Source: Guillardia theta CCMP2712 (Eukaryota; Protista; Cryptophyta). From it: a stretch of DNA of 64,000 nt. The stretch is from contig NW_005434665.1 of assembly GCF_000315625.1 (NCBI RefSeq), positions 1,004,796-1,068,795 on the forward strand, in the 5' to 3' direction. The first letter of the stretch is position 1, and each line of letters starts with the position of its first letter. Below are positions 1 to 64,000 of the stretch, in pieces. The notes under the pieces are model-generated. The model worked only from the letters and a program-made list of their open reading frames with translations. It had not been told where the DNA came from and made no database searches. Made by a program: the position numbers and the translations under genes.

Positions 1-165
1 GGAGAAGCTGACGTATTTCATTAGCCCGTAAACTTTTCCTGCGCCATGCGGTTAGTCCCAGGAGCTCTTTCAAGAAACTTAGCATGCCAACTAGCATAAG
101 TTCCTGTTAGTACCCATGATAGCCCACATTCAATTCTGTTTCACTTTCAGGTTTTGACACACTGT

Positions 166-230
166 CCCTCCCTCCCTCCCTCCCTCCCTCCCTCCCTCCC
201 TCCCTCCCTCCCTCCCTCCCTCCCTCCCTC
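166..230. repeat. (CCCT)n microsatellite, intronic
   Basis: Perfect tetranucleotide array. Confidence 0.95.
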
Positions 231-263
231 TTGCTGACTCGCTGCTCCTCTTTCAATCTTTTC

Positions 264-1691
264 AGGTCGCTGCTGTCGCTCTGGATCCAGATCTCCTCCG
301 CCAGTACATGAAATCAATCGTTAGCAATCTCCTGGTGTGGTCAAGCGACAGGTTCGATCTTTCTTCTCCATCTGCCTGTGCTTGGCCCTGATGGTCTCGC
401 AGTCGGAATCGCTTCAGGCTCAAAGTCAAGGTCATTCTCGAGAGGCTCGTTAGGAGAACGTCGTATGAGGAGGTGATGGAGACACGCACGAGAGCGAGCA
501 GGAGGAGGATCAGAAAGAGGACGAGGAGGAAGAGGAAGAGGAGGAGGATCAAAGAAGGAGGGATACTCACGACGTGGCAGGTGCTTCAGGCAACGCCAGA
601 GGAACACAAGAAGCTGATCATCGCGGTTAATAAGCGACTGAAACGAGCGAAGAAGAGTAAAGCGAAACGCGAGGAGGAGGAGGAAGAGACACAGGAGCCA
701 TCGAGGATGCGGCTGAAGGGAGGATACGAAGCTGGTAAAAGAGAGAGAAGCGAGAAGGAAGTGCTGATGCCTTGGTCGCAGCCTTGTATGGAGATGAAGA
801 TGAGGAGGAGGAGGACGAGGAAGAGGAGGACGAGGGAATGGAGGATTTGCCAAAAGGACGAGCCCCGGCGGGGATGCGCAGGAGCGTCGACGGGCGGTCA
901 CGCCAGCAAGACGGCTCCTCTTCCTCCGCCCCCACAACCGCTGCTGCTAGAACCAAGTTCGGGTTCCCTGCGAACAACGTCGGCAAGCCCATCATCGTAG
1001 ATGAGGAGGAGGAGAAGGTCGCCGGGAAGAAGCGGAGGAGGATGGTGAGGCGAGGCGAAGACCTGTGCTGGTTCCTGAGAGACGACGCAGGAAGAGGAGG
1101 CAGAAGAGTTTCTGGCGCCCATGAAGGAGGAAGAGAAGGAGAGAAAAGAAGTCGCTGCGGTCCTCAAGAACTCGAGTCACGCCAATGCAATGGCACTTGC
1201 TGAGGTTGAGAAGAGGAGGATGTGGGGGTGTGGGAGGAGGAGGAGGAGGAGGAGGAGGAGGAGGTGGTGGTGGTGGTGGTGGTGGTGGTGGTGGTGCGAA
1301 TTTGAAGTTTCTTGCCGCAGCAAGCAGAAGAGGCCCTCAATGCTCGTCCAGCTCGCAGCTGGGATCAGACGGGAAGCAAGCGAAGGAAGAGGATCCAGCC
1401 GGAGTCAAAGGCAGGAGGAGAAAGAAGGAGGAGGGTCGAGTGACTGCTGGGGCAGGTGCTGGGCGGGCAGGAGTATCGGCCAAAGAAGGGAAAGACAGGA
1501 GGAGACGTGAAGAAGGCGGGGAGACCCGACCCCTTCGCTTACGTTCCATTTGACAAGCGTCAGCTGAACCAGAAAAAGAGGCATCGTCCTGTCAAGAAGC
1601 TGTCCCAGGTTCTCTCCCTCTCCCTCCTCTTGCTCGCCTGACCTTGTTCAAGGTTTTCAACGCCACAAAAGAGGCGAGAGGAAAGAAATGA
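264..1691 (+). CDS. RRP12: RRP12-like ribosome biogenesis protein, 3' exons (5' part lies before or at the window start)
   Basis: Joined exons read ...RNRFRLKVKVILERLVRR..., EEHKKLIIAVNKRLKRAKK, and GQEYRPKKGKTGGDVKKAGRPDPFAYVPFD, the characteristic RRP12 C-terminus; GT-AG introns filled with GGA repeats; stop TGA at 1689-1691. Confidence 0.85.
1233..1295. repeat. compound (GGA)n(GGT)n microsatellite, intronic
   Basis: Directly visible. Confidence 0.95.
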
Positions 1692-1754
1692 TGCGATTGG
1701 CCACCCTAGATTACAAGAAACACACTTTGTCTCCTCCCTCTCCTCTCCGTCCTC

Positions 1755-3258
1755 CTACTCTTCTGCAAGGTTTCCCTCCTCCCTCGCTTCTAGCGAGTGA
1801 TAGGCATTTCGCTCCTCCCCGTTTCGCCTCCTCCTGTACAATCTCACTGCCAGCAGCAAGCATGTTGCGAGAAGGCAGGCAGCGAGACAGGTGAGCAGCC
1901 CCGAGCCATCGCCGCGTCTCCTTCCTCCTACCGCTAGCGCAGGGTCACGAGACTTTCCCCTCTCCTCCTCCTCACCTCTTGTCGTCGTTTCCAGCAGCCT
2001 CGTGCTGAGAGCTCTTCCTACCAGCTCAGCTATGGTGTTGCTGAGAGCTCTTCCTACCAACCCGCTCGCGTTGGTCTCCTGAGCTCGCATCCAGGAGGGC
2101 GGAGGGAAGCTGCAGGAGGCAGTTGAGATACGAGCACTGGAGAAGGAGGAGGCAGAAGGTGGGGAGGAGGGGGCGGAGGAGGACTCACCCGACAATGGAG
2201 GTCACGGGCGTGTCCATGCTCACCATCAACTTCTTACGAGCAGGCGGTGACCCGAACTCGACAGGGAGAAGGAAGGAGATGGAGCTGAAGCCTGCTCCTC
2301 CTTCCCTGCCCTCACCCTCCTGCTCGTCTCCCGGAGACACCTGGATGGCATATCCTTCCCCGGTGTCGCTCGTAAGAGCAAAGGAATCGTTCTTCCTCCC
2401 TACCGCGACCGACAGGTTGAGAGCGTTCGAGAAGTTGAAGCTCATCAGGTAGCTTCTCAGCCACGACGCTCCCAGCACAATCCCCTCGTCCGATGGCTCG
2501 ATGCAGGCAGAGTAAGGGACCTCGTATACCTCGTCTTCGATGCTGATGAGTAAAGCGCTTCGGTTTCCGCTCTCGTAGAGTCGGAGCAGCTTCTCGTAGG
2601 GGTTTTCAGCCAGCAAGTCGTCCATGGTGCTGTTGGGGATGAGAATGCACAAGCTGTTGATGTCGATGCGAGCGAGAGTCGAGTTGGTGGAGGCCGAGAA
2701 GTTGAGGAGATCAACCCCACCCAGCATCATCCCCGTCACCTCCACCGCGTATGACCCGTTGCTCAAACTGAGATTGTGTGATACTAGCGTCCCATCCACC
2801 ACCTCCGGGTCGTATCCTCCGAGCATGATTTGGCCGACATCATCGATCACCGTGATGGAGAAGACGGGAGGCATCGGCTCGAAGTCGTCCACCTGCGTCA
2901 GGTTCCAGGACGGTCTCGAGGTTGACGCCAGCGTTTTCAGGATGGCAGGAGATCCATGCTCCGCTGACCATCCGAGCCCGAGGATCCCGTCTGAGGCCAT
3001 GGCAGACACACCACTGTCGACATGTGGGCAGGAGAGGACGGAGAACCTTGTTCTTACTCGCAGCTCCCCGATCTTTACCAGGTCCTCCCCGATGTAGCTC
3101 TCGTCCAGCTGCTGGATCAAGCTGAAGCTCTCGGAGTCTGCCGGATCAAACAGAGGAGAAGACGCCTCACATGTGAGCTTCTCCTCCCCTGCCATCGCCA
3201 CCCCCACCATCCCCACCATCATCGCCATCCACACCATCCCATGTCGCCCCCCCGCCAT
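1755..3258 (-). CDS. Pepsin-fold (peptidase A1-like) type I membrane protein, probably inactive and circularly permuted
   Basis: Signal peptide; pepsin motifs FDPADSESF, DGILGLG, FSIT...GQIMLGGYD, IVLGASWLRSY, and VEFGSPP...VSMDTP near the end of exon 1; intron ~2113-2188; exon 2 has a hydrophobic TM (LLTCLAACLLATCLLLAV) followed by RRRR. Confidence 0.75.
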
Positions 3259-3289
3259 CTTGACCTGCCAGACCCTTGCCTATTTTCGG

Positions 3290-3830
3290 TGTGACCGGGC
3301 CGGGCCCGGCGGGCCGGGCACGCGGCAGCCGCTCAGCCGGCGGCTAGTTCAACTTTTGACAATCATCGCCGGCTGTGTGACCGGCCACTGGCAGTCACTC
3401 GCTCGGACCTCGGGAAGGTGACTGGCTCATCATTGCTCAGCGACCATCATCGCGGCTCAGCGGCCCATTAAGCCTATTGAAGCCTCCGGTACGGTATCAG
3501 GGCCGAGAGGGACAGCAGTACGGTAGTGAAGGACTCAGCACTTGAAGTCAAGATAAATGGAGACGGTACCCAGCCGTGTGATAGAGTGACCGCCCTGCAG
3601 TGCGGCCCGGTATTAATTCGGGCCGGGCCGAGCCCGCCGGACCCCCCGGTGAGGCAGTCACAGGAGTGACTCAGTCACCCGTGACCGCACGGTACGACGG
3701 TACCGTCGCCGCCCGCCGCAGCGGGCCGCCACTGGCAGCGCCGGGGCGCGGCCGCCGGGCCCCGGACCGGCGGTCCGACCGGCCCCGGGTGCCCCGAGAC
3801 CGCATCCCCACTCACACCCCCGGCATTCGT
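3290..3830. other. GC-rich palindrome-dense intergenic island (copy 1)
   Basis: Dense CCGG/GGGCCC/CCCGGG/GGTACC plus TGACTCAG and CAGTCAC words; same vocabulary at 14514, 17938, 21968 and 55075. Confidence 0.7.
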
Positions 3831-4528
3831 TTTGGTTTCATTCACCGTGGGTGGGGTCTAACCATTTCTACGGGGTAGGGTAGTAAAAATATGAGGGTGG
3901 GGTACTGAATATACGGGTGGTAGTAATTTATTATCAGGTGGAAAAGGTTGGTAAGGGTACTGGATTATCACCACAACATGGGGTGGGGTCTGACTTGAAT
4001 GGGGTCACCGGGGAAGCCAAGGTGTACGTATGTTTGTGCAAAATGGAGAGGAGGAAGAGGAAGGAGGAGAGGAGGAAGAGGAAGGAGGAGAGGAGAAGAG
4101 CGAGAGAAGTTGAAGAAGAGAAGAGGAGAGACCGAAAGTGAGAGAGGAGATGGCTGTAAGAGAATAGGGAGTAAGAGAGATCGGCGAAGTGAGGACAGGT
4201 TTGGGGAGGAGCAACCGTGAGGGATTGAGGTAAAGACAGATTCAATAGACGAGCAGCGATCACGTCAGCAGGAAAGAGGTGGTGAAACATGGAAAACTTG
4301 TATCCAGTGCAGTTACCAGCAGGCCCTTTTCCAACCGATCCAATCCGAACTTTACAGCCATCACAAAGGAATTGCATAGTTGAGAGTCTCGGAATGTTTG
4401 ACTGGTGTGCGTACTGTCTTTGTGGCTTTGTCTCGACCTTGTTGTACCACAAGACTGTTGGCAGGTGAGTTGCTGCATTGCTGAGCCTTTATAAGCATCA
4501 GGCGAGAAGCTGAGCTGGTCAGATCGCC

Positions 4529-6772
4529 ATGGGAACAACTGGATCGAAGCTTGAGAAGTCGCTGCCCTCCTCCTTCCCTGACAACGAGAGAATCTTCGGG
4601 CTTGAGAATGTCTGTCTGCTCCGTCGCCTCCTTCAGCATGGCTGATGCTGCTTGTCAGTTCGGGAACACCTGCTACTGCAACTCTGTACTACAAGCTCTC
4701 TACTTCTGCCTGCCATTCCGAGAGGTAAAGGCCTTCCACCTCTATACTTGTTTGAGGCTCACCTCAGGCCGTCTTGGACTGGGCAAGAGCTTGTGTGAAC
4801 AGCAAGGTTCTAGTGTGATGATTTCAGATGCGCTCTGTTGATTCTTGATGTCAGGTTCGCAACGATGAGGACTCCATGCTTGTTTCGGTGTGAGAGGGGG
4901 AGTCCAAGAGGAAGAGGAAAGAATGACGAGGATGTTGAGGTTGCGGAGACGTTCCTGCATATCAGCAGCAACAAGAAGAAGTTCGGAGTTTACGGCCCGA
5001 AGAAGTTGATTCAGGTTTCCATCTCCTCGAAGGTCGTCAGCTCTCCAACCGTCAGTAACCTCCTGTGCCCAGGTGTTGAGGAAGAACAATGAAGCCTTCC
5101 GAGGATATCAAGTCAGCGGTGAGTCTCCTTCCGACTTGATCTCACGCATGGCTGGTCTAGCATCAAGACGCTCATGAGTTCATGAACTACTTGCTCAATC
5201 AAATCACAGAGGAGCTCCACATGTACGAGTTCCCCACACTCTCACCCTCCTCCTCGTCTCCTGCTGCCTCCCCACCTCCCCTCCCTCTCCTCCCTGCGTC
5301 GACCTCGTTGGCTCCTTACGTCTCGCTACTTCAGGGAGGCCAAGGAGCTCGCTCCTCACTCAGTCGACCGGTTGACTCGCACGCGTGTGTTGCTCGTGCT
5401 GACTAGCGGTGAAGCACTCCGGAGATGCCCAAAACTTGGGTGCAGGTGAAGCGATGGATGGGAGCGAGGAGAGCGAGGGCGAGGAGAGGGGAAAGAGAAG
5501 AGGGGGGATGAGGCAGAAAGGCACCGGATGGAAGTGACGTTTGGCTCATGACGCAGAATATCTTCGAAGGAACTCTAACCAACGAGACGAGATGTCTCAA
5601 CTGCGAGACTGTCACCAAGTAGAGCTTGTTGTACTCCTCCCCCTCCTGACGTCTTTACGATAAGTCGCGATGAAGCATTTCTAGACTTGTCGCTAGAAAT
5701 TGAGGAGAACAGTTCCATCACGAGTTGTCTGCGGAACTTCTCAGGTGAAGTCAGTCAAAGCAACAAGCATGTTGGTGAGGCAAGGCGAGCAGGCATCGAG
5801 ACTCTCAACAAGCAAGACAAGTTCTACTGCGAGAAATGTTGCAGTTTGCAGGTAAGGGGAAGGAGGAGAGGATGGGTGACTGGGAAAGAGAAGGGGGAAC
5901 GGAAGGTCCTGCGGGGCCAGGAAAGGAATGTGAGAGTGTTGCAGGAGGCGCACAAATCGATTCGAGTCAAACGAACTCCAAACATCCTCGCGCTTCACCT
6001 GTGAGTTTGTCTCTCTTTCCCCTCGCCCGTCGCTCATCCTCGTGCAGCAAACGATTCAAGTACGTGGAGTCCGTCGGCAGGTTGAAGAAGTTGTCTCATC
6101 GCGTCGTGTTCCCCGTGGAGCTCAAGGTGAGGAAATTGCCTGCGCAGCGAGGAAGCTGAGGAGAGTCAGTTGAACAACACGACCGACGCAGCAGCAGATG
6201 AAGATGCTTTCTTCAACCTCTTCGCGGTAGTGGTAAGCAGGAAGACTTCTCTCCTCAAGACATGTCCTGTCAAATTGTCTCCTCTTTCCCTCTCTCTCCT
6301 CCCTTCCCCTCCTGTGAACTTCGTCTCCCCCTTCCTCCTTCTTTCTCTCGTTTACCGATCTGTCGATGAATGCCTGTGGCAGGTGCATGTAGGCAGTGGT
6401 ATGAATCACGGGCACTACGTTTGTCTCATCAAGATTCACGAGCAATGGTTTCACTTCGACGATGACACCGTTGAAGGCGTCGATGACTCGCACGTAAGCA
6501 ACCACTTCCCCCTCGTCCCCCTCCCCTGCACTTGAGACTCTATCCTGTTGCCTCCTCCACCTTTGTTACTGTGTGGAAGGCTCTGTCGTTCCACCTCCGC
6601 TCTCTCATCTCTTGCTCGACCCTCCGCTCCTCCTCTCCTTGCCTCTCTCTTGCTGCTTCGCCTTGCTGGTCTCACGACGCTGTCTCAGCTTCACTCTGTC
6701 TTTGGGTCAGCGCAGGAAGGAGGAGGGAATTATTCTGGCTACATCCTCTTCTACCAGAAGGTCACGGCGTGA
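4529..6772 (+). CDS. USP12: Ubiquitin-specific protease USP12/USP46 (UBP3/4) family
   Basis: [12 protein letters not shown]...FGLEN|[15 protein letters not shown] (Cys box), [39 protein letters not shown] (His box), WFHFDDD, GYILFYQ; many short introns. Confidence 0.93.
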
Positions 6773-6885
6773 GAGGCTGCAGGCTTCCTTGTCATGTAGA
6801 ATATTCATTGAAACCAACAACACACGTGGAGTGTCGTGTGCATATATCCCGTCCTCCTCCTCCTCCTCGTCTCTTGCATGCTGAT

Positions 6886-9232
6886 TCATGTCTCCGTCTT
6901 CTCCCTCAACTTCGCGCGGCAGACAAGAGGAAGGTGATCTGAGGGTTGCGACTTGTCAGGAAGACCCTGCGAGCCCTGCAAAGCCAGGTGAGGAGGAGGA
7001 GTAGGAGGAGGAGGAGGGAGAATTGAACCAGGTCCTGAGGAGAGGGAACGTCGAGCACCTGAAAGGCAGTAAGGAAACGAGCAAGGAGGGGGAGGGGGAG
7101 GGGGGGGGGGGGGGCACAGGAGGAGGAGGAGGAGGAGGAGGAGGAGGAGGAGGAGGAGGAGGAGGAGGAAGAAGAGGAGGAGGAACTCACCGACTCCACG
7201 ACAAACTTTGCTGGGGAGTCTCTTACGTCGTTTGACAGTGTAGGAAGGAGGAGACTTGGCGAGAATTTCTGCATATGTCGGTTGTCTGCGGCGGAGGGAG
7301 CAGAAAAGAGCAGGAAACTTGAAGAGCGCGAAGCAGTGCTTCACCTCCTCCTCCTCCTCCTCCTCCTCTGCAGGGCACCTAAAGAAGATGTAGTCGAGAG
7401 TTCCTGAGAAAGTTCAGTAAGGAAAAGAGGAGGCGAGCGGGGAGGAACCTTTGAAATGCTGTCTGTAGTTGGTGTACAAGGGCTCCGAGGCCTGAGGGGG
7501 GAGCAAGGAAGGGAGGGGAGGGGAGGGAGATGGGGAGGAGGAGGAGGCGTTTAACAGCGCGAACATATGACGATAAGCGCTTTCAAAACCAGCATCTTCA
7601 GTAATGAAGTGGTAGACCTTCAAGACAAGTCAACAGGAAAAGCTTCTCCTCCGTTACCTCACAGCTCCTCTGCCTCTTCTCTCCTCGTCTCTTCCTCTGC
7701 CTCTTCTCTCCTCGTCTCTTCCTCTGCCTCTTCTCTCCTCTTCTCTTCCTCTGCCTCTTCTCATCTTACCCGGGTCTGCGGCATCGAGTTGAAGTCACCC
7801 ATCAGAAGACTCGTCATGTGGCCGAACTGTCTCTCAATCTTATCGATTTCCCTCACTACGGTCTTCGCCTGTCATACCCGTCAGACAAAGAGAGCCGATG
7901 AGGAGAAAGAGGGGAGGGCAGAGGAGGGGGAGGAGAGCAGAGATGAGGAGGAGGAAACGAGGGCAGAGGAGGAGGAGCTGTCTGCCTGAATGAGCTTGAG
8001 GTCGCTGAATTGTGGGTTCCAGAACAGATGTGCATTTGCGATGCACATCATCTTCTCATTGCTGCGACGAGGCTGAGGTGAAGGATCCTGCTGCGTCTTG
8101 CTGTCGTTTCTTTGACTTTCCTCGACGTGTTGAAGGATGACATATACAGCAACATTGTGTGTGATATAGGAAGGAGTCTCGATGTAAGGTCTTGCTCTGA
8201 AATGTTTGCTACTCAGCATCTTCTGTTCTATTATCATCGGTCGTACTCACCGCTCTATGGCTCCATCAAGCTCCACCGCTCGAGAGTGTACGAGTCGGAA
8301 GCTCTTCCTCTTCCAGAAGGTGGCACCTGTGTTGCGAGACATCAACTCTCGGTCTAACAGATCTCTTTCATGCCAACATCCATCTTGCTTGTCGATTCCA
8401 TTCCGCTGCTTGTAAACTCCTTCATACCTGAACTGAGGTCAGCAGCGTCACCTGGGCACGCAGCATGCTACCCCCTCGCGCGCAACTCTGGATCAACAAA
8501 CGCCTCATAGTGATCAACTTCCTGATACATCCGCTGACTTGTCAAGAAGTTTGCAGCAAGAGGCGCTGACCTGAAGGCATATCACGTCCGCGTCAACTGC
8601 ATCAATGATTTGTAGCTGGTGCGATCATATCAGATTCGCCTCATTGCAATTCCAACATCACGAGTGAATGTTTTCTATGCTGCCATGTCAGAAATCTTGG
8701 ATTGACCTCTGGAAAGTGTTCTTTCTTGGCATAGCAGCTGCTTCAAACTTCAATCTCAGCGCCTCTCCATAATGGCTTACTCCGCAAGGATGTTGTAGGT
8801 CAAGAATTTGATGCTCCTTCCCTGTATACTTTTTGTGCGGCTAATCCATGTCCTATTGCCTAACAGCTCGTCAACATTCTCAGTGACCCGGGCCACGTTT
8901 TTCTTGTCTTTTCCTGAAACAAGCTCACTATGGTGTCACATGACGTTGACTGACCTCTTCCAAGGCCCAACAGATGTCGGCAGGAATAAAGACACTCTCC
9001 GATCACGGGCCATTGAAGGCAAGTACAGTCGATGCCCTTAAAAGAGTCGGAAACAGGGAGAAGGGACAGGAGCAACACGATGAAGCGAAGCGAGCGGGTG
9101 GACCATCGACGCGACTGGGAGGACGGTAGAGTAGAACAGGAAGAATCATCCTTGCTGTGAGAGGATCGCTCGGTCAGGTGTCCCCTCCCTCTCATGGTTC
9201 ATTCCTCTGTACGTGTCGCTCGTCTTTGCCAT
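6886..9232 (-). CDS. CCR4/nocturnin/angel-family EEP deadenylase
   Basis: Minus-strand exons give LTYNILAE, QEVDHY, CIANAHLFWNPQFSDLKLIQA, LMGDFNS, TFSGTLDYIFF and PSDHLPL, the ordered EEP motifs; start codon uncertain. Confidence 0.85.
7665..7762. repeat. 27-bp pyrimidine-rich tandem repeat (~3.5 copies), intronic
   Basis: Unit CTCTGCCTCTTCTCTCCTCGTCTCTTC. Confidence 0.85.
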
Positions 9233-9550
9233 GGCCCTGCGTTGATGCGACTGATCGCGAGCATGACCAGCACTGTGTTTTCAGGGAATATTTTATTGGA
9301 AAGTTTTTAAATTGTACCGGATTCAAATTTTAAAATTAGTTTCTACCACAATTGTTTTAGTCTTTTTGAACTGTCCAACTGTAGTTACTGTGCTTTGCTG
9401 GTTGGTCAGAAGAGGGGGTAGGGTCATAAGTGCACGGGTCCTCAAGAATGATTTTTCAAGGGTAGTACGATAGGTCATGGTCACACGGTGGGGGTCCTAC
9501 CAGCAGTCGGAGGGTATGATCTTTGAACATTCTTTTCATGAAAGTTTGTA

Positions 9551-9630
9551 GGAGGAGGAGGAGGAGGAGGAGGAGGAGGAGGAGGAGGAGGAGGAGGAGG
9601 AGGAGGAGGAGGAGGAGGAGGTGGTGGTGG
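9551..9630. repeat. (GGA)n(GGT)n microsatellite, intergenic
   Basis: Directly visible. Confidence 0.95.
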
Positions 9631-9997
9631 TTGGGAGAGGAAGAAGTCAAAGTAGAGGTGGGAGAGAAGGGCAGGGACAGCAGCAGTGACTTCCCCCTGG
9701 TGAGTAGTCACTCAGTCAGGCTAAGAGATCAGGGAGAGTTGACCGCAAGAGAATGAACATTGAAGACGTGAACGAACATGGATGATGGAGGGTGAAAGAG
9801 TATTCAAGACCCGATCAGTTCAAGGTGCTGTCCAATAGGTTATACGGGCATGAACAAGGAGGCACAAAGTCAGACAATAAGCTCCCCGCCACTCGTTGCT
9901 ATTGTGGTTGGTGCTGTTGTTGTAGACCCATAGAGGGAAGGGAGGGAGGCTCGGAGGGAGAGGGGAGGAGACGGGATAATGATGTGCAAGGGCAGGA

Positions 9998-12225
9998 ATG
10001 AACAATCAGAGGCAACCATTCACGAGCTCTTATTATAATCCAGCGCCGGGCTTTCATGAAATTGTCCATCTCGTACAACAAGAGCGCAGATCCGGTGAAG
10101 CAGATCAGCAGGAGTGCATCAAGAAGGGAATGACTCTTCCACCAGCAGATGATCAGCCACTGAGGTATGGCATCGGAATGACCATCTCCGACGAGTATCC
10201 CTACACCGTTCAATCGATGAGAGATCTTGTCGACGCGGATGACAGTCAGCAGAATCAATGATGCCTTGTCGAATCTTATTCGTATTTGTCCTTAGGATCG
10301 TTGGAAGGACAACTGCAACCAGGAGACATTGTGACATCCATTGATGGCGCTTGGTTGACCAGTGACATCGACATAAAGCAGGCGAGTTTGCTCTTTCCTT
10401 GCCGGTAAACCAGACCTGAAATATTCTTGTGTCGATTCAGCTGAAAGAGAATGTGTTGGGTACTTTTGGAACGTTGGTTGAGATCGGGTGTGTTACCGTC
10501 CACAGCTTGCCGATGATTCAACCATTGATGAGATTCCTTTAGTTTCTTGTCAAGCACGACTGGAGTTCGGAAGTATATCAGAGCAAAGCGACACTTACCG
10601 GTCGAGCACATCAGGGTTCCTTCGATTGTGAGATTGTGCCCGGGTGCTTCTGTTGAGCTCCTGATTGTCATTTTTACAGCCTTCCGATTCACATCAGAGT
10701 GTGATGGTCTCACAAGATGAAGGTTGATCTCTGCCTTGAAGATTCTTTGATTGAGTTTTCATGCGGGAATAGATGACATGGCCCATCATCCCTTCAATTT
10801 CAGCAATGGGCACCTACACTATGCAAATCCCTTGAACACCTTGTACAAAGCAATCTACAACGCAATGCAACATGCCAAAAATCGAGACGATACGATGATG
10901 CAGAGATTGATCGTGCAGATCAAAGAGGAGATTGAAAGGATCGAGGAGATTCCAAGCCGTTCTTCAAGGTTGTCCAATGATGAGAAGAGCAATCTTGAGG
11001 AGAGAGAGGAGATGGAGTCATTGAACCAGAAGCTCAGAAACGAACTACAACAGAGAGAGCAAGAAGTTACCAACCTCAAAGCTCTCATGCAAGAAAAGTC
11101 CAACGCTTTGGCTGAAATTTTGAAAATGAAAGAGAACGAAGTTCAGGGGGCTAGGGCCGCGTTTGCTAAGGTTTCAGAAGACTACGAGAGAGCTCGAGCT
11201 GAGAATGAAAAGCTCGTAGCGAGTCAGGCAGAGCTTGAGGCATCCATTGGATCTTCTCAGACCTTGCAGGATCAAAACCTCCAACTTCGGCGGATGGTGA
11301 CTGGGCAAGAAGCGGCTATCGAGGAGCTACAACAGTTGGTGAACGACTTGCAAGCGAGGAAGGAGATGCAGGAAAACATCTCGAGCGACCTGAAGCTTAT
11401 CGTCAACGAAAAGGAAGATTTGATCGAGAAGCTTCAAGTCGCTGTTGAAGAATCAGAAAGCTCTTTGCACAAGAGTGAAAACTCGGTCCAACAAATATCA
11501 GAGCAGTTGGAAACGAAAGTGAGTGAGCTGGAAGCTGCGCTGCTGGTGATCCAGAAGATGAAGACAGAAATACAGAGCAGGCAGGACGAATTCGAATCAC
11601 TTGTACACCAGCTGAATCAGAGCCAGCAAGAAATACAGAGACTTACTTCAAGATTAGATGCAATCGATCACACCAGCGCTGACGATCAACTTGCCCTTCA
11701 AGTCACGGAGAAGTACCAGAACGCCCTTGCCCAGATGGAAGATGATAAGAGATTGATCCAAAGACTTGAAAACGAACAGAACAAACTGAAATCATCGTTA
11801 AAGGGATCAGACGAAAGGATTGCCTATATCAGCTCCGAGTGGAAGCGAGCTCTAGAAAACGAGAGAAAACTTCGCTCTCAGGAGAACGTCGAGGCTGAAG
11901 AGAAGATGGCGATCTTTGAGGGGGAAATCGAGCGACTCAAGAAAGAAGGTGAACCTGACACGTGCTGTGAAATGTGTTTGACCTTTACTCTTTTGGAGCA
12001 GTCGAGATGTATAGAAACAACGCAAGCAGGCCGAAGCCCCTTGCAACTAACACAACACACAACCAGATGCCCGCAGGCAACATCAAGGTCGTGAAGAAGA
12101 TGGATCAGAGCAGAGAGTCTCCTCGCTCCTCTCGCTGCCTTCAATGTCGCAACCTTGACGATAAGCTTCGCATGCTCAATTTCTATCTATCCTGCATTCC
12201 TGTTCCGGTCAATGAATACCCCTAG
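9998..12225 (+). CDS. PDZ-domain plus long coiled-coil protein
   Basis: YGIGMTISDEYPYTV...|SLEGQLQPGDIVTSIDG...|LKENVLGTFGTLVEIG resembles a PDZ domain; 10751-11950 encodes ~350 aa of E/Q/K/L heptad coiled coil; both ends uncertain. Confidence 0.7.
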
Positions 12226-12451
12226 CCTGATTACCCCCACCCTACCTTTGACCAGTAAATCATGAATTTTTTCCTAGTATTTTATTGAGGCGGGTTTGTA
12301 GGCTTTATCCTCCTTTGTTTGCTCCGGTTTGCCCTTCTTTTTCAGTCAATAAAAGAGAACTGACAAGAGCCCGACAGCTACGGGAGAGGGAGAAGAAGAA
12401 GAAGAAGAAGAAGAGACAGGGAATGATATGAAGATCGCGATGAAAACTTGA

Positions 12452-14457
12452 ATGCAGTGCAAGAAGTTCTGCCCGATATGGTGGCTTGCCTCTTCTCTGT
12501 TGCTGGCTTCCTCGATCAGCGCTATGAAGAGCAGGATGAACAGAAGGATGACGCTATGGAACTGCGCGTCTGATGTCCTTGCACTGTGCAGCGATGTTGA
12601 GCCTGGCGATGGGAGAATGGAGGCTTGCTTGATAGCACAGCATGCCTACTTGACCGCGATGTGTGCTGAGAAGAAGCAGAGCTCCTTTTCAGTCCCAATG
12701 TCATGCAAAGATCACGTTGAGACTCATTGCAGTGACATCATAGATGATGGATTGCGATTGACATGCCTGCGGAGAAATCATGAGAAGATATCTGCAGAAT
12801 GCAAGAATCACATGTCTGCGCTGGAATCAGACTCATGGGAGATGTTGCATCACCGATTTAAGAGTATCAGTGTAGATTCTCCCTGCACCAGAGCTTTCAT
12901 CCGAGCTTGCAGGAGTGTGACTTGCGGCAAAGGCGGTTTGCAGGACTGTGTTGCCAAGAACTGGCAGAGGCTTCACGCAGACTGCGGTCTTCTTCCTCCT
13001 GAAATGCCCGAGAAAGTGCATGAAGTCTGTCAGAAAGACTCGCTCATCTTGTGCAAGCACATCGCTCCGGGCAACAGCCGAGTCGGTGCTTGCCTGCGGC
13101 AGTTCGATGGGATAAGAACGAGAGATGGCTTGACCTTGAGTGATGATTGTCGTTCGGCTCTCATCCTTGAAGATGCCAAGATGGACATTGCTTGTGCTTC
13201 AGACGTCTCCAAGTTCTGTGGGCCGGATCATCGCTCACAGGAGGAACTTGTTTCTTGCCTCCGCCCGCACCAAGAGAAGCTGGTGAGAACGTTGATCTTG
13301 CTCGTCGGGCTTTCCTCATAGCTGTTTGCAGGCCATGGGATGTACAATCAGGAAACACATGCATGAGTTCTCTTCGAAGGCTCCCATGCATGAAAATCTA
13401 CACACAGGAGCTAGTGCAGAAGGTTGCACAGCAGACATCAGCAAGTTCTGTGCGGGGATACCGGCAGGGCAAGGCTTGATTCATGCTTGTCTTCTGAAGA
13501 ATAGGTAAGGAAGAGCATGGGGCATCGACAACCTTTGAGTGTCAGTTGAAGGCACAAACTCTCTCCACTGTGTCGAGTACCACGAGGACAAGTCGTTAAA
13601 CCCATCACGCAGACCTCGAGGTCTGTTGGTGATTCAGATCTCAACAGCTGACGATCTTGTCTCATCAGAAGTAGAATCGAAGAAGCGAGCGATGAGGCAA
13701 TGCGGACACTGGATGACGACATGGCCAAGCTCAAAAGCCTCATTGATAGAGAAGTCGAGGCGTTTCAGCAAGCCGATCTCGATTCTTCTGGAGACCTTGA
13801 TGTGCATGAATATGTCCTGGCGATCCGATACTTGCTCGCTGAGGTCAGTTGCCCTTTCCCTTCAGCTCGCTCACTCCCGTGTACTTCAGGACGACACCGT
13901 ACACATCCGCAGTACGTTCATGGAGGCCGACCTGGACGGGAGGTAGGCATTGATGGCTAGCTCCTGCTCGCTGACTGATGGCGGCAGCAACACAGTGGAC
14001 GCGTCAGAGTTTCACCTCTTTGCCAGCAAGAAGCTGAAGGATTCTTCCTCCAACACCACTGATGGCAACGTGAGCTCAGCCGGCACAAGCTCTACCCTAT
14101 CGACCGAGACAAGTCCTAAGGAGGGCGACAGCTCACGTAGGACAAGGAGGTTGAACGTTCTGCAGATCTTCTTCTCCAGGTTCGCCTTGTTCTCTCCCGA
14201 TGCCTCGCCGCTCACTCGCCCTCAGCAAGTGGATCTTCATTCCCGCACTCGTCGTGGTCGCTCTGATGGTCTTCACTTACCGCTCTAGTGTCCGTCGTGC
14301 TGAGAAGCCCAGCAAGTGGTTGGGTGTTCGTAGCCACAAGGTAGACAAGAGGAGAAGGGTCGTGCTCTGTTTCGTCTTGATCTTTCTGCAGCGGCAGGAG
14401 GGGCCCGGCAGGGATAACGTGCGAAGGCCGACGCCTGTCGCTCGCCGACGACCATGA
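12452..14457 (+). CDS. Secretory membrane protein with cysteine-rich GLG1-type repeats, two EF-hands and a C-terminal TM
   Basis: Signal peptide; repeats such as CASDVLALCSDVEPGDGRMEACL and CTADISKFCAGIPAGQGLIHACL; EF-hand loops DLDSSGDLDVHE and DLDG|SNTVDASE; TM WIFIPALVVVALMVF. Confidence 0.75.
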
Positions 14458-14513
14458 CAGTGACGACCACGCCGCCGCACAGCGGCATGATTGTGACAGT
14501 GTTCAAGTTGTAG

Positions 14514-14725
14514 CTCAGCGGCGCCGGTGCAGCACGGTCTCTGGGCCAGTAGTCCGATCAGTCATCACGGTGATCCGGCGGCTCGCGAGAGTCAGCCTGT
14601 GACTCAGGCCCGGCTTCCCCCGGCGACGTGACTTAGTAGCAGTGCCAGCGCCGGGCCCGGCCCGGACCGTTCCGAGTTCCGGTACCGTAGTACCGTAAGG
14701 AAACGGTCCCACAGTGACTCCTAAA
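14514..14725. other. GC-rich palindrome-dense intergenic island (copy 2)
   Basis: CCGGGCCCGGCCCGG, GTGACTCAGGCCCGG, CGGTACCG, CAGTGACTC. Confidence 0.65.
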
Positions 14726-14807
14726 CTTTCAACGGTTGAGAATTTCAATACAAGTTCCAAATCTTTAAGTCCAAACTTCAAAGTTTTGCCACCGCGTCTC
14801 TTCGTGC

Positions 14808-16476
14808 ATGGCAATGCGTGAGGTAGTTCTCCGCGCGGGTCTGGCGGCCATGGTAGTCGTCCTCGTTGCCTTGACGGTCTACAAGAGGCAGGTAGGATGA
14901 AAGCTCTAAGATTGAAGGAGCTCAATTTGATCTCTTGATGAACTTGATGTCAGGGCCGAGGAAGAGAAGTTTTGCTTGGAAGGAATGTTTTGTCCTCCAG
15001 GGACAGTTGGCTGGGGAACAGAGCGAAAAATCTAGAGAAATCAGCTCAGATGTTGCAAAGAATGGCTAATGAGAAGATATCGGAGACCAAGAGGATCGAG
15101 GCGATGCAGTCGTTCTTGAAGCAGGCAAGGAGTGAGTTGAAGGCGTACTCAGCAAACATCGACGGCTTGGTGGAAGCAAGGGACTCCAACGTATCACCGC
15201 AAGTTCTCGATCAGGTAAATCTGATTGTTTTTGGCTCAGAGAGAAAGAGGAAGAGGGAGATTATATCTGATCGCTTTTGGCTGGAATTCTTACCATCGTC
15301 TTGTAGTTTCCGAGGGAAGCTGCTGAATTGCATGCTCTGATGGATCACACGCTGGGAGAAGCAGACGCCCTGTCGTTGAGTTTCGCACATGCCCCTGCCA
15401 TGCCCGCAAGAGAGTGGAAGAAGAGCACGGAGGTTGTTGTCGACTGTTATAGTGATTAATTTCTGCTGACCGTGGATACTGAATCAGCAGGTTCGCAAAC
15501 AGGTCAAGAAGTCTGTTCATCCCCAACAGTTGCATACAAGTTCAGCTGCTAGCTTGCGGGAGCAAAAGGTCAAGGCTGTTCTCAACAAGTTGAAGCAGGT
15601 GAAAGAATTCGAGAGAAAGATGAGAAACGTAAGTTTCTTGGACCCTGCCACTGCTGCCTGTGACTTCAAATCTTCAGCCTGCTCTGAGGAAGCAAGAAAC
15701 GTTGAAGCTGTTGGGACAAGTGACGGCGGCTGCCAGACACGGGCAGACGCACATGTTGGTTCAGCCTGGTCCGCTTCTTGGAGCGATGAACGTGAGGGAT
15801 GGAGCGCTGGTTGAATCCGACCCCAAATACAGACCAGCCGACATCGAGCAGGAGAGTGAAGACCCCGAGGTGATAAAGAATCAAACTGTGCCGGAGTACT
15901 CCATCGATGAAGACAAGGTTCTGATGCCTCTCTCTCTATCTGCGATGAAGTCATTCGTGCCTATCCTCAGGTTCTGGCCTGCAACGTTACGTGCCAGAGA
16001 GCGATCATCGACTCGACATTCGGTTTGACTTTTAAAGTTGCGTCAAAGTGTGTGCCCGAATGTGCGCATGGGCACTACATCATGAAATTGAGGGGCGAGC
16101 CTTTGCCGGCGTGGACCAATGTGGATCAGGTCGTTCAAGAAAGGAATGATTTTCATCGTGCTGAATTTGCAAAACGCTGGCAGTTGATTGAGCAGGACTC
16201 TCTCTGTCGCGAGGATCCGGAGTACAAGAAGTGCAAGCTGGATGCACTGGAGCCGGCGTGTGACAAGATCTCCGAGTTCATGCCTCAGGTTCCCTGATTT
16301 CCCTTGCTCGATCCTAACCTTCTAACTCGGTGCAGTACTGCCTCATTCATACTGAGGAGGGCATTTGCAAGCAGTGCAAACAAGCTCAGCTGTTTGAGGA
16401 GGATCTTGGGGAACATCACAGAAGCATTCTGTGTCGATCTAACGCGGAACGCTATGAGATCTGCTCGAAGAGATGA
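14808..16476 (+). CDS. Hypothetical secreted or signal-anchored protein with coiled coil and Cys-rich C-terminus
   Basis: MAMREVVLRAGLAAMVVVLVALTVYKRQ first exon; spliceable exons through CVPECAHGH...CREDPEYKKC...CKQCKQ...EICSKR*. Confidence 0.6.
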
Positions 16477-16686
16477 AGATGTTTGTTGTTGCTATGCATT
16501 CTTGAGATGCGTTCACAACACTCAAATTCCACTAGTTATATTACCCGTAAATTATTTCTTTCACAAATACATAAAAAGTCAGAGCCTCCTTGTCAGAGTT
16601 AACAGTCCTCCTATGGGATTCATAAAATGTGCTGGTAGCAGCATTCGAGCACACAAGCATGAGCCATGTGTCCTCGGTCTATCGGA

Positions 16687-17382
16687 TCAAAAAGCGTAGG
16701 TTCGGCCTTTCCGAATCGGGTTGGCATCGGCTTGCACCTCCCTGTTGTTGTGGAACTCAGGAATCAGCATTCTTGAGCTGGTTGGCGAACTAGAGAAGAT
16801 GTTTGGAGGCACCAGGTGAGCAGAAGCAGCGCTCAAGACATTAGAGTCTGGTGCGGGCACTTGCGCTGCCCTCTGAGACGAATCATCCTGCATGAGAGCA
16901 AGCCATGTGGAGTCATCATATTCCTTGGGCTGTCGCTTCGAGGCTAAAGCATCCTCCCCCGAAAGGTTGGTCTCCTGACCTGCCGGCAAACTCGAGCGCA
17001 GCTTCACTCTCGTCTTTGAGCTCGCAGCTTCGTCTTGATAATCCCTGTCTTGCACAGTTCGTTTGTTTGCATAGCTGCCAAACAAGGGGAACATACTGCA
17101 GAAGTATATCGACATCTTCTTGAGTACCACACTGTTTCTCATGTTGTAGGACTTGTCTACAATAGGCCGAAGAATCGTATCGACTCGCCGAAACTGTTTG
17201 GTGCACCAAACATCGAGCTCGCCGGCACTGCTGAAGCCGAAAAAACTTGCACCATACACGAGCACTTGCTGCGCTTTCTCCACTGCTCTCGAGACATACG
17301 TCTTACGTTCAGCAACATGCTTGGTGTACGTCTTGAGGTTTTCATACGTGTAGACAACCAGAGTATCTTGGTTGTTACTCAT
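16687..17382 (-). CDS. Hypothetical protein (amphipathic N-terminal helices, low-complexity tail)
   Basis: ~230-codon open frame preceded by a splice acceptor (likely a 5'UTR intron); no family recognised. Confidence 0.55.
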   Translation of the reverse strand: MSNNQDTLVVYTYENLKTYTKHVAERKTYVSRAVEKAQQVLVYGASFFGFSSAGELDVWCTKQFRRVDTILRPIVDKSYNMRNSVVLKKMSIYFCSMFPLFGSYANKRTVQDRDYQDEAASSKTRVKLRSSLPAGQETNLSGEDALASKRQPKEYDDSTWLALMQDDSSQRAAQVPAPDSNVLSAASAHLVPPNIFSSSPTSSRMLIPEFHNNREVQADANPIRKGRTYAF

Positions 17383-17937
17383 CCTGAACAATCAACAATG
17401 ATTATTCAACGTGCACGCAAGAACAACAAAACAACAGGCAAGCGATCGCCCTGAACAAAGTGCCTAAATCCTTCATTATGCACTGGTATGCTAAACTCGT
17501 ATATTCACAGGAAGCCTCCACTATCAAAAATGGGCAAACATGAGCGACAATCGAATATGCAGGCGAAGCGATGAGAGAGTTAGATGGGTAGCAGGATTTT
17601 CAAACACCAAGAGGCCAAAGGATCAGGAAAAAAAGAAAACAATAGACATTAAGAAGACCAGATGAAAGAGATCAAACAAACCGAGCACACAACGGGAAGG
17701 CATTAACAGGGGTTGGAAGAGTATAACAACGCGAAGGAAGAGGAAGGGAGGGGAATAAGGTACAGGAGGAGCAAGAAAGAGGACAAGGATGTAGAGAGAG
17801 GCTCGACGAAGAAAGCTTGAGAGGGGAGGAGGAGGGAGGGGAAGAAAAGCAGGCGAAGCATGGCGGGCTGTTGAGGCGACCAAAAGTCGTTTTTTGTATT
17901 GAAGTTTGAGCGACAAATGTATCCCCAAGGAACTTTG

Positions 17938-18058
17938 ACGAGTCACCGGCGGGTCCCGGGCCGAGCCTCCGACCGGCGACTCCGGCGGCCAGCCGCTGGC
18001 TCGCCGGGTCGGCCCAGCCTGCCTCAGTACTAGGCCCAGGGCCGGGGGTTGTCTCAGT
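17938..18058. other. GC-rich palindrome-dense intergenic island (copy 3)
   Basis: GAGTCACCGG, CCCGGGCCG, GCCGCTGGC, CAGTACT. Confidence 0.55.
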
Positions 18059-18066
18059 TGATCACT

Positions 18067-21000
18067 TCACTCCTCTGCTCCTTGTCTCACAACCCCCGCG
18101 CGGGCCACGCAGTCGATGAGAAACTCGAGCGAGTTGACCTGGTGCAGACCTACGAGCTGTGAGGAGGAAGAGAGGCTAGCGACTTGCTTGACCTGCTCGC
18201 CACTCGTACGGTAGGAACGTCCTGCCATGGATGGATCCTGACTAGCACGTCAGCTGCTTGACCTCGCTTGCTCGAGCTCTTGCCCATCACGATGCCGATC
18301 AAGGCTGTGCGATGTGAGCTGTTACCGCCTGCCGTGAGTCAGCCGATGCAGCAGAGTCAGGCAGTGCAGACCCAAGTTGACGCTCGTCTCGATGGCTGTC
18401 CTTGGCTGCTGCAGATACTTGATGCAAAGAAAGCTGAGGGGGAATGAGACAGGGAAGAGGAGGAACGATTCTCACAGCACGCAAGGGAAGGTGTGGTCGA
18501 GCGAGGAGCTCACGCTGCTGTAGACTATCCCAACCACCTGCTCGCTGTCAATGCCCAAGCAAACAAGGCGAGCTGAACCTCGTCCTCAGGGAGGGAGAGC
18601 AACAACGACAAATCCATCTTCTCTGCCCTTGCCGCTCCCTCGAGTTCAGAGAGCTTGCGCAAGCATGTGAGAAGCAGACACGCAAGAAGCTAAGAATCAC
18701 TGGATCATGTCCGAGGATCAACCTGTGAAGCAAGTTGGCCCACTTGTAACCGTATCTGCACCAGCGTCATCTGATCTCCCTCCCTCCTCTCACCGCTTCT
18801 CCTCACTGCTGAAGGCGCTCGCTCCGAAAGAACAGCTCTATGTGCTGGTAAACCTTGGAGAGCGTCAGCTTCGTTGGAGCTGGCAGCCACCTACCATGTC
18901 GAACAAGCCTCCCTCAGGAACCATCGGGAGAGGATGCTTCTCGCTGAGGAGAGGGAGTCACACGCTACATCATCTTCTTCTCTTGAAGCTTCACCTGTAC
19001 TTGATGGCAGGAGAGCTGCCTGAGATCGCGCCTTCCGACCGGCGTCCTTGCTCCACAGCCAAGAGAACGATGATGGGCGTGATCTGAATGAGGGCGTGGG
19101 ACGCGTGCTCGAGGGCCCCCGAGGTCAACCCGGCGGAGTAGTAGGGCTTGTTGCCATGCGAGTATCTCTCGAAGAATCTGAAGAAATCAAAACGAAGACG
19201 GTCAAGGATAGAGGGAGAGGGAAGAGGGAGAGAGGCAGAGAACAAGTGGATCACTGGATGTAAACATCGTCGATGTACGTATCCTTCATCTCACGGTCGG
19301 AGAGCATATACTCGATGAACTTGTTCAAGAAGTCATCTCTGTCGTAAGTTCCTGTCTCGGCAATCTTGTGCAACGTCACAACTTGTGGGAGGCATCGAGG
19401 TTTGCTCACGCTCTTCAGCAAGACTTGTGCTGTCTGCGCGTTCAAGGTGTTCATGCCCTTCTTCAACGACCTGTGCCTGCTGCAGCATCAGACCAGCTGA
19501 CGAGCCTCCAACTTGCGTACGGGTGAACTCCTCGCTGCGAGTGGTATCGCTCCATGCCTGTCATGATGTCCGACTTGCGGTTCGGTTGCCGGATCTGCAG
19601 CTCCTCAGCTCTCCCCGCAGCCATCAGGTCAACCCGCACAGATGAGGGGAAGAAGCTGCTCGAGTCGCTTCCCAGCAGTCTCAACCTGCTGCTGATGCCC
19701 AGGTGCATGCCTCCGTCCGCGTGTGCGGCGTCAAGTCTGTTCAGAAGGATCAGCAGGCATGGGCGTGCGAGGGAGCTCACGGGTCTGCGAGCTCTCCGAT
19801 GCTCCCATAGTCTCGCTGCAGAGCCTTGCGGTTCACGTGCCCGTCCGAGGGCCAGCCCATGGCATCCCCACAGAACAGGCCCCACAAGCAGCCGACCATC
19901 CGCTCGCGCAGGCTGTGTGGAGGCGTCAGGAGGCTGAAAGCCGTCGGGCGTTGGCCTTGCCTGGGGGGAATGAGCGCATCGAGCGAGCGCTTGTAGCTCT
20001 CCAGCATCTCCTCCCTGCACGCCTCCATCAAGCTCAGCAGGTCGAGCAGACGCGACTTGACATGTCGGCAGCGGACGCGAGCTGATACTGACTCTCTGCT
20101 TCCTTGAGGAACGCGTTGGCCATGGCGAGACGGAGGTAGATCTGATAGACAGCTGAGAGTGAGCTGGGAGAGGTCGAGCGCTACCTTGTACTTGTGTAAG
20201 ACTATGGCATTCTGCCACTCGCTGAGCTCGATGCTCCCACTCCCTTCACATGCAACTCAGCAGCTCCCTGAGAACCTCGGGATCACCGTCTTCGTCGAAG
20301 TCCTGGAGCTGCTTGAAGTCACTAACTGGAAGGGACAAGAAGCAGCAGCGTCACCATGGCGTGAGCTTCTCGTCGCGAGAGGAAGACGTTGATCTTCGAC
20401 AGCGACTCTTGAAGCTCCACGGCATCGATGGCGCCAGACTTGTCCTGCAAGAGCGTGAGCACTGGGATACAAGAGGACGAGACTAGTTGGCTGACCTCGT
20501 CAAACTCTTCGAAGATTCTTTTGACGAAGATTTGCGTGTCTTGCGGATCGATCTGACAGGAGGGTGAGGAGGCGGGGGATGAGGAGTGTGGTACCTCGCC
20601 GACGATGAGAGCGTCCACCTTATCGAGAATCTGATCGCCTTTGACGCGAAACAGCAGCTTCTCTTGTTCCTCTCTGATCAGCTCTTCCTGAGACCTCCTT
20701 CAGAGGCCCAAGGAGTTTGCAAGCGTGTCTTCACCACGATGGTTTTCAAGGTAGGCTTGCCCATGACAGTTCCAGTCAAGTTGTTCCTCTCATCTTGAAA
20801 GGAATCAAGAAAGTCTTGACGATTCACTTTACCTGTCTCATCTGATGCACCAATCTCGTCCATTCTTGAGAATTGTTCCATGGAGGTTTTGAAATGGCTT
20901 GTGACAAGTCACCAACAGACATCATGAGCGGGCGGTTGCTCACGTTTTGGACAAGTCAAGTATCTCCTGCAGCTGTTGGGTGTCTCTTTCCTTGGTGGTG

Positions 21001-21770
21001 GCTCGACTGGGAAACTGCTTCAACCCCATCACCTGAGCGACAAGCTAAGAGGCTTTATCCACGCGAGCTACTTCACATGCTGCAAGGACGCCACTCCTTC
21101 CTTGTCCCCTTGCTCCCTGTTGTCACAGCATGTCATCGCTGCTCCTCTCCTCTCTGACTTCACTCGACCTGGCGATCGCGATCTGTCGCAGTCGCTCGAC
21201 CTTCCGGCCTTCGGCCTCGATGTCTTCATCCTTCATGTTGTACAACTCCAAGTCGGCTGTCTGCACCTGCAGCAACGAGCATGCTCAGATCGCGATGATG
21301 TCTTGTTCAAATCTCACGAAATGCATCGCATGCTTTTCTTTCAGCGCGTTTAGCTGATGCAGACTTCAAGGGACAACATGGTGAGTACAAATATGATCTA
21401 ATGGCCTGTTCTTACTATTCCTTTGCCTTCTCATAAAACGCTTGAGCTTCATGCAAACATTTTCTTTCCTCCAACCACCTAATGTTTGGTCAACACCCGA
21501 TATTTCTTGCAATCACCAAGATACAAAGATTTCTCCGATGCCTGCGCAAACTCAGTCACCCAAGGGACCTTGCGGATAAACATGTCTGTCACCTCCGTCT
21601 TGAGGAGGTTGAGCCTGCAGTAAGCCTACACGCGATTGAGAGTGAGCGACAAGCACGGGAAGTAGGAGAGAGACCAGCGCCTTGTCTGCTTCCGTCTTTA
21701 GTCGCAGAGCCTCTGCTTTCACCTCCTTCCCTTCCGCCAGGCCTTCCGAATCCGCCGACGCGATCTTCAT
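18067..21770 (-). CDS. Coiled-coil + EF-hand + ADP-ribosylglycohydrolase (DraG/ARH-like) fusion protein
   Basis: EF-hands FEEFDE|DKSGAIDAVEL and FDEDGD...GSIELSEW; ARH motifs RERMVGCLWGLFCGDAMGWP, KGMNTLNAQ, YDRDDFLNKFIEYM...DTYID, SVNLG|GNSSHRTALIGIVMG; stop at 18067-18069. Confidence 0.75.
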
Positions 21771-22076
21771 GGCTGCGAGCCTTCCGCTGCTTGATCGGAC
21801 CGTGAACTAAGTTCCGACTCGGACGATGAGATCTCACTGTGACTCAGTCCACTACATGGCATGTCGGGGCATCATCGCAGCCTCTCATGGTTCTGCTCTT
21901 GCTACATTCCCTCCGCTCTCCCGCCTTAGGCAGTTTGCTGGTAGCACCGAACTTGATAGCTCCACCAGTGCCCCGCCCGGCGATGGGACTTACGGCGTTC
22001 AGTGGCCGGGGCCCGGCCGGGCCGTCGTTGATACCCGCGTAACGAGTGGTGTAACGTCCTGAGCTGCCTCTTCGCC

Positions 22077-23919
22077 ATGCGATCTCTAGCGGTGGATGGC
22101 GTGAGGGGGGCGGGGGCAGCGATGATGTGCGCAGCGATGCTGCTGCTGCTGATCATGCAGAGAGATCATGTCAGACCCACGGGCCTCGTAAGCTCGAGGC
22201 AGAGTCGCCTGAGGCAGCAGACAAAGGCTCATCGCGTGCTGAAGTCCAGGAAACAGGAGCTTGCATCGTTCCCTGATGCCACTCCTGAACTCGATCTGCC
22301 GCATGTCGACACTGCCAGAGACGCAGAGCCTACCGACTTCTTCAACCAATGGTCGAAGGAGGATGACTCTAAGCTTCCTCTCCCCACCCTGTCACTTGCA
22401 GGAGCCCGCGGCAAGGACCGTGCGAGGAGAAGAATCCAGATGATGCACAAGACGCAGAAGCTTGCACCTGCGGGGGGAGACTCTGATTTACCCACTGCTG
22501 CAGATAACCCAGTTGGCGTTGCTGCCGCCGCCAAGATCTTGAAGGACGAGGAAGGTTTCGACAAGTCGATAGGCGAAGGGAAAGATGCGTTGGAAGAATG
22601 GAAGAAGGCAGCCAAGAACTCTGGTCCAGCCATTCTTGATTCGATCACTGATGACGCGACCTCATTCAACCCCTTCCCTCACCAGAGTCTGTCGGAGAAG
22701 CTTGAGATTCAAGATGTTTGGAACAACGCTAGGAAACTTGCGAAACCTGCCGGGAAGTTGAGTGATGATCCCAAAGAAACGAAGAAGTCAATCATGAATG
22801 CAGAAGCTCAAGCAGAATCTGCAGCATATCTCGCAGCCAATGAAGCAGCGGCAGTTGATGCTTATGATCTTTCCATGCCGAATCCTGATATGATGGCAAA
22901 GAAAGGCCGTAGCAGTTTGACTGGACAAGCTCTCGCCAACAAGAACCAAATGCATTTGCAGGGACAAGCGATGGCTGTACACTCACACCATGGGCCCCTC
23001 TCCTCTCAGGCCTTAGCAGCGTGGCGAAGGGCCGATCGCATGAACGGCAGAAAGAATGCCATTATGAGCCGCACGCAGGCATTGGCCGACGTCGATGGCG
23101 GTGCAGCTTTGAAACACGGGAGCAAATCCATCGATGCAGCGATTGTTCGACTTGTGAAGCAGGACGAGAAGACGATCCGCAGTGACGTCAATAGATATCG
23201 TTTGGCTATAGCGAAGGCTCAGGGAGAAAAGGACGAGGCGGTGAAACTCGCAGGAGCCGACAGCCAAGCTGTGAAGGATGCAGCAACCATGATAACCAAG
23301 GACAAGGTCCACATTCTGATGGATGGAGGTAGAGAAATGGAGGCGAAACGAATCATGAAGGCAGCCGAGACTCTTGAAAGCTCAGCAGCTCAGCAGTCCA
23401 GTGGGGCCAAAGCTTTGAAACCCAAACCAGTGGAGATGGAACGAGGGCAGGTGTCTGACACAGCAGAGCAGCCAATCGAGGTGCGGATGAGGTCACGCGC
23501 AAGGAATGCACATAAGCCCAGCCTACTAAAGCAGAATTTCAAAGCCACAGACAAAGTAAGTCCCACAACATGCGCGCTTAGGCGACTTGTTCGCTTATTC
23601 TGCATTCTAGGTACAATTCAACGGGCTTCATTCATTGCCGGACGCTGGATCTACCAACGGTATGTCGAAGTAAGAAGGCGCAGATGAAGAATGACTTTTT
23701 TGCTGTACAGATCATGTCCTGTCTTCGTTCATCGACAAGGCGTTGGGGGACGAAGCCACCTCATTGGACGATATTCAAGAAGACATCCATGGTAGCACTG
23801 GCAAGCCAATGCTGCCGCAGCATGTGACTTTCAACGGGGAGATGAACAAGGGCGTTGATCCTCTCACGGTGTTTGGGGTGTTTGACACCAGGACTGCGGC
23901 ACAAATCTATCAGAAATAG
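22077..23919 (+). CDS. Hypothetical secreted Ala/Lys/Asp-rich protein with repeated Q-x-L-A motifs
   Basis: ~490-codon first exon with an N-terminal hydrophobic segment, then two short introns (~23556-23610, ~23660-23710) restoring frame to TAG at 23917-23919. Confidence 0.7.
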
Positions 23920-23975
23920 CTTGTAAATCTTTGTATTCGAATTAGAGGCAGCGTGAAACACTTTCTACGACTTTC

Positions 23976-25116
23976 TCAATTCTGTAATGCTGACGACCGA
24001 GCGACAACCTCCTTGAAGCGTCGGGCTACCACGCTCCCCAGCCACTCTCCAAACACTTGATAGCCTGTCTCGTTGGGATGCACTCCATCTCCTGACATCA
24101 CTCCTCCAAATCGTTCGTGCACCCTCCGCCACCATCGCACGCTTGGCTTGGGGACGAAAAGCATCGACGGGTTCTCCAAGCACAAGGCCTTCTGCGACTT
24201 GAGTTACATCAAGTTGCAAAAGGAGGAGGGATTACCTTCTGCTCATCAAAAACCTCTGAAATCAAAATTACAAATGATCGAAGCGGCTCTGGAAATCGCG
24301 TGGGCTCCATCGGCAGCGCAGGCAAAATGATCAAACAATCCTTACAACACAGGTCAAGTCGACATTTCACAAGACACCAGAATGACTCACAGGCCCCAAA
24401 CATTCGCGCAGCTCCATTATGAAATTTTCAAGATCTCGCCGAAAAATAATAGCTGTCCTGCCCTTCCACAGCTTCTTGAAGTCGTTCAACCCACAAATAA
24501 TCACACAAGCATCGATCCTCATGTCAGCTTGGCCCTCCCCGCTCGTCCGCCTGGAAGCGTCTGTTTCATTGGAGTTCGCATGACCGCTACTTGTGCTCGT
24601 TCGGTTCCCTCGCACGAGGCTTCTCACGCTGTCGATGGTGCTCTGATGAATCGTACGAGCGTCTCCTCCGTCAATCCCAAACGACCTCCATGCCACGTCC
24701 GACTTGAACCTCTGAGCGAACCCGCGAGCCAACGACTGGGAGATGACAGGAGCCGCGTTGCATCCTACTCCGACCACTAGCGAGTCACCGAGCACTATGA
24801 TGCGTTTCATGGACGAGTGTCCTGGTTCACCGTCATAGTACTCAATACCGAAAGACCTGTCCTTCTTTGGGTGCGGCAATGGCTCGTAAGTGCCTTGCAT
24901 GTACGCTGTCTGTGCTGCCACAATGCTTCCAAGTACGCTTGCGCCAGCAATGAAGGGATTAGTGGGATTGAACATCAGCTTGGTGAATCTTCGCATGAAA
25001 CTCACATCGAGGTGCTCGATTGCTAGTCTTGTCTCTTCTGCCCTGTTCGTGGGCTGATCAGTCTGCGGGAGAGGAAGGCTGGTTTCCACTTCCATCTCGG
25101 TTTGAACTTCAACCAT
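23976..25116 (-). CDS. SGNH/GDSL hydrolase
   Basis: Block I IVLGDSLVVG, block III GLND, block V DGVHPNETGY; short introns in the 3' half. Confidence 0.88.
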
Positions 25117-26213
25117 CCTGTCTTCCTTCGTTTAGCTGTTTGCAGTATACGGCGCCATCAAGGATGCGGCATGCTCTGCGCGATCCTGGAAAAAATGTTC
25201 AGTGTTGCAGTTACAAGTCGGTAGCGTTGAATTCAACCCTGCTAAACGAGGACGAACCCCTTCAAACAGAAACTGAATATACAAGCCAGCTGCATCTCGG
25301 AATATTCGTTTCAACTAATGGAAAGGAGGTTTAGCTTGTGCCCGATGGCAATTCTAGCTTGGATTGAATCCGTCTTTGACTAGTCTCACCATTAGCATCT
25401 GCTTCTTCTTTCTGCGAGAAGTTTACAACTACCTTCCCTACATACTCCTCATTCCTATGATCATCATAATCAAACGACCCCGTCTCTTCGCTTCTTCGCC
25501 TCGTTCTGCTATCTGGATCCTTGCCCGCGCTTCATCGCCAGTTCGTTTCGCATTTAGCCATTTTCAACCCCACCCTATCTCAATCTCATTGTCACCCCAC
25601 CCCATCGGATTTTCTACGATCTCACCCCCTCTTTTACCATCGACTACCCTACCTTTCCTAGGACCTTTCAAGACGCCGAGTCGTCACAACCCCTTCCTAC
25701 CCCCAGCTTACCCTACCCATCCCACAAGTCGTAAACTATGCAGTTAGATACCCCTACCCTACCTACAGAAGCGTGAGGCCAGATCTGTATCATGGCCATC
25801 TATCACCCCACCTTATCGCTTCAAAATCACCCCATTCTTCGAGCATTTCAGTTACACTACCCGTACTTCAATAGTTACCTTTTCCCACCACCCCTAGTTT
25901 TCTACCCACCCCTTTGCTGCATTTGGTCAGATTTTTCGCGTGACCCATCCGCTTTTGACCACCCCACCCCCTCTTCTTATACTTTATCACCGGTTGACAT
26001 CCTCGATAAAGTTACAAGACTACCCGTCACCTGCACCAAGATTTTCAAGGGACCCCACCCCCCTCTTGACTTCCTACTTACAACCATTTATAGAATCTGG
26101 ACAGCATGCCCTAGTAGTGTTCCAGAGGTGTTATAGATATAGATGAAAGTCCAGATCTAGATCAAATAAGGTTTGGAGGGAGGAGGGCACGTGCAAAAAT
26201 GGAGCATGAATGG

Positions 26214-26815
26214 AGGAGAGGGAGAGGGAGAGGGAGAGGGAGAGGGAGAGGGAGAGGGAGAGGGAGAGGGAGAGGGAGAGGGAGAGGGAGAGGGGAGAGG
26301 GAGAGGGAGAGGGAGAGGGAGAGGGAGGAGGGAGGAGGGAGGAGGGAGGAGGGAGGAGGGAGGAGGGAGGAGGGAGGAGGGAGGAGGGAGGAGGGAGGAG
26401 GGAGGAGGGAGGAGGGAGGAGGGAGGAGGGAGGAGGGAGGAGGGAGGAGGGAGGAGGGAGGANNNNNNNNNNNNNNNNNNNNNNNNNNNNNNNNNNNNNN
26501 NNNNNNNNNNNNNNNNNNNNNNNNNNNNNNNNNNNNNNNNNNNNNNNNNNNNNNNNNNNNNNATGTACATGCTGGAAGAGGCGGATGACAACGAAGATCG
26601 GATGAGAATGAGAGGGGCTAGTCGTGTACCTGGTTGGTTTACTGGCTGTATCAAAATTAGCTAATTGACTTTTTTGAGCCTGATCATGCGGAGTAGAGGG
26701 AGAGAGAGGGAGAGGGAGAGGGAGAGGGAGAGGGAGAGGGAGAGGGAGAGGGAGAGGGAGAGGGAGAGGGAGAGGGAGAGGGAGAGGGAGAGGGAGAGGG
26801 AGAGGGGAGAGGGAG
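26214..26815. repeat. (GAGAGG)n and (GGAGGAG)n homopurine arrays flanking an assembly gap (N 26463-26562)
   Basis: Directly visible. Confidence 0.95.
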
Positions 26816-26912
26816 GGATAAATGGAGAAGGAAAATTGTGAAAGGAAAAGGCTAGCCATTGGAGAGTGGTCGAGGTGACGCAAATTTGATGTGCAGGAAG
26901 GATCTTTCAGAT

Positions 26913-28561
26913 ATGGCAACCCGAAGAAATGTACGTCTGAGAAGGGAGTATCTCTATCGCAAGCAGGTGAAAAAATGGAACATCATACCTTCATTGTGTT
27001 GAAGACTATTGTAGCTTGAAACGAATGAACGAGTGATCTATGATAAGAAGAAAAAGCTAAAGCAGGTCAATCCGATTCATCTTTCTCTCCTTAGACTGAC
27101 GTGTAGTTAAGGCAATCGAGACGGGCAAACCCATTCCAACAGAATTACGAGCAGAGGTGAATGGATTATGACGCACAAGTTTTTTTGAAGATGTTTCTTG
27201 CACTCACTGTTGAAAGAATGGGCTGGTTGGTTACTGACCGTGCATTAGGAAGCTGAGCTGAGGCACCAGATAGAGCTCGACGATGAGCGCAGCGAGGTGC
27301 AGCCTTGTGATAGCCTCTAAGCTTCGATGCTGATGCTGGTGGTTAGATTCCCTGGGATCCCATGGATGACGAGTATGGTCGGGCGGGAGAGTTTGACCCG
27401 AGAGTGATGGTGAGGGCGGAAGGATAAACTTGAGGTGTCTGATGGCTACTTGTAGGTGTCAACTTCGCGCGATCCTAGCTCTAGACTTGTTCAGGTATGG
27501 TGCTTGAATTGTTTTGGACCAGAGGTTTACAAAAGTGTCAAGTTTGCCAAGGAAGTCTGTTTGTTGTTTCCGAACTCACAAAGAATCAATCGTGGAAATT
27601 ATACAACCAAAGAGGTGGATAGCGTTCTGAAGTTCTGTTTAAGCGTGATGTCGTTTCGGACAGATTGTAGATGCGTGCAGGAAGAACGAAGTCACAGACT
27701 TGGTGCTGGTTCACGAACATCGAGGAGAGCCCGACGGTTTGGTGAGAAGGGAGGAGGCGAGTGTGAAAGGCGTGAATGAAGGCAGGTAATCACTCACATG
27801 CCACATGGCCCGACGGCATTCTTCGGTCTTATGAATGTGGTAACGAGACATGACGTGAAGATCAAGGAAACTATCTCAGAGGTCTGATTCTCATCCCCCT
27901 TCTTCTAAGCTATCTGATGGGTCCCACGACTTTTGTGCCGCACCCGATGTCTTGTGTCTGTCGGGGAAGCTTTGGTTGATTTCTATACACAAGTCGTCAG
28001 ACTCGGAAAAGATCAAACGGCTGTTTGGCTGACGTCTTGCACTCTACAGGCTTATCCCCATCTCATCTTTGACAACTTCACTACAAAACTTGGTCTCAGG
28101 ACCCAGGTAGGCCTCGTTGCCCTGTTTCTCGGCGAAACCGTAACTTGGTCTTTCAGAACATCCTGAAGCATCTCTTTCCCGTGCCAAAGGATGAGAACAA
28201 ACGAGTGGTAACCTTTGCAAACCGTAACGGTGAGACATTCGAAGTGCCGATCATCATCTATTCTGATGTAAGGACAAGATTTCATCTCTTTCCGGCATCA
28301 CATGTACGAGAAGACAAGTCACAAGGAGGTGAGCCCGAAGAGTCTCGGCTAGTGTTGATGAACCGAGCAGGTCGAGTTGAAGGAGCTCGGGCCGAGGTTT
28401 GAGATGAGGTTGTTTCAGATCCGGTTAGGGACGTTGGAACAGGTTCGACCCTCCTGCCGCTCTCATGGCATCCTCTCACCATCTGTTCGCAGACGGAAGC
28501 ACAGAACGAGTACGTTTACCGGCCATATCTATCCAACTCCAAGACAAAGAACCTGCTGTAA
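26913..28561 (+). CDS. IMP4: U3 snoRNP protein IMP4 (Brix domain)
   Basis: [93 protein letters not shown]. Confidence 0.95.
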
Positions 28562-28582
28562 GATGACACGAGGCCAAGGGCG

Positions 28583-29302
28583 TCACTCTTCAGATGCAAT
28601 GTCGGATTTAGACGGAGCATTCTCCTCCACAAATTGCTTTGAAAAAACCAATTGTCAGTATAAATGAATGCATTGAATACCTGAACATGTAGCAAACGTT
28701 TTACCCTCAGAGCGTAAGTGTTCACTCCTTCTATTGTCGTGAGCTGTTTCTTGATCAGTCAAAAGCTTCCCAAAGCATGTCAATCGTCACCTTCTGTCCT
28801 TTCCTAAACATCATGAAGAGAGGTTTTGATCGTTCCTTAAATTCCTTACAACCCAGTCAGCCTTGTCGAGGATGTTCACACAATCACAACTTGTAAAGCT
28901 TGGATGTTGTCCGAATTCGCCACGACAAACTGAACAGCTGCACTGCAGACTCCAGATGAGCTAAAAGCACTTAATTCTCACTCCCTTACTACCTCTTCTC
29001 CTCCACCATGTCCCAATGCAGTTTCTTGAGCGTTGGAATCTTCACTTCGACATCAACTCAATGCACACAGCATCTCGTTCACTCACAGCTGCTGTGCACG
29101 GCCCACACCACCCTGCGTGAACTTCTAGACCTGGTGCACCTATGAGATAGCAATGGTAGATATCGTCTCACGCACAAGTCAACCCCTTGTACGAGATGGC
29201 GTCGTTGTACTCTTTGTCAGATTCAATCTACAGAGTGTTATGATCGCCAGCAACACTTGCTTCCAATACCTGTATGTGAAGTTCTTCCCAGGGTTTCGCC
29301 AT
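28583..29302 (-). CDS. Thioredoxin-fold protein resembling axonemal outer-arm dynein thioredoxin light chains
   Basis: Micro-exons join to MAKPWEELHIQIESDKEYNDAISYKGLTCLEVHAGWCGPCTAAIPTLKKLHWDMVEEKSAAVQFVVANSDNIQALQEFKERSKPLFMMFRKGQKLTTIEGVNTYALRQFVEENAPSKSDIASEE*; all GT-AG introns; not in the ORF track. Confidence 0.85.
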
Positions 29303-29751
29303 AGATTCCAGCCAACTTTATCTTTCTGTGCGGTATATCTCAGTCAAGTTGCGGTCGCTGTTCAACGAGTGCACAAGATCCTCTGTGATTCCATGCTATA
29401 GATATGCTCGCTCAATCCTGCAATCTTCTCCCTTGCGAATTCATCCGCTCACGGGTACCCGACCTCCTCTCGTTTCACACCGTTCCCCCGTTCTATTCGT
29501 TGAATGCTCTTCGTTCCTCTCCCTCCCCTCCTCTTTCTCTCCCTTCCTTCCTCCCACCATCTCTATACCCTCTTCTGCATGCTACACCTCCTCGCTCTTT
29601 CATTTGTTCCCTTCTGCCCTCGCCCGCTCCGTCCCGCATAGCCGTTGGTTATTGCCTCAACGGTTACACCCTCTATACAGAACCGTTATTCAATTCGTTA
29701 CAATCGCGCAAAGCTACCTAGTAACGCTTTGTAACTGCTTTTGCATGCGTC

Positions 29752-31745
29752 ATGCCCACAGTGACGGTAGGACGAGATGCGCTCATGGCTGCGCTGGGGG
29801 AGACGTACGACGACAAGAGGTTCGAGGACCTCTGCTTCGAGTTCGGGGTCGAGCTCGACGACATCACCTCTGAAGCCGTGGTGATGAGGAAGGAGAAGAC
29901 CAGCGAGAAGGTTGAGACTGATGCTACTGAGGTAGTTTACAAGATCGACATCAGCGCGAACAGATACGACCTGCTCTGCCTCGAAGGACTTTCTCTTGCT
30001 CTCAATGTCTTCCGTAAGAAGATCGAGACCCCCAACTTCAGGAGCATCCGACCGCCGCCGGGTCAAGAGCACGTCATCCGTGTCTCTCCACAAACAGCCC
30101 AGATTCGTCCGTACGTTGTTGGTTGTGTGCTGCGAGGGCTCAAGTTCGACTCGAGGAGGTACAACTCCTTCATCGACCTGCAGGACAAGCTCCACGAGAA
30201 CATCTGCAGGAGGAGAACTCTTGTCGCCATCGGCACCCACGACCTCGATACCATCACTGGGCCCTTCACTTACGAGGCACTACCTCCGACCGACATCGTT
30301 TTCGCTCCCCTGAACCAGGAGAAGACGATGAACGGAGCTGAGCTGATGGAGTTCTATGAGAAGGACCAGAAGCTCAAGGCCTACCTGCACATCATCAGGA
30401 ACTCTCCCGTGTACCCAGTCATCTACGATAGCAAGCGCACTGTCCTCTCGCTCCCTCCTATCATCAACGGAGACCATTCCAAGATCAGCATGGAGACGAA
30501 GAACGTCTTCATTGAATGCACAGCGACAGATCCGATGCGTGCCAAGATCGTGCTGGATACCATGGTGTCCATGTTCTCCGGCTACTGCGAGGAACCGTTC
30601 TCCTGCGAAGACGTGAAAGTGATCTACCCCGATGTAAGCGCGCTGCATTCTGCATGCTGCTTCCCTTGCTCACATTCTCTCGCAAGGGCAAGGAGCACTG
30701 GTACCCAGACTTGAAGCCTCATGTCGTGTCAGCGGGAGTAGACTACATCAACAGGATCGGTGAACCCATTGCGACTTTGTGCTTCACAAGCTTACAGTTG
30801 TTTGCAGTTGGTGTGGAACTTTCAGCAGAGAAGCAGATTGAGCTCCTTGGGCGCATGCAGATCAAGGTGCGTCAGTGAAGTATGCGCTCGTTGTGGATGA
30901 CATGACGGAAGGCTGAGCTGGACAAGAGCTCGAACGTTCTCAACTGCATCATCCCTCCTACTCGTCACGACGTCCTTCAGGTGCGAGGGTTTGACAAGCT
31001 CTTGCGGGTTTGACACGTCTGACCTGCAGGCCTGTGACATCGCCGAAGATGTCGCGATCGCCTACGGCTACAACAACGTCCCCAGAAGAATACCTCCTAC
31101 AAACACTGTGAGACTTCTCCAGCTCACTTTCTACCCTCCTCCTTCCCCCCTGCCCTCCGTCTCTCACCATAAGCAATAGGTGGGAAAGCAGCAGCCCATG
31201 AACAAGCTGTCCGATCTTCTACGAGGAGAGATCGCACAGGTGATATTCCTGCGAAGGAGGAGGAGGAGGAGGAGACGGTGGTGGTGGTGGTAAGATAAGA
31301 GGAGGAGAAGACAAGGAGGGAGGTGGAGGAGGTCGGGTGAAGGTTGTTGGAGGAGGCTGCCTCTGAGTTGCTGACAGGCTGGCTTCACGGAGATCCTGAC
31401 GTTCGGCCTCTGCTCGCACGCGGAGGCGTTTGAGAAGCTGAATCGACCTGACGGTGGCGTTGGTTGAGGGTTTCCAAGTCTCTGAAGGTTCGACTGCAGA
31501 CGGCAAGACAGCCGTGGTGCTCGCCAACCCCAAGACCCTCGAGTTTGAGATCTGCAGACCGTCGCTGCTTCCTGGTAGACAGTCGAGCGTGAAAGGGGGA
31601 GGGAGGGAGGGAGGGGAGGGAGGGAGTCAGCTGGAACGAGCGGATATCATTTTCTTGCTAACAAGCTGCTTACAGGAACCTTGAAAACTTTGTCGAACGG
31701 CCAGAAGATGCCGAAGCCGATCAAGTTGTTTGAAAGTAGGGAGCG

Positions 31746-31776
<31 letters not shown>

Positions 31777-32438
31777 ATGCTGATGTTTTTGTGCTGCAGT
31801 CACAGACGTTGTTCTCAAGGACGACTCGAGGTAAATTTCGAATCGCCGAGTCATTTCATGATCCTTGTTCTCGCAGCGACGTCGGAGCGATCAACCGACG
31901 ACACCTTAGCGCGATCTATGGCGGCATGACGTCCGGTTTCGAGGTGCGAGGGGAGGGAGATGGGCAGGAGGAGAAGACGAAGAGAAGATGAAGACGGGGA
32001 GGAAAGGAGTGGAAGGAGAATGAGACGTGGAGCAGGTCATCGTCGGACTCTTGGACCACGTCATGATCCTCCTAGACATTCCCCGTGACAAGGAGAAGGG
32101 ATACGCTGTCGTAGAAGCCAGTGATGGTACGACTTGAGAGAATGATTGGGAGGAGGGAAACGAGAGTGAAGGGACAGGAGGGGCAGCGAGAGAGTTGAGC
32201 AGGAGCAAGAGAAGTGAAAGTCTGATGAAGCTGCAGGCGCTTTCTTTGAGGGGAGATGTGCCAACATTCTGCTGAGAGGAGAAGTCGTGGGAGTCTTGGG
32301 CATGTTGCATCCCAACACCCTTCAGGAGGTCGCCCAGCTGCTGTGCTCCTCTGCATGCTGACTCGTCGTTATCAGTTTGAAATTCCGTTCCCCGCATCGG
32401 CGATCGAGTTGAGAATGGACAAGCTGATCGAGTTCTAG
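29752..32438 (+). CDS. FARSB: Phenylalanine--tRNA ligase beta subunit, cytosolic
   Basis: MPTVTVGRD...FEDLCFEFGVELD, ANRYDLLCLEGL, YNSFIDLQDKLHENICRRRTLVAIGTHDLD, LSLPPIINGDHSKI, CDIAEDVAIAYGYNN, NPKTLEF, GMLHP. Confidence 0.97.
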
Positions 32439-32614
32439 AAGCCTTGAGGTTCTCTAGCCAGTGAAGGATGTCTTGACAAGAGCCAACCTCTGCAGCTCTT
32501 TGTACTCGGTTGCTGTCTTGCCGTCACACCTCTTTCTCCTCCTCCTCCTCCTCCTCCTAGTCGTCGTCGTCCACCGTCACCACCACCACCACCACCACCT
32601 CCTCCTCCTCTCTG

Positions 32615-35590
32615 TCACTCGTAAGCTCGCATTTCCATCTTGGAAGGAAGGTAGCGGTTGAGTCCTTCCCGTAGTCGCTCGGGTCGCGTCTCGTTGGCCC
32701 ACGGCTCCCCGTAGACAACATTCCCCTTGAGGATCATAGTCGTTCCTATCGCCCGCGTGTCCGGCTCCTGCTTCATCGTCATCTTATCCTGCTCCTCCTC
32801 ATCCTTCCCCACCTTGTCGACGCCCCACATCACACTCTCTACATCCTCATCGAACGATTCCTGCACATGTCTTCAACCTCAGCCTCTCCTCGCAGCTTGT
32901 CACCTCCTCGTTCTCTTCCTCGTCCTCCGGTTGCAACTTCTTCTGATTCTCCAGCTCCTCTCGCATGTTTTCAAAGCAGTACGGGGACTTGGGATACGCA
33001 GCAAAGGCAGCAGCTGCATTAAGTGATGGGGCAGTCAGAGGGCAAAAGGGCACAAGTCAGGAAGCATGAAAACGCAGGAGGGAGGAGGGAGGAGAGGCGG
33101 GGAGCAGGTGGAAGGGGTAACAAGTTGCACCTTTGTTCAAGTCAAACATGGAAAAGTTTGCTTCTACTCTTGCTTGTCCTCCAATCGAGAGAGCACAATG
33201 CCTTATGCTTCTGAAAGTGCTGGGGAGTTTGTCAGAGACGGAAAGAGCAGAAGAAAAGGGAGGAGGAAGGAAGGGAGGAGAGAGGAGCAAAGGTCGATAA
33301 AACTCGAGCGCGAACCTTCCGTTGATTCGAAGGTTCGCATGATCGAGAGCTCTCACCCCGCAGCCTCTCAACATACCTGTCTGTTCGATGCAGCAACTAC
33401 CAACCTCCGATCAGATAGAAGAAAGGAGAATGATGTACCGTACTTGTTCATGTTGGCAGAAGAATTCTGGATCAGCACAACTCCCTCGGCGCAATGGATC
33501 TTGGGGATCTGCGCTGTCTTGTACCTTGCGGTGAGGAGGCATTTGTAGTCTGCTGCCACCTTGCTGGATGTTGAGGACCGAACTCAGAAATGGAACTAGA
33601 GGAGAGAGAAGGGGGGAAGGGAAGAGAGAAGGGGAAGGGAAAGAAGAAGGGGATGGGGAGGGGGGAGGGGGAGGGGAGAAGTCCACCTGCCGAAACCTCC
33701 TATCCCACACCGGTTCAAGGTAACTCTGGAGCTGACTTCACAGACCACACAGCGACCTCCTCCGCATCGAATCGCGCAGACTGAAAACTTCCACGGCCCG
33801 CCAAGGATGCGGATGCTGCGCAGACGAGTCACGGCATGGAGTTGGAAGTCACTCGACCCACCATTGATCTGCTCCATCGCGAAACCCGTGGTAGTAGGTG
33901 ACCTGCGCGGCTGTCAGTGGAGTGGAAGGGGGACAATGAGACAGGTACAAGCATGTCTTCGAAGGATCCCCTCGATCTCAGGCCTAAGATCCACTGTCCG
34001 CACATCTTAGAGTTCGGGTTGCAAGGCCTTACTGGAAACTTGGAAGCTGCATCATCATCGATTACGACGAGGCGAGAGAGAGAGGAAGGGAAGGAGAGGA
34101 GGGAAAGGAGGATGAGGGAGGGGAGGGAGGGGAGGGAGGGAAGGAGGGAGAGGAGGAGGAGGAANNNNNNNNNNNNNNNNNNNNNNNNNNNNNNNNNNNN
34201 NNNNNNNNNNNNNNNNNNNNNNNNNNNNNNNNNNNNNNNNNNNNNNNNNNNNNNNNNNNNNNNNGAGGGAGAGGAGGGAGGGAGGGAGGGAGGGAGGGAG
34301 GGAGGGAGGGAGGGGAGGAAGGGAGGGAGGGAGGGAGGGAGGGAGGGAGGGAGGGGAGGGGAGGGGAGGGCGGATAGAGAGTAGAAGCAAGGACCGTTCA
34401 CGTTCGATGCTCCTTTGAGCAACAACCGATTGTTGACGTACAAGAACCTCGACATGTCAATCTCTTTGACTCCAGGGTTTATTTCGACGCCCCTTCCTGA
34501 CAGAGGATCCGCCTACAATCTCCATCAATGATCCAATGCTCACAGACATCAACACATCACGATCTCCGTCTTCTTGACTTTGTCAAACTCCACATACGTT
34601 GCAATCGGTGGCACGAAGAGAAATTTGTCCTTCATCTCCTCATCTATGGGCTCATAATCCCTGAAAGATCTCAGTGAAGAGAATTCTTGATGCACCACAG
34701 ACATACCAGTCCAAGAGGGCCTTCACTCTACGAGACTCTATATCTTGATTCAGTTCTCTGTTGGACGGTCTCACTCTGTCCCATGCGTATCTTCCGGCCT
34801 TGACAAACAGCTTTTGTGGCTTGAGGCGGCTGAAACGATGAATATGACAATGAAATACTTGAAAACAGTCGTATCATCACCAGAACACTTCATGGATCGT
34901 CGAATTGCCGTCAGGGAAAACGGTATGATCCGACAACGCGGTATCAGGAGCTGTAGCACCCTCACGAGACTTGAAAACAGCTTTTGGCATTTTTTCATTC
35001 TGTTTTGGGAACTTCCAGTCCTCATCCTTCAAGTCGTCAAGGTTGTCTTCTTCGATCTCCCCCTCGACTTCTTTCGCAGCCTGCAGCATATCGTTGTAAT
35101 CGATGATCATCTGATCCCCACTAGCCGAATCATCCATGATATTGCCCATGACATCAACTTCATCCTATTAGCAGTGTCAGAAACCTTGAAGGAGCTTTCA
35201 AGGCCAACACACCTTCAGCATCTTCTTCGCGGCTTCCATTCGCTTCATTCGCAAGCTTTGGGCTGGAGTGATCAGGTCCTTCTTGTCTTTCTCGACCGGG
35301 TCAATCAGTTCCCAGCCGTCTCCCTCGAAGGTCAGAGTGCGATTCTTGAAGACGATACTCTTGTTTGACAACTTGGTGATCCAGTTCAGATGGGTCACCC
35401 GATACTTTTTGTTCAATTTCTTCTTCCCCCCTCCACGCAGGCTCTGCAATGGCAACCATATAATACCCTTTGAGCGTCTGACCAACAAAGTGAAGCCCTG
35501 GCCAAGGTTCTCATCGTAGTAGCCAAGATTGAAATTGATTGAAACAGAAAGAAATACAAGAAGAATCCAAGGAGGAGGGTTGCCTACCAT
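32615..35590 (-). CDS. Hypothetical multi-exon protein with signal peptide, LRGG motif and possible beta-helix C-terminal region
   Basis: Chain of minus-strand exons from MVGNPPPWILLVFLSVS...LQSLRGGG to ...ILKGNVVYGEPWANETRP; alternating hydrophobic/Cys/Gly strands (LGGPWKFSVCAIRC, VTLNRCGIGG); spans the gap at ~34165-34263. Confidence 0.55.
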
Positions 35591-36413
35591 GTTGCTTCTT
35601 CCCCTCTAGGGATCGGTCAAAGGAAACTTCATATGATTATCACCCGCCACGCCTCTACTGTTCTTCATGTACATCTGTTCCTCTGATCCTGTTTGGTCTC
35701 TGTTCTAACATGATCATGCTTGTTGTCTGCTCTTCTCAACATGCTCCTTCTCCTCGCCTTCGCGCTTCTTTGTCGGCACGTGATCTCCTCAACCGCATCA
35801 ATCCAGCGGTCGCATGGTGGAACCGTTACAGTTCTCGTTATATAACAACTGTGTTGTACCGTTACTCATTCACCTATCATGAAGGTAACGGAATTCTAAC
35901 GGTGAGGAGCGGACCTCTCGAGTCGGGGATTCCGTTTGACCACTCGGACCCATCACCCCCCCCCACTTCCAGGAATTACGTCTGTTGTTGTGTGGTACCC
36001 CCTCCAGACCGCGTCCAACCACCCCCTATTCCCCTTCCTCTCTCGTTTACACCCGGGCCCCTCCTCAGCTTACCCTTTCCTCCCCTTTTCGTATATCGCA
36101 CCACCCCTGCTGATAAGCCCCTCCACCCCCACCCCTTCCTCGTAACATGTCACACGACCTTGCAAAGATGCTAACTCATAACACCGAAGGAACCCACCAC
36201 CCCTGTCGATTCTGCCACCCTGGCAAGGTCGCCATCACCCCCTTTTGAATGACCCCCTCTTTTCCAGACCCCCTTTTTATTATCTGCAGACCCCTCCATC
36301 TCTCAGTGCCGGCTCACCTGAAAGCTACCTTCTCTCCAGTTCACCCCACCCCTCCTGTGCTCACCCTCCTCTTCCTCGCCCCCATCTGGTGCCTTGCAAC
36401 CATTCCCCCTAGC

Positions 36414-37276
36414 ATGTTGAACGAGGCGAGCGGCTTCCAAGGGAGCATGTGCAGCCCCAACGAGACCATGGACCTCCATGCGCAGTACGACGTCAGTTCC
36501 TTCATCGTGGATGTAGGAACAGCAGACGGCATGAATGACAGCGCAGGCAATTTCCAAGCGCGGAACCATTTTGGAGCTGGAGATTTGAACGAAGAGGAAA
36601 TGGCCGCAAGGGTACTGGCATGCAAGGGCAGAGATGTTCCTCTTGGCGAGATGGAGAAGGTGAAGGCATTGTTCTTGAAGCGATGATCCACTGTCTCTGA
36701 TCTGTCTCCTAGATGCTCCCAAGTGCGAATGTGCAGAGAGTGATGCGTGAAGTAATTCCTGTAAATGGCAAGATAGCGCAGGATGCCAAGGATTTCGTTC
36801 AGATCTGTGTTTCAGAGTGAGCTCCCTTGTGATGGTGTTCCACTGCTCTGCTGATTCTGCGGTAGATTTATCACGCAAGTGACCGCCGAGGCTCATGAGA
36901 AGTGCAAGCGAGAAGACAGGAAGGCGATCACAGGGGACGATATCTTGTGGTCGATCAACCAACTAGGTACATCTCATGACGATCTCATCTTGAGCGAGCA
37001 TGATCGTATCTCTCCAGGTTTCATGCACTATACTAAAGTTGTTCGATGCTTCTTGCAAAGGTAGATCCATCTTGTTTGCGTGTCTCTTAACATGTTGTCA
37101 TCAGACTCCGAGCGATCGATGCGAATGATAGGATTGCAAGGAGGCAGTATGAAGAGCGGTTATGGCAGAATGAAGGTGCTCATTCAGATATGAGTTTATG
37201 ACGCCACAACCTCTCTGATATCTCAAGCAGATCCAAAAACGAAGTCCAAGACTCAAAGATTGCTGTCGACGTCTAA
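36414..37276 (+). CDS. NFYB: NF-YB/HAP3 histone-fold transcription factor subunit
   Basis: [35 protein letters not shown]|[35 protein letters not shown]; 3' end approximate. Confidence 0.9.
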
Positions 37277-37516
37277 CTCTCATCCTTTATCCGATGCCAA
37301 CAAAACTTTCATGGCTGCAGAAGCTAAGGCCAAGAGAGTGCTGGAGCTTGACGACATTCCTGGCGAAAGAAAACTTTGCAAAAAAAGGCACCAGATTTGA
37401 AGCTGTGCTAGGCTATTTTGTTACATTATTGGATCAGAAAACCAGATTGAGTGGATCGAGTGAAATTAAGAGTGTGCAACATTAAAAATTAATTGCTTGA
37501 GACAATGCAAATGGAA

Positions 37517-40047
37517 CTACCAAGACCACTTGCTGTTGATTTTCAACCACAAGATTCCTGCGTTTGAGAATGGAGAGACATCATCTCGTTTCTTGAACCT
37601 GATTCTCACTGATGCTTCTCCAAGCATCACACTGACAGGGCTCACCACATACGTCGCATGTGCAAAACATTTCCTTGCTATCCGTTCTCTTGCTACAAGT
37701 GCGGAGCTTTCAATGAGATAGAGATGCAACGAATCTTTCCGTGCTTCCCCACCAGACACCTTAGGCACATGTCAGTCTAGTTGCCACAGGCATGGCAGAT
37801 GTTACGATTGGGAAGGGCGGCAAATGCTGAGCAACCTCAGAGCTGAATGTTTTGATCGCAGTTGAGAAAATTTCCTCCCCGTCATAGATTGCAACGAGAG
37901 ATAAACTCGAGGACGCAAATGGCAGAGGCGTCGCCATTTCCAACGTGTGGATAGCGATCATAACCTCCAAGGTCCCTCCCATCTCTATCCGCATCTGGTG
38001 GAACAACATCTCGTTGGTTGGCATGCTAACGACGTCAACAGTGTCGTCAAGCCGTCTGGAGGATCTCGGGATCGACTTGGACATGTCGCTCAGTCCGCAT
38101 TCCTCGTGACAATTGACGGCAAAGTGATGTGCTGGGCTGCTCTGCTCGTCAAACTGAGCCTCACTTCTCCTCAGGCCCATCACGCCGGCCGTGCTGTTGG
38201 TGGGGCACAGGCAGACTCGAAGCTGAGAAGCGTCTTGCTCCTGTGTGTCTCCCAGCTTGACGACGCAGAGGTCATACTGCCTTGTGAATATCGAGGGGTC
38301 TGAAGTCACGCGATACGCGAAGGTCAAGCTGCTTATCTCTTGCGCGCTGACTGTCACTTTCCATCCGAGCCGTTCAGCTGAGTCAACAAGTTTCTTGAAC
38401 TCTCCGTCGCTTGCGCTTTCGAAACCGAATCGATGCGAGACGAAGAGCAGCGAAGGCTGAAAGACGTCGGTTACCTTCTTGCCCTTCATGTCCGTCAAGA
38501 GGAGGAAGGGGCTCAAAAACGCTTTCGATTTGACCAGCTGGGTTGTGTCCCTGAGCTCGTCGTGATACGCATCGTGAGGGCACTCGAAGAAGAGCCCCAC
38601 GTTCTGCAGCATCCCAGCTATCATGTTGCTGTCTGCCTTGCGCATACCCAGCTCTGCTGAGAACTCGTCGACAAGAGGCCGCGTGCTGACTATGACGCCG
38701 TAAGGGATGACTGCATGTGGCTCTTTCAGCGTCATGTTTCGCAAGCACATGATACTTTTCACTTGCAGCGATCGATTGCCAAACCGAATGATCCTCATCA
38801 TGAGCTCCACTCCTCCCCCGACGATGATGCGAGCTGGGTTCTTACACGCCACGTTCTGCAGCACGTCCAGCGCTGTTTGCCGATGCTCGTTGGTGGGACT
38901 TTCTCCCTCCTTGAGCAGTTGTAGAAGGTACTTCAGCCCGCCATTGGCACACACGATGTTGCAAGCTCTCAAGTCTTTCGTCAAACTCCATATCACCTTG
39001 ATGCTCAGGAGCTGAACCGGGAGGATGTCCTTCTTTGCGATGGCGAGCAGAAGAGCAACACTCCTATCGCTTATCTCTTCTCGCGTTATGCTTCTCGTCA
39101 CTGATTTCTTCATCCTTGCGGCATGTGCAAATGTTTCCTTGCAGGCGTCGTCGATGAACTCGCCATTCCACACCCTCCCTTCGCTGAGCGAGATTCTCAG
39201 CAGCTCCTCGAGAACGTCTCGTCGTGACAAGTTTGACTGACGCGCAAAGGGGCTGGAGGGATCAGCGAAGGATGTTTCATTGAGAGCATCCAAGAGGAGA
39301 GACAGGCTGTCATGCACATGAGCGAAGCTCTTGTCTTTCTTGACGTTCAGGTCTGGATCTTTCAGAGGCATTGGAGATGCTCAGTTGCATTGACCTTCAC
39401 GTCAATCATCTTTCTCCTTCTCCTGCTGCTCTCCCGCCTCTCTCAAGCCTCCCCCCCCCCCCCCACCCGTGATTACCCCTCCTCCTCCTCCTCCTCCTCC
39501 TCCTCCTCCTCCTCCTCCTCCTCCTCCTCCTCCTCCTCGTCCACCTCCCCCCCCCCCTCCCCCGGTCTCCCCCTTGTTCTCTTCCCATCGCATGCGGTGC
39601 CTCTATCTTGTAGGCGCATCTGCAAGGACCTACACAGACTTGCTGGAGGGGGGGGCGGAGAAGAGGAAGAGGGAAGAGGAGCGAGGGGGGAGGAGGAGAG
39701 GAAGGGGAGGGGGGAGGATGGAAGAGGAGAGGGAGGGAAGATACGAGGGGAGAGGAGGAGAGTTCGATGTTCTAGACGATTTCGACTGACAGCTCAAAAC
39801 TTGCGATGTCAAGTCGAACCAAGAAGCATTCTACAGGACATGAAATGTACGAGTCTTCTATCATCAAAGGGCTTTCAACCATATGCAAGCGAGCTGAAGA
39901 GAAGGACTGAGTGAACCAGGACGGTGGAAGTAACGAATTCCTCCTCCAATATCTTTTAGAAGTCTTGCTCCAAATCCCAAGTTTCAATTTCACTTCAACC
40001 TCAAAAGACATACCAAAGTAAAGCAAGCCTTCATCCATCGCTACCAT
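37517..40047 (-). CDS. Armadillo-repeat protein with a possible C-terminal C2-like domain; upstream exons uncertain
   Basis: 536-codon exon (37761-39371) with ARM-like units (IVCANGGLKYLLQLL, ALDVLQNVA, GGGVELMMRII, SIMCLRNMT); beta-rich tail; small candidate exons up to ~40047. Confidence 0.6.
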
Positions 40048-40149
40048 AGCCGTCGCCGTATCATCACACCTTCCATAACAAGACAAAGATGGACTCGACA
40101 ACCACTGCTCTGAGCTCAGCAAAGTTCTTCTCTCTAGTCCCGCCGCAGA

Positions 40150-40827
40150 TCATCTTCTTGCGCTCTTGCCGTCTTCTTCCCTTCGCTCCTGTAGCCGATG
40201 CCCCGCGCCCCTCCATGGCCTCTGCAGCCAGTTGGAGACGAGGAGCCAGAACATGGTCACGGCCTCCAGCGCGATGATGGAGTCCCTCCAGGACAGGTGG
40301 AAGTAGCTCGGCTTGGAGCGGGTACAGAGGTAGACGAAGAGCGCATCGAAGAGCGATTGAAACAGCAGCGTCCTTCTGATCGAGCTCAGTGAAGCTGCCA
40401 TCAGCACGTAGTACAACTTCATGATCTGCATCACAAACAGAGTGAAGGAGAAAGCGACGAAAGCCATGATTCCTAACAGGCCATGGCTGCTTCTTTCCTC
40501 GAGGAACCCGAGGCCTCCTGGCTGTCTGGCAACGTTGAACACGACGAGGAGCCCTTCGAAGCATCCGTACGCCCATGCCGTTCCGCAGAGGTAGACGAAG
40601 AACTTGAAGACCAGCGGGATGTCCGACCTCCCCACTTCCCTCACGCCTCCTCGCAAGCGCAGGGCACCGACAACAGAACAACATTGCTTCTGATGCTTCT
40701 GATGCTTCTGATGCAATAGAAAAGCTCTTGCTGGACCCGCTTGCCTTCTCGTCAACTGTCCGACGTTTGCAGGCAAGGCCTCAACGCAGAGAACGCCAAG
40801 GAAGAGAATCAAAAACTTTGCAATCAT
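40150..40827 (-). CDS. Multi-pass membrane protein with signal peptide and LRLRGG motif
   Basis: Single 225-aa ORF: MIAKFLILFLGVLCVEA, ALRLRGG at aa ~55-61, then about four hydrophobic helices. Confidence 0.75.
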   Translation of the reverse strand: MIAKFLILFLGVLCVEALPANVGQLTRRQAGPARAFLLHQKHQKHQKQCCSVVGALRLRGGVREVGRSDIPLVFKFFVYLCGTAWAYGCFEGLLVVFNVARQPGGLGFLEERSSHGLLGIMAFVAFSFTLFVMQIMKLYYVLMAASLSSIRRTLLFQSLFDALFVYLCTRSKPSYFHLSWRDSIIALEAVTMFWLLVSNWLQRPWRGAGHRLQERREEDGKSARR

Positions 40828-41316
40828 TTCACGCTCAACCTCTCAGCAGGGACGAAGAATGCACATGCCCTGATGGTTTGTGAATTTTTTCTTCTGAGGG
40901 GAGGGAGACTTCCAAGAAAATTTCTTCACTCACCTCCGTTCACTCGATCTCGTGCTCGACTACTTCTTCATATCACACTCTCAATTCCTGAACAAACCTC
41001 TGTTTCCCTCCTTGCACTATCCTCTCCTCCTCTCCTCCTCTCCTCCTCTCCTCTCCTCTCCTCTCCTCCTCTCCTCCTCTCCTCTCCTCTTCTCTTCTTC
41101 TCCTCTCACCGTCCTCTCCTCTCTTCTTTGCCTCTCGCCGCTCCTCCTCTGGTCTGCCAAAGTAGGACTGACATCAACCCTGCTGACACCCCCACCCCCC
41201 CATATTCTTCTTTCCATTTTTACCCCCTTTTTAATACTCAAATCAACCCCTCATGTATGACCCACCCCTTTTTACCCAGGCTTTCTGGGAAAGGGACATA
41301 CAAGGGGCAAGCGGCC

Positions 41317-42603
41317 ATGATGGCAGGTAGGACGCGAGCGGCAGCAGCCGCAGGCGTCGCGATGCTGCTTTGCTCTTGCAGTGTGGAGGCCTTCTATGGG
41401 GGAAGCAGCATGCTTCCTCGTGCTCAGCTGCTTCAGAGACACGCTGTGTCTGCACGAAGATCTCCCAAGACTGCGGTATGCATGGCAGCAGCCAGTAACA
41501 ACGCAGACAAAAGCGTTGATGCTATCAAGTCAGAGGTGGGATCAATCCTTCAAGGCTCACCAGTTTCTATTCCTGACGCCAAGAGCACCATGTCTGAGCA
41601 AGCTCCTCGCGGAAGCGCTACAAAGATGCTGCAAGATAATGAACCTGAACCCTTCAAGGACCCCAGCCGGACGCCTCCTCCCAAGTCATTCCGCATGTGC
41701 GTGGAACAAGCTTACCTCTCGGCGAAGCAGGCGATTGAGGATGGACACAAGCTGATCGAGATTGAGTTTCCTCCGCTTCCGCAATCTGCCATGGACAACG
41801 AGGCTATCGGAGCTGACACGATCTTGAAGGCTCAAATCCAGCACTCGACTGACTTTGCGAAATTGTTCAAGAACAAGAAGACTGCCATCGTCTTCGCTGA
41901 TATTGTTGAGAGGAATCGATTCATCGACGACGAGACTTCCTCCAACCCGCAATCATGGAGGGGAAACATCCGCTTCACGGCGTTGAAGGGAGGGTTCAAG
42001 GGATCGCTCATTGAGCGCGTGTGGATCAACAAAGACTTCGTGTCGGAAGTGCAGGAAGACGACGATATGTTCATCATCATCGGAGCTTCTGCTCAAGAGC
42101 TGCCTGACGTGCGAGAGCTCTGCAAGGCGGCTGGTGATCGACCGGTCATCCTGTTCAACCTCAAGCTGCAGGTGCTGAGGGGAGACTTTGGCCTCCCCTT
42201 CTTCCCTTCAAAGAGCTTGCACAACGACTGGCTGTGCGAGGCTCTGCCCGCATACTTCATGCTCCCCAAGTCCTACACCAAGACCATCGCCGGCCCTCCC
42301 TTCCTGATCAACTACTCTGGCGCTCTCTTCCGAACGTATCCGGGCAAGTGGCAGATGCTGTTGGAGGTCCCCGACGAGGACGGAGGCGGGAGGTATCAGC
42401 GTGTGCGGATGCTCGACAAGCGACCTGCCCTCTCCGACGTTCGTGAGGAGCTGGCCAAGGAACTTCAGCTCGACGGCCTGGATGGGGAGGAGGGGCAGGA
42501 GATCTTTGGGCTGAACTTGAAGCAGCTCAGGAACGGAGTCGTCGTCAAGACTTGGTGGGAGAAGGATCTGGATGATGCCAAGTCCGACAAGTGGCGATCG
42601 TAG
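41317..42603 (+). CDS. LPA3: Plastid-targeted DUF1995 protein, LPA3-like (PSII assembly)
   Basis: Signal peptide ending VEA-F followed by a transit-like region; AKQAIEDGHKLIEIEFPPLP, LFNLKLQVLRGDFGLPFFPSK, PPFLINYSGALFRTYPGKWQ; intronless. The ORF-track start at 40741 is an upstream in-frame extension. Confidence 0.85.
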   Translation: MMAGRTRAAAAAGVAMLLCSCSVEAFYGGSSMLPRAQLLQRHAVSARRSPKTAVCMAAASNNADKSVDAIKSEVGSILQGSPVSIPDAKSTMSEQAPRGSATKMLQDNEPEPFKDPSRTPPPKSFRMCVEQAYLSAKQAIEDGHKLIEIEFPPLPQSAMDNEAIGADTILKAQIQHSTDFAKLFKNKKTAIVFADIVERNRFIDDETSSNPQSWRGNIRFTALKGGFKGSLIERVWINKDFVSEVQEDDDMFIIIGASAQELPDVRELCKAAGDRPVILFNLKLQVLRGDFGLPFFPSKSLHNDWLCEALPAYFMLPKSYTKTIAGPPFLINYSGALFRTYPGKWQMLLEVPDEDGGGRYQRVRMLDKRPALSDVREELAKELQLDGLDGEEGQEIFGLNLKQLRNGVVVKTWWEKDLDDAKSDKWRS

Positions 42604-42931
42604 ACTGAGGAATGTAACTGTATGGTTGACAACAACAACAACAACAACCGCATCTCTTCCCCTTCCACTTTTTCCCCCATGCAACCAGTACGAACATTCA
42701 TCGTAGTCTTCAAAGTGTTAGTCATGTTGAAAGATTCTGTGCCACTCCTTCCTCTTCCTCTCCTTCCTGCTCCTTCTTCCCCTCCTTCCCCACCTTCGTC
42801 GCATCCATCCTCTTACCCCCTCCCTCCCGCTCACCCCTGCTCCCCCGCCACCCCCCCCCTCTGCCATGTGGGCACATTTTCAGTTTTGATTTGGTTCCCG
42901 CCCCAGGCCCCTCCGACATAAGGCGACGGCC

Positions 42932-44356
42932 ATGGCAGGCGGCGGCAGTGCAGGAGCGCAGGCGGTCGCGGAGATCCTGGGGGAGGAGAGAGAGAAGATG
43001 GACGAGGCCGTGCTCAAGTTCTTGGAGGGGGTCATGGAGGTGTGACCGTCGGCGCTCGTGAGGACATGGCTCGCTCTTGACGTTGTTGGCAGGAGTTCCT
43101 TGGCCAAGGGACGATCGAGGGGCAGGAGGAGGACGACGAGGGGTTGACCCGCTTCTGCCTGCCGTTCGTGGAAGACTACATCGAGCAGGAGACGTTCAAG
43201 ATGAGGCTCATGCGCGTTAAGGGGAAAGAGAACCATCCTGTTGATAACCAGCTCCCGCACCTCCCTGACAAGCTCCCCACGGAATGCAACAAGCGCATGC
43301 TGCCTCCCTCAGCCTCGCCGAGAGTCGCAGCAAGCCCACGACCATCTCCTCCCAAGCCCCTGCGAGTGCAGCAGGGAGAGGCGAGGGAAGGAGGCGAGAA
43401 GAGGCGAGTGGAGGGCCAAGCAGTGGGCCGGCAGACGTGGAGCAGAACGTTCGCGTCAGTGAAGGAGCTTGTTGAGACGCTGTGTGTGTCTGCTGTGGAG
43501 CAGACGGTGGTGGAGTATGTGTCAAACATCCTCACGGATGGCGTCAACGACGCGGACCAAGAGGAAGATATGCAGGAGGTGATCGCGAGCCTTCTCCCAG
43601 ACCTCGCTGCGCGGCTCGACAAGGAGCAAGGTTGGAAGGATCTGTTTGAGAAAGTCAGAGACGTCCTTTCTCAGCTCGCCCAGCATGAGCAGCCGGTCAG
43701 CCAAGATCATCGATCGCAGGTGTCGTCGAGCTCAGCAGCCGCTCCATCGGAGGCACGGGAGGAGGAGGACGATCAGGAGAGGAGGAGGAAGGAGCAAGAA
43801 TGGGAGGATGTGGAGTCAGAGGAGTTGAACAGCATGCATGAGATTTTTCCAAACAGCAGCAAGGCAGAGCTCGAATACTTCCTAGCAACGAGCAAGTCAA
43901 CGGAGGAGGTGAAAGGTTTCTCAGGTTGCCGTGTTTCTGATCTCTTCTCGTGACCCGCAGGCTATCGAGCGCTTGTTCGAACATCTCCAGCTGCAGTCCA
44001 TGGCAGTCTCAGCAGAGCAGAGGGAGCAAGAGAGGAAGATGTTTGAGAGCGAGTACAGAGGAGCCATGCGCCAGCGGGTGCTGGAGCAGTATGACAAGGT
44101 GGAAGAGGAGGCGAGGGTGGAGAAGGGAAAGCCTTGCCCGCGTCCTGTGGTGCACAAGAGTGGAGCGATAGAGCGAGCGCTGGAGCAGATGAAGAGCCAT
44201 GAGGTGAAGCAGATGCAGAGATTCATCAACAACGAGGTTGTCTCGCACAAGGGGGAAAGATTCATCCTTGAGAAACGACAGGAGGATCCCAGCACCTTCG
44301 TCGGGCTCAAGATCAAGTCCAAGGGAAAACGAGGGCCCAGCCCTAACTTCAAGTGA
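42932..44356 (+). CDS. CUE-domain protein, CUEDC2-like
   Basis: VVEYVSNIL, ELNSMHEIFPNSSKAELEYFL...EEAIERL (CUE-like) and C-terminal RFINNEVVSHKGERFI typical of CUEDC2; two introns. Confidence 0.7.
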
Positions 44357-44499
44357 ACTACTGCTTCTCCTCCCTTTGCTGTTTCTGCTCCTTCGTCTCC
44401 GTCTCTTGTTCCCCTCCTCCTCCTCCTCCCTTCCTCCTCCATCTCTGCTTCCTGCTCTTTCTTCTTTATATACACATATCAATGAATATCCTTGATCCC

Positions 44500-47400
44500 T
44501 CATCTTCCTCCTCTGACGGGTACGCTGGTCGATGGGCGGAAGCTTTCTGTCGGAGCGGAGGAGGAGGGAGCTTGCTGCTGGAAGGCGGAGGGCTGCGAAC
44601 TCTTCTCCTGCTGCAAGATCTGTGCCCCTCCCACGACCTTCCGCTCGTTGACAAGAACGACATGCTGCTCGGCCTGTGGGGCCGCAATGCTCTCCCTGTC
44701 CACGTTCCCCTCCTCGCAAGGGCCCAGCATGATGCTCTGGACGAAGCTCTTGCCCAGGTCTCGACGATCAGCGTCGGGAGCAGGGCGCAGGTACCCCATG
44801 TGCACGTAGAGGCCGTCGACAGCGACGTGAACTTCGGAGACCCCTCGGGACGGAGTTCTCGAGTAGTTCCAGATCTGAATCATGGAGAGAGTTACAGGTG
44901 CGTCGAAGAGCACAAAGATCCTGTTCGTCCCCTCCTTCGCTAGAGGAGCCAACCACAGATGCTGTGCGTCCCACGTGTCGTTGACCCCGTCCACTAGCTT
45001 GTCGGGTGTGCGGCAATCTCCTCCTCCTCTCTCCCTCACCTCCGGCAGCTCGTTGATACTGCCGGGAACCGCCACGATCTGCTTGGGCTGCAGGTTGATC
45101 TCGTTGCCGAGCTCATCGAACAGCTTGATGCCGTTGAGGCCGATGTAGTAGAGGTCGCCATGGCTGGCTGCCAGCACGAAGCTCACCGTCAGCCCGCGGG
45201 GAAGGCAGGGGGCGTCGCACATGGGATGCAGGCGAGCGAGGCTCTGAGCGAGGGACTTGGGAGACTCGTTGAGGCTGCGAGGAAGGGACCAGCGCGTCTG
45301 AGTGAGCGCCTCCTCCATGGTAATGGTCTGCCCGAAGTCGAACATGGCGTGTCCGGGAGCCTTGCGCAGGACGAAGCCGCAGTCCGGGGAGACGAGTCGG
45401 CCGTCGAGCATGAGGAGAACCCTCTTGGCTCCCCGGGTTGCGTCCTCGGCGCTCTTGTTGTAGTTCCATAGCCTGACGGCTGCGACGCTGGTGGGGGCGA
45501 GAAGGTCAAATTGGAGGAGGTGGGAGGCGCCGGGGGTGAAGGGGATGAGCCACATGTGATGGTCGTCGGAGGTCACGTTGTGCCCGTCGATGAGCTTGTC
45601 CTTGGTGCGAGGGTCGGCATGGCTGCCCGGGATGTCGTTGAGGTCGCGGGGGTTGGCGAAGATCTAGAGGGAGAGTGAGAGGAGGGAGGGAAGGGAGTGG
45701 GAGGAGGAAGAGATATGTCAGAGAGGAGGAGAAGAGAACGGGTTGTGAGGCAAAACGAAAGAAGGGGAGGAGAAAAGGAAGAAAAGAAAGAGGACCAGGA
45801 CCAGGACCACCACCAGGAGGAGGAGGAGGAGGAGGAGGAAGGATGCAGGGTAGTCAGAACCTGATCGTCTTTCAGGGCAATCTTCTCTCCATTCTCAGAT
45901 ATGATTTCGATTCCAGTCAGCCCGGCATAGCAAGAGTCTCCCCACGTGTCAAGGATAGAGATAGCGATCTGGGTAACGAGCGCTGACATATTTCTCCCGC
46001 TCGCTGCTGTCCTGCTCGCCTCAGGCCTCAGCTCAGTCTGCTCCTCCTCCATCGACATCTTCTGCTGATCGTCTCCGGGGGTCGAGGGCCTTTCGGTAGG
46101 CTCCTCCTCCTCCTTCTTGTCCTCAGGCTTTTCGTCGTCGTCATTGAGCTGGCCGATCAGTTCCCTGTGCATGTTCGTGAGATCAGGGGAGGGGAGGGAG
46201 AGGGAGAGGGGAGGGAGAGGGGAGGGGAGGGAGAGGGAGAGGGAGAGGGAGAGGGGAGAGGAGGGGAGGGAAATATGTTCGCGGATCAGGTTTTACCTCT
46301 GGTTGTCCATGCTGGTAGCAATGGCATGGAGTAGGTTAGGATCTTGTGTGAAGAGTAAAATCTGTACCATCAAACTTCAAACACAAGAATACTACATCTC
46401 CTCCTCCTCTCACCTCTGCGTGCTCCTCGGCGTCTGCAAGGTTGCCGGGAGCTGGACGTATCTCGCCCATGAACAGCATGGTGCTGTCCAGGTAGAGCTC
46501 GACCTGCCGAGCACCGCGCGCGGCATGGATACGAGACTTGTTGTAGTTCCACACCCTGACCATCGAGACCGTTGTTGTCTCCTCCAAGTCTGCAGCATGG
46601 GCTCAACAGAGGAAACGGCGGAAGGCAGGGGGGAGGGAGAGGAGAAGAGAGGAGGGGGAGGAGAAAGGGAACGAAGAGGAGGGAGAGGAGGGAGGGAACG
46701 GAAAGGAACAATACCGATGAAAATCAGGTTCGCCTCCCCCGCCTTGAACGGCGCGAGCCACTGATGCAGGTCATCGCAGGTGCCGTTGACCCCGTCCAGC
46801 AGGTTGTCAACTGTGCGGGGATCCGAGTGATAGCCGGGCAGGCAGTTGATGTCTGCTGGCTCAGCTCGGATGTTTGCGGTGGGATCCTGGAAGGCGAGCA
46901 GCTGGCCCCTGCCGTCGAAGATCTCGATGCCTGACAGCCCCACGTAGTGGTCGTCCCCCCACGTTGAGAGGATGCGGAGCTCCAGAAGCCGCCCAGCTGG
47001 AGTTTGCGGGATGACGCAGGTGGGAGGGACTGCGCGAGATGGTGAGGATGATGGAGGAGACGAGGGAGACAGGAAGGGGGTAGAAGAGGGAGAGAGGAGA
47101 GGAGGAAAACCTCTATCCTTCGGCTGGGTTGGGATGGAGTAAATGGGAGGCTCGAGCATGCTTGTCTCTTCCCTCGCCTTCTCTTCCGCAACGCTGATGA
47201 TCTTTGCGGGCACCTTTCTAGCACTCTCCCTCATTACCAGTGACAAGGCGTCTTGTTGTGAATCCTCTTCTCCCCTCCTTCTGTTCTCAACCGACGACGA
47301 TGACTTGGCAGGCACTTGCGTCGGCGGCTGTTTGTAGCTCGCTTCTTCTTCTTTCATCTCCTCATTCTTCGCACTCACCTTCTCCTCCACCTCCTCTTGA

Positions 47401-50400
47401 GTCTTCAACTTCTCCCCACTACAACCGGAAACGTCACGCCCGGGTGAATTTTGAACGCACAGGACGTACAAGTCCGTCGAGTTTCCAATCCTTCCGAGGT
47501 GCTGAGTGCCGAAGAGCGATAGAGACTCGAGGCTCTGTGAGGTGTGAGGCAGGAGAAGACAACATGACAGGTAGGAGAAGACAACATGACAGGTAGGAGA
47601 CAACAACATGACAGGAAGGAGAAGACAACATGACAGGTAGGACAAGACAACAGAGGTCAGGCAGCACCTGTTGCACATCGGTTTCTCGAGCACGACGACC
47701 GAAACGAGGACGAGACCACGAGAAGGTTTCTTTGGTCTCAGTCTGCAGGCGATTCAATGACAGTCACTATCTCCTCTCATTTCGTCTCGTCTCGTCTCGT
47801 CTCGTCTCGTCTCGTCTCGTCTCGTCTCCAATCCTCTCACCTCATCTCATCTCATCTCATCTCATCTCATCTCATCTCATCTCATCTCATCTCATCTCAT
47901 CTCATCTCATCTCATCTCATCCCTGATCGCTGAACTGATCATCTCATCTCTCATCACCAGCAGGGGAATCTCTCCCATCACGTCCGCGCTTGGCAAACTT
48001 GGCAGAAGCTGATCGCTGCTGCTCTGCTTCGAGTCTTTCCCCGTCAGCCAGATCGGCTCTCCCTCTTCCACTGCCTTCAACGGTCAGACCCGACCGCCAG
48101 GGCTCCTCCCCATCACCGTCTCTGAGTCGAACATCCTGGACAGGCTGAACAACAAGTTTTGTCTCCTCCTCGAATGTAACAACAGGCAACTTGATCTGCA
48201 GTACACACATACTACGTCACCGGATGGTTCAAGTTGTAAAACAACTCACTCCGTCTATCAGCTCAACGGTCGTGGAAAAGTCGCTGGTGATGCTGCCACA
48301 AGCTTGTCTGACTTCTCCTTCCCATCTCTTCCTTCCGTTCTCCACGATCTTCACCCTCCTGCTCTCTCTACATCATCTCCTCTCTCCTGCACCTCATCGC
48401 TCACCTCACTCCCTTGTCCGAATCGAGCATGCTCTTGTTGTAGTTCCACAGTCGCACGGCGCCGATGCAAACTTGGGCAGGAAGGACAAAGACAATCTGC
48501 CCTCCCTCCCCCTCCTCCGACAGATACGCTGACCACATGTCCGCCTGTCCACCACATCGGGAAGCCCCGTCAATCGCTCTTCCTCTTACCCTCCTCGTCC
48601 TCCTCTCCTTCCTTGTCCTCAACGCTCCTTCCATCCTCTCTCCCTCTTCTTCTTCCCCCCTCCTCTCACATCATTGGTCGTGAGCTTGCAGCCGTTGATC
48701 AGTCGATTTGACCGATCAGTCGAGCTCTTGAACCCGAACGTTGAAACTTGAGCGTTGGCAATGCGAACCTGAGAGATGTTTTAGGCGCTAGAACTCCCCG
48801 ACACTTCTCCTCCTCTTCTCCCCACCTCCTTCTCTGCGCCCCTCCTTCCCTCTATCTCTCCTGCTTCCTCCTCCTCTCCCCTCCTTCCCTCTACCTCTCC
48901 TGCTTCCTCCTCCTCTCCCCTCCTTCCCTCTACCTCTCCTCCTTCCTCCTCCTCTCCCCTCCTTCCCTCTACCTCTCCTGCTTCCTCCTCTACTCCCCTC
49001 CTTCCCTCTACCTCTCCTCCTTCCTCTCTCACACAACTCTCCCCCTCCTCCCCTTGCTCACTGTCGGACCTTCGATCCCGTCTCGTCGAAGAGTTCAATC
49101 TCGGTGAGCCCGACAACCTGATCACGTCAACGGCCATCAGGTCACAGACTCGTCGTCACCTTCTTGTTGCCCCAGTTGGACAACACGTGGACCACAAGCT
49201 CATTGTCATGTTTCAGTTTCTCGTCATCCTCCTGTGCCAGCTGGTGCTGGCTGGAAGAAGGAGGAGGAGAAAGCCCCGACTTGTATTTTGCATCTCCTGA
49301 ATCCAAGGCAACTGCTGGAATTTGCCTCGTTTCCTTAGCCAGCTGACATCACACGTAACTACAAACGATCAGGGAATTTTGCTTTACCACACTGGAGACT
49401 GCCTTCATTGGGTCAGGCGAGCGCTCAGTTGTGGCGACAACTTCTCCTTCACAAGGATCAGAAGAGTTCTGCACGAGAAGAACGGAGAATTACTCTGGAA
49501 CAATTTCTTCTCTGACGAACCGGTCGCTGCACCTGTGTTCTGCAACACGGCAGTCAATCACTGGAACATTCCTGTCACATCCCGTACATCCTGGCTCTTT
49601 GATATTCCGATGAAGTTGTCTTTTGCAAACTCTTGTTCAACTTCAAACAGAACAAATCAAGGAAGACACCAGCATAAGTAATCTCACCCCTCGAAGAAGT
49701 CTTCGGAATCTTGGGAAAAGAGATCCCACTCAAAGGTCTGCTCTTCAAGCGTGAAGAAGGATCATCGTTGGATCCTTCACATCGTCAGCTCCTGTGTAAG
49801 TCCCCTCCTCCTCCTCCTCCTCCTCCTCCTCCTCCTCCCTCATTACCTTGGCTCGCCTTGGGAGTGCTAGCAACTTCTTCATTCTCGCGCGCCAGCGCAG
49901 CAAGTATGGCGTCGAGCTCCTTCTTGTCCTTGTTCACTGCGTTTGCAGAGGAGGAGCTCTCCGCTCCTTCCTTGACGTCTCGAGCGCTCGTTGCTCGTCG
50001 AGGGAGCAAGGAGGAGGAGGAGGCGGAGGACATAGGGGGAAGAGCACTTCGAATAATCCTCGCGTTGGATTCCTGAGCTGACATGGTCTTCGTCTTGTGA
50101 TCATCGTCAGCATGTGATAATTATGTCATCAGGTTCTCACCGACGATGGCTGTGACCAAACTTTCTCAGCTTCGTCAACGGCTGCTTCGAACTTGGAGAA
50201 GGAGAACAAGACATGTCAGGAGGAGAGCAACACACATGCTCCGTGTACCTCGTCATGCAAGCTCCCATCGCTCTCGATCTCCTCGATAGTCTTCTCGAGG
50301 GCTGCAGATACATCAGATGCTGCAGATGACATCTTGACGAGGAGGGAAGCACTTGCCTGCTGGGGACGAACATTCCTCGTCATCCTCAAACGATTCCTCG

Positions 50401-52238
50401 GAGATCTCGTCCTCGTTCTTGACGCGAGCATGCGGCAATTCTCCTTTGCTCTGCTGACTAGATCAGCTCCTAAGAAAGTTTCGGCGATCGAACAGCAACC
50501 TCTCCGTCCGATCCCTGAGAAAAAATGTTGACCGCCTGTTTGCGACAGTCAGCAAAGACATTCAGATCGTTTCATGGGACAAAGACGTCCATACGTCGTC
50601 ATCGGAAGCGAAGTCATCTTCATACTGCTCTTCTTCGACGTCAGCATTCTCTCCTTCTTCCTCCATCATGTCGCCGCGATCCACATCCTCGGAGTAGAGG
50701 TCCTGCACAGAACAATCATCTGAGGGCACAGAGACGTTGCCACTGACCTCATCTGAGTCCGCGCTTTGGAATTCCGAGACGGTGTGGAGGCTTTGAAAGA
50801 CAAGTGAACAAGAGGTAGATTCGTCGTCCACCTTCCTACCCTTGCTTTCCGGCTGCTCTCAAACTTTGATCTCGCGATGAACGGATCGGCTTCGGCATTT
50901 CACCCGTCCGAATGTATCGTCCTACTGATCTTCAACTGCGCAACAAGGTACAGGAGTCTTCCTACCGACAGGAGAAGTAATCGCCTTCTTCCTTTCTTTC
51001 TCTTGAGCCGAAAGTTCGATTCCCCGCGCTCTTCCGTCCAACTTTTTTCAGAGGACCAACACATGGATCGACAAACTAAACCTGAGTTCCTCAGAGGTGT
51101 CGATGTCATGCAGAACTTCAACCCAATCCTTGCAAATTGCGTCATGGTCGCAAGACAAATACTGTCATGTGTACCAAAGCTTCAATGAAGCCATCTCCGT
51201 CCCGATCCAAGAACTGGAACAACTGAAATACACAGTCAACAAAGCAGGCGAACAAACTAGGAGCTACAGCATGTGAAGCTTCTTCTGAAAGATCCATGTT
51301 GATAGACTCAATCACCGACATCCAGTCTTCTAGATGTATCCTGCCGTCCCTCAATGTAAGCAGGACCACACAAGTTCATTCACAGTAGCATGCCTGCCAT
51401 CGTTGTCAAGATCGAACTGATCAAACCCATCTTCCAGTGAAAGCTCGTTGTACTGTAGGTGCACAGTCTGCATCAGTATCGAGACTTTGACTTGATTCAG
51501 TGACCTTGAGTGTAGCAGCAAGGATCCTCAAAGAGTCTCGGACTAGACTTCCCTCTGCCCGACCGTCCTTGTCCTCGTCAGGCTCTGTCTGCAACCAGTC
51601 TTGCCCCTGCTCCGTCTGCAGGAACGAGTGTTCAATGCGATCATCACGCTCCTCAGTGCATGGGACACCTCGAGCCAAGTGCGCCCCTCCTCTGAGACCA
51701 GCCATTGCATGCTCTCTCTGGTTTGTTCCATGGACGGCGGAGCAAGCCTGATGACTGACCCTCTCATAGTCTGGATCTGTATCGATCCTTTCTGCCATGC
51801 GCTTCTTTGACGGACGTTGCTCCTTTGATCTGAAACCCTGTCATGCTCCCCCTCCCGGGATCAAGCACAAGTCAGGAACCTTTTCGGAGGGCTCCTCCTC
51901 CTTTGTCGTTCTCTTGCTTCTTTCGGATCCTCTCCTCGTTGGCTCCGAGAAAGTTGACCTGAGCATGCTTCAGAACCGAGCAGTGACATCCACAGGCGCA
52001 CCTCAAATCCTCTTTCCCGTTGCGCGAGGGCTTCCTTCTTCTTCTCCTCCTTCTTCCTGAGCTCCCTCAGGATCCTGTTCTTCTCTTGCAGGACTGCAAG
52101 GTATTCTCGATAGGACGGGTCCACACCCTTCCCAGCCAACGAGTCTGACTTGACATCTGTATCCTTTATGTTCACTGCCTGCCCCGTCCTGTCCCAAGTC
52201 TTCCTCCTCGTGGCGCCATCGGTCCTGGGCTCCGACAT
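44500..52238 (-). CDS. KATNIP: Katanin-interacting ciliary protein KATNIP (KIAA0556) with four DUF4457-type repeats
   Basis: N-terminal [15 protein letters not shown]...ERGFE; four repeats of S(T/N/H)WGD..Y.GL(S/T/N)GIE.FD ... D.H.WL.PF ... R.WNYNKS; many introns. Confidence 0.88.
47550..47650. repeat. 22-bp tandem repeat (AGGAGAAGACAACATGACAGGT, ~4.5 copies), intronic
   Basis: Directly visible, with a few substitutions. Confidence 0.9.
47783..47921. repeat. (CGTCT)n followed by (CATCT)n pentanucleotide arrays, intronic
   Basis: Directly visible. Confidence 0.95.
48835..49025. repeat. 39-bp pyrimidine tandem repeat (~5 copies), intronic
   Basis: Unit ~CCTCCTTCCCTCTACCTCTCCTGCTTCCTCCTCCTCTCC. 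Confidence 0.9.
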
Positions 52239-52475
52239 GACTCGTAGCGTTCACTTCAAGCACCCTTCCTCCGTTGAAGGGTTTCCAGTCGCACAAGCAG
52301 CACTTCAAGCATACTCGTAGCTCTCACATGTGCTCTCCTCCTCCTCCTCCTCCTCCTGTTCCTGCACTACTCTACCCTGGTCCACCTACGACAGTGAAAA
52401 CAAGGCGGCGCAACATGAACGTAACGGATCGTAACGTGAAATCGAGGTTGCACCTGCGGCCTCATCAGGAAGGCG

Positions 52476-54329
52476 ATGGCACTTCGAGTGCTTCGCCAGC
52501 ACAAGGGTCTGGGATGGAGGCTTGTCAGGGCAGGACCAAGGTACCTCTCCTCTGACAAGCCTCGGCACCTGGATCAACTTCGACCTGGGACCATTTCTGC
52601 GCAGGTGATGAATGGATTCGTGTGGAATGTTAGTGATAAATCGAGTCCAGATCCCCTTCGGAGACGACAAACAGTACAATTCAGTTGTTCCAGCCATTTA
52701 TCCGTCTTCTACTTTCGTTAGAGATCAGAATGGAACCAACATTGCAGGTCAGGAGTGGGGAGTGGTCTATCAAGTCGATGAGTTGCAAGCAGGCAAGATC
52801 TATGCTCGGGATGACAACCCAACAGTGCTTGCAGCTGAAGGCACCATCAGAGAGCTGGAGTTCGGCGCAGATGCTCTCTTGTTCTCATCTGGAATGTCGG
52901 CAGCCACCGCAGTCTTCAAGGTAAGTCACCCCCATAGCCTCCTCTGTGCGCTCATGGAGGGAAACAGATACTTCGGCCTGGTGACCATGTCATTGTTCCA
53001 CGAGTTATGTACTGGGCGTTGAGGGGATGGATCATGGATTTCGCGAAAAGATGGAAGATCGAGGCAGCATCGTCTTCTTACGCTTGTTCGCTGGTCTTAA
53101 TCTGTTGCAGGTGAAAGCTCTGGACTTTGGAGAACCCTTCGACAAGAACAAACTCCGCTCGGCCTTGTCCACTCGGCCAAAGTTGGTCTGGCTCGAAACG
53201 CCAGCCAATCCGAGTAAGGCCCTTGAATCCTGCTCCTCTCTCTCGCCCATGATAGTCTTGCAGCCTGGTCGGTCTCGGACATATCCGAGATCTCAAGCAT
53301 GGCACACGACATTGGTGCATTCTGCGTTGTGGACAGCACTGCTGCGACGCCAGTGCTCAGCCAGCCTCTAAATTTGGGAGCCGACATTGTGATGCACTCG
53401 GCAACGAAATACCTGAACGGACACAGCGACGTGCTGGCGGGGGTTCTCGTGGCGAATCGCAAGATGGCGAACTCGTTGTTGTGGAAGAACATTCGGAATG
53501 TTCGGCGGAGTGAAGGATGCTGCCTTTCTTCCTTCGACGCTTGGCTGCTGCAACGAGGGCTGCGAACAGGTGTGATAGATCATGCTGAAAGCAACGCGTT
53601 TCTCACTGGTGATCGAGCAGTGCACTTGCGCGTTCGAACCCAGAGCAAGAACGCCCTTGATATAGCAAAGCACATGGAAAAGTTAGACGGTGTCAAGGTG
53701 CTCTATCCCGGACTCCCGTCCTTTCCAGGGCATGAAGTGGCAAAGCGTCAGGAAAGCTGAAGACATAAGGCCAAACTTGGACATTGACATGCAATGCAGA
53801 TGAAAATGGGATTTGGAGGAATGCTCTCTTTACGATTTGAGGTTTCAAGTTTTGTTACCCATACCTAGACTTTATTTGAGATTCGATATGCAGGGAGGGA
53901 AGGAGCAGGCACTTGCGTTCTTAAACGCATGCAAGGTATGTCCCATATCCCCAAGATTCGCTTCATATCAAGCACGAGCTTTTCTTTATTCGCATGTGCA
54001 TTCTTAAACCCTGTATTCACTTGGTGTCAAAACGTCAGCTGTTCAAGAATGCAACGTCACTGGGAGGAGTTGAAAGCCTCATCGAGCACAGGTACACGAA
54101 CACAGACTGTGAGAACGTTCCATGACTGCTAGTTGCAGAGCCAGCGTCGAAGGGAAATCAAGTCCCGTTCCAGACGATCTGTGAGTGAATAGCTGATGAA
54201 GATCGATGCGCAGACTGATGAATGTGACGAAGGCTGAGACTGTCCATCGGTATCGAAGAACGTGATGATTTGCTTCGAGACCTCCACGATGCATATCTAG
54301 TAGCGGTCAAAAACAAAACCGTGAAATGA
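52476..54329 (+). CDS. Cys/Met metabolism PLP enzyme (cystathionine gamma-synthase/lyase family), likely mitochondrial presequence
   Basis: VVPAIYPSSTF, YARDDNPT, FSSGMSAA, WLETPANP, VDST, HSATKYLNGHSDVLAG (PLP lysine), VLYPGL, ATSLGGVESLIEH, RLSIGIE; Arg-rich, acid-free N-terminus. Confidence 0.92.
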
Positions 54330-54397
54330 CCTAATTCGATCGCTGTATTGTTCTTGTTACGAACGAGCATAGCGCATGTAGAAATGAAACTTCGTAA

Positions 54398-54859
54398 TCA
54401 AACACCACGTACTATTGTAATGTCACGCATTTCCCTCCGAGCACAGACATATTCTCCCGAGATCACAGTAAATATCGTTGCTAATATGTTGCAAAACCAC
54501 CAAACCCAGTGAGTTGGAAGTCCGTCATAAAGAAAGCAAATCAATATATGAAATCCATAGAGCGTCGTCCCAAAATCAAGACATTTCTTAGCCCTCTCCA
54601 CCACCACATATAGAAACCCGACATCACAGACTGCACATAGAAAAACTGCAAAAACAGTAGCCCATGCCAGCCTTGTTGACATGTTCTCAAATACGTTTGA
54701 TGTAAAGAACTGATCTAGTGAGATTGGCACTCCCATCAAAGAATCCATCAAGAAGAAAGAGGCGCCAAGTGCGAGGTAGTGCAAAGCCTGCATGACGCAC
54801 ATCTGAGATATGATCAACTGAGCATCGAAATGCTCTCTGCCATAGAACGTTCCGCTCAT
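54398..54859 (-). CDS. SYS1: SYS1 Golgi integral membrane protein
   Basis: FDAQLIISQMCVMQALHY, VVERAKKCLDFGTTL..FH, PTHWVWW, GEYVCARREMRDI. Confidence 0.92.
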   Translation of the reverse strand: MSGTFYGREHFDAQLIISQMCVMQALHYLALGASFFLMDSLMGVPISLDQFFTSNVFENMSTRLAWATVFAVFLCAVCDVGFLYVVVERAKKCLDFGTTLYGFHILICFLYDGLPTHWVWWFCNILATIFTVISGEYVCARREMRDITIVRGV

Positions 54860-55074
54860 TTCTGATCAAGAGAGGTTGCAGCTTTCTCTCCCTTCTCTCC
54901 TGCTCGCTTCTTTCTTGACTGTACACTTCTACCTCTACCTCCTGCTGTCCTCCTGATCCTCTCCTGCTCCCCGCAATCCTCCGTCTATTCGCCTCCTCCA
55001 GCCATGATGCCGCCGGAAATCTCAAGTCGGTATGAATGTATGAGTCATACTCGTCCAGGTATGTGTGATAGAAG

Positions 55075-55345
55075 GCCCCGACTCGCCCGGCCCGGGCCCG
55101 GCCGCTGAGCCCGGCCTGTCGCCGTGACGGTGATCGGACAGTGAGCCTCGGAGTCACAGAGTCACGGCCGCGCGCCCGGCGTACCGGGGGACCGCGGCGC
55201 ACCGTGACCCGGGACTCAGGCCCGGATTGACATGAGTAAACTTCGTAGACTCAGAAGACTCGAAAGGACGGGCCGGCCGCGCGGGGCCCACCGGCGTGCC
55301 GGGCGGTGGCACTGGCACGGTCATTCGCTGTCACCGGGCCGGAAG
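55075..55345. other. GC-rich palindrome-dense intergenic island (copy 4)
   Basis: CCCGGCCCGGGCCCGGCCG, GAGTCACAGAGTCAC, GGGACTCAGGCCCGG, GCACTGGCA. Confidence 0.7.
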
Positions 55346-55471
55346 CCACCAATCCTCAAGAGCTTTGCCGTTCTTTATCAACTTTAGGCAACAGAGCTTT
55401 TCATCATGACTTTGTACAATCTTTGTGTTGGCAAGGTTTCTGCATACAACAAGGGCGAGGTTATCTCTTAT

Positions 55472-57548
55472 TTAGTAAATCTTATACACGCTGGTGGGAT
55501 CCGAGCGACAGATTGGACATGGCCTTGAAGCCGCTCCTTCCTTGTGGTTCTCACAGAGACATTTATGTCCACAGGGGATGAGCGCCCACATGGCCTCTCG
55601 TTCCAAGCAGATGACGCAGAGCTGGCTATCTATGTCTATCTCATCCTCTCTTAAACTCTCTGCAACGGCTGCGTCATGCTGTTGCTGAAGCTTTCTATGC
55701 AAGTCGCTAAAACGTGGCCGCTCTGACTTCTGCTCCCTCCAACATTCCAGCATGATACTATACACAGCTGCAGGGCACGAAGGGGGGCTCGGAAGTCGCA
55801 CACCACCAAGTACCTTGGATCCCACAAGCGAATCGTCCGTGACGGTGCAATACGGAACTTTCCCGTACGTCCAGATCTCCCACAAAGTCACACCAAACGC
55901 CCATACATCGCTCTTCTCCGAGTACTGCCTTCTCTCGATGCTCTCCGGTGCCATCCATCGGATTGGGCGAGTCGTCGACCCTGCCGTACTGAAACTCGCT
56001 GCATATCTCTCTCCGTACCCGCGCGCGGACATGACAGACAACCCGTAATCAGCGATCTTCACATTCACATCCAAGTGATTCTGTGCATTCAGACGGAACA
56101 CAAGCACGTTCCTCGCTGCCAGGTCCCGATGCACGACCTGATGCAGAGAGAGCTGTACCATCCCGTCGCAGACCTGCCTCGCCACCTGCAGCTGCACCAG
56201 TAGACTGAGAGTCTTGCGTTCCTCTGCGAGGCTAGATAACACGACATCCAAGGAGCCCTGAGATGCAAAGTCCGTCACCATGCAGTAGTCGCAAGAACCT
56301 GGCTCAATTGTGATAGCAAGAAGGCGAAGGAGATTCGGGTGGAGCCCCAAGTGCTGGAAGATCTTGACCTCCTGCTCGAACTCCTCCCTCCTCCCAGTGG
56401 ATCCGCTGCCACGGATTCGTTGGATAGCTACTTCAGAGCTGCCTCCATTCGGCTGCTGCCATCGAGCCTTGTAGACGAGCTTGAAGGAGCCTGAGCCGAT
56501 CTGCCGCACATCGGTGAAGGCTTCGAAGTTGACCGACGGGATGCCACGCGAAGGCTAAAGAACAAAATGTCAAAGACATCCAAGCCATATAGAGACGGTA
56601 ACCTGGGACACAACGACATGTTGCTCCGTCTCCTTTAGCTCCTTTCTCTCAACACTGTTCGTCTCACGCACTTCACTTTTTGAGGAAAGAACGTTTGAAG
56701 TTTCACATTCAATTTCAATGCATCTCGCAGCTGTCGCAGCTTCACGATCCGAGAACTTGCCCTGGATTCCTCGAGAATCACTAGCAAATGTAGAGGACTT
56801 TCTATATTTTCTGTAGACCAACAAGAGAGCCACGAGCACAGTCGGAATAACGACTGTGATCACAACGATTGTTGTCACACTCGACTTGCTAGGGCTGGCT
56901 GTCGAAGTTGGGATTCGTGCTGCTGCTGGTGATTGAAATGGGGGTGGTTGAATCAAAAACAACATCTGAAAAACATGACATCAATATAGATAGATTGAAA
57001 AGGTGTCAACCACCTTGATGATCATCACAATCAGTTCCACTCGCACATGGATTCAAGTTGGCGTCCATGATAGTAAAATTAGGCCATGACAGATGATAGC
57101 ACGTCAGATTGTTGCCTGTCAATCTCAAAGTGATAAGCGAAGACAAACTAGTGAAAGACTGGGAGGGAATGCAGGAAAGCCTGTTGTAGCTAAGATAAAG
57201 ATACTGCAAGCTCGAGAGCCCGTCGAAGATCCCAGCTGGCAGACTTTCCTGATAGTTGTTTCCAAGGGATAGGTTGTTTTGGTCTAGATGCAGAAACTGC
57301 AAGCTAGAGAGCCCGTCAAACGTTCTATCCATTATGTTCCGAATACCCATTAAATTCAAACACAATCTTTTGTAACCCCGCATATCAGTTCCACAGTCAC
57401 CTCCACAGATTCCCTTCCTCGACAACAAACCCTCACCCGAGATGTGAAACGTGCAGTTTCCACAGCTCACGCTGCCTGCTGCCTCGGTCTGCCTTCCCCA
57501 GCCTCCAAGTAACATCAAAAGCACACACATCCCCAGCACTCGCTTCAT
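55472..57548 (-). CDS. LRR receptor kinase with tyrosine-kinase signatures and C-terminal RING finger
   Basis: Signal peptide MKRVLGMCVLLMLLGG; LRRs (LPAGIFDGLSSLQYLYLSYNRL); TM IVVITVVIPTVLVALLLVY-RKYRK; kinase GSGSFK, HRDLAARN, DYG, RPIRWMAPE, SDVWAFGV; RING CVIC...PCGHKCLC..H...CPICR. Confidence 0.9.
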
Positions 57549-58123
57549 GCTCCTCCTTGACTGATCTACAGCAATCCCAGCATGGGCACTCGGCGAGTCA
57601 GCCTTTCTTGTCAACTCACCAGCTGATTTGACCACTCGCACTTTGACTAGACACGTACTACCAACATACTACTACTACTAGCTAGCTAGCTATAGCTAGT
57701 GACTGTACTGTAGGTATCCTCTAAAATACTATAAACTCGTGGTACTCTAAAACACGTACTCTTGACTATGTATGTCATGACTGTGAATGTTGCTCCGGTT
57801 TGCCCTTCTTTTTCAGTTCGTCTTACACATATGATGAATTGAATGGTCGAATCGCCGGCGATACAAAAGCGCTCAGCGGCTTATATCGTTACGGATCCAC
57901 TCAGTCAGCCAGACCTCGTGCCAATGATATCAATAGCAGACGATTCGTGGACACTCAGCACAGCTGCTTGATGGAGAGCCGCAGAGCGGCTTCGTCGGAC
58001 TCAATCTATTTAGCTCCTCGAATTGGACTCAGCGGCTAGCTCTAGAACTCGGATCGGTGCTGACTTTGAATGTCACAGAACTCAGAGGGCCTTTTCAAAT
58101 CAACATGTATTTGTCGGAGGGCA

Positions 58124-59977
58124 TCAATCAAGACGTAAGACAGGACTAAAGTTCGGATCTGAGGGGGGAGGAGGTACGGGCACACTGCTCCTGAAGCCGA
58201 AGGTGGACCTGCAAACTTGAATGAGAGGAGTTGTCTGAGCATGGTAGATGTTCAACAGGAGGAAGGAGGCCATGGTTCGGAGAATTGCAAACACAAGAAT
58301 CTCTGCCAGGACCTGGAGGGTCCAGTCATTTAAAGGAGCGGAAGGGATAATGATAGTAGAAGTCAAAGTACCGAGAGGACAAGGCCAGTCACAACAAACA
58401 AACCTGAAATGGAACAAGTGAGTTCAATAGGACTTTCGCCTGTCAAAGGTGTATCATGAATGACCGTCTAATTCAGCAATGCCAAGAGCAATCAGAGCCA
58501 TGCAGATGGCAGGAAGCTGCGAGAACAAGTCAAAGACAACTGAGAAGAGATCCTTGCGTTGACCTGGGTGCTGAAGGGAATAGGAAGCATAACGACGACT
58601 GAGAGTTGGAGCATGAAAATCGCTAAAGCTTGCTCAACAACCTGTAATTGAGAACATGATATGAAGGGACAAATGATTCGGCCTTTTACGGGATTCTGCA
58701 TGAAGAACCATCTGTGCTTGGCAAATTTGTTTGTAGCTGGATGCAAGCATTGTTAACTTGCACACAACTGTCGTTCTAAATCAAACCTCTGATCGCTGGC
58801 AGCCCTGAGCTTAGCATTGAAACAAGGTATCGTTTCTTGATTCTCATCTTTCTTATCCACTCCTGAAGAAAGCAGACATGAATGGATTGAAGAGCACATA
58901 CATTAGAGATACTGGGAGGACTGGGATTCGACTTCCTGAAATCATCTGACAAGACAAATAGAACTGTTCAAGATTCCGTCATCGTGGGCAAATACTTGAG
59001 AGTTTGAGTTTGACCTGTCCCATCCCAACAAACATCCCAACACCAGGAAGACCTGGTTGATACGATGCGAAATTTCGTCAGAAAGAGTTTGCAACCGAAC
59101 GAGAGAGACTCGGCCCTACAACGTACCTAGTGCACTGGGCAGTGAAAGCAGTAAGAAGAGCACCTGACAAGCATCAGACCACAACATGCGACAACGGATG
59201 AATCGCACAGGAAATGCCGAAGGCCCCAGCAGTGCCAGCACGTCTCCGAAGGAGATGGTCTCGAAGTCATGACGGAAATCTCCCGGGGACGTGGATAGGG
59301 TGTCGTTGACCATGCCGACTTCACGGGAGCAGATGCTGATGACCGACTCGATCACCTGCGAGACTCGAGCTGGAACACGGCTGTCTTGACCTTGACAGTC
59401 GCATCAGAATCGTGGGAGATCCTCTCCTAGATCTACCTTGGTTCACGCTAGTTAACAGATTCCGCTTCACCCTCAGGGACCTCGGCGAGAGGTGGCGGAA
59501 AGATGGTCTTGCCCCCATCTCCTGAGAGGCCGCCCTGGTTGGATCACAAGGTCGTCTAGGGACCTCAAAGTCGCTGTCATCAAAGATGGTAGAGTCTTCT
59601 TCTCGCAAGGTTATCAGCGATCGGTTGCCTTGTTGGTCCCCAGCATGACTTTGGTTCAAGGACAAAGGCATAGAACAATCCTTGTAAGGAAGACCTTCAT
59701 TCGTCTCATCCTCTCCTCCCCGCAAGCGCAGAAACACCACCTGATCCAAACCTGTGCTGTCAGAATAAAACGCCTGGGGATAAGGAACCCTGACCTCATT
59801 GTTTCTAGACCTGTGAAGATGTATCCTTGGGCAAGAAGTGACAGGCTCGTGCACATACAAGCAACTAGCATTCACAAAGAGAAAGAGGAGGATGACGGGG
59901 AGGCCAGACCCCCTTGTCAATCTTATCCTTCGTATAGTGGATAGAATATACGTAACAAGCCACTGATCCGGTAACAT
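58124..59977 (-). CDS. Hypothetical protein with N-terminal hydrophobic segment, LRLRGG motif and probable multi-TM C-terminal exons
   Basis: First exon LPVILLFLFVNASC...VVFLRLRGGE; downstream short hydrophobic minus-strand exons; 3' end unresolved. Confidence 0.45.
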
Positions 59978-60641
59978 TGGTAGGATCAGGAGGGTTGAAG
60001 TGCTATGCCAGAAACAAATCTCATGGCTGGAAAGCAACCTTGCCTTCTACGGTTTGCATCAGCGACGATGTACACCTGTTTTCATTCTTCAGCATATCAG
60101 ATTCATATTCACATCCAAAAGCTTGCACTCGTCAACCCCTTCCTTGCTTTTCTCCCCTCATCAACGTACCTTCCCACAGCCCACTCCCTTCACTGCCCTC
60201 CTCTTGCCCTCTGTCTCTTTCTCCCATCTGTTTCTCACGATCCCTCCACCCACCTCTCCCTGCTCCTGCTATCTTCTCCGTACAACCTCTCCACCCTCCC
60301 CTCTCCCCTCTCCCCAGCCCTGTAGCTCTTCACCTCCTGCCTGCTCCTGTAGCGCCCCTACAGCATGCAAATCGTTCACTACATCGATCTGTGATATAGA
60401 TATTAGGCATCCTCCAATAGAATATTCATATCACCTTGACCATGAATATAGAAATTCAATATATATTACTTAATAATCCTAAGAATGAACTATTAATTCC
60501 TATATTGTATAGGAAATCTGTAGTCCATCGGGCACCCTTTGCGCGGCAGGCTGTCCTGAGATCGAAGCGATTCTGATCGAAACAGTTTGAAAATTTACTA
60601 GACCGACTGGTGAAAGTGAAGGCAACAGGATGGGCGGCACC

Positions 60642-62080
60642 TCAGGCATTGAAGTCGAGGCCGAGGCGGTCGTACATGACCTGGTTGTTGTCCGTCCATC
60701 CTTTCCTCAGCTTGACTTTGAGAAACAGATGGACTGTGCATTCGAGGAACTTCATCATCTCCACGCGCGATCTTGTGCTGATGTCTTTGATCATGCCTAT
60801 CAGAATCTTCTTTTGCCCCTCCGTCTCCACAAAAATTGTCTGCTCAATGCGAATGCTCCCGTTCGGCTGCGTCTCATACGACTCCGTCTCCACGTAGCAG
60901 GCGTAGGGAACCTCCTCGTGAGCACGCAAGAAGATGGATTCACGCGTGAATTCTGCCACTAGATTGCGCATTGGAATGTTCGAGATCTGATCAACAGGAT
61001 ACAGCCATGGTCCGAGAGGGAGGCTATCCTTCAAGTAGGCCTTCAAGGCATCCAGTCCTCTTCCTGTCTTGGCGCTCACCGCAAAACTTTCTTGATCATC
61101 GATTCTCCATTGTCATGGACCCCGGCAGACAATCGCAGCGTCTCTGCAAGCTGCAGCAGCACTGGGCGCCTGTCGCCTTCCAGCTCATCAACCTTGTTGA
61201 GGATCAGGTTGTAGCGTTGACGTCGTTCCGTCAACCTCGACATGATCAGCTCCTCGTTGGTTCCAGCACGCAATTTCAAACGCTCCGGATCAACCGGAAG
61301 AGTCAAAGGAGCAGATTTTCTCCCAGTTCTCCCAGGCCCAGTCCCCCCGGGGATAATCTTGTCCGCGTCGATCAGAAAGAAGATCTCGTCAGCGTCACGA
61401 GCGCTGTTCCAGGCGGACTTCACCATGGCTTTGTTCAGCCTCTGCTTGGGTTTTGGCGCCATGATACCTGGTGTATCGATGTAGATGACTTGTGTTCCTC
61501 CCTCCATCGCGATCCCGTTGATGCTGTTCCTTGTCGTTTGACGCTTGTGGGTCACAATAGCAACTTTGGATCCAACTAACGCATTCAGCAAAGTGCTCTT
61601 GCCAGCATTAGGAGCCCCGAGAATGGCGACAGTCCCGCATCTCTTGGGGCCTTCAAACACATAGTCCTCATCCTCGTCCTGCTGCTCCTGATACATTTTC
61701 TGCATCTGCAATTGAAGGTCGTCTTCAATCGGCACCTCGTCGTCTGCGATCTCTACCTTGCTAGCTTCGTCTTCTTGATGATGGTCCTGCACTGAGTCAT
61801 GGACGTCCTTGTTTCCACTCGTTACATGCATTCTCGTGAGCTCCTCTTTCATGTTTCGATCCGATGGGCCAGAGAAGAAGAAGCGAGGATGATTCAGACT
61901 TGTTTCATGCACGTTTCGGGTTCTGAATCTGAGTGTGCATGCCTCCAAGGTGTGCATGCGGCGCATTCCATGAAGGACACTGACAGGCTGAATGAAGGCT
62001 ACTGATGTCGATGACGGCTTGACAAGCTGCATAAGAAGTAGTGTACGAGACATGCAAGCACCAATCTTGTTTGAACTCAT
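60642..62080 (-). CDS. era: GTPase Era (organelle-targeted), frame break at ~61080
   Basis: VAILGAPNAGKSTLLN, VTHKRQTTRN, DTPG, NKVD, VSAKTG, then KH region HEEVPY...QKKILIG...VHLFLKVK; N-terminal extension containing VAF. Confidence 0.92.
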
Positions 62081-62625
62081 CTTCCTGCCATTGAACGTCA
62101 GCTAAAAGTATCATATTACTTTTGCACATGGCAAAGACATGTCAAAAAGTCCCTCTTGCATAATTCCTGGTGAAATTTGTGCACGATTACCCGCGACACA
62201 TTTCGAATCTTCTACTTGTACATTTATGACAAGTAGACAAATGTATCCCATCACGTGTGATTCTACTTTCAGAAATTCGCTTTTCAGAACTGAAAATTCA
62301 AAACTGGCTCTGGTTTGCTGCCGACTATCACTACTCATCTTTCTCACCTCTCTTATTCAGCTTCCCTTGTTGTTTCAACCTCTTGCTCTCCATTCCTCTA
62401 TCGCTATCAGCCATCCTCCCTCTTCTTCTCTCCTCCTTCCCGCTCCCTTCCTCTCCTCCCCGTGCGGCATTGTCAGCCCCATTGCCATGAGCACATGCGG
62501 CCGCTCCTCAAAATGTTTACTCAACAAAGATACCAAAAAGCCTACTATATAAGTAATCTTTTTCTAGTAGTTGTGAAACTACTCAACAAGATATAACTAA
62601 AATCAGCACGGCATTGAGTCGCTCC

Positions 62626-64000
62626 ATGGTGTGGGTCGTGTGCCTGGCAATGGCGGGGATCGGGCTGCGACTGCAAGGAGGAGGAGGAGGAGGAGCAGTG
62701 AGAGCAGCAGCAACATCAGCATTTGCTGCTGCCTCCTCAGTCTCCTCAGTCTCCTCAGTCTCCTCAGCCTCGTTGGCTGCTAGAGCATGGAAGAGAGGGT
62801 TCTTGACGCGCGTCGTGGGCCCCTGTAGACTAAGAGGAGGAAGCTTTTTCCCTGATTGGATTCAGAGGAAGGAGAGGCTAGGAAAGTACAGCCCGTACGC
62901 CGCCGAGAGACAACTGACTACCTTGGAGGAGCCTGAGGAGGTTGGAGCTTGTTGTTGAAAGCTATCATGACTTGGCAGTGGTCCAGGGTGGCAAAGTTGG
63001 CGCGTTGTTCGGTCTCTGCAACTTAGCGACTCAAAACATGGTGGAGGGAAAGTATGTGACAACGTCTTTCCTTGCCCAGTGTTGGAAGCTCTCTTTTGTT
63101 GAAACCTCGCGATTGCAGGTTGCAACTGTACGAAGGGGATTTCGAGCTCATATCCACCTGTCTGAATGACATCACGCCAGAGGAGTTTGGCTTTCCTCCG
63201 GTCTTCAGTTTCTACATGCTCGAATCTAGTCTGAAAGGTTTGGCAGAGCCGAGACGACGGGAAGCCGATCATCGACTACGTGGACATGTATCCCAGTCTC
63301 CTTTGTTGGATGTTATTCATGTCGACTTTTCCAGCTTTGAGGAGAAGAATTTCACCGCCTGCATGTTCAAGATTCCAGCAGGATCTCGCCTCCCGATGCA
63401 TGATCATCCTGGGGTTAGTCTTCTAGCGATGCTCCCAGCAGCTCATGAGAGGATGGTAGATGTACGTCTGGAGCAAAGTACTCTGGGGAGAGATGGAAGT
63501 TTCATCCTACGACCGGGAGACAGCGCAAGGTCGTAGAAAGGAAGAGAACAGAATCGAGGCGTTTGACATGTTTCTTTCAGCGACCCCGCGAGACAAGTCC
63601 TTCCCTTCATTACCCTCTCAAGCTCTGGACCTCCGTCCGTTCAAGGTTAGCGTTGACCTCGGTTTGTAGAAGCTCAGTGGGTTTCAGGTCAAGACCAAGA
63701 GAGATAGAGAGGTTTGGAGGAGTGAGGACGGCGTGAAGATCACGACACCCACGGAAGGGAACATACACGAATTCCGGTGACAAGAAGATCAACAGCTGGC
63801 AACGTGCTGACGTCATGGTGGGCAGGGCGGTCACGACCTGCTGCTTTGTAGACGGTGCCAGACACCTCACTGTGTCCTTGTTCTGATGTGCTTGCAGTCA
63901 TCATGCCTCCGTACGACTTCATGCAGGGACGGCGCTGCACCTACTACGAGATCAACGACAGGGAGGATGGGACATGGGCCCGGCCCATCCGTTGCCCCGC
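62626..64000 (+). CDS. Plant cysteine oxidase/cysteamine dioxygenase (PCO/ADO) family protein with signal peptide and RLRGG; truncated by window end
   Basis: FTACMFKIPAGSRLPMHDHPG|MYVWSKVLWG, NIHEFR|AVTTCCFVD|VIMPPYD...GRRCTYY. Confidence 0.88.

What the first reader, a model, noticed from the sequence alone, without database searches (positions are those of the whole stretch)
35429..62841. Four unrelated proteins carry signal peptide + spacer + ubiquitin-tail mimic (LR)LRGG: candidate DUB-cleaved targeting system
Seen: LQSLRGG (35429-35440, -), ALRLRGG (40645-40662, -), FLRLRGG (59714-59731, -) and CRLRGG (62827-62841, +), each about 35-50 aa after an N-terminal hydrophobic segment. The proteins are otherwise unrelated (beta-rich protein, 4-TM protein, multi-TM protein, thiol dioxygenase) and the codons differ, so the constraint is at protein level. 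Established: LRLRGG is the ubiquitin C-terminus that deubiquitinases cleave after, and red secondary plastids import proteins through an ERAD-derived, ubiquitin-linked machinery (SELMA). Inference: these are bipartite presequences removed after GG by a DUB-like protease, possibly defining a periplastid or other non-stromal cargo class distinct from the AF class (LPA3 here has AF and no LRGG). I cannot judge from the sequence how far this has already been described.
Basis: partly seen in the sequence, partly recalled or inferred. Interest (0 to 1): 0.85.

Follow-up and report, generated by a model that had tools for sequence, protein, structure and literature searches.

The report
Ubiquitin-tail motif ends cryptophyte periplastid leaders
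In the cryptophyte alga Guillardia theta, proteins sent to the relict cytoplasm and nucleus of its red-algal endosymbiont carry a signal peptide, a short variable linker and then ubiquitin's last residues ((L-R)-L-R-G-G) just before the start of the mature protein in the cases that can be read. The motif is kept across cryptophyte genera, is probably the long-sought site where this targeting leader is cut off, and I found no description of it in the literature.

Summary
Observation confirmed and generalised. Each ends an N-terminal leader of 54-72 aa that starts with a hydrophobic segment. Transcript contigs cover two of the four leaders.

Genome-wide, 34 of 73 sampled LRLRGG-type sites lie 35-76 aa behind an ATG plus hydrophobic core, against about 3% expected (p about 1e-32).

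Cargo is of periplastid-compartment (PPC) or nucleomorph type:
- eEF1A, the AspRS copy independently predicted as PPC, and HAT1;
- SAP, RRM and CBM20 proteins;
- five of six starch synthases.

In eEF1A the mature domain starts right after GG. Met follows GG in several others.

Cryptophyte orthologues of starch synthase and HAT1 (Hanusia, Teleaulax, Hemiselmis, Cryptomonas) keep SP + [LMI][RK]GG while the rest of the leader diverges. Stromal LPA3 (Phe class) never has it (0/14 cryptophyte-like homologues).

Best reading: this is the C-terminal processing site of the PPC-class bipartite leader, cut after GG by a ubiquitin-tail-specific protease. Cleavage and the enzyme are inferred, not shown. 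The literature I could reach calls the leader peptidase unknown and reports ptDUP absent from cryptophytes; I found no prior description.

The scan already reached the same conclusion on other DNA of this genome (s1-430515, s1-430463).

The parts
35429..35590 (-). Gene 1 leader (54 aa): ATG, hydrophobic core PPPWILLVFLSVSINF, linker, LQSLRGG. The motif LRGG is at 35429-35440. The mature part has no assigned family.
   Evidence: Pfam finds nothing. There is a weak, unconfirmed oxysterol-binding-protein lead.
40645..40827 (-). Gene 2 leader (61 aa) ending ALRLRGG. The whole ORF, 40150-40827, encodes a 225-aa four-TM orphan protein.
   Evidence: The only relative, P0121, is 96% identical, has the same length and keeps ALRLRGG although 5 of its 10 substitutions lie in the leader.
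59795..59977 (-). Gene 3 leader, exon-1 part: ATG at 59975-59977 and hydrophobic core LPVILLFLFVNASCLYV.
   Evidence: Transcript contigs of runs X1, X2 and X7 span 58089-60077.
59741..59794 (-). 54-nt in-frame GT..AG intron inside the gene 3 leader, directly upstream of the motif.
   Evidence: The joint 59738/59793 (cut +2) is present in three runs. The GT..AG register was checked.
59714..59740 (-). Start of gene 3 exon 2: VFLRLRGG. The spliced leader is 70 aa; acidic residues follow (EDETNEG).
62626..62841 (+). Gene 4 leader (72 aa), from the upstream ATG (MVWVVCLAMAGIGL) to CRLRGG. It lies wholly in exon 1 (62609-62938). The mature part is a PCO/ADO-type thiol dioxygenase.
   Evidence: Transcript contig X2 starts at 62609, and GT..AG introns begin at 62938. 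PCO_ADO matches fall on two consecutive exon pieces.
41317..42603 (+). Internal contrast: an LPA3/DUF1995 gene with a stromal-class leader (signal peptide ending VEA, then Phe) and no LRGG.
   Evidence: [LIMV][RK]GG in the first 120 aa is found in 0 of 14 cryptophyte-like and 0 of 106 other homologues.

Best explanation
The four motifs are instances of a genome-wide, pan-cryptophyte feature: the C-terminal end of the bipartite leader that takes nucleus-encoded proteins into the periplastid compartment (PPC) and nucleomorph.

The leader has three parts:
1. An ER signal peptide.
2. A 15-55 aa transit-peptide-like linker. It is Ser-rich and acid-poor, has more Arg than Lys, and has no Phe at its start.
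3. A copy of ubiquitin's tail, consensus [LM]-[RS]-L-R-G-G, with K tolerated at -3 and M or I at -4.

Proposed route (inferred):
1. Co-translational entry into the ER lumen and removal of the signal peptide.
2. Passage across the periplastid membrane by the ubiquitin- and Cdc48-dependent SELMA machinery.
3. In the PPC, a protease that recognises the ubiquitin tail cuts after GG. This releases the mature protein and removes the linker, perhaps together with any ubiquitin attached to it.
4. That cut would also stop onward import into the stroma.

Shown here: the motif, its position, its cargo class, its conservation, and its absence from one stromal-class family. Inferred: the cleavage itself and the kind of protease.
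For: 1. Positional enrichment. 27 of the first 60, and 34 of 73, genomic [LF][RS][LF][RS]GG-coding sites outside the window lie 35-76 aa after an in-frame ATG with a hydrophobic core. Background is 3.2% (window) or 3.0% (unselected loci); binomial p is 1e-24 to 4e-32. This is a lower bound, because L013, L014, L026, L029 and L038 look like leaders but miss my threshold.
2. Protein-level selection. 34 of 34 motif 18-mers are distinct and use mixed codons.
3. Boundary.
   - In eEF1A, Pfam GTP_EFTU position 1 aligns at residue 4 after GG.
   - Met follows GG in L005, L013, L027 and L032.
   - In the GBSS-like synthase, GG lies 10 aa before the catalytic domain.
   - D+E rises from 6% in the linker to 15% after GG, while Ser falls from 14.5% to 9.9%.
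   - The residue at +1 is G, S, A or T in 26 of 44 leaders (p 9e-6) and never Pro.
4. Cargo.
   - eEF1A, HAT1_N, SAP, RRM, LisH-WDR26, a methyltransferase, CBM20 and RETICULATA-like.
   - Five of six starch synthase genes; cryptophyte starch is made in the PPC.
   - Of three AspRS paralogues, only the copy on C19 has SP + LRGG, and PMC4494062 independently predicts aspRS3 as PPC.
5. Conservation.
   - 12 of 12 signal-peptide-bearing cryptophyte starch synthase homologues have SP + [LMI][RK]GG. They include Teleaulax, Hemiselmis rufescens and Cryptomonas paramaecium.
   - 7 of 7 leader-bearing HAT1 relatives have it too, including Hanusia phi.
   - The rest of the leader is unalignable, and non-cryptophyte homologues lack leader and motif.
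6. Class specificity. 0 of 14 cryptophyte-like LPA3 homologues have the motif, against 19 of 37 starch synthases (Fisher p 4e-4).
7. Context from the literature.
   - The leader peptidase is unidentified: 'TPLs are somehow then removed' (PMC5756292).
   - ptDUP is absent from Cryptophyta and an alternative enzyme is expected (PMC12412216).
   - All four sequenced nucleomorph genomes encode a putative DUB with a Ufm1-specific-peptidase domain and unknown role (PMC6559170).
8. Established knowledge. Invariant Gly-Gly with Leu at -4 and Arg at -3 is the specificity of ubiquitin/UBL-tail cysteine proteases. Some of these enzymes, such as coronavirus PLpro, cut linear LXGG sites without a ubiquitin fold.
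Against: - No experimental N-terminus, mobility shift or cleavage assay was available, so cleavage is inferred from boundary statistics only.
- Most cellular DUBs need the ubiquitin globule for efficient catalysis. The linker is too short and too variable to be a beta-grasp fold.
- No candidate protease sequence could be examined here.
- Signal peptides were called with a hydropathy heuristic, not SignalP.
- The stromal negative control is one family plus one AsnRS paralogue.
- The in-window cargo (two multi-TM proteins, a thiol dioxygenase, one unknown) is not itself diagnostic of the PPC.
- How many PPC proteins lack the motif is unknown. The two other predicted PPC class-IIb synthetases could not be resolved.
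- Other red-plastid lineages were not surveyed.
Confidence: 0.6

Rival explanations
1. The motif is a cleavage site, but the enzyme is a conventional presequence peptidase placed in the PPC, for example an M16 MPP/SPP-type metalloprotease that reads Arg at -3. The likeness to ubiquitin's tail would then be coincidental.
For: - Arg at -3 with a small residue at +1 recalls the R-3/R-2 rules of mitochondrial and stromal processing peptidases (established knowledge).
- The linker has transit-peptide composition.
- A 'TPL peptidase' has been postulated (PMC5756292).
Against: - M16 peptidases do not require Gly-Gly. Here GG is invariant in every leader seen.
- The likeness to ubiquitin extends over six residues: L or M at -6, R or S at -5, L at -4, R at -3.
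- Stromal-class leaders, which do meet an M16 peptidase, lack the motif.
Confidence: 0.17
2. The motif is a recognition or sorting element that is not cut at GG. It could be a docking site for a SELMA or PPC factor, or a retention signal that prevents hand-over to the plastid envelope translocon. The leader would be removed elsewhere or kept.
For: - Conservation and class specificity demand function but not cleavage.
- The distance from GG to the first recognisable domain is long in some proteins. In the L124 starch synthase it is about 70 aa.
Against: - eEF1A's conserved N-terminus begins immediately after GG, Met follows GG in several genes, and composition switches exactly there. This is what a presequence/mature junction looks like.
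- An uncut 50-70 aa extension on eEF1A or Trm112 would be unusual.
Confidence: 0.15
3. The motif is a chance recurrence, a gene-model artefact, or a shared leader exon spread by duplication.
For: At the DNA level the bare four-residue pattern shows no genome-wide excess over the tool's reversed control: 12,115 against 14,038.
Against: - The positional test gives p about 1e-32.
- Leaders share nothing but the motif, and 34 of 34 coding 18-mers differ.
- Spliced transcripts contain the leaders of genes 3 and 4.
- The motif is retained in other genera while the surrounding leader diverges.
Confidence: 0.01

Closest known systems
Bipartite topogenic signal of periplastid-compartment proteins in cryptophytes and diatoms (signal peptide plus transit-peptide-like sequence lacking the +1 Phe)
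   Same: - An N-terminal ER signal peptide followed by a Ser-rich, acid-poor linker.
- No Phe-type start.
- Nucleo-cytosolic-type and starch-metabolism cargo.
- The same organism in which this class was defined.
   Different: The described signal is defined only by the absence of an aromatic residue at +1. The current predictor scores a 25-residue window at the signal-peptide cleavage site (PMC12136025). A conserved C-terminal LRGG box 15-55 aa further on is not part of any description I could find.
Ubiquitin, NEDD8 and ISG15 precursors and ubiquitin-ribosomal-protein fusions, processed after LRLRGG or LALRGG by DUBs
   Same: - The same hexapeptide.
- It sits at the end of an N-terminal part that is removed to release a functional downstream protein.
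- Gly-Gly is invariant, and Pro is absent from +1.
   Different: There is no beta-grasp ubiquitin fold in front of the tail; the preceding 15-55 aa are variable and of low complexity. The N-terminal part is a targeting leader, not a modifier.
Linear LXGG cleavage sites cut by DUB-fold viral proteases (coronavirus PLpro: LNGG, LKGG)
   Same: A short linear L-x-G-G site without a ubiquitin globule is recognised by a ubiquitin-tail-specific cysteine protease. The LKGG variants seen in some cryptophyte leaders match this pattern.
   Different: That system is viral polyprotein maturation. This one is host-encoded organelle import.
Double-glycine leader peptides of bacteriocins and competence peptides, removed by the C39 cysteine-peptidase domain of their ABC exporter
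   Same: An N-terminal leader ends in Gly-Gly and is cut off by a papain-like protease coupled to membrane translocation.
   Different: That system is bacterial. It has a different upstream consensus, with no Arg at -3, and no signal peptide or ubiquitin machinery.
SELMA deubiquitinase ptDUP of diatoms and haptophytes
   Same: It is the postulated step in which ubiquitin is removed from imported preproteins in the PPC.
   Different: ptDUP removes ubiquitin from Lys residues and is not known to cut the leader. It is absent from cryptophytes (PMC12412216), which is where the LRGG box is found.

Membership tests
PPC-class bipartite targeting signal (cryptophyte) | N-terminal ER signal peptide | tested here: met
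   A hydrophobic core (9-aa Kyte-Doolittle mean of 2.2 or more) lies within 30 aa of the ATG in genes 1-3 and in 34 further leaders. Gene 4 has the core only from the upstream ATG at 62626. This is a heuristic, not SignalP.
PPC-class bipartite targeting signal (cryptophyte) | Transit-peptide-like linker: hydroxylated, few acidic residues | tested here: met
   Linker composition is Ser 14.5% and D+E 6.3%, against 9.9% and 15.4% in the 40 aa after GG.
PPC-class bipartite targeting signal (cryptophyte) | No aromatic residue at +1 of the linker | tested here: inconclusive
   The signal-peptidase site could not be predicted rigorously. No ASAF-type junction is visible in the leaders listed. Gene 4 contains TSAFAAA, which is ambiguous. 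LPA3 shows the contrasting VEA|F junction.
PPC-class bipartite targeting signal (cryptophyte) | Cargo that works in a eukaryotic cytoplasm or nucleus, or in PPC starch metabolism | tested here: met
   eEF1A, AspRS, HAT1, SAP, RRM, CBM20 and starch synthases. The four in-window cargos are not themselves diagnostic.
Ubiquitin-like modifier or ubiquitin-fusion precursor | C-terminal tail L-R-L-R-G-G, or L-x-L-R-G-G | tested here: met
Ubiquitin-like modifier or ubiquitin-fusion precursor | Beta-grasp fold of about 70 aa preceding the tail | tested here: not met
   Only 15-55 variable, low-complexity residues lie between the signal peptide and the tail. None of 73 sampled sites has ubiquitin sequence upstream. 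These leaders are therefore not UBL domains.
Ubiquitin-like modifier or ubiquitin-fusion precursor | Endoproteolytic cleavage after Gly-Gly | not testable with these tools
   Only indirect evidence is available: position of the mature domain, Met at +1, and the composition switch.
MPP/SPP (M16) presequence sites | Arg at -2 or -3 with loose flanking requirements | tested here: inconclusive
   Arg or Lys at -3 is present, but the invariant GG and Leu at -4 go beyond the M16 rules.

The most novel reading that the evidence does not exclude
Cryptophytes solve two steps of SELMA import with one cut. Each PPC-bound preprotein carries ubiquitin's tail in cis at the end of its leader. A single PPC deubiquitinase-type enzyme clips off the whole, possibly ubiquitinated, leader. 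Candidates are the nucleomorph-encoded ZUFSP-like protease, or the OTU protease with a Cdc48-binding PUB domain flagged by first-stage notes. This enzyme would replace both the missing ptDUP and the unidentified leader peptidase, and cleavage would be what commits a protein to stay in the PPC. The motif would then be a simple sequence code for the PPC and nucleomorph proteome.
Probability: 0.3. Interest if true: 0.9.

Novelty: new variant of a known kind. Interest (0 to 1): 0.82.

Why it matters
How periplastid-resident proteins lose their targeting leader is an open question in complex-plastid biology. So is how they are told apart from stromal proteins, beyond 'no Phe at +1'. The peptidase is unknown, and PPC prediction is admittedly insensitive (25% recall in ASAFind 2, PMC12136025).

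A conserved, easily scored box that marks the end of the leader would do four things:
- It gives a direct predictor of the cryptophyte PPC and nucleomorph proteome, which is at least a few hundred genes.
- It pins the cleavage site to one peptide bond, testable by N-terminomics or point mutation.
- It offers a bait (LRGG probes) to fish out the enzyme.
- It ties presequence removal mechanistically to the ubiquitin dependence of SELMA, and so suggests why cryptophytes lack ptDUP.

It also flags N-terminally truncated public gene models. One example is GUITHDRAFT_73067, which starts after its leader region.

Tried and rejected
- Counting the bare four-residue DNA pattern genome-wide gave 12,115 against 14,038 for the reversed control. 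Chance sites dominate, so it is uninformative. The six-residue pattern gave 353 against 255.
- A stromal negative control with LHC genes failed. LPA3 homologues were used instead.
- For the same reason I could not fetch DUB genes (USP, UCH, OTU, ULP), the upstream exons of the other predicted PPC synthetases (asnRS3, lysRS4), or the C46 starch synthase leader. I did not try to get those letters another way.
- Papers not held: Curtis 2012, Deschamps 2006, Haferkamp 2006 and Stork 2012. PMC4494062 has no supplements held.
- Literature searches for LRGG or RGG with Guillardia, nucleomorph, transit peptide or plastid found nothing relevant. The diatom PPC paper PMC3101018 contains no such motif string.
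- Gene 1, the gene 3 exons and gene 2 have no Pfam family. The Atlas lead for gene 1 (oxysterol-binding protein, score 0.92, 121 shared features) is weak and was not confirmed.
- Gene 2 has no relatives beyond one 96%-identical sequence.
- No complex prediction was run, because no protease sequence was available.
- Raw RNA reads of run X17 were too sparse on this stretch (22 reads) to define transcript starts.

Full report
**Identity of the genome.** The window is G000:C9:1004796-1068795 of an 87.1-Mb assembly in 669 contigs, with 52.5% G+C. It has short GT..AG introns. The translation of one fetched locus (L127) is identical over its first 50 residues to GUITHDRAFT_73067 of Guillardia theta CCMP2712. 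I therefore take the genome to be G. theta, a cryptophyte. Its plastid lies inside a periplastid compartment (PPC) that still holds a relict nucleus, the nucleomorph.

**The observation.** LRGG is encoded at all four stated places. The six-frame translation of the window holds only seven LRGG, and four of them close an N-terminal leader.
- Genes 1 and 2 have in-frame stops just upstream of their ATG, and leaders of 54 and 61 aa.
- For genes 3 and 4, spliced transcript contigs from three runs cover the leaders.
- Gene 3 has a 54-nt in-frame intron (59741-59794) immediately before VFLRLRGG, so its true leader is 70 aa.
This supplies a real hydrophobic core (MVWVVCLAMAGIGL) and gives a 72-aa leader in exon 1.
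- Gene 4 is a PCO/ADO thiol dioxygenase.
- Gene 2 is a 225-aa four-TM orphan. Its only relative is 96% identical and keeps ALRLRGG.
- Genes 1 and 3 have no family.

**More than chance.**
- I took the first 98 genomic hits outside the window to a degenerate LRLRGG DNA pattern and fetched the context of 73 of them.
- With a fixed rule, 27 of the first 60 and 34 of all 73 qualify. The rule requires an in-frame ATG 20-90 codons upstream, no stop, and a 9-aa hydropathy mean of at least 2.2 within 30 aa of the ATG.
- The same rule applied to every six-frame position gives 3.2% in the window, 6.8% inside ORFs of at least 100 codons, and 3.0% in 31 unselected loci. Binomial p is 1e-24, 2e-16 and 4e-32.
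- Several further hits are obvious leaders that miss the threshold, so 47% is a floor.
- Leaders are 35-76 aa long (median 50), and GG lies a median of 32 aa after the hydrophobic core.
- All 34 motif 18-mers differ and use mixed codons.
- Within the degenerate pattern, Leu at -4 and Arg at -3 are required. Position -5 takes Arg or Ser.
- None of the 73 sites is ubiquitin itself.

**GG is the presequence/mature boundary.**
- In the eEF1A gene (L015/L068), the sequence after GG is GKEKHH..., and Pfam GTP_EFTU position 1 aligns at the fourth residue after GG.
- Met directly follows GG in four leaders. One of these reads MKLFTHNLL, which I recognise from memory as a Trm112-type start; Pfam did not confirm it on the 31-aa piece.
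- In the GBSS-like synthase, GG lies 10 aa before the catalytic domain.
- Composition switches at GG. The linker is Ser-rich (14.5%) and acid-poor (6.3% D+E), with more Arg than Lys. The next 40 aa have 15.4% D+E.
- Position +1 is G, S, A or T in 26 of 44 G. theta leaders (p 9e-6) and is never Pro.

**Cargo class.** Domains found behind LRGG leaders are eEF1A, HAT1_N, SAP, RRM, LisH-WDR26, a class I methyltransferase, CBM20 and RETICULATA-like. Two independent tests point to the PPC.
- Starch synthases, whose pathway is periplastidial in cryptophytes. Five of six genes show the motif upstream of the catalytic domain (NLRGG, SLRGG, SLRGG, RLKGG, RLRGG). Three of them have the signal peptide in the same exon.
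- AspRS. Of three paralogues, one has no leader, one has a mitochondrial-type presequence, and only the third (C19, L105) has SP + ...MCLRGG. PMC4494062 independently predicts aspRS1 as cytosolic, aspRS2 as mitochondrial and aspRS3 as PPC.
- First-stage notes list further nucleo-cytosolic cargo: eL22, LSm, importin, Rpn13, a nucleoporin and an Hsp90 co-chaperone. I did not check these.

**Conservation and specificity.**
- Homologues of the L124 starch synthase include many cryptophyte transcripts. All 12 that retain a signal peptide have SP + linker + [LMI][RK]GG. Examples are ILRLRGG, TLHLRGG, VLRMRGG, AMRLRGG (Teleaulax), TLGLRGG (Cryptomonas paramaecium) and TLHLRGG (Hemiselmis rufescens).
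- The leaders are otherwise unalignable, and non-cryptophyte homologues have neither leader nor motif.
- The seven leader-bearing top relatives of the HAT1 gene behave the same way. One is from Hanusia phi; the others are unnamed environmental sequences. Other eukaryotic HAT1 proteins start directly with the domain.
- The window's LPA3/DUF1995 gene has a Phe-class leader (VEA|F). None of its 14 cryptophyte-like or 106 other homologues has the motif in the first 120 aa. Fisher p is 4e-4 against the starch synthase set and 2e-14 against all controls.
- A plastid/mitochondrion-type AsnRS with an AGF|AP junction also lacks the motif.

**Mechanism.**
- The consensus [LM]-[RS]-L-R-G-G reproduces ubiquitin residues 71-76.
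- Invariant Gly-Gly, with Leu at -4 and Arg at -3, is the known specificity of ubiquitin/UBL-tail cysteine proteases. M16 presequence peptidases read Arg at -2 or -3 but have no need for GG.
- I therefore favour cleavage after GG in the PPC by a ubiquitin-tail-specific protease (confidence about 0.6 for the whole chain of inference). The motif being a real, conserved, PPC-class leader terminus I hold at about 0.95.
- The main weakness is that there is no ubiquitin fold in front of the tail. The enzyme would have to accept a linear site, as PLpro-type enzymes do.
- Literature context: the leader peptidase is unknown (PMC5756292). ptDUP is missing from cryptophytes and an alternative enzyme is expected (PMC12412216). 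All four nucleomorph genomes encode a ZUFSP-like putative DUB of unknown role (PMC6559170).
- First-stage notes also mention an OTU protease with an inserted PUB domain whose own leader ends RLVLRGG|M. I could not fetch or test either candidate.

**Novelty.** Searches of the held literature for LRGG or RGG with Guillardia, nucleomorph, transit peptide or plastid found nothing relevant. The 2025 predictor scores only 25 residues around the signal-peptide site. Two follow-up agents of this scan reached the same reading on other pieces of this genome. That is not independent evidence.

**Scale.** There are 353 degenerate-pattern sites, and at least 47% are leaders. In motif-unbiased examples, only about half have L or F at -6 together with R or S at -5. 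From this I estimate at least a few hundred genes.

Noticed in passing
window 61082 (GTPase gene 61076-62080, - strand): Transcript contigs of three runs all carry one extra A behind 61082, relative to the genome. The cause is either an assembly indel or a real difference. It falls within the last codons of the MMR_HSR1 GTPase ORF and would change its C-terminus.
   Followed up: no
L127 (G000:C46:108016-111414): The public model GUITHDRAFT_73067 (P0041) for this starch synthase begins at MRNEERGG, directly before the catalytic domain and without any leader. It is probably an N-terminally truncated gene model. Such truncations could have hidden the motif from proteome-based surveys.
   Followed up: partly
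window 40894-40905 (+): A fifth LRGG lies in the frame of the LPA3 ORF but upstream of its ATG, in non-coding sequence. It is a chance occurrence and not part of the system. The same holds for 44708-44719 (-) and 51685-51696 (-).
   Followed up: yes
window 59741-59794 (-): A 54-nt intron sits inside a targeting leader, is in frame, and contains no stop codon. Read-through would give a longer but still intact leader. The intron abuts the LRLRGG box.
   Followed up: partly
window 44500-47693 (-) and 55472-56509 (-): Two neighbouring genes were noted. One is a DUF4457 protein spread over at least two ORF pieces. The other fuses a Tyr/Ser-Thr kinase domain to a C-terminal C3HC4 RING finger.
   Followed up: no
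window 26463-26562 and 34165-34264: Two 100-N assembly gaps. The second lies inside or just downstream of gene 1 and prevents reconstruction of its full coding sequence.
   Followed up: no
L005, L013, L027, L032 (G000 C1:913473, C3:143825, C6:516438, C7:208360): Met directly follows GG. This suggests the leaders were added upstream of an existing start codon. It would also allow dual cytosol/PPC products through alternative initiation, as PMC4494062 proposed for tyrRS1.
   Followed up: no
window about 34300-34350 and 39700-39760 (- strand reading): CT-rich microsatellite-like stretches lie near the gene 1 and gene 2 regions. They read as SLPPSLPP... when translated.
   Followed up: no

What the first reader, a model, noticed from the sequence alone, without database searches (positions are those of the whole stretch)
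55472..56520. Receptor tyrosine-kinase-like domain with WNK-style relocated catalytic lysine, fused to a RING E3 ligase
Seen: beta3 reads VAIQ (no Lys), while the Gly-loop reads GSGSFKLVYK; the catalytic loop HRDLAARN and P+1 loop RPIRWMAPE are tyrosine-kinase type; DFG is DYG; a RING finger follows directly. Established: WNK kinases lack the beta3 Lys and use the Lys in GSFK, but they are Ser/Thr kinases. Inference: an independently evolved 'with-no-lysine' tyrosine kinase receptor in a non-metazoan, with phosphorylation and ubiquitination output on one chain.
Basis: partly seen in the sequence, partly recalled or inferred. Interest (0 to 1): 0.8.

Follow-up and report, generated by a model that had tools for sequence, protein, structure and literature searches.

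The report
Tyrosine-kinase-like receptor with relocated lysine plus RING
A cryptophyte-alga gene encodes a tyrosine-kinase-type enzyme whose essential ATP-binding lysine has moved to the glycine loop, as otherwise known only from WNK kinases, and which is fused to a ubiquitin-ligase RING finger; the moved lysine is conserved across a whole protist family rather than being a one-off mutation.

Summary
The minus-strand ORF 55472-56554 encodes a kinase domain reading GSGSFKLVYK, VAIQ, HRDLAARN, DYG and RPIRWMAPE, followed by an IAP-type RING.

It is a family trait, not a private mutation or a read error:
- Among 88 full-length homologues, all 65 with a Lys at the third Gly-loop glycine lack the beta3 Lys.
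- All 22 with Gly or Ser at that position keep the beta3 Lys.
- On a tree built without those columns, the relocated-Lys state lies on one side of a branch.
- That Lys is one of 11 invariant positions, alongside the HRD His and Asp.

The domain is tyrosine-kinase-type by three published motif criteria. Its best sequence and fold matches are EGFR, ACK1 and FAK, not WNK, so the relocation is convergent.

Members come from cryptophytes (Guillardia, Hanusia, Hemiselmis) and from many marine eukaryote contigs. They carry a RING or a U-box.

A signal peptide, LRRs and a TM segment lie upstream. The exon 1-2 junction of this copy is unresolved, but a Guillardia paralogue has LRR cap, TM, kinase and RING in one ORF.

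Kinase activity, Tyr specificity and E3 activity are untested. I found no published description. First readers of this scan noted two more such genes elsewhere in the same genome.

The parts
57014..57548 (-). Exon 1: start codon, signal peptide (MKRVLGMCVLLMLLGGWGRQTEA), Cys-rich N-cap, leucine-rich repeats and a Cys-containing C-cap.
   Evidence: The ORF is. Pfam LRR_8 scores 62 bits. The ATG and the donor site were located. The Guillardia paralogue L001 4214-4840 has the same layout.
56926..57013 (-). Intron 1, with uncertain boundaries. The 48-nt GT..AG version (57013-56966) breaks the frame. In-frame versions end so that exon 2 starts at 56925, 56922 or 56919.
   Evidence: enumerate the splice options. 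One search gave no junction reads.
56603..56925 (-). Exon 2: Ser/Thr/Pro-rich stalk, a transmembrane helix (TIVVITVVIPTVLVALLLVY, about 56813-56872), a YRKYRK stop-transfer motif and the juxtamembrane region.
   Evidence: ORF 56570-56965 is. It joins exon 3 in frame through a 48-nt GT-AG intron at 56555-56602.
55712..56518 (-). Tyrosine-kinase-type catalytic domain.
   Evidence: Pfam PF07714 scores 229 bits. Solved tyrosine-kinase chains (Src-Abl ancestor, JAK, ROR2, Eph, ABL) match with whole-sequence E-values of about 1e-47 to 1e-40; the best EGFR domain match is 1.9e-34. The AlphaFold2 model has mean pLDDT 90.7. The best Foldseek matches are EGFR, TRK, FAK, ACK1 and PYK2.
56480..56482 (-). 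Gly-loop Lys (GSGSFK), at the position of the third glycine of GxGxxG. This is the proposed relocated catalytic lysine.
   Evidence: It is invariant in all 65 relocated-type homologues and is one of 11 invariant columns in A1. It aligns over the Gly of EGFR and ACK1.
56420..56422 (-). beta3 Gln (VAIQ), in place of the canonical VAIK lysine.
   Evidence: It aligns with the beta3 Lys of EGFR and ACK1. Across the clade this position is L 45, Q 9, I 3, A 3, V 2, M 2, S 1 and never K.
56108..56131 (-). Catalytic loop HRDLAARN (tyrosine-kinase type).
   Evidence: In A1, H142 and D144 are invariant, and R143, A146, R148 and N149 are at least 90% conserved.
56042..56050 (-). DYG motif, the Mg-binding Asp in a DFG variant.
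   Evidence: D169 is at least 90% conserved and G171 is invariant. The RING subclade has DYG; the U-box subclade has DFG.
55943..55966 (-). P+1 loop PIRWMAPE (tyrosine-kinase type).
   Evidence: P197 and E204 are invariant.
55508..55618 (-). IAP-type RING finger. The spacing is C-x2-C-x11-C-x-H-x3-C-x2-H-x8-C-x2-C, with His at ligand 6 in this copy.
   Evidence: Pfam PF13920 scores 41 bits. The closest solved RINGs are cIAP2, MEX3C, CGRRF1, cIAP1 and XIAP.
55472..55507 (-). C-terminal tail RSDPTSVYKIY plus the stop codon. The ending (K/R)I(F/Y) is conserved in the family.
   Evidence: One search shows tails of 11-13 residues ending RIF, RIY or KIY in most members.

Best explanation
The gene encodes a cryptophyte member of a protist family of tyrosine-kinase-type kinases in which the ATP-anchoring lysine has moved. 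It has left strand beta3 (VAIK becomes VAIQ, VAxL and similar) and now sits at the third glycine position of the Gly-rich loop on strand beta2 (GxGxFK). This is the same solution used by WNK kinases, but it arose independently on a tyrosine-kinase scaffold.

The rest of the catalytic machinery is kept: the alphaC Glu, the HRD Asp, the catalytic-loop Asn and the DYG Asp. The most likely reading is therefore an active kinase whose Gly-loop Lys pairs with the alphaC Glu and the ATP phosphates.

The kinase is followed by a long helix and a C-terminal IAP-type RING. In some relatives the RING is replaced by a U-box. One chain would thus both phosphorylate and recruit an E2 for ubiquitination, most plausibly auto- or substrate ubiquitination coupled to dimerisation and activation.

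In this copy and in a Guillardia paralogue, the module sits behind a signal peptide, an LRR ectodomain and one TM helix. That makes it a cell-surface receptor.

Shown: the motifs, the covariation, the family membership, the fold and the architecture of the paralogue. Inferred: catalysis through the Gly-loop Lys, Tyr specificity, E3 activity, and the exon 1-2 junction of this copy.
For: - Motifs and domains are.
- The covariation is perfect and reciprocal: 65 of 65 with a Gly-loop Lys lack the beta3 Lys, and 22 of 22 with Gly or Ser there keep it.
- The tree was built with the trait columns removed. The relocated state needs only 2 changes, one of them being the single 'neither' row, against a shuffled mean of 20.5.
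- In 53 relocated-type sequences that share as little as 33% identity with the window protein, K25 is invariant. So are G22, H142, D144, G171, P197 and E204.
- In the same set, E62 (alphaC), N149 and D169 are at least 90% conserved.
- The beta3 replacement itself drifts (L, Q, I, A, V, M, S), as expected if that site has lost its role.
- All three tyrosine-kinase-specific motifs are present: HRDLAARN, P-x-R-W-M-A-P-E and G-x-R-L. The criteria are those quoted in PMC3019232 and PMC3937382.
- The best sequence matches and fold matches are tyrosine kinases.
- The N-lobe on its own hits EGFR, ACK1 and BRAF, not WNK.
- The WNK precedent, in which a beta2 Lys supports catalysis, is documented in PMC13686953, PMC4718504 and PMC5346417.
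- The RING is closest to the cIAP and XIAP RINGs, and its ligand positions and C-terminal aromatic tail are conserved.
- Paralogue L001 has LRR C-cap, TM, kinase and RING in one ORF.
- Family members occur in cryptophyte transcriptomes (Hanusia, Hemiselmis), so the family is transcribed.
Against: - There is no biochemical evidence for any member.
- I could not read model coordinates, so the Lys-Glu geometry is unchecked.
- Only 3 RNA reads fell on this gene, and none crossed a junction.
- The obvious first intron breaks the frame.
- Several Guillardia paralogues have degraded catalytic loops: HRGLGARN, HRELAARS and HGD. Part of the family may therefore be non-catalytic.
- The first Gly of the loop is often lost in relatives.
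- Putative tyrosine kinases outside Holozoa have rarely been shown to be Tyr-specific.
Confidence: 0.6

Rival explanations
1. The family consists of pseudokinases. Loss of the beta3 Lys abolished phosphotransfer, and the domain serves as a nucleotide-binding or scaffolding module that regulates the attached RING or U-box. The Gly-loop Lys is conserved for nucleotide or partner binding rather than for catalysis.
For: - The canonical VAIK Lys is absent in all 65 members.
- Some Guillardia copies also have damaged HRD or DYG motifs.
- The first Gly-loop glycine is frequently lost.
- Pseudokinases are common among receptor-type kinases (PMC3019232; PMC4718504).
Against: - The catalytic Asp of HRD is invariant.
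- The catalytic-loop Asn, the DYG or DFG Asp and the alphaC Glu are at least 90% conserved in sequences that share as little as 33% identity with the window protein.
- Such retention is not expected once catalysis is lost.
- The same Lys placement supports full activity in WNK.
Confidence: 0.22
2. The kinase is active through the relocated Lys but is not tyrosine-specific. It would be a Ser/Thr or dual-specificity kinase, like the TKL kinases, that merely carries tyrosine-kinase-like motifs.
For: - Non-holozoan 'TKs' appear to have origins separate from the metazoan-type tyrosine kinases (PMC4342544).
- Their specificity is debated (PMC3019232).
- Pfam PF07714 covers both TK and TKL kinases.
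Against: - All three motif criteria used to separate TK from TKL and Ser/Thr kinases are met and are conserved in the family.
- The 60 best solved-sequence matches listed and the 50 fold matches listed are all tyrosine kinases.
- One relative carries an IRS-type PTB domain.
Confidence: 0.25
3. The Gln at beta3 is a private mutation, a pseudogene lesion or a sequencing error in an otherwise ordinary kinase.
For: CAA (Gln) is one base away from AAA (Lys). The exon 1-2 frame problem could hint at decay of this copy.
Against: - The pattern is shared by every Guillardia and Hanusia relative and by 65 homologues in all.
- Contigs of two DNA runs agree with the window at both codons.
- The 360-codon last exon is open, and all catalytic and RING residues are intact.
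Confidence: 0.01
4. It is a divergent true WNK-family kinase, or it acquired a WNK N-lobe by recombination.
Against: - The catalytic loop is HRDLAARN and the P+1 loop is PIRWMAPE. These are tyrosine-kinase type, not the HRDLKxxN Ser/Thr type.
- DYG stands where WNK has DLG.
- The 37-residue N-lobe query finds EGFR, ACK1 and BRAF, with no WNK chain among the 60 hits listed.
- Whole-domain hits are all tyrosine kinases.
- Pfam finds no WNK-type accessory domains.
Confidence: 0.02

Closest known systems
WNK (with-no-lysine) Ser/Thr kinases, e.g. WNK1 Lys233
   Same: The beta3 lysine is absent and a lysine sits in strand beta2 of the Gly-rich loop (GSFK). The alphaC Glu, the HRD Asp and the metal-binding Asp are retained. 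In WNK this arrangement is catalytically competent (PMC13686953, PMC4718504, PMC5346417).
   Different: - The rest of the domain is not WNK-like: the catalytic and P+1 loops are tyrosine-kinase type, and DYG stands where WNK has DLG.
- The beta3 residue is Leu, Gln, Ile and similar instead of Cys.
- No WNK accessory domains were found.
- The N-lobe does not retrieve WNK structures.
- This is convergence, not membership.
Metazoan and holozoan tyrosine kinases (EGFR, ACK1, FAK/PYK2, Eph, Abl)
   Same: - They are the best sequence and fold matches.
- The motifs HRDLAARN, PxRWMAPE and GxRL are shared.
- The activation loop contains tyrosines.
- The layout is receptor-like, with an ectodomain and a single TM helix.
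   Different: - The catalytic Lys is relocated.
- The clade has its own signature: a hinge Ala, a 6-residue insert between beta7 and beta8, and DYG.
- A RING or U-box is fused at the C-terminus.
- The host is a cryptophyte.
- Whether it belongs to the holozoan 'group A' tyrosine kinases was not tested.
Putative tyrosine kinases of non-holozoans (Phytophthora PITG_02400 and PITG_02529, Chlamydomonas, Entamoeba)
   Same: They are non-metazoan kinases called tyrosine kinases on the same motif criteria (PMC3019232, PMC3937382).
   Different: The papers I read report neither a relocated lysine nor an E3 fusion for them. I did not compare their sequences here.
Cbl RING E3 acting on activated receptor tyrosine kinases (own knowledge)
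   Same: A RING E3 is coupled to a tyrosine-kinase receptor. The likely outcome is receptor or substrate ubiquitination after activation.
   Different: In animals the E3 is a separate protein, recruited through phosphotyrosine. Here the RING is on the same chain, and it is IAP-type rather than Cbl-type (IAP E-values near 1e-6, Cbl near 0.02).
Plant kinase-E3 fusions: KEG (RING plus kinase) and U-box kinases of the PUB family (own knowledge)
   Same: A protein kinase domain and a RING or U-box E3 domain are on one polypeptide.
   Different: The plant proteins have Ser/Thr-type kinases with a canonical beta3 Lys, a different domain order (KEG has the RING at the N-terminus) and no LRR-TM receptor layout. 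No homology beyond the domain level is implied.
IAP-family C-terminal RINGs (cIAP1/2, XIAP, BIRC7), MEX3C, MYLIP, MUL1
   Same: - They are the best RING matches.
- They share the Pfam family PF13920.
- The RING is at the extreme C-terminus, with a short tail ending in an aromatic residue. In the IAPs this tail belongs to a dimeric, E2~Ub-activating RING (own knowledge).
   Different: There are no BIR domains. In this copy ligand 6 is His instead of Cys. Dimerisation was not tested.

Membership tests
Tyrosine kinase (TK) group of eukaryotic protein kinases | Subdomain VIb catalytic loop HRD(L/I)AARN, instead of the HRD(L/I)KxxN of Ser/Thr kinases. | tested here: met
   HRDLAARN lies at 56108-56131. 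A146, R148 and N149 are at least 90% conserved in the clade. The criterion is as stated in PMC3019232 and PMC3937382.
Tyrosine kinase (TK) group of eukaryotic protein kinases | Subdomain VIII P+1 loop with the conserved first Pro: P-(I/V)-(K/R)-W-x-APE. | tested here: met
   The window reads RPIRWMAPE. P197 and E204 are invariant.
Tyrosine kinase (TK) group of eukaryotic protein kinases | The pattern G-x-R-(L/M), described as TK-specific in PMC3937382. | tested here: met
   The window reads GGVRLPSPPSCP. The family consensus is GERLxxPxxCP.
Tyrosine kinase (TK) group of eukaryotic protein kinases | The closest characterised relatives, by sequence and by fold, are tyrosine kinases. | tested here: met
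   All 60 best PDB sequence hits are tyrosine kinases. The 50 Foldseek hits listed are all EGFR, TRK, FAK, ACK1 or PYK2.
Tyrosine kinase (TK) group of eukaryotic protein kinases | Canonical beta3 (VAIK) lysine. | tested here: not met
   The window reads VAIQ. None of the 65 clade members has a Lys there. This is the point of the finding.
Tyrosine kinase (TK) group of eukaryotic protein kinases | Phosphorylates tyrosine. | not testable with these tools
   This needs biochemistry.
Tyrosine kinase (TK) group of eukaryotic protein kinases | Placement inside the TK clade, against TKL and other groups, in a phylogeny with curated reference kinases. | not tested
   No curated TKL, WNK or other-group reference sequences were available as tool outputs. 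The tree holds only search hits.
WNK kinase family | No beta3 lysine; the catalytic lysine is in strand beta2 of the Gly-rich loop. | tested here: met
   The WNK feature is as described in PMC13686953 and PMC4718504.
WNK kinase family | Overall kinase-domain affiliation with the WNK/NRBP branch, which is Ser/Thr type. | tested here: not met
   Tyrosine-kinase-type loops are present, and PF07714 scores far above PF00069. No WNK chain appears among the 60 hits listed for the N-lobe query or the whole domain.
WNK kinase family | DLG motif leucines forming the chloride site. | tested here: not met
   The motif is DYG, or DFG in the U-box subclade. The chloride site is as described in PMC5346417.
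IAP-type RING E3 (Pfam zf-C3HC4_3) | A profile match above the curated cut-off, with eight zinc-ligand positions in cross-brace spacing. | tested here: met
   PF13920 scores 41.1 bits against a cut-off of 27. The spacing is C-x2-C-x11-C-x-H-x3-C-x2-(C/H)-x6-8-C-x2-C across the family. In the window and in P0001 ligand 6 is His, which can also bind zinc. The best solved matches are cIAP2, MEX3C, CGRRF1, cIAP1 and XIAP.
IAP-type RING E3 (Pfam zf-C3HC4_3) | E2 binding and ubiquitin transfer. | not testable with these tools
   This needs an autoubiquitination assay.
Single-pass LRR receptor kinase architecture | Signal peptide, LRR ectodomain, one TM helix and a cytoplasmic kinase on one chain. 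| tested here: inconclusive
   All the elements lie co-linearly on the minus strand. The 48-nt first intron breaks the frame, and the in-frame alternatives lack RNA support. The feature is met in the Guillardia paralogue L001, where LRR C-cap, TM, kinase and RING share one ORF.

The most novel reading that the evidence does not exclude
This would be a second, independent invention of the WNK solution, a catalytic lysine moved from beta3 to the Gly-rich loop. It occurred on a tyrosine-kinase scaffold and has been maintained for a long time across a diverse protist family that is always wired to a RING or U-box E3. If these enzymes are active, the relocation is a repeatable evolutionary route rather than a WNK oddity. 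It may then serve the same purpose proposed for WNK: freeing the beta3 pocket for a small regulatory ligand such as an anion. That would give marine algae receptor kinases that integrate an extracellular ligand, an intracellular ion signal and self-ubiquitination.
Probability: 0.45. Interest if true: 0.85.

Novelty: new variant of a known kind. Interest (0 to 1): 0.7.

Why it matters
A 2026 review still describes the WNK placement of the catalytic lysine as unique (PMC13686953). That placement is the structural basis proposed for chloride sensing.

A second, convergent family with the same relocation on a different kinase scaffold gives a natural comparison. It allows a direct test of why the lysine moves and which other changes must accompany it. 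Clade-specific candidates are the hinge Ala, DYG and the beta7-beta8 insert.

The finding also adds a sizeable family of tyrosine-kinase-type proteins with modular N-terminal domains outside Holozoa: LRR-TM, PTB, ankyrin and coiled coil. This bears on the origin of phosphotyrosine signalling.

Finally, it shows a recurrent hard-wiring of kinase and E3 ligase on one chain. Automated annotation would label these proteins pseudokinases, and the Guillardia gene models cover only the last exon, so the family is easily overlooked.

Tried and rejected
1. Giant-virus origin of the metagenomic relatives.
   - Contigs L002-L005 looked dense in ORFans.
   - However, L061 and L063 carry ribosomal protein L11, WD40 genes and a split dynein heavy chain, so these are eukaryotic nuclear contigs.
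   - An IMG/VR scan with the family profile found 55 viral kinase loci. All 28 that I inspected were canonical, with no Gly-loop Lys and no RING.
   - Two of those loci (L006, L016) look like retroviral oncogene kinases of animals and were not pursued.
2. WNK-derived N-lobe. Rejected by the N-lobe search.
3. RNA support for the gene model. Only 3 reads of the one raw RNA run fell on the gene, with no junctions. Their orientation fits a minus-strand transcript under the usual stranded-library convention. The other runs are DNA.
4. The simple three-exon model with two 48-nt introns is out of frame at intron 1. I enumerated the alternatives but could not choose between them.
5. Source organisms of P0079 and P0032 could not be determined.
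6. Kwon et al. 2019 (PMC6997932) could not be read. Seven literature searches found no description of this family.
7. Model coordinates are not exposed, so I could not measure the Lys-Glu distance in the AlphaFold2 model.
8. I did not run the large representative-protein search.
9. Read laying was given 2,501 letters.
Full report
**What is there**

The minus strand of the window carries an ORF from 56509 to 55472, 345 aa as listed. Its frame stays open upstream to a splice acceptor at 56554.

It encodes a protein kinase domain followed by a RING finger. Pfam PK_Tyr_Ser-Thr scores 229 bits against 112 bits for the generic Pkinase model. zf-C3HC4_3 scores 41 bits against a cut-off of 27.

- GSGSFKLVYK, with the Lys codon at 56480-56482.
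- VAIQ, with the Gln codon at 56420-56422.
- HRDLAARN at 56108-56131.
- DYG at 56042-56050.
- RPIRWMAPE.
- The RING at 55508-55618.

HMMER alignments to EGFR and ACK1 place the Lys over the third glycine of GxGxxG and the Gln over the canonical beta3 lysine.

Contigs of two DNA runs agree with the window at both codons. These runs may be the assembly's own source.

**Organism and gene structure**

The best hits are Guillardia theta CCMP2712 (78% identity) and Hanusia phi, so the window comes from a cryptophyte alga.

Upstream on the same strand lie, in order:
- an exon with a start codon at 57548, a signal peptide, a Cys-rich cap and leucine-rich repeats (LRR_8, 62 bits);
- an exon with a Ser/Thr/Pro-rich stalk, one hydrophobic helix (about 56813-56872) and a basic stop-transfer motif.

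The second intron (56602-56555, 48 nt, GT-AG) joins exons 2 and 3 in frame.

The obvious first intron (57013-56966, also 48 nt) does not keep the frame. In-frame GT-AG alternatives of 88-94 nt exist.

Only three RNA reads of the one raw RNA run fell on the gene, and none crossed a junction. The receptor architecture of this particular copy is therefore probable, not shown.

It is shown for a G. theta paralogue (L001, JH992972). There one ORF runs from the LRR C-cap through the TM helix, the kinase and the RING, and an LRR exon with a signal peptide lies just upstream. The public gene models of the Guillardia paralogues are 'partial' and cover only the last exon.

**Is the missing lysine a private accident? 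No**

I aligned the window protein with the 120 listed homologues and read the two positions in the 88 sequences that cover the whole kinase domain.
- All 65 with Lys at the third Gly-loop position lack the beta3 Lys. That position holds L 45, Q 9, I 3, A 3, V 2, M 2 and S 1.
- All 22 with Gly or Ser in the loop have the beta3 Lys.
- One sequence has neither.

On a maximum-likelihood tree built with the two motif regions removed, the relocated state occupies one side of a branch. It needs 2 changes, counting the single 'neither' row, against a shuffled mean of 20.5. This is compatible with a single origin followed by long maintenance.

In an alignment of 53 relocated-type sequences, identity to the window protein goes down to 33%.
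- The Gly-loop Lys (K25) is one of only 11 invariant columns. The others include H142 and D144 of HRD, the G of DYG, and P197 and E204 of the P+1/APE segment.
- The alphaC Glu (E62), the catalytic-loop Asn (N149) and the metal-binding Asp (D169) are at least 90% conserved.

The replacement residue at beta3 drifts freely. A conserved new lysine, a drifting old site and an intact remaining catalytic apparatus are what an active enzyme with a relocated lysine predicts. They are hard to reconcile with a decayed pseudokinase, although a few Guillardia copies are clearly degraded (HRGLGARN, HRELAARS).

The clade has further signatures:
- a hinge Ala where canonical relatives have Met;
- a six-residue insert between beta7 and beta8;
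- an extra Gly after alphaC;
- conserved R208 and D241.

**What kind of kinase**

Three motif criteria are used in the literature to separate tyrosine kinases from TKL and Ser/Thr kinases: HRD(L/I)AARN, the first Pro of P-x-x-W-x-APE, and G-x-R-(L/M) (PMC3019232, PMC3937382). All three are met here and conserved in the family.

All 60 best matches among solved-structure sequences are tyrosine kinases: EGFR, a Src/Abl ancestor, JAK, ROR2, Eph and Abl.

An AlphaFold2 model built on the family alignment is confident, with mean pLDDT 90.7 and pTM 0.83. Only the activation loop, residues 177-193, is disordered. Its best Foldseek matches are EGFR, TRK, FAK, ACK1 and PYK2.

A 37-residue query covering only beta1-beta3 finds EGFR, ACK1 and BRAF, with no WNK chain among the 60 hits listed.

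The relocation is therefore convergent with WNK, not inherited from it. That a beta2 lysine can replace the beta3 lysine in catalysis is established for WNK1 Lys233 (PMC13686953, PMC4718504, PMC5346417).

**The E3 part**

The RING is closest to cIAP2, MEX3C, CGRRF1, cIAP1 and XIAP.

Across the family the spacing is C-x2-C-x11-C-x-H-x3-C-x2-C-x6-8-C-x2-C. A tail of 11-13 residues follows and ends in (K/R)I(F/Y).

In the window copy and its closest paralogue the sixth ligand is His, which still binds zinc.

From my own knowledge, IAP-type RINGs act as dimers, and the C-terminal aromatic residue helps to activate E2~Ub. A long helix (residues 282-309 of the model) links the kinase to the RING. 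I therefore infer that dimerisation, driven by ligand in the receptor forms or by coiled coils in cytoplasmic forms, switches on both trans-phosphorylation and the RING. This is inference only.

A basal subclade carries a U-box (PF04564) instead of the RING. The kinase-E3 coupling is thus a property of the family.

**Spread and modularity**

Named sources are the cryptophytes Guillardia, Hanusia, Hemiselmis andersenii and Baffinella, the green alga Pyramimonas obovata (U-box form), and a EukProt transcriptome labelled 'Hpha'. Many marine and freshwater metagenome contigs also carry members. Culture contamination cannot be excluded for the non-cryptophyte sources.

N-terminal modules vary:
- LRR-TM in the window and in L001;
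- Cys motifs plus a charged coiled coil in Hanusia transcripts;
- an Ephrin-receptor-like Cys-rich piece, an IRS-type PTB domain, or ankyrin repeats.

I briefly suspected giant viruses because some contigs looked rich in ORFans. Neighbouring ribosomal, WD40 and dynein genes show eukaryotic nuclear DNA instead. The viral kinase loci I inspected from the IMG/VR scan (28 of 55) are all canonical.

**Comparison with what is known, and novelty**

It works like WNK at the ATP site, like a receptor tyrosine kinase in overall design, and like the RTK-Cbl pair or the plant kinase-E3 fusions in output.
- It fails membership of WNK. The catalytic loop, the P+1 loop, DYG and the overall similarity all point elsewhere.
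- It meets every tested TK criterion except the canonical lysine.

Seven full-text searches and nine papers read in part turned up no description of a relocated-lysine tyrosine-kinase-type family or of these kinase-RING proteins. One key survey, Kwon et al. 2019, could not be read, so prior mention cannot be excluded.

First readers of this scan flagged two more such genes on other pieces of the same genome (s1-431626, s1-431731). This agrees with the at least ten Guillardia paralogues seen here.

I rate it a new variant of a known kind.

**Verdict**

Catalysis through the Gly-loop lysine has about 0.6 confidence, with a pseudokinase reading as the main rival at about 0.2. Tyrosine specificity, E3 activity and the first splice junction remain to be shown.

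Read laying received 2,501 letters. The costly representative-protein search was not used.

Noticed in passing
window 56926-57013: The neat 48-nt GT..AG intron between the LRR exon and the TM exon shifts the frame. It would give a roughly 200-aa secreted LRR protein ending at a TAG. Only longer introns of 88-94 nt keep LRR and kinase on one chain. This copy may use the longer intron, may make two products, or may carry a 1-nt lesion.
   Followed up: partly
L004:9247-11332 and L061:8599-10690: In metagenomic eukaryote contigs, a ubiquitin-fold ORF (PF00240, 92 bits) lies 14-42 bp upstream of a relocated-lysine kinase-RING gene, on the same strand. The adjacency is seen on contigs from several samples. 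It may be one gene: ubiquitin-like, kinase and RING together.
   Followed up: partly
L064:1863-3590 (P0032): One family member carries an IRS-type PTB domain (PF02174, 25.5 bits) in front of the relocated-lysine kinase and the RING. This hints at phosphotyrosine reading in the same lineage. The source organism is unknown.
   Followed up: no
L001:4214-6038 (Guillardia theta JH992972): The public gene model of the closest paralogue is 'partial' and covers only the 345-aa kinase-RING exon. The signal peptide, the LRR exon and the TM segment upstream are unannotated. This paralogue and P0004 read HGD instead of HRD.
   Followed up: partly
P0010, P0013, P0014 (Guillardia theta paralogues): Some paralogues have degraded catalytic motifs (HRGLGARN with a gap after DY; HRELAARS with DYGRW) while keeping the Gly-loop Lys. 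They are likely pseudokinase or pseudogene copies within the expansion.
   Followed up: no
window 54398-54859 (-) and 52612-53760 (+): Two neighbouring genes were identified. One is a SYS1 Golgi membrane protein (PF09801, 115 bits). The other is an intron-split Cys/Met-metabolism PLP enzyme (PF01053, 140 bits for the larger piece).
   Followed up: partly
L006 and L016 (IMG/VR): Two short viral contigs retrieved by the kinase patterns look like retroviral oncogene kinases of animals, one Abl-like and one Kit/Fms-like. Both have canonical lysines. They are irrelevant to the finding and were not analysed further.
   Followed up: no
window 57080-57480: Another first-reader note (s1-435007) calls the LRR ectodomain VLR-like with a recombination scar. 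I confirmed only that LRR_8 repeats with Cys-rich caps are there and that the paralogue L001 has more repeats.
   Followed up: partly
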